Assembly: GCA_002633005.1 (NCBI GenBank)
Contig: NMRA01000624.1
Location: forward strand, 49,109 to 113,108
DNA: 64,000 nucleotides
Reading direction: 5' to 3'
Source: Phoronis australis
Taxonomy: Eukaryota; Animalia; Phoronida
Positions within the stretch are counted from its first letter, which is position 1, and each line of letters starts with the position of its first letter. Made by a program: the position numbers and the translations under genes. The notes under the pieces are model-generated. The model had not been told where the DNA came from. It did not search any database and worked only from the letters and a program-made list of their open reading frames with translations. Shown here in pieces: positions 1 through 64,000 of the stretch.

Positions 1-981
1 ACAAGCCTTCAAACCTAAAAACCAAAGGTTACGTGAAAACTGACGTGATAGATTTCCATTTCAACGTGTAATAGATTTCCAGAAGACATATGATAGGGAG
101 TAAACAAGTAGTCTAATGCAATGGATATTTATCACTCACGTACCCTTTGCCATTGGGATTGGATTGTAATCTTAACTCATTAACCTGTATCGAGTTGACA
201 GCATAAACATTCAGAACTGATTGATGTAACTGTCACTGATAATTTTTTAGAAATCATTCCAAACAATAATAAGGCTTTCATGTACGAAAACATCCCGATT
301 GCTACGTCAAGTATCGTATCACATATCACAACATACAAAGATTAACCAGACTCTGGCTGGCGACTGACTGCCGCGAAGTCGACATCGGCGAGTGCCTCAG
401 TTAACAGGCACCTGTAGAATAATCATGGAATAGTCGTTAAAATAATCACAAACCTTACCTTTGTATGAGGTCGTGCTTACTTCCTCTCATAGAAGCACCC
501 TTTTTATGCAATTTCAGATTCAGTTGGCACGGCTGCAAGCAATTTCATCATGTATTTAAAGGGCTCGCGAAATCGAGGCTGTTAATCTATCACCACTAGT
601 ACACGCACGCCATCTAGTTATTGTAGATTTTCCGAATAGCCCCATTATCATTATTCTTGTCTTAATCATTATCTTCGTTTACTCGTAAATTCGTGTCACT
701 ATAATAACTAAACAAAAAATCATAGTCATGTTGAAATCATTTCAGGTGAGGTCTGTTCAGTCTCACACGCTTCGTGTAAGACGTCGTCCTTTTGTGCACT
801 ACAAACTCAACCGGCTCTAAACGTCAGAAACGGTCTTTTACGAGGAAAACGTAGAGTAGACATCAATCGGTAATTGAGAACATGACGAGTCTTCAAAATA
901 AAACATAACGTGCGTGCTTAATTAGGCACTACAGTAGGTCATTGATATCCATTAGTATTACGTTATGTTGTCACTTTTTAG

Positions 982-1066
982 ACATGGGACGACGAACTTG
1001 CCATGGTGGCACAACGGTGGGCTGAAGTTTGCCTATTTGAGCATGACAAGAATCGCGAGATACCAG
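982..1066 (+). CDS. Gene A exon: CAP domain ([28 protein letters not shown])
   Basis: tttttag acceptor, gtaaat donor; homologous to 47427-47511. Confidence 0.9.
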
Positions 1067-4000
1067 GTAAATCGTTTACTAGAAATTTCACATTTCGAAT
1101 GTAAACAAAATGGATCGAATAGAATTATTTCAGTTATGAACTTCAGACAAAGTTCACCGACTGCCTAAGATCACTGTCGGCTTAGAGTTATTTAGAACAA
1201 TACTCCAACCCATCCACGAATACATGTAATTCAAAGAACCATTATCGTTCTCCACGAACATTTTAGAATATGACTGTAGGACTATGCGTCGGGGAATCCT
1301 GTCGATCGCTATTGAAATAGACGCCCTCCAGGCTTACCGATGAGCTCCGACACATTCGTAAGAAAGCTCAACTACAAACGACACTGTTTTCACTTTTCTA
1401 ATGCAGCCTACTGTAACTGGAGGAACATTGATTAAAACTTTCTGAGTAAAAGCAGATTGACTAATGAGAAACTTTGAAAAAGCACTGATGGCATTTGTCA
1501 AATTTGCCACAGATTTGACTCTCAAACCTGACCGGATATGTCGAGTTTAATTTTGCAAAGGCTCTTTTAGTTTATGCTTCAGTCGGCCTACATGTACCCC
1601 GCGGCGGCTGACTTCGAAGAGACTTAAATCTAGATCCAAGGGGAAATTTGCTATGTTGCCTTCTCTAATTTGATGGATAAGTTAACGTTATTTGCGGAGC
1701 GGCTTTTGTTGAAGATTGCTAATCCTGGATAGTATGTTGCCATTGTTCTGATGAAAACATTGTTTGTGATATTTCTCATACCTAAGGTCGCTACCAAGTT
1801 GGCCAGAACATTGCGTTCACGACGGATTTAGAAACCGGTTGGTCTGAGATCGTAATGGACTTCTGGGCGTCTGAGAAACAGTATTATAGCCTTGGCGATA
1901 AATGGTCAGGAAAAACGGCGCACTATATACTGGTCAGAGCATAAGTATCATACATGTTGCATTCACAGCTCAACGGTATTACTCACTTTCTTGAATGTTC
2001 AATGTGACAAGAGCTTACAATGATATCGTTCTCCATACCGAGAGCCGACATTTGTGCTTCTTTACCTTCTGACAAGGATGTCAGATTCTAAAGAGCTTTG
2101 ATTTGTTACAATGTATTGATCAACTTTACCAACTAAAATGGTGACCTATTCAAAACGTTGTGTATTACCTTTACAAAATTGCATCTACTTGTCCATGTAT
2201 AAAGTGCAGAAGTCACCTCAACAATGATGCCTCAAAATTTCTGTTTACGACTACAGTTGTATGTTTATTGCGCTCAGAATATCTTACGACATGGATTCAG
2301 CAGTTGCTTCACTGTTGACCATTGTGCATTTGCATGTATTAAACAGGTTTTATCTCTTTACTGAAGCAGGCTTTTTATCACCCCTTATGAAGCTCAGGCA
2401 GCCGGTGGGAAGGACCACCCAAAAGTCTGGATTGGAATTACGGACCGGCAAGAAATGGGAAGTACGGGGCTATGAAAGGTGCGCTATTTTGTGATTAACA
2501 TTGCATAAGAATTTTATATGAACTTGCAGTGGATAGCAGCTTTTTACAGGAGGCACTGTCGGCTGTGTCACAGCAATGTTTTGTACAAGAATCAAACCAT
2601 AGTTTCAAGTTTCAGAACATGTGACGTACAGACGATCACTTTTTTTAAAAAGAGTTCATATGTTTTGACAGTTTTGTAACTAAATGTTCGTCGTTTGACA
2701 CCCAATAGAACACCGACATTCAGTATTTCGATCTACATGTATCATTCATAATGCAAACAATGGTCCGTGCTGTTCATTTTTGTCCGTACTTTGCATTGTT
2801 TGCCCCGTCTTCCCAATGCCAAGGTCCGCTCTTCCATATAACCCTTTATATTACACCAATGATTGTACGTGCGCTTCAATAATCAGGGATCTGGATGACT
2901 TACATGTACATGTATAATCCATAGTAATCAATAAAGTATGCATAACAAACACCTAAACATGCCACGAATATTTAGCAATGAACAAAATGATATCATAATG
3001 AAATGCAAGTCTGAAACCATTCAGTCATCAGTTGTGGAGTGAATCAAACTGTAATTACTTAATTAAAATAATCTAGAACTTCGTTGTCCTCTCTTCGAAT
3101 TCAAAAGGAACATGGCAACTGCGCTCGAGAACAGACTCTTGCTTTGCGTGACACCTGGCGAATCCTGTCACGTGGCCCAAGCAGATGAGATCTTAGATCT
3201 TACCCGACCGTGCTAAGGGCAGGATAGAGCACATTTACATACATGGCTTCTTTATCCCTCTTTCATAGAGTTGCATCCGCTGTGAGGAGAAGGTTGCAAG
3301 TAGTGTTATATCGGGGAAACAGCCGCTGAAAAAAAGATAATGTAGCAACATAAAAAGAAATTCGTCAGCGGTTTACAATCGCCCAGTTCATGTGTTCACA
3401 GCTTCAGTAAAGAGAATTTTGAGATTCTGAGTAGAAAAAAATAACTGGCGCGAAAGAGGTGAAAAAGTAGCCATATACGCCAAAGCGCTCAATCTTTCCC
3501 TTATTAACCACGGGAGTAAGATTCAAGGTCTCGTCTTCTTGGGATGACAGAATCCGCAAGAACTCCTATCTGGAAGCAGTTGCCAACTTCACTGTTCTAA
3601 GTCATTTTAATTCCAGTTGAAACGATTCAATTCACGCCACAAAAGAATATCATAACATAGACGCATAAATAAAGAATACGATAGGTCATGTCAGTGATAT
3701 GTAACCAAGCCTAATTTCACGCAATACATTACTGTTTTTGAAAACTTTACCTAAGTACATTATTGCAGTAGGTAATTAAAATTAAACACATTGTAGATGA
3801 TTTTTAGGATATAAGCTGGCAATATGCCATTATTTCTTTAGATTACGTTCAGAAACCCCTCTTTTCAGGAAGGTTCAGTCTTAAGAAACGACTCTGGTCT
3901 CGCACATTTACGAGTTGCCAGTTTCCTCCAAGACGAACAGCAACTTAACTCGGGAGTTGTAATAAGGTTTGCAGCAGTGAATTTTTTACATGTAAATGAA

Positions 4001-7000
4001 AAGTTCTTTTTCTTGACCCAATGTCATTTGTAAAAACTTTCCGCGAACATTTATATTCGATAGATGGTGTCTGCTCAAACTTATAGAGTTGGGTGCGGTG
4101 AAGCCATCTGCGAAAACATTGGTCACAATTATGTGTGTAACTACGCACCCCGGTAAGTATATGCCTATATTCAATAGCTTGGTTATGTAAACAAGGGTAG
4201 CATCATTATAGTGTCGTTTGGAGAATAATAACATTCATTGCCTTTACTTCAAATGGGGCAAACCTGCTAATTGGTGAAAATTTGCTAAATAATGTAATAA
4301 CATGTCAAAGAAATAAAACCAGTAAACATGACATGTCGTTCGTTGAAGTGTTCGTGTTCAGTTGTCCGGTTAAATGTCAGACGAATTGTAAATGAGACTT
4401 AAGGTCATGTTGAACTGTAGAAAAAGCTTCAAATTTGACAGAACATCATATCTCTGAAATGGCTGATCGGATTCACAATGAAAACCTTTTAGTTAACACG
4501 CGCTCTGTCCAAAATGTTGTGAATGGTTTTGAATGCCCTTCATGAGGATATATCCGAATTAATACATCAAAATAAAATTGATAATGATTTTTATGTAAAA
4601 GCTTTAAAGATTGCACGAAACGAAAATTAATTGATAATTTAAAAATGTTAATAAAAACTGGTCGATATGGTTGTTTTGCTATCAATGTACCTCGAGTTTG
4701 TTTTTGTTAAATTTTACCAAAACGGCATCGTCAGGTGACCCATACTTGTTAACGGATCAGTAAAAAAGTCATGAATCAATATATAAGATTTTTACTTTCA
4801 TTAAATATAATCTTACTGAACTAAAGTCTGGAGTTTTATAGGCAGTTGACTAATTGCGCATACCTCTCACTAAGTCCAACATAACCTTACATTGTGTTCG
4901 TTGATTGCAGTTATTTCTCTGAACATCCTTACAAGCGCGGGACTTTGGGACACGCTTGTCCAGCCACAATAGACAGAGACAGGCTTTGTGGTAAGTGTTA
5001 CGCCATCAATATTTTTGGTTGCCGTTATGCCATTTATTCTAAAAAAACAGCGAGAAAGTAAATTCAGCCTCCACAGTCAATGACTATTAAACCTCCTGAT
5101 CACTTTGCATGGTGGATTCGTTTTACATGTACACAACGAATGTGGTGCAGATTTTAACTTTCAGTAGGCGATTGGGACGCTAATTTATACAACAGACCAT
5201 GGGTTGGTGTTTCGTTTTGTTTCATATTATTTAAATTCGTTATCAGATTGCAGAGGAAAGGTTTGTTACAATGGTGGCATCATTGACCCAAACACATGCC
5301 AGTGCAAATGTAAAGGTTCGTCGACTCTGAATTACAAGCCGGAGAACAACTGCAAGTGTAAGTTATTAGCAGTTCAGTGTCAGGCCTTTTCTCTCGTGCT
5401 CATCATTTCCGTGTAAAAGTCAAATGCATTCAAACGATTATTATGTGCACGTACAATGGGTGTAGGCCTACTAACACGAACTTCATCAGGAAGTGAACTA
5501 CTGCATGTGCCATCAACCAAATACCAATACTTGACTACTGGAGTGCACTACATAATTTGCATAATCTTTTAACCCGTATTCTATGCGCGGGCCCCTGAGG
5601 ATCTCATGAACGGGACAAGATTTGGTTGTCTGATAAAAAATTCGAGGGGCGGCAAGGCGCATGAAATCACCCATGCCAGACAAGTTCGACCTGACAAAGA
5701 TATACCGGAAACACCAAATAACCCTCCCCTTAATTGGCCAGCCAAAACACTACATATAACACGTAAATAAGTGTACAGTTCACCGTGTGCCACTAATATA
5801 GGACCATGCCAGCGCCAATACAGACCCCGACCAACATCAAATCCACTCCATGCTGATGGAAGTTTCAACTAGGTCAGTAGATGTTCGATATACTTGCCAA
5901 CCTAATTATTAACGATTAAGTTGCGTCACGGTGTATACGGAATGACACATACCAGAAAAATGCCATCTAGAAAAGACCCTCCAGAAACACAAAATGGACC
6001 GTCTAAATTTAAATATAGGGTGCCACAAAGCATGTTGACGTATTCGGCGCATGGCGATTACTACTAAACGACTGATGCCGATAGAATACCCACTGGAATC
6101 GGCATGTTAGTAGTTTGCCACTCTCAAGGTTACAGGTAATTTATATAACTTTTTCAAAGCAACGGTTGCAACACACTGAGAGTGAAGTTATCGAAGTCAT
6201 CAAAATCACACTCTGGAAAAGGTCTACGAGGAACTCACATTGACAAACGTTTCCAATGAGCTTGTAGCCAGCATTACACGGAGGGTGGTTCGAATTTCGA
6301 AAACAATGGACCTTTTGATCATATTTCGCAAACATAGACTATTTTATCGGTAGCGCCCTTACGCAGCTAAATCCGGCAGAACGGAAATCCATACACACGA
6401 CGATGACTCTTGATGGCTCCATTTTCGTGAGATGAAACGGAACTCTTAAGCCTACATCCAGAAATGCGGATGCCATAACGGTTACCCGCAGGGAACGGGA
6501 CCCAAATTCTTTGTATTTGTGGTCCGCACAATTCTCTTCCGTAATTACTGAGCATTATCATCTCCCAAATTTTCGACCAATGCGTGCTTTTAAAAATGAA
6601 TGATTATACTCCATCACGTACTAGGAGGGATACAGTTAGTCAGATAATGACTTGAAAAAAGTTTTTTCTGGTTAGACTACTTAAATTGCTAATTGCAATG
6701 GAAATGGGAACAGCCCACAACCCCGAAGACATTAAGGTTCACTACTCCGGAGGTTCACTACCCAGAAAATGTGTGACATTGCGTACTGAGGTGTTATCTT
6801 TATACTTCCATATGAAAAAATACACGTTTCAGTTTAGACGTTGTGGCGTACCTAGTATACCGAGAACAACGCCACTCCTTTCTATATCATAGAACACAGA
6901 AAGTCGTCTTCGATGGCGAGTTCTCAAACTTTCCCCCCAGTTCAATGCTCCAGTGCTCAGTCTTAGGCCTTGCACTCTTTATACTCTATTATAAAGACCT

Positions 7001-10000
7001 TCATGACTCCATTCTTTCAAATGTCCGTCTGCTTGCCGATGATGCAGTCTGCTATATACCTATTGGTTCCCCATGATTGCCAAAGACTTCAACAAAACTT
7101 AGACTCCCTAGACTCCCTGGAAAATGGATTCCAACGTTTCCAAAGGCAATGTTGTACGTCAGTGTCCATAAAAAACGTTCCCCCAACTATACAATTACAG
7201 TCTTCAGAACGCATCGCTCAAATACATAAATCAAGCCCCATATCTTGGTGTCACACTTACTAATAATTTATCATGGAAAACTCACACAGACTCAATCGCC
7301 CGTCTATTGCAAAGAGAACTCTTGACTTGATTAAACAGAATCTCAAATATGCACCTCGTGAAACAAAAGCAATGGCCCACACGTCACCAGTGACTCAAAC
7401 TTGAATATTCCTCCTCCACTCGCTCAAATATTGACAGGATAGAAAGATTTCAGCGTAGAGCAGCCAAGTTCATCCTAATTACCACTCCAGATACTCTTCT
7501 CATGCTCAGTGCTTCGTCTATGCTTACCACTCTCAAATGGCCCACTGTTCAAGGAATACACACCCTGGTTGCCATTTCCAGACATACATGTACCTTCTAC
7601 CCACACATATTTGTAAATCACGTAATTCCTACACTCATACCTGTGAGAGAACACACATTCGCACTGCATACTGCGCAAAAACTTTCTTACCATCTACTTT
7701 TTTAGTGTGGAACACTCTCCCCACATGCCAACTCATCAGAAACAGTAAAGATGTTCACGAGTCACTTCTCAAACATCAACCTTACTCTGTAAATAATGAA
7801 ACTTGTTTTTATCCTCACACTTACCCGTACTTTGTTTGTTCATCATTAACATGCGCCCATACATAAGGATCGGTATATTGATGGTTTGTTGAAACCCGAA
7901 GAAGAGGAAGGTACAGTGTATTACACTTTACCTGTTGAGGTTTCTTGTGCATGCGAAAGTGGGCTCCAATGCATTTCTTATTATACGGAAAAATGAATGT
8001 GTACTTGCAATTTAAAAAGAGCATGAAGTAGGAATATTAATGAATTACTAACCACGATACATTCACCAAATCCATGTCAAGATCGCATCATTTTCCAGAG
8101 CGACACAGAAAAGTTTATCCGCGGCACTTCAGCCTCACCTACGGAAACGGAAATGGGAATGGCCGAGTCGGTACTAAATGCAGTAGGTTACCCTATCCCA
8201 GTCAGTCTTCACCAGATCTGAGAGTCTTATCCTGTCTTCCCCTAATTCGCTGCTACCCAGATATTAAATAAATTATGCCCGGGCCTCAAATGTTGCCCTC
8301 GTTTGAAAATTAGTCATTTTAGATTCGAGAATATCGCGACTGCCAGTGATTGGAGTCATTTTCAAACAACGCAATCAATGTTTTTAGGAACTATTCAATT
8401 TTTGCTACTTTTTATATGGTTACTAAATGGACGCAAATACATGTACAATAGTTTCCACCTCATTAGCAGACATAGTAAACTGTAGGGCTTTTGAACATGG
8501 TTTCGCAATAGTGAGCGTTTGGAATAGTGTTATACACGTACATGTACATGTATGTGACCTTGCGAATTTTTTCCATCAAGTTTGTTGGTCGTATGAAGTC
8601 TTCGAGGTTGTGCACCATCGGCAATAATTTACAAGAGAAGACTTTTCCGAATAATGTGTGGACATGCACGTCGGCTGGATTTTCTCAGTGCAAGAAAACA
8701 TGGTAGTGAAATGTCTGCTTGTTGAGCAACGACACTAGGACTGCTTATTGAAGTTATGCAAACTGTATTAAAATAATGAAAACGCACACATCACATGCAA
8801 GTCAATCTACCAGCACACAACCAAAACGTACACTGAATGAACAGCATACAGTGTACATGTATTTAACGATCTTTTACAATTCGGAAATTAAAAAAGCCTG
8901 CACATCATTATGCTGGCAACTATAAAGAAAAATCAGATAACAAACCTATCTTGTGCTGTTTTGTTGGTTGATGGATTGACCCATTTACATGTACATACTA
9001 CTTTTGTGGACTTGTCGCTGCTATAGTCACCACATATGTTCAGTGTGGTAGTAGGTACGTCCTCTAATCGCCTGCGTGAGCCTGCTGTCATCTAGTACGT
9101 TAACACATGGCAACTTGGTGAAGTTGGTCGGGTAGGGCCCAAGTGATTACGTAAAGCGCTGTGATTAATAAATTAATTTATTACCAAGTTGGCTATTATA
9201 GCAGTTAGTAGAACTGGTAACAACTGCAAAAATTCCTATGCGTAACGGATGTACTAGGGCTGGAGCCTTTTCGCGGGAGGGGTTCGATCGCACCTACCGA
9301 GCCCCCCTGGCTACAGGCCTGCTTTCAATGAGTTTCGCAAGCAATTCAGAGGTGAAAGGGCCAACCGAAACTCCAAGAATGACATCTGCGATCAAGATAT
9401 CTGAGACAGCTGTGTTCTCACAAGAAGAGAGTCCAACTGCACCTGAATCAGGACAACTCACTCGCAAGTCATTTTTCGGGGTCATATAAACTTTGTGTAA
9501 CACATGTTTTTCTGGATGAAACTGGCTTTCAAAATAAGGCACTACCAAAATGCCTTCGCATACTTCTCTACCTGGCGTGTACGGAAAGGATATCATGTAA
9601 GACTTCCAAGATCAAACAAAACAGTCTAAAATGAACCTAATAAATCTTCAGCCTTCACGCTAACTCCAGTAATTTGAAGGGTTCGAAGAATTATGTTGAT
9701 TTTGAAGCAGTGAGAAATCATAGATTAACTATTTTAGTAATTTAATGTTACCCGCTATATATGACAGACACAACGTTTCTGTGGTTTGAATTCTGCTACC
9801 GCTCTGTTTTAAAGAAATGAGTAGTAAGAAATGCAGAACAAAATCGACGCCAGAATGCAGGATGTAAGCGACGTTTCGATATTGACTTAATATTGCCATC
9901 AGGTACAATATTAGACAGGAAGCAAACTATCGTAACAGAATTTTTTACAAATTATCTAACAATATCCGTCAAGTAAAAGCTCTACCACAAACTACAGCAT

Positions 10001-13000
10001 GTACATTGTAAGCTCCAACATTCATATTGAGTGATCTGTCAGCATAAGAGGCCTTTGTACATGTATGAATAATATCATTGTCAAGCTTCTTGACCATGAC
10101 AATAATCGTGCCAGTTTTTTAATTTGTGATTTTTTATGTTCGCCGCAGTATCTCCTGAATTCAAATACTTTTATATGTGAGAGAAGACGCCGCCTTTCAA
10201 TTTTCAGTCAGCCTCGACGTATTCCGTGCAATTGACCATTGCACTGCGTTTGTTTAACTTTTTTTTAGTTAACTCTATACCGGTGAGTTTGGAGGTAATT
10301 TGCTCGAGTCTCTGTTTTCATACAGGCACCGTGAAAATTAAATGGCTACATATGGGTAGTTTCATGACTGATTTTCCAATAAGTTGTTTTTACGCTAATA
10401 GCGAGCCCAAAGCTGTAGGTTGTATTATAAAGCATATCATGGAGAGCCCCGATATCTTCCCACTCTGTTGGCAGTAGGTATGCCTCTAATTAGGATTCAT
10501 CATTTCATTTTTATCAAAAGCAGGGGAAATGCAGATGGTCCCAAAATAACTCCAACACGCTTAAAACTTAATACATACGCTGTAACACGATACAATACAT
10601 GTAGTTTGAGTTGAAGTCCAAAGGTTTTGTGTTGGTTCTTCAGCGGCCAAGAAAGGAAATCTGAATCAATAGAACAATTGAAAAGTTCACATTGAACTAC
10701 TTCTGTATGTCCAGATTATACGTAAATTGCTGAACCCCATTGTAACTTATCGTGTTTGTGGACTGTATGGCAGATGCGTTGGCTCATGATTTTTTGTTTA
10801 TTTAGTATTTTGCAAATCGGCAAAGGACCCGAAGTACTGTAACAGAGCTCCTTTTCGGAACAACTGTAAGAAATACGTCAATGTTCCACAGGAGTGTCCG
10901 TTTATGTGCAACGTATGTGATTGTAAGTATTGCAATGCAATCTTTATCCCTACGCTAATAATATATGTACGTACATGAACACGTACATCACTGTTTTTAT
11001 AATCACTCAACGATTACTAGTTGGTTTTATTTGTACTTTCCAAAAATTTGATTGCTCACGTTATGCGCTCGTATGCGGCTTCTACTGCATGTGCGTAAGG
11101 AATTTCAGTGTATGTGGTCATTCCTGGAACATTTCTTTGAAATATCAAATTTCACCTTGACTTTCCATGCAACATTTTTATTAAGGATTAATCTCTTCTG
11201 TGTTGAGAAGCACGATCTTTTATACACGAACTCAGTACAAAGGACTGGGCAATAAAACGATTTGAAATCACATGAAATAGTAAAAAATAATAGTAAAAGT
11301 GAAACGATGAGCCTCGTTACTAAAATATTTTAAAATATTCCTCGCGTTTCCAGCGACACGCTCTTTGTCAAGCGTACATGTATGATACAGGCTGCCGAAT
11401 AAATGGATATAAATAAAATCGCAGTCACGTGCAGTCACATGTGCAATTTTATTTACAGTATATCCAACTATTCGGAAGTGTGTAGCACACCTTGACAAAG
11501 AGCTCATCGCTCGAAACGTCGGAAATATTTTAATATATTTCAGTACTGACGCTCGTCGTTTTATTATTACTTTTTCACTATTTTTTATTCTTATCTGTCG
11601 GTGAATGCACGGCACTCCAGCATCTATATGGTTTACTTTTGAAATCACATGTTTAAGGATAGCGTGTGACCTCATATACAAAAGGGTTGGGGGATACTGG
11701 TCGTCTTTGGAAGCACTCCCTGCATAAACAGACAAGCGATTTTTAGACGATATCACTTTACTTGAACACAAATTTAAGCAGCCAGTAGTTCATTTTATCT
11801 CAGGTGCGAGTAAACACTAGCACCTATCCAAATTCAATTCACGGGTTGTCGAGCCTAGAATTGCCTGCCTGGCACTTTCTACATTCTTGCTCGGTTGAAG
11901 CGTACCCATTAAATGTACAATCTGTGATGCAAACGCATCGATTGCCGATGTCATTAAAAACATCAGTTGTTCCCACACGTGCTGGTGTTGTTTTCGGAAT
12001 CCCAGAAATTTCAGAAGAATTATCGGTGTAACACCTTTGTTGTTGTTATGAAACTTTCTGAGCCAATAAAACACTCTCTCCCATGCTCGTGACCATCACA
12101 GGATCGGGTTCACTTTTACGGCACTGTATTTCAGGTCATTGGGAATCGTAGGTTTTGAAAGTAACGTTTTGAATGCAATAGTTAGGCCAAATTTTGCAGC
12201 ACAGTGTTTTTGCTATACAGTAATCCGTGCCAGCATTTATATGCGCGGACAAGTCACGTGTCGTTCCAGAGAAAGAATGCTTTGAGCTCGGGCAACGAAA
12301 CGAGTGGAAATATTCATTCGGAAATAATAATTGTGGTCTGTCAAGTTGGATTTTGACCTTGCATATTCAACTTACGTGTAAATACGTGCAAAATAGAAGT
12401 TCATAATTGCTACTAGAACGCAGCGCGCTGCGAAAGAGGTTGCTATGTGTGGAGTGCCACGTCCTAAAGTTATCGATCTCGCTGAAAAAAGTAAAATCAT
12501 TGAATGTTTCTGGTATTTAAATCATTGAACAAGATATTTGAGCTGTTGAAGCAACATCATTGCAGCCAATTTGTTCTATGTATGCTGTATGGTTAAAACG
12601 GTCAACAAATCAGTTTGCCTTCACGAAAACTTTTAATTTAGAACATATACCGATACGAAATAGGTCTCAAATTGTTCCTAGCCAACTTGAAGAGGATTTA
12701 AGGTCTTCGAAAAACTGGTTGTTTGTCCGTACGCATATTCTTCGCAAATGCAGACACCACTTTCCATTCGAGTAAGGAAAAGGTTGTGATCGCTTTACAG
12801 CGGTACGTGGTTTGAGTCAAGTTGTACTGAACGCTGTTTTAAATGAGTGCGTGTGCGGGAAAGGGCAAACCTGTCACTCTATGTTGTCTTTATTTGCATT
12901 ATTTTACTAGGGGCTGGCGAGGACTATACACTAGCTGTGGTGCAAAATGGATCTGATTTCTCCAATCCTTCCTTGACGATGACTGCATTTGCTGTTTGCG

Positions 13001-13047
13001 CAAGGCTCTGTCTGAGAATGGTGGGCGGTGTGCTAAAACAATTTTAA
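982..13047 (+). CDS. Gene A (5'-partial): CAP/SCP-domain cysteine-rich secretory protein with EGF-like and ShKT-like domains; join(982-1066,1787-1932,4064-4152,4911-4990,5247-5357,10806-10922,12911-13047)
   Basis: Seven GT-AG exons splice in frame (765 nt including TAA). CAP motifs [41 protein letters not shown] are present. Exon sizes and phases mirror gene B. Upstream exons lie outside the window. Confidence 0.88.
1787..1932 (+). CDS. Gene A exon: CAP domain ([49 protein letters not shown])
   Basis: cctaag acceptor, gtcaga donor; homologous to 48677-48819. Confidence 0.88.
4064..4152 (+). CDS. Gene A exon: CAP domain C-terminal motif ([29 protein letters not shown])
   Basis: tag acceptor, gtaagt donor; CAP signature YVCNY.P. 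Confidence 0.9.
4911..4990 (+). CDS. Gene A exon: hinge ([26 protein letters not shown])
   Basis: ttgcag acceptor, gtaagt donor; PY..G..C....LC hinge motif typical of CRISP-like proteins. Confidence 0.88.
5247..5357 (+). CDS. Gene A exon: EGF-like module ([22 protein letters not shown]...NNCK)
   Basis: tatcag acceptor, gtaagt donor; C.NGG..D..TC.C.C pattern. Confidence 0.9.
6870..7760 (+). mobile_element. Decayed 5'-truncated non-LTR retrotransposon (CR1/L2-like reverse transcriptase)
   Basis: [12 protein letters not shown]...[17 protein letters not shown]...VRLLADD corresponds to the PQGSVLGP / LFADD motifs; continues [14 protein letters not shown] and [11 protein letters not shown] with frameshifts. 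Confidence 0.85.
9860..10200 (-). mobile_element. Penelope-like retroelement 3' remnant with a degenerate hammerhead motif (9868-9903)
   Basis: Minus strand reads [14 protein letters not shown], resembling the C-terminus of Penelope GIY-YIG ORFs, followed by CCTGATGG..ATATT-aagtc-AATATC-GAAACGTC. Confidence 0.45.
10806..10922 (+). CDS. Gene A exon: C-terminal ShKT-like six-Cys domain ([39 protein letters not shown])
   Basis: tttag acceptor, gtaagt donor; ends in CP..C..C; homologous to 57896-58012. Confidence 0.88.
11490..11522 (+). ncRNA. Minimal type-I hammerhead ribozyme variant (Penelope-associated type)
   Basis: CC-TTGACAAA-GAGC-tcatc-GCTC-GAAAC-GTC-GG: U3-A8 core variant, 4-bp stem II, palindromic ACGT stem III, short CC/GG stem I. 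Confidence 0.55.
12911..13047 (+). CDS. Gene A terminal exon ([45 protein letters not shown]), possible GPI-anchor signal
   Basis: ttttactag acceptor, in frame; homologous to 61137-61324; AATAAA at 13393 and 13527 downstream. Confidence 0.8.
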
Positions 13048-15226
13048 TGATATCCTGGCATTCGACAAACACTTCGTTACTGACATGAACAGAATCGGAC
13101 TACTCATTCTCGTATTCGAAGATTTAATTAAACGTGACTTGAATTTGTTGTAAAATCGGATGTATTTGAATTTTCTGAGCAACATGAAAGTTTGGTTTTT
13201 AAAAAATCGGATGGATGGAAGAATGCGTTACAGCATGCATGCAATATATCATACTATCTTTGCGACGTTTGCAAAAAGTGAATGATAATCTTCCGTAAAA
13301 CCGCCGATCCTGCAAGTGTGACTCTTCAGCCGACTAACCAAAAAACACTTGATTGTCGTTAGCTGTATGAAGCTTGTTTTGGCTAGAATCAGAATAAACG
13401 TAAAACTCCCTATAGCGCCGACGCAACTGAACTCATGGTGGTCAACGTGTCTCTCTCACGTCAACCTGTTTTAGAAGCGAATATATGCTGCTCTTGTGTT
13501 GTCCGTATCAATTTGTAATAAGTGACAATAAACGGTGGGTAAACATACTCTTACATGCATTTCTTTTTTACGCGTGAACGAAAACCTTTTATCGAACAGT
13601 TTACACTTGCCACTTTCCCAGCACCTAATCTCACAAATCGCAGGGACTTTATCATCACCTGTCTTCTCTAATAATCACAGCTTCCGCAACAACCTTCCTG
13701 GCTCATCCACTCATCACAGTTGTTTGACCACTAATTTCACTTGTACCCATGAACATCATTCGTTACTGAATGTGTGCATATTTAGAGACAGGAGCCTACA
13801 TACAAATCTGAAGTATTGCGTTTTTTGAGGAAAATAATCGAGATTACCGCTAATATTTTAAAATCTGGCCTCCACGCCACCTGTTGAACATATCACATGT
13901 TCATATACAACTGAGATAATAGGCGAATACTTATTTTTGAGTTGTCCCTAATTTACGCCCTGCTACCGGGGGTGGTAGAAATGGACAGGGTTCCTCATTT
14001 TGCGGCTGAATTTGCCAATGGAATTGTTTACAGCTGTCAATTTCGTCTAGTGTCAGACAATTTCTCAAGACACAAAACAGAACAAGTTAATAACAAAATA
14101 TATATTACCTCTCAAACACACACACAAAACACACACTCATAATAATGATTGCCGATACTAGAATTGCTATAGTACACAAGGTTGTCAGGGTCTCTTTACG
14201 GTTCTACACGTGCCACTACTTAGGCTTCTAAGCATCAGAAATTTTCACTGCTTGACAACTATTACGACGTCCAGCTTGACCTGCCTCTGAGTTTGCCGTA
14301 TGCAGGACGTACAGTGTATGGTACTTAAACTAAATGTCTTCTTACAAGTTCCTCCCAAGGATTTAAAGCTGTTCTCATCTTCCGGGTTTTTTTGCAGCCT
14401 CACAGGCTTCATTAAAGGTTTTTGACAGCTACATATATACACTGTACCCACCGTCCATCTTTGAAACAACCTTTCATTAGACTGCGCTTCAATAACCTAA
14501 AATTGTCATTAAATTGGTCCTTAATAAAAATAGATATGAGTTCTGGACTTGAAAATGACTGACACTTTGGTATTATTTGAGAGGGTCTCTACAGGTTGGT
14601 TTGTACCGTCATGTCAGTGTATTCACATGACATACATGTAGTGTATAACGAAATGCCAGTACTTTTCAAGCCCAATTCATTTCTTCTCTGAATAATGGAC
14701 AAGCGGTGATTAATGTTATACCGGCAAGTCGAAGAAATCAAATTGCATCGACAGCATGTGTAGCCGCTGTAATTGTTCTTTTAACAGTCTAACTCTATTA
14801 TAATCTCTGAAGCAGCTCAAACTCGTACATGTAGCAGGTTATGAATACCTTGGTGCTAAATTTTCAACTGCTGTGTGGGTTATCGTTGAAGACTGACAGT
14901 TCATACGGCCAAGAAGACAATTACAAGAGTAGAACACAGTTCTGAATCCTTGTATTATGACAATAGTGGATTTTGTTCCCGATGACTCAGTGGCCAGAGC
15001 TTCTGCACAGTTAGCAGAAGGTTTCAAGTCCCGGTTGGGGGCAGAAATCTTCAACCTTACGTCCATTAGGTCAAATGAAGTAGCCAACAGGTTGCGAGCA
15101 AACCGTCGAGGCTTATGCTATTTTTAAGAGCAGCCAATATGTGAAGGCATTCCTGACGCAACTTTTATCTGTGATGTCACACGCACGTTTCCAAAAGAAG
15201 TAGTTGCCAACAGAAACTGAGCTAGT

Positions 15227-15284
15227 ATGGCAGAAGTCTTATTTCCAAAGACGTACCTACACATATTTTGGATAATTGTTGCAG
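15227..15284 (+). CDS. Gene B exon 1: start codon and signal peptide (MAEVLFPKTYLHIFWIIVA)
   Basis: ATG in AGTATGG context, hydrophobic core, gttagg phase-1 donor; joins exon 2 to read ...WIIVAVAARVVITNE. Confidence 0.7.
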
Positions 15285-18200
15285 GTTAGGTTTTAAAAAT
15301 TACCCTTGTTAATAGTAGAGGCAAAACCAGTACAAAATTGGCAAAGAGGCGATAATTTTCGAATCTTCTGAGAGGTCGTGAAGTGATACATGTGTACATG
15401 TACCTAAACTGTTGTCGAGAATCTTGCTACAGACTTTTGCTGTCAAATTACTCGATACTTTATGGTGTCTGTTCTTTTAATGAAAGACTAAAATAGTTGG
15501 GCAATAGCTTAGGGGTTCATTGGCTATTACGACAAATGCGGTATACAACGTGGGCAGAAAATAAGCAGAGCAATTGGACATTCATTTGATGGATTTCCAC
15601 ACAGTGATATTCTACTTTGGTATGTGCTGTCTTCATCCCAATTGAGGTGACATTAGACAATGTTACGCAATGGACATTGTTATTCATTTGTTAATAACAG
15701 ATTGGGTATTACGAACGCTGGGTCAGAGACAAATGTGCCAAGTTCTGCAGGAAGTTGCAATGCAATGAAGACAGCTGTATGAACTTAACATATATTTTTA
15801 TTAGTAACTTACTGAACTCACGAATCCAAAATGGCAAACGAAATATGGCTCTACCTGTGACTATGTTCATAACACTACATGTGCATCTGTTTCTATTTAT
15901 TATCAACAAATAAGTACCGCCCTAATCTTATCTGATACTGAAAACTGTAAAAGTTAGCAATTAACTATAATTCGTAAAGTCTGAAGTTGTCTTGGTACAT
16001 GTCTAGAGCAGATCCTACCTTCGGGCCAACCAGTCCTCCCCCGTATATTTTCACTGTCAGTATCTCTGGTTATGAGAGAAGTTTCGTTCGTACGTTTGCT
16101 GACGGACTCGTTTACCGGAGACACTGCGTCATACCACTCGTTACATCTTCATCAAAACTGGGGATGGGTCGCACGTGACTTTAGTTGCGTCGTATGTCTC
16201 GACCAACTTCGGTGTGAAATAAGTAGGAGCGGCTGTCGTGACTAGAAAATATTTTGGCTGGAAACCACTGCTTGCTTTCACGATTCAAATCAATTGTCCC
16301 CGTGACTACAGAGACAGGTGCCGTGTGTGCCTTTCTGCATATTATTTCAGTTTGTTCTTTTCTAACGCGATCTCGATACGGCCCCAATGCCAGTTCAGAG
16401 CAGCTTGGTATATCGCAACCCATCTGTCTTCGAAACATCAGTTCAGCAGGACTTGGGAAAGGAGTGGTGAGGACACTAAGCAACACTTGATGCACATCTA
16501 TTCTTTCTCCCAAACATTGGTCACAATCGGTTTGATATATACGATTTGTCTTTCTATTAATGCATTGGATTAGGGGTATATAGGACTTGGGGTTGAATGT
16601 GTGACGTCCCAGTTCAGGCAGAACTGATCAAACTTAATGTTCTAGGAATTGATGGTCATTATTCGAACCATTTACTCTTGGTAGCTTTAGCATGCTCAAC
16701 ACTTCTTTCGTTGCCTTAACGACAGTCTCGCTCGATCGGAAGGAAAGCTTTTTCACAAGAAGTAGCGGCTGAAATACATGTAGATTGGAATGAAGAAGTT
16801 TTGACGATGGCTGACTTCAATCAGACCAATCCCAAGTTTTATTCGGGACGCACCGGGGCGCTCGTGCATTACCATAACTTCTATGGTTGACAGTGCTTGA
16901 AAAGTTAATAAGGTCGACGGCAACGTTCATAGCACCCATTGCTATTAAACTATCGGCATAGTTGTCAAAGTCAACCTATGTGCGTTTGCCATTGGGTAAT
17001 TTCGAGATGGCATATCAATACCATCTCTTTCCCTGGGCAAACAATGACAACGAAGTTGTAAGACTGTACTTTGACTATCTTCCACTGGAGTCGCGGTGTA
17101 GAAGTTTTCTACATAATTTCCAAGGGCTTTTGATCTGTGATAAGTGTGGAGTGTCTGTCATACAGGCAATGTCTGAATAGCTGAACTTCGTTTATCAAAG
17201 ACAAGCTTTCACGCTATACATGTATGTTTCTATAGTTGGCCTGCACTGTCGCGAGAGCCTTGCGAGCAAAAGCTACCGGCTGCTCTTTAATATCAGAAAT
17301 GCCCCGAGGCACCTGCGGGATGCATACACTTGTATCGTTGACGGACATGGTAGGTCGTTGTAGCTCAGTTGTGTTGTTTTAGTTACCCGGTCTTTTACCT
17401 ACTGTAAAAATTGCTGATAGTCTTCACTGAATCCAAATGAAGTTTTATTTTGAGCAAATCGCTTAGGACTGAGGCGATTTTTGAGAACTTATGGAGCTGA
17501 GAAGGCAGTGAAATCACTACGCCAAGGGAGAGTTGGATGTTTTTATTATCCTGTGGTGTTTGTCTTCTACCTTGGCAGGATTAGGAAAGACAACCTTGTC
17601 GGTGGAGACTGTTAAAATGGTATAATGTTTTTTCTTGATTATGCATTTGCTGGAGTTGGTCCTTAAGCCTTCTTTGCGAGTAGTTGTAAAAAAAGCTGTA
17701 TCAGACTTGCGTCCTGGTGTACTTTGGATTTGTCACATATAGTGAGATCGTCACTAATACTGTATCAACGCATCCCTCATACTGTTCTAGGATAAAATGC
17801 ACACGGCTTTGAAATAAATCTCGGATCACAGACATGCCAAAAGCAGAACCTTGAAGCAGTGTCTTTCGAATGTGGTTCGAAAAAGGGCGAGTTCTTGCGA
17901 AAGCCCGTGCGTTTAACACACCAGCATCCGATGTTTCCATCCAACTTTGCTTTTGCTATCGTCGAGGTTATCTTTTCGACTGTTGTTATATTTTGGGACA
18001 TCATTTGAGTGTTGAGTTTAACTTGCTGAGATCTAAATTGGCACGGAGACTGCGATCGTTCTTCACAACTTACGTTACGGACGAACACTAAGCGATATGA
18101 CGTGGCACGATCCTGGCAATCCCGTTTCCTCCGTCTTTGCGAGCTTCTAGTTCAACTTCCTTACGAGACTGATGGAAATAATGCAGGGCTGGTAAATATC

Positions 18201-21200
18201 AGGTGTTGCATCGACACCAAGGTGTAACCCACTTTACCGAAACAGTTTTTAATTGTGTCAAATAGTTGGGAAACCATTCTTTCAGTTTGTTGACTGATTT
18301 GACCTTAGCATCATGGGGTGACTCAAAATGGTGGTAGGTAGTGTCAGCATCAGGTGTCAAGCTTTGCTCTTTGTTCGATGATGACTGCCTACGCTGAGGG
18401 AATCGACTCTTGATGTAACAATACGTAACATTTCACATACGAGTAAACCCAATACGGCGGGCCAGGGACATCAACAACGTAGAATTTCTGCTTATGGTGA
18501 CCGTGTGCTTCGGGCATTAGACGGGTGGCATTATAGACCCGTACATGCACATGTAACCGGGGTGTCCGGTGTAGGTAGGAAGCTTAACATGTTACTCCTG
18601 TTGAAGAAACTTTGATGCACACTACCTGGTGTCAAACAATTGTCGAAACTTCGCAGTGTGTTACACCTAACGCCAGTATCAACTTGCAGAAGCCCTTCAA
18701 CTTTGAGGGTTATCATGTCTGATGATCAGCCCAGGTGTGGACTTCATAACAGCGGGACGTGTTAAGAGCCGTGCAATGCATGACTAAATTTGATCGTGTA
18801 GTAGGTTTTGGAGTATAACTACCTGTACAACGTGGTGTGCGATATTGGAATCGGTGTTTTAGTTGAATGCTGTTACTTCGTGTTGACAAGTTTTGTTACT
18901 CTAGCGTCTTTCAATATGAGAAGTATTGTGTGTTACGTTGTCATTATATTGCTGACTGTGGTCTTCACTTCTGTGTTTTTATCTGCACCATGTTTCCCAA
19001 TCGCCTTAGAATCTACAGTACCTACACATGTGCACAGGAGTGTAACTGATGGTGATGTCCAAAACTGGAACATGGGCGACGTGACAGCTTAATTCCATAA
19101 ACACCTGTAGCGCCGGGGTTGTTCACGCTCCTGACAGAACGTGTGGGTGCCATAAGGCCTAGTTGGACGACAGCTGTGATCGAGTTGCCTTTCGATTTTG
19201 ACAGAAGACCCTTTCTCAAATCTTTGACAGGAGTGGACATAAAGACCATATCAATGAGCTTATTTTTAAACTCGTTGTATTCAAACCTACATTCTGTGCT
19301 TTTCTCCCGCAGGCGTGACCTACATCTGTACAATCTATGATGTTTTCATCCTGGTGTTGGTGCCCGTGCACAAATTCGAGACCGTGGACACTGGCATCAA
19401 CCTATCTTTCCTTGCGGGTACACAGCTTTGCCGGATTTCTTATGTATGTGTCGATTAGTCCTGATGCTAGAATGGGGCGCAAATCCTAGTTGCCAAGGCC
19501 ACAAGTTGCCTGGTAGGCTGAGTCAGTACTGTCAAGCTCCTCGATATATAATTCCATTCGTGCCAGCGATCCATGACGCAGTTCAGGAAGGTTTTTGATG
19601 TCACATGGCATGGTTTCATTGGGCAAATTTTTAGTGTCGGTTCAAAGTCAAGAACGGAATTTCCCGATAACTTACGGTAGCATAACGTCAACGTATGAAG
19701 TGAAGCACCTGTGGAGTTCCTATCTCGAGGGCAAGGCCATTTAGCATTGTTACACAGTGTATGGAGGACGGTCAGAAATCAAGGACACCTGTGTACAGTA
19801 GTAATTTCCTGCAAAATCAATTTAAACTCTTAGTTAAATTATTTACATGATATTTGCTTCACACAAAAGCAATTTACGTTTGACCGCATTGGTATTATTT
19901 GCATATCCGAACTATTTGAAAAAAATCTCCAAAGACTATTCTTTCTGAATTTGGCGTTATACATGTGGCTTCGTTTTTAACATACATGTAGATGTACTTC
20001 CAGTGAAACATTGTTCTAGCAATGTTCCAGAAACTGCATCCATCTTGTATTTCTCTTCCTTCAATCGCCATTGAGTGATAATATGGGAGTTCGCACTAGC
20101 TTTCCCGGGATACCTGGCGTGGGTTCAGTAACGCTAGGTACTACGCTAGGACCTAGCTAAAATCTAGCTCGCCAAAGCCGCGTGTTCTCATTTAAAATAC
20201 ACGGCAATATCACACGTTGTCTTGCTTTTTAGCGAGGTCCTAGTGTTACTGAATGGGAGGCTGCTCACGTCTTTCCCATAGTGTGTTGATTGGATCACAT
20301 GTATGAAGCGTGTGGACTGTTTTTCACCGAAAGTGCAGTGATCTCTATTTTGATATCAACCTCCCACAATGAAATATAGTTTATTTTAATAGGAAATAGC
20401 TAATCACTAAAACTAGTCTTCGTATTTGTTGTGCATGTACTATTCTAGTGAATAATTAAATATTATCGTGTTTCAGTTGCAGCCCGTGTTGTGATCACAA
20501 ATGAAGGTAAGCCAAATTATTTGCCAGCTTGTCAAATTGAGCAGGTGCGGTTTGTGACTACTTTTTACTGAGAGAGAAACTTTTGAAAGACTGAGTTTCA
20601 CTGGTACCAGTCTCTCTCATGCAATCCGGCAGAGCACCAGTCAGTGCGTGTTAACACGAACCGGGTCCTAAATTAGCCTTTACCAGGGTGTTTCTTTGCG
20701 AGTACTGTAAGGAGTAAGTTAATGTCCATATCATTTTCCTTTATATAGGTACTCGTTTCTTAGAAAAGCAGCGAAGACATTGATTGCATTTGTATTCTTT
20801 GTTTGATATACCGTTAGTGCTTCGTGTTTAACATAAGTCATGAGTAACTTAGTGGTTCCATACAAAATAATCCTGAAGTTGCTTTAATGTAACATCTCTC
20901 TTCCATTAATCTCCAATGCCTGGCAATATGTAACTTTGGACTAGCAACAACGTGGGGGCAGTCAACGCACTTTCCTGTTTGCGTTGTTTGGATCATTTCG
21001 AAACATTTGTTTTTCGCAAGACGTGTTGCGGTTTTGATTTTAATATTGATATCCCACTGTGAAAAAGAGTTGTTTACAGAAGAAAATTCTTCATCTTCAA
21101 CACTTTTTTTCGTGCTTCTTTACACGTAGCTGTTCTAACGAGTCGTGTTTCACCCACAACCTAAACTAAAGGAAAGTCAAACTCTATGCCAACTTGCCAG

Positions 21201-23389
21201 GTTGAGGGGGTGCCGGCTGTTATTCCTTGTTACCGAGATGGAAACTTTTGAAAACCCCAATTGCGTCGTGAAATCCATTTCACTTGCAGTATTCTAGACC
21301 GAGTTTCTCTACCTTTCTATAATTTACAATTTTCTTGCGATCGATGTTAACTGCATTTTTCTTTGAAGGTATAGGCTTTAGACCTTGGGCAAAAGCAATC
21401 CAAATTTAATATATCAATATGTTTATTTATTTATTCATTAATTATTATCATCAACGCAAAGCTGGTAGTCGGGTGGCCCAATATTGATTCATCTTCAATA
21501 TGGCATTGAGATATATCCCCTGAAGTGCAACCTAAATTAAAACGCCAGTTTTTCTTCACTAAATTTCAACGACTTTTCGTTCTCAAGGTTCTTTAGACTT
21601 ATTATTATTGCTGTTTTGGTGATTGACTAAAAGTACATGTACCGTAGCGCTAACACCCTTTCGCTAATACAAAAAATTGGAATATTCCATGGGCAGAAAC
21701 AAAATAGAGCGATTGCAAATTCAATCAATAAATTTTACAACTGTATTGTCCTATTAAAACAGCGTCTCTCACATTTTATTTGCTTTGCCCGTGGCATTTG
21801 AGTTAGCAAGAAGCCGTACTGCTTAATACATGTTTTTATTTAATCCAAAGAACCCTGTGAAGACAAGATTGATTGCTCTAGGTACAGTAGAGCTTCATGC
21901 GTTGGGGAATTCGAAAGGTGGGCTAGAGATAAGTGTGCCAAATTCTGCGGGTACTGTACTGCAAAAAGTAAGTTAATGCACATGTAGTTTAATGCGTGGT
22001 AATGTTCTTTACACAACACATATACATGTACATGTGTATGTGCTTGTTTTTTTAGAAACACAGTGAAGAATTGGATCGCATTTATACTCTTTGCATATTT
22101 GCAATATTTAAAGAAACTTAAATAAGACCTTTTTTTTAATATACCGTTAGTGCTTTGGGTTTAACCTAATTCATGAGTAAATTTGTCCTTTCATTCACAA
22201 TATTCCAGGTGCGGCTTAATGTAGCATCTCTTCCCATTGCCTGGTAACGTGCGACTTAGCACTAGCAACCGGGTGGGGCCAATTTAGGCGCTTTGGTGTT
22301 TGGGTTGTTCGGATCATTTCTAAATATATGTTTTCCGCAAGACGTGCCATGTTTTTGATTTTGATACTGATGTCCCACCGTGAAAAAGAGTTGATAACAT
22401 AAGAAAATTTTTCATCTTCAATTTTTCTGTGTTTCTTTACGCGTAGCTATTCTAAGGAGTAAGTCATAAAGTCGTGTTTCAGCCACAACCAATCTTCTGA
22501 CCACAACTGAGGGTGAGTCAAACTGTTTGCCAACTTGTCAAGTTGACTGTTTGCGGGTTGTTGTTCCTTGCTACTGAGATAGAAACCTTTGAAAGTCTCA
22601 GTTGCGTGAAATCCATTTAACTTACAGTATTTTAAACCGAGTTTCTCTACCATTCTATACTTTACGATTTTCTTTCGATCGACGTTTAATTCATTTTTAC
22701 TTAAAAGCTGAGGCTTAGTCCTTAGGCAAAATTAATCAAAATTATATATATATATATATATATATTGATTAATTTATTAATTAATTTTCTGTATATTCAT
22801 TATCATCACTGCAAACTTGGTACATGTAGTTAAGTTGCCAAATATTGATTCTTCTGAAATATAGTATTTAGGTAGATTTCCTGAAGTGCAACATAAAATA
22901 AAACGCCAGTTAGTTCTTCGCTACATTTCAACCAATTTTGTTTTTCAAGATTCCTTAGATTTTGTTACTGCTATTTTATTGATTGAGTAAAAGTGCATGT
23001 ACTTGTACCGTAGTGCAAGCGCCTTTTCGCTAATTTAAATTTGGATAATCCGTTTATTGTATGAACATAGAGCGATTGCACAATCAATCAATGAATCGTT
23101 ACAACCGTATTGTCCTATCAAAACAACGTCTCTCAAATTATATTTGTTTGACGGTGTCATATGAGTTAGCAAGGAGCTGTACTGCTTAATAAATGTTTTT
23201 ATTTTATACAAAGAACCTTGTGAAGACAAGACTGATTGCTCTATCTACAGTAGAGCTTCGTGCGTTGGGGAATTCGAAAGGTGGGCCAGAGATAAGTGTG
23301 CCAAATTCTGCGGGTACTGTACTGCAAGAGGTGAGTTAATGCACAATGTAGTTTAATACGTGGTAATGTCTTTACATAACACAAATATT

Positions 23390-23423
<34 letters not shown>

Positions 23424-26400
23424 CTTGTTTTTTAGAAACACAGTGAAATCTTCGATCGAATTTATACTCTTTCCATGTATGCAATATTTAAACAAACTTG
23501 CAAAGGACCTTTGTTTTGATATACCGTTAGTGGTTTGGGTTCAACCTATTTCTTGAGTAAATTTGTTCTTTCATTCACATTATTCCAGATGCTGCTTTAA
23601 TGTAGCGTCTCTCACATATCTCTTCCCATTGCCTGGCAATAAGTGACTTCTCACTAGCTACAACGTGGGGCCAGTTTAAGCGCTTTGCTGTTTGCGTTGT
23701 TTCGATCATTTCCAAAAATTTGCTTTTTGCAAGACGTGCCGCGGTTTTGATTTTGATATTGATATCCCTCCATGAAAAAGAGTTGATTACAGAAGAAAAT
23801 TCTTCATCTTTCGTGTTTCTTTACGCGTAGCTATTCTAAGGAATAAGTCATTAAGTCCTGTTTCAGCCACAACCAATCTTATGACCACAACTGAAGGTAA
23901 GTCAATCTGTTTGCCAACTTGTCAAGTTGGGAGTTTGCGGGTTGTTGTTCCTTGTTACTGAGATAGAAACCTTTGAAAGTCCCAGTTACGTCGTGAAGTC
24001 CATTTCACTTGCAGTATGCAAAACCGAGATTCTCTACCATTATACATTTTACAATTTTTTGCAATCGAGGTTCACGTCATTTTTAGTTAAATTTCGAGGC
24101 TTTAGTATTAGGCAAATTCAATCCAAATTGTTTATATAATGATTTATTTATTTATTAATTTTATATATATATTTATTACCATCACTGCAAAGTTGGTAGT
24201 TGGGATGTCAAATATTGATTCTTCTGAAATATGGTATTTAGATAGATTTCTTGAAGTGGAACATAAAACTAAAACGCCAATTAGTTCTTCGCTACATTTC
24301 AACGAACTTTGTTTTTCAAATTCCTTAGATTTTGTCAATTTTTTGATTGAGTAAAAGTACTTGTACCGTAGTGCAAGCGCCCTTTCGCTAATTTAAATTT
24401 GGATAATCCGTTCATAGTATGAACATAGAGCGATTGCACAATCAATCAATGAATCGTTACAAACCGTATTGTGCTATTAAAACAGTGTCTCTCAAGTTAT
24501 ATTTGTTTGCCGGTGTCATATGAGTTAGCAAGAAGCTGTACTGATTAATGAATGTTTTTATTTAATTCAAAGAACCTTGTGAAGACAAGACTGATTGCTC
24601 TATCTACAGTAGAGCTTCGTGCGTTGGGGAATTCGAAAGGTGGGCCAGAGATAAGTGTGCCAAATTCTGCGGGTACTGTACTGCAAGAGGTAAGTTAATG
24701 CACATGTAGTTTAATGCGTGGTAATGTTCTTTACACAACACATATACATGTGTATGTGCTTGTTTTTTAGACAAAAAGTGAATATTTAGATCGCATTGAT
24801 ATTATTTGCATATTTGCAATATTTAAACAAACTTGCGAAGGATCTTTGTTTTGATATACCGTTAGTGTTTTGGGTTCAACCTATTTCTTGAGTAAATTTG
24901 TTCTTTCATTCACATTATTCCAGAAGCTGCTTCAATGTAGCATCTCTCACATATCTCTTCCCATTGCCTGGCAATTTGTGACTTCTCACTAGCTACAACG
25001 TGGGGCCAGTTTACGCGCTTTGGTGTGTGCGTTGTTTGGATTATTTCCAAAAATTTGCTTTTTGCAAGACGTGCCGCAGTTTTGATTTTGATATTGATAT
25101 CCCTCCATGAAAAAAAGTTGATTACAGAAGAAAATTCTTAATCTTTCGTGTTTCTTTGCATGTAGTTATTCTAATTAATAAGTCATAAATTCCTGTTTCA
25201 GCCACAACCAATTTTCTGACCACAACTGAAGGTATGTCAAACTGTTTGCCAACTTGTCAAGTTGAGAACTTGCGGCTTGTTGTTCCTTGTTACTGAGATA
25301 GAAACCTTTGAAAGTCCCAGTTACGTCGTGAAGTCCATTTCACTTGCAGTATGCAAAACCGAGATTCTCTTCCATTCTATACCTTACAATTTTCTTTCGA
25401 TCGATGTTTAATTCATATTTACTTAAAAGCTGAGGCTTAGTACTTAGGCAAAATCAATCCAAATTGTTTATATATTGATTTATTTATTTATTAATTTTAT
25501 ATACATTTATTTATTATCATCACTGCAAAGTTGGTAGTTGGGATGCCAAATATTGATTCTTCTGAAATATGGTATTTAGATAGATTTCTTGAAGTGGGAC
25601 ATAAAACTAAAACGCCAGTTACTGTAGTTCTTCGCTACATTTCCACAAACTTTGTTTTTCAAATTCCTTGGATTTTGTTACTGCTATTTTTTGATTGAGT
25701 AAAAGTACTTGCACCGTAGTGCAAGCGCCCTTTCGTTAATTTAAATTTGAATAATCCCTTTATAGTATGAACATAGAGCGATTGCACAATCAATCAATGA
25801 ATTGTTACAACCGTATTGTCCTATTAAAACAGTGTCTCTCAAGTTATATTTGTTTGCCGGTGTCATATGAGTTAGCAAGGATCTGTACTGATTAATAAAT
25901 GTTTTTATTTTATACAAAGAACCTTGTGAAGACAAGACTGATTGCTCTATCTACAGTAGAGCTTCGTGCGTTGGGGAATTCGAAAAGTGGGCCAGAGATA
26001 AGTGTGCCAAATTCTGCGGGTACTGTACTGCAGAAAGTAAGTTAATGCACATGTAGTTTAATCCGTGGTAATTTTCTTTACAAAACACATATACATGTGT
26101 ATGTGCTTGTTTTTTTTAGAAAAAAATGAATATTTAGATCGCATTTATATTATTTGCATATTTGCAATATTTAAACAAACTTGCGAAGGATCTTTGTTTT
26201 GATATACCGTTAGTGCTCTGGATTTCACATAATTCTTGAGTAAACTTGTTCTTTCATTCATATTATTCCAGATGCGTCTTTAATGTAGTATCTCTCCTAT
26301 ATCTCTTCCCATTGCCTGGCAATATGTGACTTCGCACTAGCGACAACGTGGGGCCAGTTTACGCTCTTTGGTGTTTCAGTTGTTTGGATCATTTTTCAAC

Positions 26401-29400
26401 ATTTGCTTTTTGCAAGACGTGCCGCGGTTTTTATTTTGATATTGATATCCCTCCATGGAAAAGAGTTGATTACAGAAGAAAATTCTTCATCTTTCGTGTT
26501 TCTTTACGCGTAGCTATTCTAAGGAATAAGTCATTAAGTCCTGTTTCAGCCACAACCAATCTTCTGACCACAACTGAAGGTAAGTCGAACTGTTTGCCAA
26601 ATTGTCAAGTTGAGAGTTTGCGCGTTGTTGTCCCTTGTTACTGAGATAGAAACCTTTGAAAGTCCCAGTTATGTCGTGAAGTCCATTTCACTTGCAGTAT
26701 GCAGAACCGAGATTCTCTACCACTATACATTATACAATTTTTTGCAATCGAGGTTCAATTCATTTTTAGTTAAATTTTGAGGCTTTAGTAAATTCAATCC
26801 AAATTGTTGATATATTGATTTATTTATTTATTAATTTGATATATATATTTATTATCATCACTACAAAGTTGGTAGTTGGGATGCCAAATATTGATTCTTC
26901 TGAAATATGTTATTTAGATAGATTTGTTGAAGTGGAACATACAACCAAAACGCCAGTTAGTTTTTCGCTAAATTTCAACGAACTTTGTTTCTCAAGATTC
27001 CTTAGACTTTGCTAATATTGCTATTTTACTGATGGACTAAAATTACTTCTACCGTAGTGCAAGCTCTCTTTCGCTAATATAAGAAATTGGGATAATCCAT
27101 TTGTAGAATGAAAACAGAGCGATTGCACATTAAATTAATGAATTTTGCAACCGCATGGTCTTATTATAACAGCGTATTTCACGTTTTATTTGCTTTTCCC
27201 GTGGCATATGAGTTAGTAAGAAGCTGTACTGCTTAATAAATGTTTTTATTTAATCCAAAGAACCCTGTGAAGACAAGATTGATTGCTCTAGGTACAGTAG
27301 AGCTTCGTGCGTTGGGGAATTCGAAAGGTGGGCCAGAGATAAGTGTGCCAAATTTTGCGGATACTGTACTGCAAGAGGTAAGTTAATGCACACGTAGTTT
27401 AATCCGTGGCAGTTTTCTTTATATAACACATATACATGCATATGTGCTTGTTTTTTAGAAAAGCAGTGGAGATTTATGGAAATTTATACTTTTTGCAGAT
27501 CTCCAATACTTAAACAATCTATCAAAGACTTTTTTAAGATATACCTCTAGGGATTCGTGTTTAACGTAATTCCTAACTAACGCACACATGTATTCATTTG
27601 ATTTACAATATTCTAGAAGTTGCCGTTAAAGTAACATCTATCTCATCAATCGCCAATACCTGGTAATATTATATGCGTTTTCACACCAGCAGAAAGGTGG
27701 GCCAGTTTACGTGCTTTGCTGTTTGCGTTATTTGGATCTTGCCGATTTTGAAGTCGATATCCTTCGCTGTGAAAGAGGTTATTTCAATAGAAAGTTGTTA
27801 AACACCAAGATCTTTTCCGTGTTTCTTATCCACATGACTATTCTAATGTACAAGTTACATGTATAAAGTCGTGTTTCAGCTACAATCAATCTAGGGACCA
27901 CAACTGAAGGTAAGTAATTAAAAACTATTTGCCAACTTGCCAAGTTGAGTGGATACGGCTCGTAAATTCTTGTTACTGCTACAGAAACTTCTAAAAGAAA
28001 ATCTTTTACTAGCACAATTTTCTCTTATACAATCAGGTATAGTACAGCATAGTTTTAAACGTGTTCTTACTAAAATGTCCCAAATAAACCCACCCGTGCC
28101 ATATGAGTTAGAAAGGAGTGGCGCTGGTTAATGAATGTTTCTATTTGTTTCAAAGAACCTTGTGAAGACAAGACTGATTGCTCTAGCTACAGCCAAGCTT
28201 CGTGCTTGGGGAAATACGAAACCTGGGCCAGAAATAAGTGTGCCAAATTCTGCGGGTACTGTACTGCAAGAGGTAAGTTAATGCACATGCAATCTAATCC
28301 GTGGGAATTTTTATTCACATTATACAGGTACTTGTTTCTCGGTAATTGAGTGAAGAGATTAATTGTATTTAAACACGTTGCAGATTCACAATATGTAAAC
28401 AATCTCTCATAAGACTTTTTAGGTATACCATTAGTGCTTCGTTTTTAACATAATTTCTGACTAACAAACACATGTAGACCTTTCATTTCCAATATTCCAG
28501 ATGTTTCGTTACTTACCATCTTTTATCATTTTATCACTATTACCTGAAACACTGCAGATTCGATTGTGAAATCGGTATCCCACGGTGAAAAGAGTTAATT
28601 ACAATACAAAATTGTTAATCTCCACGACTTTTTGTGTTTCTTGGGCACGTACCTACTCTAATGAATAAGTCATAGAGTCGTGTTTCAGCCGCAACCAATC
28701 TTGTGACCACTACTGAAGGTAAGTCAAACTCTTTGCCAGCTTGCCAGGTTGAGTTGGTTCAGGTAATTTCGTATTACTGAGATAGAATCTTCTCAAAAAT
28801 ATCTTTCACTGTCACAAGTTCCTCTCATGCAATCATGTAAAGTACAAGTCGTTACTTAAATGGTCCTAAATTAACCTTCTCGTGCTGTATGAGTTAGCAA
28901 CAAGCCGTGTTGCTTATTAAACTTTTCTACATGTATATGTTTCAAAAACATTGTGCAGGCAAGATTCATTGCTCTAGCTACAGTAGAGCGTCATGCTTTG
29001 GGGAATACGAAAGCTGGGCCAGAGACAATTTCTACAGATACCGTAATGCAAGCTTTAGTTTAATGCACACGTAATTAAACCTGTGGCATTTTTACAAACA
29101 CAAGTACTTGTTTTGACTATGTGTATACTCTTTACATATTCGCAATACTTGCAATATTGAAATAATCTCTCAAAAGATTTTTAGCTATACCGTTCATGTT
29201 TGATATAATTCCTGAGTGACTCACACCTGCAGATCTTTCATTCACAATATTGCAGAAGTTGTTTAACAGACCTCTTCCATTGATAGTCATTGAATGATAA
29301 TATTCCAATTCTTACTAACTGTAACGTGGGGCCAATTTACGCGTTTCATTGTTTTTGTTGTTAAGATCATTTCGACAGATTTGTTTTTCGCAAGTCCTGT

Positions 29401-32400
29401 TTCGGATTCGATCATCCTATCAATGTTCTATTATGTAAAAGAGGTTACTATATTAGAATTTCTTAAAATCCCAAGAACCTTTTCGTTAGTGTTCCTTATT
29501 CACCTACAGATGTAGGTATCAAAGAATAAGTTATACATGTATAGAATCGTATTTCAGCCACAGCAAATCATGTGGACTCAAATTGCCAAGTTGAGTGGGT
29601 GAGGGTTGTCATTTCATGTTATTGAGAAAGGAACTCCTGAGAGAATGTATTTCACTGGCATAATCTTCTCCCATACTATCATATAGAGTAAAAGTTGGGG
29701 CGTGTTAACACCAACGGGTGCATAAATTAACTTATAGCAATTTTTTCACGCGCAATTCTCTTTTAAAAATCACATTGCGTCGTGAAATGCCAAACTTACA
29801 TGTAACTAAAGCATTATACTGAGACTGAACTTACACTATCATTATACAAGTCACCGTTTTCGTGCAATCGACGTACAAAGTGGTTCTCGTTTAAAAAGAA
29901 GCGTATTGTTTTGGGACGAAATCAGTATCAAGTTGTCAAGGTGGCAGCCTTTTTATTTTTTCTGAATCATGCTTTGTAGATACGTTTAGGTATCGTGGAG
30001 TGCTACCTTATAAAAGTTTATCACTACAGCTTTTCTTAGTCAGGTTATTCAAGAATTTATGATGTACGTTCTTTTAAATAGTTCAAACCATACATTTTTT
30101 GTATTTTTTGAGGTTTCATTTATCTAATTGTGAAATGAATACCGTAATATCTAAATAATTCCAAGAGGATGATTTAACTTCATTTTTACTTATGTCTGAG
30201 ATTTTTACACTTCTACATCTATTTAAAATTATGGCTAAGTCAGTTTTCTCGAAACGGTCCCCTGAACTACATGTTTCAGCTCTTTAGTATGATGTTTGAA
30301 TTTATAAATGTTCTTAAATAGTGCACAGTACATTTCTTTTTATTTTAAAAAATATAAAATTATCAGTTCCGTAAAGTCCCACTGGGAGCGCTGTTTCTCG
30401 CGACGTCAGCAGGCTGCACAGTACAGACATAGCTCCTTGGCCGTGCAAGTTTATTTAGTTCCACTCAACTGATCAACCTTTGCATAATCGCCACCTTTTT
30501 GTATTTCTTACCTGTTCCGTTTGCCCTTTCCTGGGCCTATCTAGCCATCTAGGTACATGAAGACTGTCGTCAAAAGACAGCTAGGTACCACTGTTTGTTG
30601 AGCTCTGTTAGACCCCAAAATGTGGCACAGCCGCGTAGTTCTGCTGGTCACCTAGCTGGTTGTGAAATTTATATCAAGATGTAGAGCTCAGGGGCGGATA
30701 CAACGTTTGTTATATTTTATGTTGCTAGTCCTCTCTTAAAATGTAAGCAGTTACTAGATTTTATGTAATTGTTACAATTTACATCGAATGCCCATGCGAG
30801 AAATGTACTATTGTTGCATGATGTCAAAACTGTCTGAAATAATAGTTAACACAACAGATCAAACAGTGACGCCTATACTCAAAGATGGGAGGCCTAGCTG
30901 GGGAAACACAAATAAATAAAGACAATGGTTGGATATTCTAGTATTAATGGACGTAAAGCCGCGTGTCTCATTATAGGCACCATTTCTGTGTATCAGTTCG
31001 CTGCCAACAACACGCGTGGTTGTAGGCAGATAAGGAAATTTGGAATATTAACTTTTTCGCTACATCGCATGAATACACAAAACGTACCGAGAGTGGCGTT
31101 GATTAAATAATACTCCACGTGACATTATTCCGCGTATCGACCGAGACTAAAGGTCGAAGTCTATACGCGAAATCATGTCGAATGGGGTATTACTTCATCT
31201 ACGCCAATCGAGGTAGATTTTGTATTTATCCCATACGCATCAAATTCCTAAGGTTCTTTCATTTTTTCGCCAGATTTTTCAAATACTTCACTCAGACTGG
31301 TCACGTGGCAGATCACAGTCTACATCTATGTACTTGCACGTTAGGTTGCAAGTTTTCTCTAGTAAAAGAAACATTTTTAAAAGTAACGAACGGATTAATT
31401 ACTTGAAAAGAGATAACAAAGAAGAAAGCAACGTTAACTGTGCATTGACCTTGTAACATTTCCTGAAAATAGTTAAATAACAACTATATATCATGTTGTA
31501 GTTATCGAGGAATCGGCGCCTGTAGTCGATGTAATATTAGCATTTGAAAACTGAGACAGAACTGTCATATACCCGATAATTGACAGTCCTGTTCTGGATC
31601 TTACGACTGAGACCTGATTGCATGTTAAGTGTTACTCACACTGTTCAATTGCATTACCTTAAACTATTTCCTGAAATTCGATGATCGAACCACCTATCAT
31701 CTTCGAGTCGACATTGACCTACTGATGTCGGTGGTCGACGTTGAAGTAATGCGGGAGGTGAATACGGAAAACATTATCATGTGGCCGTATTTCCCTCGAC
31801 TGATTGAACGCGTATGGGATAAAAAGCGCATATTAACCATCGCTGACTTCGACGTTAGCCGTTTTTGTTCCTCACCACCCAATTTCAGTGATAACTAGTT
31901 CAAATTATTGAATAAGGGTGCCCGATCCACATAAAATTGTTGCGTAGTTTGTATGTCCGTTACCAGCTACTCTAATGTCCCAGGGACCTCAGCCTTAACT
32001 GTCTAGTCGCTATATATACCTTCACAATTCAAATTAAGGCAATTTTTGAGCTTACATCGTGGAACAAGCCCCAGTTTCTTGAAAAGGAATGTTTTCAACA
32101 AGAGACAAAATGATAACACGTTGGGTATCCTCACGCTTAGATTAAGTCGCAAGTAAAACATTGCAGTCTGAATTCAGTTCTTCTTGGCAAACTACAGAAG
32201 TATATAACTATATTTTATAGATTAGAAATGATCAATATTTGAAATGTGCACGTCTATACAACATTTTTAATCTCAACTCCCTCGTTTCCAAAAAGTAATC
32301 CTACTCTGCATCCACAGCTGTCATGACGTTTCTCATAGTATCGTTAAGGCTGTACATACATGTAGGAACCTCTTTAAGCACTCACTGTCCAATATGGGAA

Positions 32401-32532
32401 ACCTGGTGCAAATGTTGTACCATAAACGAGATGATTTTAAAATATTTAAGGACCATGATACCATGATGCATTAGCACTTTGCCCACATATGCATTACCTA
32501 TATTACATTGTCTCCTTGTTGAATAATTTTTA

Positions 32533-32564
<32 letters not shown>

Positions 32565-35500
32565 TAAAAATTACGAGTAATAGTAGAGGAAATAGTAATA
32601 GTAGTAATAGCATTAGTAGTAGTAATGGTAGTATAGAGTAGCAGTAATAGTATTGTAATAGTAATAAAAATGATAAAGGGCATACCTATAGAAGAGCTAT
32701 ACGAAAAGTGCCGCCCAAAAGGGTGTTTTTTAACAACAACAACAAATCTCCAGAATGGTGCCATTTTCAACAAACTACTATTTAAAAGGGTGTCTTTTTG
32801 AATTTCTGGAACTGAACTGTGCGAAAATGGGAATTTTTATACACAATTAATCTATAAACGGGTCACATTACCTTCACGGACAGTGTAGCCTCATCTACAT
32901 CAGACGGGTGTTAGACAATAGGAATTAACATTGGAAACAAAATAAAAAAGATGCGATTTCTGACATACTAGTGCATGCTTTTGTATTTCGGTGACCTTTT
33001 AAGTTACGATGACTTCTTAATGAAGTTGAGGTAATCTCCTTCTAGGTTGACACTAAGGTGGCTTTGGATTGGTGTGTGTCGTGAACAAGACTTTAAGTTA
33101 AGGTGACCTTACGATTAACTGATTTTAGTTAGTCACCCCAGTGCCCGAGATGTAGTCAGCGGAACCGAACTCTAACTCAACCAATAGTTACTATAGGCCT
33201 GTCTCCTACTAAAATTTTAATTTTTAATATTCGGGGATCGGTTGTGTATCTATTTGGCCGTTTGTTCGAATTGATATATTTTGTCTGAATTATCAATAGA
33301 TTGATCGTGTAACAATCAATTGATGACGTTTCCCAGGATTGCGACTGTGTGTGGACCGACGAACGAACTGCCATACTTACAATGACAGTATGTGCACCGA
33401 GTATGAAAGTTGGGCGATGATTAACTGTGAAGCTTATTGCGGCTTTTGCATAGGGCCGTCGTCAACGACAGGTAATTTTGTTTCATTCTTTCCTTTACGT
33501 GTATGTCTCGTATTCACTGCACTTTCACTTTGCAGTAGTTTTAATTGGTACAATCTTAAAAGTACTTATTTGATATAACTATCTTAACTTATATTTATAA
33601 AACAAAAATGGTGTTTTAAAAGAAATGTTCAGTTTGGCATTGAAATTGTTTTTTTGTGAATAGTAAAAACATTTTCACATTGGAATGAAAATGAAAATCC
33701 AAGGCGGACCATCGCTGTCATACCATCCCAACACTACAACTGACCCGCTTATAAGGAATTAGGACCACTGAAAGTGTTTGCACATTTTAGAAGCTACAAC
33801 AGTAACTATTTTGAAGATGGCAATGGAGAGATGGAAGAACTAAGAACTGTTAAGGGAAAGGGAGGGCTGGGATGAAAAAAAATGTTGTATTCTTGACAAA
33901 TGCACTATTATCGTGCGACAATTGGCAAGTGAGGCTGAGGGAAAAGCACAAAATTGCGTCCGTGTCGAACCAGAGAGATTTCGTGTTTTTTGACTGAGTA
34001 CAGGAAATAAGTTAAGATAATATTAAGGAAGCCTCCATAAATCATAACAAAATCCAGAAACGTGGTTTGTCACGTCCTTTTCGGGGGGGAGGGGGTAGGG
34101 TCCATCGTGCATTTCACTTGCCCAATTCCCCGACAAAATGATAATTTACCAGTACATGGCCCTTTTTATCAGCCTACACTTGAGGCCGAGATTCGACCTC
34201 TTAAGATGCTGCATCATCGTTGGAACCAGGCAAATTTTACACCAAAAGTTGATATGTTCGCGACAAGTTCACATTTTGTCGTATTATCAAACACGATACC
34301 AATTTCTAGTCCATACAAACTCATACTTCTAACTTCAACAGAATGAAATGGTCCAGCCAGCCGAACACGTGACATAGCTGTCTAAAAGCTATCGTTCCCG
34401 AGACATTGTAGGATTGTGGGGGTAATTTTGGCTGGTAGATGTTTCAGCTTTTAATTTCACATGATAATAACTAAATATAATAAAATGAAAGTAATTTGAA
34501 CTTGAAACCAAAAACCAAAGAAAATTCTTAATTGGATTAAATTTGAATTACCAACGATAAAAATATAAATTGAACTCAAAATGTAAAAAATAAAAATAGT
34601 AAGTAAAAATCTCCATGGCGGCGATTGTTCGTCAGGCATATTGCGGTTAGCGCGTGCGTTTGGCAATACGGTTATTCTCGCGTAGGTGACCGAAGCTTGG
34701 CCTGGGGGGATTTTTTTCGAAGCTGTAAAAACAGACCGTGGGGAAAATTTTCAGTGGTTTTGTCTGATTATGTTAGGATTTGTCTTGGGTTAACCATTAT
34801 GCTCCCTATATGCGAGTCGTGTTCCCAGTATCAGCCACGAGCTTTGGTACGATTCAAGCATGATTTTTCGCCGATTGGTCGTTCAAAAGTTACGTACATG
34901 TATGGTGAAGTCAGTAATCAATAGACACGATGAAAAAAAATATATCCTTCAATGCATGCGTGTCTGTGGGCTTAGGCTATTTTAAAGCTGTTTTGATTCC
35001 ATAAAACTCTGTTCGAAACGACGAAGCTCCGATTTGGAAATAAATGTTTCTCAAGGTTATCTTGATTTTGATAGCTAAATTACACGTTTATTGATGAAAA
35101 ACATCAACATACGGTGTCATAGCATACCCCAGTCGTTAATTAAGTAGGCCTTTTACAATGCAGTATCCCCACCACGAACCCCTTTTAGCGCCAAAACAAC
35201 TTGAGATGGCATTTGCACTAAGCGAAGTCTATGACATCATCGTTACAACGAATTTGGCTTAATGGGATCAGCAAGGACTGGACTTTTAATTTAGTGCAAA
35301 GTACATGAAAAATCAAGCAAACACATTATTTGTTCATTTTAGGCCAATTATTATTAATATCGATCAAAATCATTACATTTTGATTTTTTTGATTATTTAG
35401 CACCCGTACTAATACGGGCGCGTAAAGCCTTTATCTCTTAAGTTACTTTGTACACACTACGCATTCACGACTGATCTGATAAAATTTGACGTCTTTCCTG

Positions 35501-38500
35501 ACACATTAGTTCAATTTTGAGTCAGTGGACCCACTGTTTTCCATTGTGTCAAGTTTTCTCATGATGTCCACAACTATCACCGTAGTCGGCGTCGTCGTTT
35601 CCGTCAAAACTCATTATCATTCGCCACGTGTCGGCATTTTTATCACTTACATTACATGCCAGTCGGTGCATGTAATTATTAATTAGACATTATGCATTCG
35701 CGGTAGCATTAGACTAGTTATAAGGCATGTCTACCATTATAGACGTTATAAACACAATCAACTAAGGATTATATAAAAAATATTCATCACGTATTAACCG
35801 TTTTCTTGTTTTGGTCATGTATACCAATTAACCTGCGTAAAGTTACTGTGAATTAAATGCAGATACACCTGTAGCGTGATTGGTCGCTCTGAGCAACAGT
35901 ATTTTTTGGACCCTTTATTCCATTTTCATCACTGCGTCCATTTTCAATATGCCCGTTACAATGAAAATACAATAATGATGCTTATAAGAAGATGATGGCG
36001 AACAAGACTGAGAATTACAAGGAACTCGAAAACAATAATATCCGCAATCTCATATATGTACTGTATACTATAAAATGAATTCAACAATACGTTTATTTGT
36101 AAGTAATCTCACAATGCTAGTGGTATTTTCAACAGTTCAAAGAAGGTGGTACTAAGGCGACCACGAGGCCACACTTAGTCTCATTTCCAGAATTAATTTT
36201 CCGCGTAACATGACATAATGTTAACACTTTCCAAAAGAAAAATCATGACAGCATCCAATGCCTCGCATTGTACATGTATATTCAGAAGGCTATAGCCTTA
36301 AGAGAAGACCTGCACTCCGTGTAAATATTCTGAATATACGTTTGAATTTCTGTATTTATGTATGAGTAGGCAAAGTCTACGATGTACAATAAACATTATT
36401 ATTATTATAATTAACACTTTCGGGCTTTTACAGAACAGCTGTAATTATTTCCGGGTAAATGTTCTCGTTTCAGTTGCCACAACAGCTACGGAAAGTACAT
36501 GTAAGTACATGGGTGTACTCCTACTTTTATCAACGTCGTAATATGGCTCAATTCTTTTAATGCGTGGAAGTAATTTGGTTCTTGTTAAATTACTTTTTAA
36601 CGAATACGTAGCCGTGCCATTCATGTTCTTAATTGCTCCACAGCTTGCACGCAACCTGTCACAACTCTCACCTGATTGGTATAAAACATGTAGGCTGAAC
36701 GTAGCACGAGAGCTGGTGACATTTATTGCGGAAACCAAGCGCACAATGGCGCTGTGGCAGTTATTTTTATTTCTCGGAGCAGCAGTTCCCCTGGCGTTTG
36801 AAAACAATAATTTTGGAAACTTCTTCGAGCACTATCTGGGATACGCTCTTCGATTTTCGCCGTTACTTACAGTTCTCGACATATTTGAGATGCTACGGTG
36901 GATACTCATTTATGGATTATTCTTGGGTTCACTGTTGTTGGTTTGCTAGCAATTAATAGAGATATGTGTACTACCAAATGCCAAATTCAGAGCTCAAACG
37001 AAGACAATCAACTAATGATTTGATAAAATAACTACCCATGGTCACATGTTATCGTTTAACCTGCGAGATCCACGCTTACGCCCGCCCCATGGTTATCGCC
37101 TATGGGAATCTATGGGAGTGTTTTTTTTCTTTTTTTTACGTCTGTTGAATGTAACAATACAGGTCGCACAGATATCGTGCCTTGTGCGCACATCAGCCTG
37201 TTAGCGATGCTTACCCATGGGCGGCGCAGCATAGGGGCTAGGAGGGCTAAAGCCCCCACTTTTCTCAGTGCTGCGACGGACATGTTCTATAGATGGTGCA
37301 CCACAGGGGGGTGAGGGGGCTTTAGCAACCCCAACTTTTTCAGTGCCGCCCATGTTACCGTGCTGTTTATTATAAGAAAGAAAAATGTGAACGACGTATG
37401 CGCTGGTCTATAGATATAGGACGAGTCTGCGACCAGTAGCTTCCCGTGGGTTTCAAGTATGTGTTTACTCATCTTGGTCTTGAATACCAATGAAACAACG
37501 GTGTGGGGACCAGTATTACGTATTTGGACTGGTCATGAGGAGTATGGCGTCGTCATGAGCAAAAGGCGTAATTTATGAGATTGTTTACGTCACTTCACAT
37601 GACTTTTTGGCATGCACTAAGTGAAATGGTAGTGGTTGAACGTGACCTTAATTAGGGTCCTTATAGTGACTGTTCTCAAGAGATTTTGCTGATTGTTTAC
37701 ACAACGATATATTCCGAGTTTCATCATTTTCACATTAATTTGTTCTTGTTTGGCTGAGTACCATCATGTAACCATAGACAACGCGCATGAGAAGTAGACT
37801 TGATACCTCATCTCAGAATATTTGTACGGACTCGTCATAGTCGAGTTTGCGTGAGTGTCCGAACTCGTCATGAGCAACTGTACGATTTCGCTTTGAGCCT
37901 TTGATTTTTTCAAGTCTGCATCGATACCTACATGTACAGAATTAATCTTCACATGACCACATTTACTTTCAAAGTAATAAACAATGTCAACAATGACTCT
38001 TTAAAAATATTTGATCTATACACTAGGCAAGGCCATCGTAGTGGTTTGAGATCCTCCACCCTATATGAAATTCCTCCGTCGTTCAGTCAGGCATTCAGAA
38101 GGTCTACAGTTATGATGTGCATCCACAACTCTGTTAAAGAAAGCAACTCTTATTGCGAGTATAAAAATAAGTTTTGGAACTGTTTTTCATAATTTTGACA
38201 ACTCAACACCCTAGACTCAATTATCCCTTCCCCGCGATAACGAAAAAAGCATTGTACAGATATAGATGCGGTCTTTTCTTCAACTGCGACAATAGGAATT
38301 AACATTTGAAACAAAATAAAAAGGTGCGATTTATGACTAACACTAGTGCATGTTTTTATATTTCGGTGACCTTTTAAGTTACGATGACTTCTTAATGAAG
38401 TTGAGGTAATCTCCTTCTAGGTTGACACTTCGGATTTATGTGTATCGTGAGCAAGAATTTAAATTAAGGTGACCTTACGATTAACTGATTTGAGTTAGTC

Positions 38501-53500: not shown

Positions 53501-56500
53501 AGTAGGTATCTAGAACACCAGCATTCGCATGGGCACCGAAGTCAGGTTGCTGTGTCAAGCAAGGCAGTGACAGTTAAATTCAATTTCCAGGAGTACATGT
53601 AGCTTGACCTCGTCGTACTCTGAATAGCATACTAGGCACTTCATTTAAGTCGGCATAACAGTGCGCACCGTGCATTTGCACTAAGAAACCTCACCACGTC
53701 TGTCCTTTGTCACTGCCTCAGTCTTGCATGTGATTGTGGATATTCTGCCTCATTATACTCGGACTCAAACATATACCCACTTTCCATGAAATAATTCTTC
53801 ATCACCATTGCTATGAACAATGTCTCTGTGTGCTGAATAACGGATTTACATCACAGTATTTTAACAGAGAGAGAGATGTCTCCGACAACGAGACCCACTA
53901 TCAAGTCTGTTGTTCTTCCTATGTGCAAAAATTATGCCACATTATATCAGAAGCAATGAATTAATTAGAGCCTTCAAAATAGCCAATCACGAAATTAAAA
54001 TTGAACAGTATGAAGGCAATACAGGTCTTTTAGTAAAGAAGTAGAGTCTGTCAATAACTTTTTAAGATTATTTTGGAACATTATCTGGACTCCACTTGAA
54101 TTATCAAAAATGCCAAGGGATGTGTGCCTCAACATGGCACCGAAATCATAATCCACTTTACGAAAGCAGCTGGCCCCAAAAGCCCATTAAAAGTGTATGA
54201 ATATGCTTTGGCGGGAAATGGAAAGACGTTGAAAAACTGAATTTTGATGAAAAAAATCCACAAGCTTAAAAACTTAATATTTGGGAAAAACGAAATTTGT
54301 ATATGAAAAGCAGAATCTTCGTTACGAAAATGTTTGGTTAAACGAAATTCATTCATGTAGTGTCAACTGTGGGTGTGGTCGCGAAAAACGTTAGAGCCAC
54401 ATGGAGAACTCGAGCATAAGTTGCGTTGACAAACTTTATTCGTTTTTTTCTTATAGTTACTCGGTTCAACTGTAACATACAAAAAAAAAAACGTTCTATG
54501 AGACAATTGAACAATACGTTGGTTGTTTACAAAGTTACAATACTAATATTAAACATTGCATATATTCTTATTCGGACAACGTCAAACTACTTGAGGCAAC
54601 GCTAATTAAAGTTACAGAGAACGCGTTACAATTACGTTGAAATACTGACTATACACTATAACAAAACTAAGTACAAAATACTTACACCAATTTGCGGCAT
54701 AGATCACGACTAAACTCAAAACTCAAGATACATGTAAGGACGTTGAAGCACGAATGAGCTAAGCTGGCGTGCGTTACAGCTACATGTATAAACTATGGTG
54801 TGCCGAGCAGTTATACATATGCAAAATTCTATTGAAGAATTAGTCACGTGGAAAATATACGCGGTAGAAGCTGGAGAGCAAACACATAAATCACCAACAG
54901 ATGGCGAATATAGTCAGACTACAAACACAAGAGTGCGTCGGCACTTACAGTGGGTATCACCAAAAAGAATTCACATAGTCCATAAACTTATTAGAGAATA
55001 TATTTGCTTATAAACAACCAAAAATAAAAGAAACTGTGACAATTTTGCCATATCAAGAGGTCGACTTGAAATATCTTAATATTGGAATGATCAAGTTTAT
55101 TTGTTGTTTAATTGGGTCAAGCGTTTTCATACTGAAGATGAGGCTAGTTGGAGGATATACCTGAGGCCTCTTTTCATTCGTGTTGGCGTTGTTCTAATTT
55201 TTCATCCAATTTTCAACTGAAAACCCTGAAATTCGTAATTTTAAATCCTTTTTTAAAGGATGGTGTCACAACCTTGGATATTCTTAATCCTCAAATTTAA
55301 TGAAATACCAATGGCCAATCAATTGATATGGGACAATTGTTACCTAACTGTTAACGGTTAAGCATTAATTTACCAAGATTTGTACAATGCAGGGCTCATA
55401 TTTTGTGATGATTTTTAGATAGCCAGAACAAACTTATTAAATGGGAAAGCATTAAATAAAATGATAACTTGAAGGATACGTCTATCATACCATTTTCTTC
55501 CACTACAACGACCTTGGAGAAAGTTCTGAGGGGGGCTGATAGAAGGATTGTTAGTTGTAATAACATAAGATTTCAATTTTTAATAGTTCCAATTCATGAA
55601 TTAAAACATGATTTATTCAATGGTTTGCTGTAAACGAGATAATTATGCATCTTTACTCATCTATTATGCAGACGACGAAATTAAAGAAATATATAAGCTC
55701 CCTTTTAATCTACCCATAAACTCCCATTTGTCTATGTTTAAATGCTTTTTAATCCGCAAAAGGATTTATACAAACAAAATGTTAAAAACATTTGGTATTT
55801 CACAAACAGACCAATGTTCCTACTGTGGCGAGGTCCAGACTTTTCAACATACGTCTTACAGCTGTTTCTGTGTTAAACGTTTCTGCAATTCTTTACATCA
55901 TTTCATAAGTAAAGTTTTTAACTTACACACTGAGTCATCTAGGTACCACTTCTTAGTTTGCTTCTTTGGCAATTTAAGTGAAATCTCCAATACCATACAC
56001 AATCATGCTCGAGATTATATTTATACACCATCAAGAGATGGGTCTCAACCGTGTTTTAGTAAGTTCAAATGACGCAGTGAACCTCTTTGTATTTAACGCC
56101 TTGGCCAAAAACTTCAGAACAGTGGATGATTTTACCAGGCATCTCTTTATAATGATTCAAACAATATTGGGTGTTATTTTTAGTCACTTCTGTTGTATTA
56201 TAAGAAAACTGACCTTATCTCAAATATACGTAAATGTAAACTTAAGTTAAGTCAATTAAGTCGTTTGAATGCGAGTGTGAATGAGTGTACGAAAGTCCTC
56301 CCTCTTCCAGTTTCCCTCCCCTTTTGATCATAATATCGGATAATTATCAGCCCAATATTTAGGAGTTAGTTTCCAGATGATAATTTGTTCTATGTGTATG
56401 ACGTATTGTCCTCTAGTAAGTTTTAAAGATATGTAGTTGGGGCCACCAATTCCCAGACGTATCTACTAATCACTAATGATATGCTTTCTGGGTAAATATA

Positions 56501-59500
56501 CGTATTAAAACAAAAAAGTCTCTGTCACTCATGTCACTACAGTCACTCTGATATGGATTGCCGACTCCAGCCATTTTCAGGTTACTACATGCTAAACAAT
56601 GCCTAAATCCAACGTAACTGAGTTCTCCAACAATCTAGCTTGTCGTAGAACACTTGTCGATGGGAAGTGGTGACGACAAGTTCAGAAAAACAATACAAAA
56701 ACAACAGTAGTACTGATCCTCATAATAAACTATGACGCAGATCCGAATTGGCGCGTAATTCTTGACTCCCTAAGCGTCACTTCCGGAGTAGGGGACGAGC
56801 AAACATTTAAATTACGAGAAGCTGTAATTAACTGAAAAATGTGTCCGGGATAATCAACGAATTTTACTTTTACTAAGAACGACACGAAAAAAGACTGCCT
56901 TTGCCTTTAAAGGAGAATGCCACCCGATTTAATTAGTCTTTTTTACCGTTTAATCGGTATATATCCACATGGCCTTGCATACAGTCGAACTTACCTTGCC
57001 GTTGCAGTTTCGTGGCAAATTCATCAACATAATCACGTGCACATTACGTCTTTGGCTCACTAGTATAATAGTTTGTTGACTCCAAGTTTAGTTTCCAAGT
57101 TTGGCTGGTTAACGTTCGTGATGTCTTAAGTCCTTTTGCCGCGACGGGCCTGATTGGGTTCCGGCCCTCTGGCCGGGATAACAAGCGTTTTGTGTGTTTA
57201 GAACTAAAAAAATCATAAGTCTAAACAACACAGATCTAGGATCTCCTCCTTTCGAACTTTGTAGGCTACGGGTGTTTAAATACCAACAAATCGGTAACAG
57301 CGAAAGAAAACAACACGTTTTTATAAGAACGCGGTGTATTTTTAAGGGTTTTACGTCGAGGTTTGGTGATTTATTGGTTGAACGATGACTTCAAACGATA
57401 ATCTGACACCTGTAACCCGTGTTGTGAACTGCTGAACAGACTGCGTGTGAAACCAATGACGTCATTGGATAAATTCAACACCTCCGTCTGCCGTCAGGTG
57501 TCGGATAACGCAACCGAACGTGACGTTATCGAGTAGAACTACTCGATCTAAATTGATACAAAATAGGTTGTTTTTGGGTGGCATTCTCCTTTATGTCTAT
57601 CGAAAACCCGAGTGTTGACAACTAGCAAATTTACGTATTTGTGTATAGTGCAGAACCCTATAAGTGCTTTGGTAGACAGTTTTTGGTACCCCGTTGTCCA
57701 TACGAAGCCTTAATGGCTGCATGTCTTATATTTTGAAAGTGCAATTCTGTTTGACTTGTTGTTTATACAAGTGCAAAAACTACACGACTTGCCACAGTAA
57801 ATCATTGAGTAGCCAGGTAGGCCTAATTGCCGCTTATCACACTCGTCAAGCATAGCATACATGTAACAATTTCTTGCATCCTACTTGTATTTCAGTATTC
57901 TGTAAGTCAGCAAAGAGGCCGCCCCACTGCACGACGCCTGATTTCCTGGACACATGTGATAAATACAGTAGTACGCCGTTACAATGCCCATTTATGTGCA
58001 ACGTTTGTCCCTGTAAGTAACGTAATTCCCACATTTATGCAAAGGAAAGACCGTAAAATGGAATAACTCTGGACCCTAAGGTATCGAAAAATACTCAACC
58101 GTGCCTGTCCAAAGTGCGATGCGCTCAAATAAACATGCTTCTCACTTTGTATGTAAGCACGTTTTCGAATTCACCAGTTTCACTCCTATTGCATGGGTAA
58201 ATACAAATCCATTTAAAAAGTCAAGGACCGGCTTGGTGACTGCAACACTAACCGTGTTGCTGCTCGCGATCAATTAGCTTTGAATCACTAATTCATTTTC
58301 ATCATTTTGCCATCCGTATGCAAGAACGTCGTATTGCGGCATAACGCATCAGGCACCCAGGTTTGCTACCAAGTATTTTACCTGAACGTTAGAATCCAAT
58401 AGCTTCTTATGATTGCAACAAGTCATTTCTGAAATATGATATTCCGAAAGTAGCCATATTTGACCATTTTCTTTGATTCCTCAAAACCTCAACAGATCAC
58501 AACATTTTACGCCCCTACATGTAAATTCACGCTCGTTATTTACCCTAGTATTTTACGATGGTTAGTTATGCCCGCAATTCAAGCTTGAAAAATACTGTTA
58601 TGGAAAGAATCTTTACGTCTGGTTACGAGCGTAATGCCCCTTTACCCACCGGGAAAGGATAGGCGTGCTATTTGCAACCGGCTTGTTACAAAAGGCTCGT
58701 TTGCCTTAGATGCGCGATGTAAAGCGAACCACTGGGAAAACTAATATACAGTATAAACATCTATGACTATTAATTTCCTATACAAAAATGGTCTTCTTAG
58801 CGGCCCGTTCTGTTTAAAAACAACAGCCTTATTGTGACGCATGTTTGATGAGATTCTCATGCAAATAGTTTACAAACAGCAATTTTTCTAACTACAACTG
58901 TACACCTTCAGCGCTCGTTACTCTCTTGTATACATGTACATAACCAGGGTATGGCTTAAAAACGCTCTTCATCTGTTGGCCCTTTACCTAAAACCACCCA
59001 TTGTAAGATGTAGTCAGTGTAGTTTGTCTTTGAACGGATGTTTTTAGCAAGTGGTCCTTGGTTTCCGGCGCATATATTAAGATGGTTTAATTGCTGGCAT
59101 GTGACAATACGTCAAAGTCAATCCACAGCTTTGGATTGGCTTTGAATATCACTGGACTCGTCATCGTCCTGATTGGTGTATGACCCAAAAATAATGGGGC
59201 AGCTAGTGGGTTATTTTGCAATAAAACGTTTACGGTGTGTTGCAATCCCAAAGTTAAATAGAAAAGCAAAAACGTTACAAATTCCTGATGCGCTCGCATA
59301 ATTAATTCCTGATAAATTACATGTTAACTACCAATGATAGCTTTCCGTTCTCCAAATACCTTACAGTTTTGAATAACATTGTCTAATAATTAGCCAATGT
59401 AAGAAAAAAGAACACTTGCAACGGAGATCGACACACGCTAGTGAAGTCTGCACCAAAATCCCATGTCTTCTTCGCTGGCTATGTAATTTGTCAGCAATGA

Positions 59501-61324
59501 CGGCATTTCATTCCCAAGGCAGAAAAATCTTGGTCAAGATAATGTGCGAAGCCTACAGGGCCCCCAAACAGAGATCCGTTCCGGAAATTCTGTACCTGGT
59601 ACGAAATTCCTTCGTAAGAACTCGTGCAATTTGAACACAGAGTATCGTGCCATTTTACTAATCTGCTTTACATAGCATTTCATCTGTGGAGTGCAGTGGC
59701 GGACTTAAGGGGGGGGGGTGGCAAGTGGGCCAGGGGGGCCATGGCCCCCCTAAAAATTTCCTCGATTCCATTTGGCAGTTTGGGGCTGTAAATATCTTAC
59801 AAGCAAAATCATAGCTAATACTCTGCCCTGCCCCCCACACACAAAATCCTGGATCCGCGCCTGGAGTGAATAGCTCGTCAATTGACCTATCGTCAGGATT
59901 TTGAGTAACGGTTAAACTGAACAATCAGAACGCAGCATTCTTGACACATCTTCGTTTCCAAGCTGCCATTTTACACGAAAACCAGCAGTTTGCCTGGTAA
60001 AACTTCTTGTTTGTCTACATTTTGGAAGGGGCGGAGCTTGCAATTGGTCAATTAAAGACTGTGAGAAAAGTGCATCAACCTGAAATAACCAATTATATCG
60101 CTAATGAAGAATTGTCTGTTTACCGGACGGTTTTGTTTGCTCTTTGTCATGTGTAAACATAAACAATGTGACCAACCGGCAGGTTGACCTAACGCATGCA
60201 TTGTTTTACCAAAGGCTTGTTATTAGCCGCTTGATACAATATTGTAACAAACAAAAGTAAACGCCTGCTATCCATTACAAATCGCCCACCAATCATTTCC
60301 GGAACATGTCAAAGCTTTTGAAACGTTTACGTTATATACTTTATGCAGTCGAGATATATTGGTTACATCGATTCTAATTTATGCAATTAGTACCTCCAGA
60401 TTTTCGTTGACGTTAACCGCAAAGGCGTCGCGATCGGCCCGGTCTATTCATGTCAACCAGCGCGCTTGCTCGCCAGGCCGTTCACAACTTCAACGGAGCG
60501 CTTATATCAACTACAAGCAGCAGTCGAGTCAGAGTGCTCCAGTAGAACATTGGTTGGTCGAGGGCCAGTAAGATAGGTAAACTTTTTCAAGGAATTTTGA
60601 ATTACCTTCAGTGCAACCGCAGAAGCATGTAAGAGTTAATTCATGAAAAGGGGGTGTAGAAATGAGTCGATTACAGGCCAGAACCAAACATGTCCTTTTT
60701 ACATCACCTCCGGTCATCTCGTCACGATTGCCAAAAAGATTGCCGTCATGAGCCACTTCATACTCGTCGCCTTTAATGTTGAAGATGTTTATTTGAGCGT
60801 TCTTGCGATGTCATGTTAGGGGCTAGGCGACCATACATATGTATATGTACATGTACATGTACAGGTACTCCGCTGATTTGTTGACCTGAATGGTGTAGGC
60901 CGGTCGAGGCGCCTTTGCCATAAACGATGCCGATTGAACTAGGAAAGCGTGCTGGTGCAAATGGTATTTACTCGTTTTGATATTAACGAAAGTAGCTAGT
61001 GAACTCCCAGGTTGGCACGCTTTGTGTTGTTTCGAGATTGCTTGTTGAGCGGCCTTACGGGTATAACCTTCTCTTCATTTTAAGTGCAACGTCGAGCGGC
61101 CGATAAAATGACCGGTGTTTTTTAATATTCTTCCAGGGGGTGGTGAGGACTACATGTACAACACAGGAGTCTCCGATACGAAAACTTTTGAATCAGTCTT
61201 GGACGCAGCAAAAGTGGAAAACGGAGCTGACTTTACCTATCCTTCCTTGACAATAACTGCATTCGCTATCGGCAACACGATCTATCTTAGAACACCACAA
61301 AGTCTCCACAAAACACTGTTCTGA
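15227..61324 (+). CDS. Gene B: secreted multi-ShKT CAP protein (signal peptide, 8 ShKT, CAP, EGF-like, ShKT-like, tail), 25 exons, about 752 aa
   Basis: join(15227-15284,20477-20506,21851-21967,22483-22512,23214-23330,23867-23896,24573-24689,25202-25231,25920-26036,26550-26579,27261-27377,27880-27909,28156-28272,28689-28718,33337-33471,38713-38847,45439-45555,46797-46885,47427-47511,48677-48819,49804-49892,50107-50186,51311-51421,57896-58012,61137-61324) = 2259 nt. All introns are GT-AG, phases are compatible and there is no internal stop. That all exons join into one transcript is inferred. Confidence 0.8.
15701..15751 (+). pseudogene. Relic ShKT exon fragment (IGYYERWVRDKCAKFCR)
   Basis: Matches the 3' half of the array ShKT exon; 5' half and donor are missing. 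Confidence 0.7.
16030..19570 (-). mobile_element. Decayed Ty3/gypsy LTR retrotransposon internal region in intron 1 of gene B
   Basis: In order on the minus strand: gag-like (19333-19022), protease QVDTGVRCN (about 18690), RT FGMSV..LFQ (about 17840), RNase H PVAFARKAL..QANY (about 17280-17230), integrase W..TH.T.SP.YP and TP..SPAELMF.R / W.PA..RSY..RRN (16900-16181). Many stops; LTRs not identified; ends approximate. Confidence 0.88.
20124..20255. mobile_element. Short MITE-like element (TTCAGTAACGCTAGG...CCTAGTGTTACTGAA)
   Basis: Terminal inverted repeat; homologous copy at about 61722-61850 and a weaker one at about 51882-52050. Confidence 0.65.
20477..20506 (+). CDS. Gene B 30-nt microexon (VAARVVITNE), probable signal-peptide cleavage region
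   Basis: gtttcag acceptor, gtaagc donor; flanks homologous to the linker microexons. Confidence 0.75.
20687..21180 (+). pseudogene. Dead first array unit: 3' stub of a ShKT exon (tgcgagtactgtaagga/gtaagttaatg, about 20697-20723) and a broken microexon (about 21141-21178)
   Basis: Microexon acceptor reads tttcac and donor reads gaaagt, with an internal deletion; surrounding intron aligns with the other units. Confidence 0.65.
21851..21967 (+). CDS. Gene B ShKT exon 1 (EPCEDKIDCSRYSRASCVGEFERWARDKCAKFCGYCTAK)
   Basis: Six-Cys ShKT pattern C.D...C...C...C.KFCG.C; ag/gtaagt; 117 nt, phase 1-1. Confidence 0.88.
22483..22512 (+). CDS. Gene B Thr-rich linker microexon (TTTNLLTTTE)
   Basis: gtttcag/gtgagt, 30 nt, phase 1-1. 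Confidence 0.75.
23214..23330 (+). CDS. Gene B ShKT exon 2 (EPCEDKTDCSIYSRASCVGEFERWARDKCAKFCGYCTAR)
   Basis: aag/gtgagt, 117 nt. Confidence 0.88.
23867..23896 (+). CDS. Gene B linker microexon (ATTNLMTTTE)
   Basis: gtttcag/gtaagt, 30 nt. Confidence 0.75.
24573..24689 (+). CDS. Gene B ShKT exon 3
   Basis: aag/gtaagt, 117 nt; same peptide as ShKT exon 2. Confidence 0.88.
25202..25231 (+). CDS. Gene B linker microexon (ATTNFLTTTE)
   Basis: gtttcag/gtatgt, 30 nt. Confidence 0.75.
25920..26036 (+). CDS. Gene B ShKT exon 4 (...CVGEFEKWARDKCAKFCGYCTAE)
   Basis: aag/gtaagt, 117 nt. Confidence 0.88.
26550..26579 (+). CDS. Gene B linker microexon (TTTNLLTTTE)
   Basis: gtttcag/gtaagt, 30 nt. Confidence 0.75.
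27261..27377 (+). CDS. Gene B ShKT exon 5 (EPCEDKIDCSRYSRASC...CTAR)
   Basis: aag/gtaagt, 117 nt. Confidence 0.88.
27880..27909 (+). CDS. Gene B linker microexon (ATINLGTTTE)
   Basis: gtttcag/gtaagt, 30 nt. Confidence 0.72.
28156..28272 (+). CDS. Gene B ShKT exon 6 (EPCEDKTDCSSYSQASCLGKYETWARNKCAKFCGYCTAR)
   Basis: caaag/gtaagt, 117 nt; lies within ORF 28131..28349. Confidence 0.88.
28689..28718 (+). CDS. Gene B linker microexon (AATNLVTTTE)
   Basis: gtttcag/gtaagt, 30 nt. Confidence 0.72.
28946..29053 (+). pseudogene. Dead ShKT exon copy
   Basis: Acceptor caaag changed to caaaa, 9-nt deletion, the last three Cys lost, no donor; a donor-less microexon relic follows at about 29558-29580. 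Confidence 0.8.
32531..32690. repeat. (TAA)n microsatellite grading into degenerate (TAG/TAA)n
   Basis: Directly visible; produces the spurious poly-Tyr ORF 32498..32773. Confidence 0.9.
32914..33845 (+). repeat. About 0.9-kb duplicated segment carrying ShKT exon 7; second copy at about 38289-39192
   Basis: Both copies begin gacaataggaattaacatt and end at atggaagaa; introns align. Confidence 0.9.
33337..33471 (+). CDS. Gene B ShKT exon 7, second type (GLRLCVDRRTNCHTYNDSMCTEYESWAMINCEAYCGFCIGPSSTT)
   Basis: cccag/gtaatt, 135 nt, phase 1-1, six Cys. Confidence 0.85.
37216..37354. mobile_element. MITE with CATGGGCGGC/GCCGCCCATG TIRs and 5-bp TSD TTACC
   Basis: Perfect 10-bp TIR; ttacc on both sides. 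Confidence 0.8.
38713..38847 (+). CDS. Gene B ShKT exon 8, second type (AMRPCVDRQTNCHTYAGSMCTQYKGWARTNCEAYCGFCIGPSTTT)
   Basis: cccag/gtaatt, 135 nt; paralog of 33337-33471. Confidence 0.85.
39205..39790. mobile_element. Harbinger-related non-autonomous element or fragment
   Basis: Begins tta-TACCCCCGTCACA; GC-rich CACCG/CGGTG subterminal repeats shared with 40537-41812; right end uncertain. Confidence 0.5.
40537..41812 (+). mobile_element. Internally deleted PIF/Harbinger DNA transposon
   Basis: taa-TACCCAAGTCACACCAG left end and CTGGTGTGAC right end; transposase fragments HLASGDTYASMKFNFWIPANTLS and FYSLVLMGLVDANSQFLWTDVGGDG resemble HARBI1-type motifs. Confidence 0.8.
42002..43575. repeat. 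Direct duplication 42002-42788 / 42790-43575 around an N at 42789
   Basis: Both copies start tctatgacgaactgttgc and end tttgtgcctaa; only scattered SNPs. Confidence 0.9.
45439..45555 (+). CDS. Gene B exon: pre-CAP segment (GGPTLPPRQTGDCEDKFLHHFSGQHTACFARSSKHKSIT)
   Basis: ctgcag/gtaatt; C...HTAC motif characteristic of the N-terminus of invertebrate venom-allergen-type CAP proteins. Confidence 0.82.
45701..45835. mobile_element. MITE of the CAG..GGATCCG..TG family, degenerate 5-bp TSD (aacat/atcat)
   Basis: Homologous to 59694-59863. Confidence 0.6.
46797..46885 (+). CDS. Gene B exon: start of CAP domain (GVSDKNKELIVALHNKVRSQVPDAKYMLKM)
   Basis: ccgcag/gtaaga; HN..R..V..A..M..M motif. Confidence 0.9.
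47427..47511 (+). CDS. Gene B exon: CAP ([28 protein letters not shown])
   Basis: atacag/gtaatt. Confidence 0.9.
48677..48819 (+). CDS. Gene B exon: CAP (GRFYVGQNIAMWSVLKTDWTYMIKLWADEKQYYSFGDEWSSETGHYTQ)
   Basis: ttatag/gttaga; canonical GHYTQ. Confidence 0.92.
49804..49892 (+). CDS. Gene B exon: CAP (MVYADSYLIGCGEAICDDIGHYYVCNYAP)
   Basis: tgtag/gtaagt. Confidence 0.92.
50107..50186 (+). CDS. Gene B exon: hinge (ALSGDPYIKGTLGTACPAFIDNDNLC)
   Basis: ttgcag/gtaaaa. Confidence 0.88.
51311..51421 (+). CDS. Gene B exon: EGF-like (DCKGQFCYNGGNLDPETCQCECKNYGVHNYKAENNCK)
   Basis: ttttag/gtaagt. Confidence 0.9.
52747..56906 (+). mobile_element. Kolobok-like DNA transposon remnant with about 135-bp imperfect TIRs, TTAA TSD and a THAP-domain relic
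   Basis: ttaa-AGGC...(52747-52880) is the reverse complement of 56771-56906 ...GCCT-ttaa; ORF 53011 contains HF..DYE....L.KGALP, resembling the THAP HF..AVP motif. Confidence 0.75.
53760..56070 (+). mobile_element. Decayed L1/Tx1-like LINE nested inside the Kolobok-like element
   Basis: CVLNNGFTSQYF..R, FGTLSGLHLNYQKC and the C-terminal zinc knuckle TNKML..FG...DQCSYCGEVQTFQH..Y.C; interrupted at about 54370-55000. Confidence 0.75.
56911..57590. mobile_element. Kolobok-like MITE with 15-bp perfect TIR AGGAGAATGCCACCC
   Basis: ttaa-AGGAGAATGCCACCC ... GGGTGGCATTCTCCT-ttat. Confidence 0.8.
57896..58012 (+). CDS. Gene B exon: C-terminal ShKT-like domain ([39 protein letters not shown])
   Basis: tttcag/gtaagt. 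Confidence 0.88.
59694..59863. mobile_element. MITE (CAGTGGCGGA...TCCGCGCCTG) with 5-bp TSD GAGTG
   Basis: Imperfect TIR; gagtg on both sides. Confidence 0.8.
61137..61324 (+). CDS. Gene B terminal exon (WGGEDYMYN...ENGADFTYPSLTITAFAIGNTIYLRTPQSLHKTLF*)
   Basis: ttccag acceptor, TGA stop; homologous to 12911-13047. Confidence 0.82.
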
Positions 61325-61721
61325 CTTTCCGTCAAAATTTCTTTAATCCGATGTAACAACCAGCTGTGTATAAAAATCCCTGTGTAGACGTAGTTCTCAA
61401 AATAGTGAAATATACTTTTTGCAATTTAAACGATTCCTTCATTGGGAAGAACCCAACCACTGAAAACTTGAAGACGAAGGCCTACTGCAAGAAACGAACG
61501 TGTAGTATTCATTTCCTTGGGTGGATGATTGTAATCTACATGTACATGGTGTACTCAACTATCAACGTGCATACCTATTTCAAATGTAATAAGTGGCAGA
61601 TGAGACCACGCACTATACTAATTTAGTACATTTTCAATGGACGAAATCTGTGATCCGACGCACAAGCAATGACGTTAACTATTCACTTGCGGCGCTTGGT
61701 GATACATGTACACCAGGGGTG

Positions 61722-61850
61722 CGTTCAGTAGAGCTAGGACCTAATTAAATCTAGCCAATGTCACGTGTTCTGATTTAAAATGTTCTGCAATATCTCAAGT
61801 AGTCTCGCGAAGTATTGCTTTTTATCGAGGTCCTAGCGTTACTGAACGGG
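61722..61850. mobile_element. MITE of the same family as 20124-20255
   Basis: CGTTCAGTAGAGCTAGGACCT ... AGGTCCTAGCGTTACTGAACG inverted termini; internal similarity to the 20 kb copy. Confidence 0.65.
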
Positions 61851-64000
61851 AGACAAATTATATTTCGGCCAAGTACAGGGCTGGTACGTATTCTGCTAAT
61901 CATAGGCGTTTCATCACAATTTTGGACCCTCGATTTTGCCGAACTCACACCCTTGTTTTGAAGATTTACTTCTTAAATAAAAATCGCATTAATGAGGTCC
62001 CACCATGCATTTTCCTAGTTTTTTAGGTTTCAGTGAGCTAATATGAAATAAATACCATGAACGCTAACTAAATAAGCACTTTGAATGCCAAATAGTTGCG
62101 ATGTTTTTAATTTTGAAGAAAAATAAATTATTTAAATGTTTCCCAACAAATAATGAAATGGGTTGAAGATGTTTGATCACTTGACAATCAGTTGCAATGG
62201 CGGAAGGTCAGAAGACGAAGACGAGTTGGAGCGATCAGTGGGCAATTCCTTTGCAGACAGAGAAGAGACTAAATACCGGCATCAAACTCAGGTACTTGAA
62301 AAATAAGACAATAAATTCGATTTCCCACTTAGCGAACTTGAATCGGCTTTGAGACCGCATGAAATCGGCCCACTTGCCCAACAGATTCTGGAGACATATG
62401 TGAGCTACAACCTATGTAACCCACAGGCCTCCTCAGCTTCTGATCGTCCCCAATACACTATATAATACCCTACAAGGTATGACACTCCGTCCTAGAAATT
62501 CCACGGGTGCTTCACTTCAGCCGTCCATAGCAAACGCAAAACTCAACAACAAATTTTCAAAAAACAGAGGTTCAACACCATGAGAGGAGCTCCTATGTTC
62601 CACTTTAACGATATTGCGAGCAACGTCTTGACAGCTGTGGATGCAGAGTAGGCTTTTTTGGAAACGAGCAGGCTGAGATTTAAAATCTTGTTTAGACGTG
62701 CACCAACTTCAATTGATTATTTCTGAACTATCAGTAAGCGCTATTACTTGTAAATATACAAATGTAACTATATTCAGTAGTTTACCACAAAGAACTGAAT
62801 TCAGACCTCAATATTGTCTCTGACTTGTTAAAAACTTTCCTTGTCAAAGAACTGGGGATCGTTCCACGAAAATGTGTAAGTTCAAAAACTGCGTTAAGTT
62901 GAACTCTGGAGGCAGACGTTTCTTGACAATTAAAGACTAATCGGCTGCGGTCACCGGGTCATTAGAATAGCTGGTAACTCAATATTTTTAGAAAAACGCA
63001 TTGTTTTAGCACAATGAATTGAACTAGGTTTCCTTGAAAGTGGATCGCATGGAACAAAAACCGGAAACGTCGATGCCAGTGATGTTTAATATGAGCATTT
63101 GATGCAATGCATCAAAAGGATAAATATGCCAAATTTCCTTATCTGCGAGCTGAAACACAAAAAAGTGGCTCCTCATGAGACACGTGACTTCACGTCCAGT
63201 CAGCTTCTTTAAATTATCGAACTACACCAGGTTTGAGCAAAATGATTATGTCCTTTCAGAGTGCAAAATATTTTATATTTCCCCAGCTAGGCATCCCATT
63301 TTACGTATACACGTCACAGTTTCATTTGTTGTTACCACCGCTATTTCAGGCAGGTTAGACATCATAGGAAATTTCTTTCAGCGTTCTAGCTGTAGAACAC
63401 ACGTTACTATGACGCCTCTCTTTTACACTATTGGCTCGCTGTGCTCAAAGGCGGTATTTTGCTGTTGCTGTGGAAAAGCCTGTTAGCCTGCCGGCAAATA
63501 AACACGTGCTTTTATTTCCTTCCATCACAATGTGGTTAAGAAATAAGCTATCGTGGACTAAAACCGGTCTATTTTCTATTTAAGTGGACTCCGCAATTAA
63601 ATTCTTCATGAAACATTTTGTTATTGTCGTTCGTTCCCGAAGAAATACGATACATATTAGCCAAATACGATGTCATTATCAATCATACTAAGGGAAGTGT
63701 GTTTACTGTAATGTCGCATACACAATTGGTTTATGAGCGCCAACAAAAGATTGCAAGAACAATTAAACGATAAAAACTTGTTACCCGATCATTTAAAACT
63801 CCTTTCGTGTGGAGTTGAAACTGTAGGCTGAACATTTTTGACAGTACTATAAAACTACTCATGTTGAAAAATGGAAAGTGCATAGGGACACATCTGCCAA
63901 GTCGACGTGGCACATTTGATAGCATTTCATTCACACTATCCGAGAAAGAAGGCGTTAAGTGTGTCAACGGTTTTCCTCCGTGTGACAAATACCATGGAAA

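What the first reader, a model, noticed from the sequence alone, without database searches (positions are those of the whole stretch)
15227..61324. CAP/CRISP protein with eight N-terminal ShKT toxin-fold domains built from a live exon-duplication array
Seen: one continuous spliced ORF encoding signal peptide, 6x(ShKT + Thr linker), 2 ShKT of a second type, CAP, EGF-like, ShKT-like and a tail. Known: CRISPs and Conus Tex31/Mr30-type proteins carry their Cys-rich/ShK-like region after the CAP domain, and ShKT is the fold of sea-anemone K+ channel blockers. Inference: a long ShKT string placed in front of the CAP domain is an unusual architecture and may be a lineage-specific multivalent toxin, defence or reproductive secretion. 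ORF finders miss it almost completely.
Basis: partly seen in the sequence, partly recalled or inferred. Interest (0 to 1): 0.85.

Follow-up and report, generated by a model that had tools for sequence, protein, structure and literature searches.

The report
CAP protein with eight front ShKT modules
This is a real, spliced and expressed invertebrate gene in which a known type of secreted CAP protein (Mr30/Tex31-like) has gained eight small cysteine-knotted ShKT modules at its front end by repeated exon copying; the modules likely act as a multi-grip binding arm, and nothing found here shows that the protein is a toxin.

Summary
A 27-exon plus-strand gene (15227-61324, 768 codons, all introns GT-AG, no internal stop) encodes a signal-like start, six type-A and two type-B ShKT domains with Thr-rich linkers, then CAP, EGF-like, ShK-like and a tail. 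RNA reads in 2 of 3 raw runs show 23 of the 26 splice joints, including the chain from the sixth ShKT exon into the CAP exons, so array and CAP belong to one gene. The core is collinear with mollusc and brachiopod 'type II CAP-ShK' (Mr30/Tex31-like) proteins and is sister to a neighbouring paralog. None of 36 long CAP relatives had an ShK domain, and the papers read place ShKT after CAP, but these searches were narrow. The array grew by copying an ShKT-plus-linker exon pair and has left dead copies; ongoing ('live') copying is not shown. A toxin role is unsupported: no processing sites between modules, no canonical Lys-Tyr pair at the expected place, moderate expression. Verdict: a lineage-specific new architecture of a known family, function untested.

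The parts
15227..15284 (+). Exon 1: start codon and hydrophobic first part of a predicted signal peptide
   Evidence: RNA 5' ends pile up at 15211 and 15217 and 63/44 reads join it to 20477. Signal peptide judged by inspection and hydropathy; no dedicated predictor was run
15704..15751 (+). Relic fragment of a type-A ShKT exon in intron 1 (pseudo-exon)
   Evidence: 79% over 48 nt to exon A6, E 9e-7; zero read depth in bin 15598-16263
20477..20506 (+). Exon L0: end of the signal-like region; homologous to the linker exons
   Evidence: 63-70% identical to linkers L1-L6; flank 74% over 101 nt, E 1e-12; joints on both sides
21116..21205 (+). Relic linker-exon region inside the L0-A1 intron (a unit whose ShKT exon is gone)
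   Evidence: 68% over 114 columns to the L1 flank, E 2e-9
21851..28718 (+). Six units of type-A ShKT exon (117 nt; 21851, 23214, 24573, 25920, 27261, 28156) plus Thr-rich linker exon (30 nt; 22483, 23867, 25202, 26550, 27880, 28689), all phase 1-1
   Evidence: exons 85-100% identical, introns 64-92%; L6 is skipped in part of the reads (33/24 reads A6-B1 against 24/20 reads L6-B1)
28947..29590 (+). Seventh, dead unit: ShKT copy without a splice acceptor and shortened, followed by a linker relic near 29560
   Evidence: 83% over 77 nt to A6; acceptor absent; depth 0 and 0.41 in bin 28918-29583
33337..33471 (+). Type-B ShKT exon B1
   Evidence: Pfam ShK E 2.6e-5; joints from A6/L6 and to 36474
36474..36500 (+). 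Short Thr linker exon after B1
   Evidence: Joints 58/31 and 45/19 reads
38713..38847 (+). Type-B ShKT exon B2 (duplicate of B1, 86% nt)
   Evidence: Pfam ShK E 5.1e-5; joints
43702..43722 (+). Short Thr linker exon after B2
   Evidence: Joints 37/44 reads in and 41+16/23+21 reads out
45439..45555 (+). Pre-CAP exon with two cysteines and the His-Thr-Ala-Cys motif shared with relatives
   Evidence: joints
46797..50186 (+). CAP domain and reduced hinge in five exons (46797-46885, 47427-47511, 48677-48819, 49804-49892, 50107-50186)
   Evidence: All four internal joints seen; collinear with CAP proteins; exon 49804 alone gives Pfam CAP E 0.09, below the cut-off
51311..51421 (+). EGF-like exon, six cysteines
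   Evidence: Joint from 50186 (31/32 reads); matches the post-CAP Cys region of relatives; Pfam gave only CXCXC E 0.008
57896..58012 (+). Non-canonical ShK-like exon, six cysteines
   Evidence: Loose ends of 41 reads after 51421 match its start; cysteine pattern; 55% identical to the paralog's exon; no Pfam hit
61137..61324 (+). Last coding exon: acidic spacer and weakly hydrophobic tail, stop codon
   Evidence: Open and in phase; resembles the paralog's tail exon; joint not tested with RNA
982..13047 (+). 3' part of a tandem paralog (CAP exons, EGF-like, ShK-like, tail); its 5' part lies before the window
   Evidence: 63% identical over 204 positions and sister to the target, support 100/100

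Best explanation
The gene is spliced and expressed as one unit and encodes a predicted secreted, non-toxin CAP protein of the Mr30/Tex31-like kind whose eight front ShKT modules likely stay attached and would work as a spaced, multi-grip binding arm in mucus, matrix or on a cell surface. Shown: exon chain, domain order, expression in 2 of 3 raw runs, kinship of the core, growth of the array by copying an ShKT-plus-linker exon pair with loss of some copies. Inferred: an ShKT exon of the kind found in ShKT/Thr-rich/VWC proteins entered a phase-1 intron between the signal peptide and the CAP core and was then multiplied; the Thr linkers are O-glycosylated spacers; near-identical modules raise avidity for one repeated ligand while the CAP domain binds lipid or membrane; the tail is a weakened membrane (GPI-type) anchor signal, so the protein may be released rather than tethered.
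For: One continuous chain of joints from A6 through B1, B2 and pre-CAP into CAP and EGF. All array exons are symmetric phase 1-1. No dibasic or RxxR site in any linker or the pre-CAP exon, whereas 7 of 10 lophotrochozoan relatives with a locatable pre-CAP motif have an RxxR site just before it (a second-domain match in P0016 was left out). Modules are homogenised, not diversified: A2 and A3 are identical over 117 nt while their flanking introns are 88-91% alike. The only database candidate for the ShKT exons is P0001, with seven ShK domains, Thr/Pro linkers and no CAP. 12 of 16 relatives end in a hydrophobic tail (best 15-residue hydropathy 1.7-3.0) against 1.29 here and 1.65 in the paralog. 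Non-toxin ShKT carriers in mucus and mucins are reported (PMC7333891, PMC13273113, passages read). CAP as lipid-binding surface anchor: PMC6409789 and PMC4118828, passages read.
Against: No ligand, tissue or protein-level evidence exists; the sample labels are coded, so the on/off pattern (X1 and X2 on, X3 off) cannot be tied to a tissue. Related CAP-ShK genes are strongly expressed in salivary or venom glands of predatory snails (PMC6409789, PMC12964963, passages read). The organism is not known beyond 'probably lophotrochozoan', so a venomous host is not excluded. Short reads cannot prove that one molecule carries all eight modules. Glycosylation, signal cleavage and anchoring were not run through dedicated predictors.
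Confidence: 0.5

Rival explanations
1. It is a venom or defence component in which the eight ShKT modules engage several potassium-channel sites at once while the CAP domain docks on the membrane.
For: ShKT is a potassium-channel-blocker fold and CAP-ShK genes are gland-specific in the vampire snail (PMC6409789, passages and section 2.2 read). That paper notes that lack of the dyad does not exclude channel activity. Five of six type-A modules have a basic residue next to a Trp in the third loop. Expression is sample-restricted.
Against: The canonical Lys-Tyr pair is absent at the expected place in all eight modules (place recalled, not aligned to a toxin here; A4 has Lys-Trp); the Trp is shared with non-CAP ShKT proteins such as P0001. 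No processing sites. Near-identical copies rather than a diversified set. Exon depth of about 60-90 in 1.6-1.8 Gb read is moderate. The PDB search with the ShKT profile gave no ShK-family hit at E up to 5.
Confidence: 0.17
2. It is a reproductive secretion or gamete-surface protein, in the manner of vertebrate CRISPs, with the repeat array serving recognition.
For: Vertebrate CRISPs act in reproduction (PMC6409789, passage read). On/off expression among three runs of one study. The target-plus-paralog branch is long (1.36 changes per column). Repeat homogenisation is typical of gamete-recognition arrays (recalled).
Against: No tissue information. The listed exonic differences between reads and window are mostly silent (11 silent, 6 replacement, 1 in a split codon, of 18 taken from the displayed rows), which is not a sign of strong diversifying selection.
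Confidence: 0.17
3. It is an immune or stress-response secretion, the ShKT string acting as a microbe-binding or redox-buffering unit as proposed for nematode multi-ShKT proteins.
For: C. elegans MUL-1 (five ShKT domains and a Ser/Thr stretch) modulates oxidative-stress signalling (PMC13273113, abstract and passages read); a limpet mucus ShKT protein is proposed to be antibacterial (PMC7333891, passages read).
Against: No induction data; the resemblance is at the level of the domain only.
Confidence: 0.13
4. The array is an assembly artefact or a separate gene from the CAP exons.
For: A2 and A3 exons are identical; the window has two apparent assembly overlaps at its N positions (40010-43575); the reads differ from the window at fixed exon positions and could come from a very close paralog.
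Against: Introns of the units differ by 8-36%; depth ratio about 6.7 type-A exons per B1 exon in both runs; direct joints A6-B1, B2-linker-preCAP-CAP.
Confidence: 0.03

Closest known systems
Molluscan type II CAP-ShK proteins, the clade of Conus Mr30 and Tex31 and Cumia CreCAP-ShK 4-7 (PMC6409789)
   Same: Signal peptide, CAP, then EGF-like and poorly recognisable ShK-like modules. Database members from Haliotis, Mytilus, Mercenaria, Pinctada, Argopecten and Lingula are collinear with the core and 39-46% identical over about 195 positions.
   Different: Those carry at most a short low-complexity spacer or propeptide before CAP (30-50 residues in Cumia). Here about 430 residues with eight canonical ShKT domains precede it. 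The hinge has two cysteines, the Asn that is nearly invariant after the last CAP strand in relatives is missing in both paralogs, and the tail is less hydrophobic. Mr30 and Tex31 themselves were not among the sequences compared.
Type I CAP-ShK of molluscs, nemerteans and Glycera (PMC6409789, PMC4986456, PMC4202326)
   Same: Several canonical ShKT domains in tandem on a CAP protein.
   Different: In the passages read the ShKT domains lie downstream of CAP and number 1-4; here eight lie upstream, on a type II core.
Multi-ShKT proteins with Thr/Pro linkers, with or without VWC (P0001; Atlas cluster 'ShK/VWC', 82 members, mostly Mollusca; C. elegans MUL-1; Toxocara mucins)
   Same: Strings of ShKT modules separated by Thr-rich spacers; P0001 modules score 30-46 bits with the window's profile.
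   Different: No CAP domain. The Atlas hit scored 0.79 and is a lead only.
Vertebrate and snake-venom CRISPs (natrin, stecrisp, triflin) and GLIPR1
   Same: CAP fold followed by a cysteine-rich region; best solved matches by sequence profile and by fold of the relative P0032.
   Different: One C-terminal ShK-like region, no EGF-like insert, no front array; Pfam Crisp was not hit by any window exon.

Membership tests
CAP superfamily (Pfam PF00188) | CAP domain by profile or homology | tested here: met
   Exon profile A1 retrieved 9 proteins, 7 of them CAP; exons align in order along CAP proteins. The joined domain was not scanned; single exons stay below the Pfam cut-off.
CAP superfamily (Pfam PF00188) | CAP3 (HNxxR) and CAP4 (G[EQ]N[ILV]) motifs as given in PMC4118828 | tested here: met
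   Both present in the exon translations at 46797 and 48677.
CAP superfamily (Pfam PF00188) | Cavity tetrad (two His, two Glu) and strict CAP1/CAP2 signature patterns | tested here: inconclusive
   Two His and one Glu are at the expected places, the other Glu is Gln as in all 11 relatives; the Trp after the second His and the Asn after the last strand differ. Tetrad positions and signature patterns are recalled, not taken from a call.
Type II CAP-ShK (Mr30/Tex31 clade) | EGF-like plus non-canonical ShK-like modules C-terminal to CAP | tested here: met
   Exons 51311 and 57896 match these regions of mollusc and brachiopod relatives; no Pfam ShK hit, as described for type II (PMC6409789 section 2.2).
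Type II CAP-ShK (Mr30/Tex31 clade) | Placement in the type II clade by CAP phylogeny | tested here: inconclusive
   Tree of 19 rows: target and paralog lie in an unresolved 16-row group (91/93) with mollusc, brachiopod and tardigrade proteins, apart from two insect rows; no type I, Mr30 or Tex31 sequence was included.
ShKT domain (Pfam PF01549) | Six cysteines in ShK spacing and profile match | tested here: met
   All eight exons have six cysteines and fit the spacing pattern; 5 of 5 submitted hit Pfam ShK.
ShKT domain (Pfam PF01549) | ShK fold with C1-C6, C2-C4, C3-C5 disulfides | tested here: inconclusive
   Predicted model of B1 had mean pLDDT 52.5 and was not used.
ShK-type potassium-channel toxins | Functional Lys-Tyr dyad | tested here: not met
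   By eye, with the position recalled: none of eight modules has Lys-Tyr there (four Arg-Trp, one Lys-Trp, three other). Adjacent Lys and Tyr occur earlier in the loop in A6 and B2.
ShK-type potassium-channel toxins | Release as short peptides from a precursor | tested here: not met
   No dibasic or RxxR motif in any linker exon; cleavage at single basic residues is not excluded.
ShK-type potassium-channel toxins | Channel block and venom-gland expression | not testable with these tools
   Needs electrophysiology and tissue data.

The most novel reading that the evidence does not exclude
A natural multivalent ShKT display: eight ShKT modules on glycosylated spacers in front of a membrane-docking CAP domain, able to grip several channel or receptor sites at once, built by exon shuffling into a reproductive or defence CAP gene, with a dead unit's linker exon reused as the end of the signal peptide. 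This domain order was not found in the databases or papers searched.
Probability: 0.17. Interest if true: 0.8.

Novelty: new variant of a known kind. Interest (0 to 1): 0.45.

Why it matters
It is a clean, RNA-supported case of a new domain order arising by exon shuffling and tandem exon copying, with live and dead units, a reused linker exon and an optional linker all visible in one locus. It puts ShKT modules in front of CAP, the reverse of the CAP-ShK proteins described in the papers read, and offers eight closely related natural ShKT modules for asking what non-venom ShKT domains bind. Its importance beyond that depends on a function that is untested.

Tried and rejected
No whole genome is held for this window, so copy number elsewhere, the paralog's 5' part and the organism could not be checked. 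The run search listed no RNA holder by index; the raw runs it added were laid instead. A word-based protein search with the longest CAP exon found no candidate. PDB sequence searches with exon A6 and with the ShKT profile found no ShK-family chain. AlphaFold on the ShKT alignment was low-confidence; the model of the relative P0032 was confident only for the CAP part, under 50 from residue 276 on, so the fold of the ShK-like module is untested. Profile comparison of the front ShKT with the relatives' C-terminal ShK-like region was weak (probability 1.8%). The fragment alignment A3 misplaced several exons and was not used for searches. The read joint L1 to A5 (13/20 reads) was rejected as evidence of skipping A2-A4, because L1 and L4 differ by one base and the joint's ends are not GT-AG. 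The Atlas search with exon B2 gave only short, mostly unnamed clusters. Four look-ups of earlier findings gave nothing on this gene. Eight literature searches showed no paper describing ShKT repeats in front of a CAP domain; only listings were seen for most hits, figures and supplements were not read, and subscription papers are missing.

Full report
Observation. The six-frame scan and repeat search showed six near-identical cysteine-rich units about 1.35 kb apart at 21.8-28.3 kb and a second pair at 33.3 and 38.7 kb. Reading the sequence and checking boundaries gave a 27-exon model from 15227 to 61324 with 2307 nt, GT-AG at every intron, consistent phases and no internal stop. Order: signal-like exon, linker-like exon L0, six times ShKT-A plus Thr linker, two times ShKT-B plus short Thr linker, pre-CAP, five CAP/hinge exons, EGF-like, ShK-like, tail. 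Pfam ShK matched 5 of 5 ShKT frames submitted. The cysteine spacing occurs 10 times on the plus strand and never in 100 shuffles.

RNA. No indexed RNA holder was listed, but three raw RNA runs with the same species label were offered. Laid on 33200-51700 and 13600-33550, runs X1 and X2 cover the exons from one strand and X3 does not. The decisive chain A6-(L6)-B1-linker-B2-linker-preCAP-CAP-EGF lies mostly in single-copy sequence and has 19-62 reads per joint and run, apart from A6-L6 with 16. Linker L6 is skipped in part of the reads. 5' ends cluster at 15211-15217. Summed depth gives about 6.7 type-A exons per B1 exon in both runs (a rough figure from bin means). The reads differ from the window at fixed exon positions (6 listed in the 117-nt pre-CAP exon); of 18 taken from the displayed rows 11 are silent, 6 replace a residue and 1 lies in a split codon. 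They may come from another allele or a very close paralog; in either case this architecture is transcribed. Short reads do not prove one molecule end to end.

How the array grew. All array exons are phase 1-1. Type-A exons are 85-100% identical and their introns 64-92%, so the units are real copies, not assembly stutter. Dead pieces flank the array: an ShKT copy at 28947 without acceptor, a linker relic near 29560, a linker relic at 21116-21205, and an ShKT fragment at 15704-15751 upstream of L0. L0 is homologous to the linkers and follows that upstream relic, so it is most simply a linker whose ShKT exon died and which now supplies the end of the signal region (inference). B1 and B2 come from a separate, larger duplication (84% over 945 nt). 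This is recent birth and death of units; ongoing duplication is not shown.

What the core is. A profile of one CAP exon from the gene and its neighbour retrieved 9 proteins, 7 of them CAP; one belongs to a scallop cluster. A search seeded with that protein and the window's CAP exons gave 36 proteins of 355-2000 residues among 1317 candidates. The window's exons align in order along the mollusc and brachiopod members, which match the type II CAP-ShK layout described for the Mr30/Tex31 clade (PMC6409789: passages and section 2.2 read). In a tree of 19 rows the gene and the upstream paralog are sisters (100/100) on a long branch inside an unresolved group; identity to named relatives is 39-46% (rows were chosen from the fetched proteins, and Mr30, Tex31 and type I proteins were not included). 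The host is therefore probably a lophotrochozoan; I could not narrow it.

Is the order unusual? 0 of 36 long relatives has a Pfam ShK match, and among all 51 fetched proteins the window's ShKT profile hit only P0001, a seven-ShKT protein with Thr/Pro linkers and no CAP. A metagenome scan confirmed 3 of 237 pattern matches; by eye their frames show ShKT with VWC-like neighbours in two and no CAP in any. Papers read as passages put ShKT downstream of CAP in snails, nemerteans and Glycera (PMC6409789, PMC4986456, PMC4202326). Against this: the searches are word-based and did not even retrieve the type I CAP-ShK proteins, of which PMC6409789 counts CAP with ShKT in more than 600 database proteins, so ShKT-before-CAP elsewhere is not excluded.

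How it likely works. The linkers and pre-CAP exon lack dibasic or RxxR sites, while 7 of 10 relatives have one just before the pre-CAP motif, so the array likely stays on the CAP domain. The copies are homogenised rather than diversified, which suits avidity for one repeated ligand. The canonical Lys-Tyr pair (PMC6409789) is absent at the expected place (position recalled), though that paper says the pair is neither necessary nor sufficient. 12 of 16 relatives end in a hydrophobic tail; here it is weaker. ShKT domains also occur in non-toxin mucus and mucin-like proteins (PMC7333891, PMC13273113; passages read). I put a non-toxin binding or adhesion role at 0.5, venom or defence and reproduction at about 0.17 each, immune or stress role at 0.13, artefact at 0.03. 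None of these was tested functionally.

Verdict. Observation confirmed; interpretation partly supported. A new architectural variant of a known family, made by an ordinary mechanism, with an attractive exon-level record and an unknown function. Interest 0.45.

Noticed in passing
window 982-13047, plus strand: Tandem paralog with the same CAP-EGF-ShK-like-tail exon layout; its exon at 1787-1932 ends His-Tyr-Ile-Leu where relatives have His-Tyr-Thr-Gln. Whether it has a front ShKT array lies outside the window; its expression was not tested.
   Followed up: partly
window about 13600-15600: Low-depth reads from the opposite strand in X1 and X2 (depth about 1-3; 0-0.2 in X3) upstream of and in the bin of exon 1: possibly a divergent or antisense transcript.
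   Followed up: no
window 27910-28155: Some reads cover the short intron between L5 and A6 (6-17 reads at listed places); if retained it has an early in-frame stop and would give a five-ShKT product without CAP. May be unspliced precursor.
   Followed up: no
window 47483-47511: 4-5 reads per run carry a different 26-base end of this CAP exon joined to the next exon: a further allele or paralog.
   Followed up: no
window 40010-43575: Two near-identical duplications (99-100% and 97%) beside the two N positions (40515, 42789), probably assembly overlaps inside the B2-linker intron.
   Followed up: no
window about 16000-19800, minus strand: GC-richer insert in intron 1, just after the relic ShKT fragment; short frames resemble a decayed retrotransposon by eye (recalled resemblance), with no Pfam hit in 4 frames tested and almost no read depth.
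   Followed up: partly
window 55605-56069: Frame with a reverse-transcriptase zinc-binding match (Pfam zf-RVT, E 2.8e-6): LINE remnant in the EGF to ShK-like intron.
   Followed up: partly
window 52742-52903 and 56750-56911; 32297-32358 and 62594-62655: Two inverted repeat pairs (162 nt at 80%, 62 nt at 84%), probably copies of small mobile elements.
   Followed up: no
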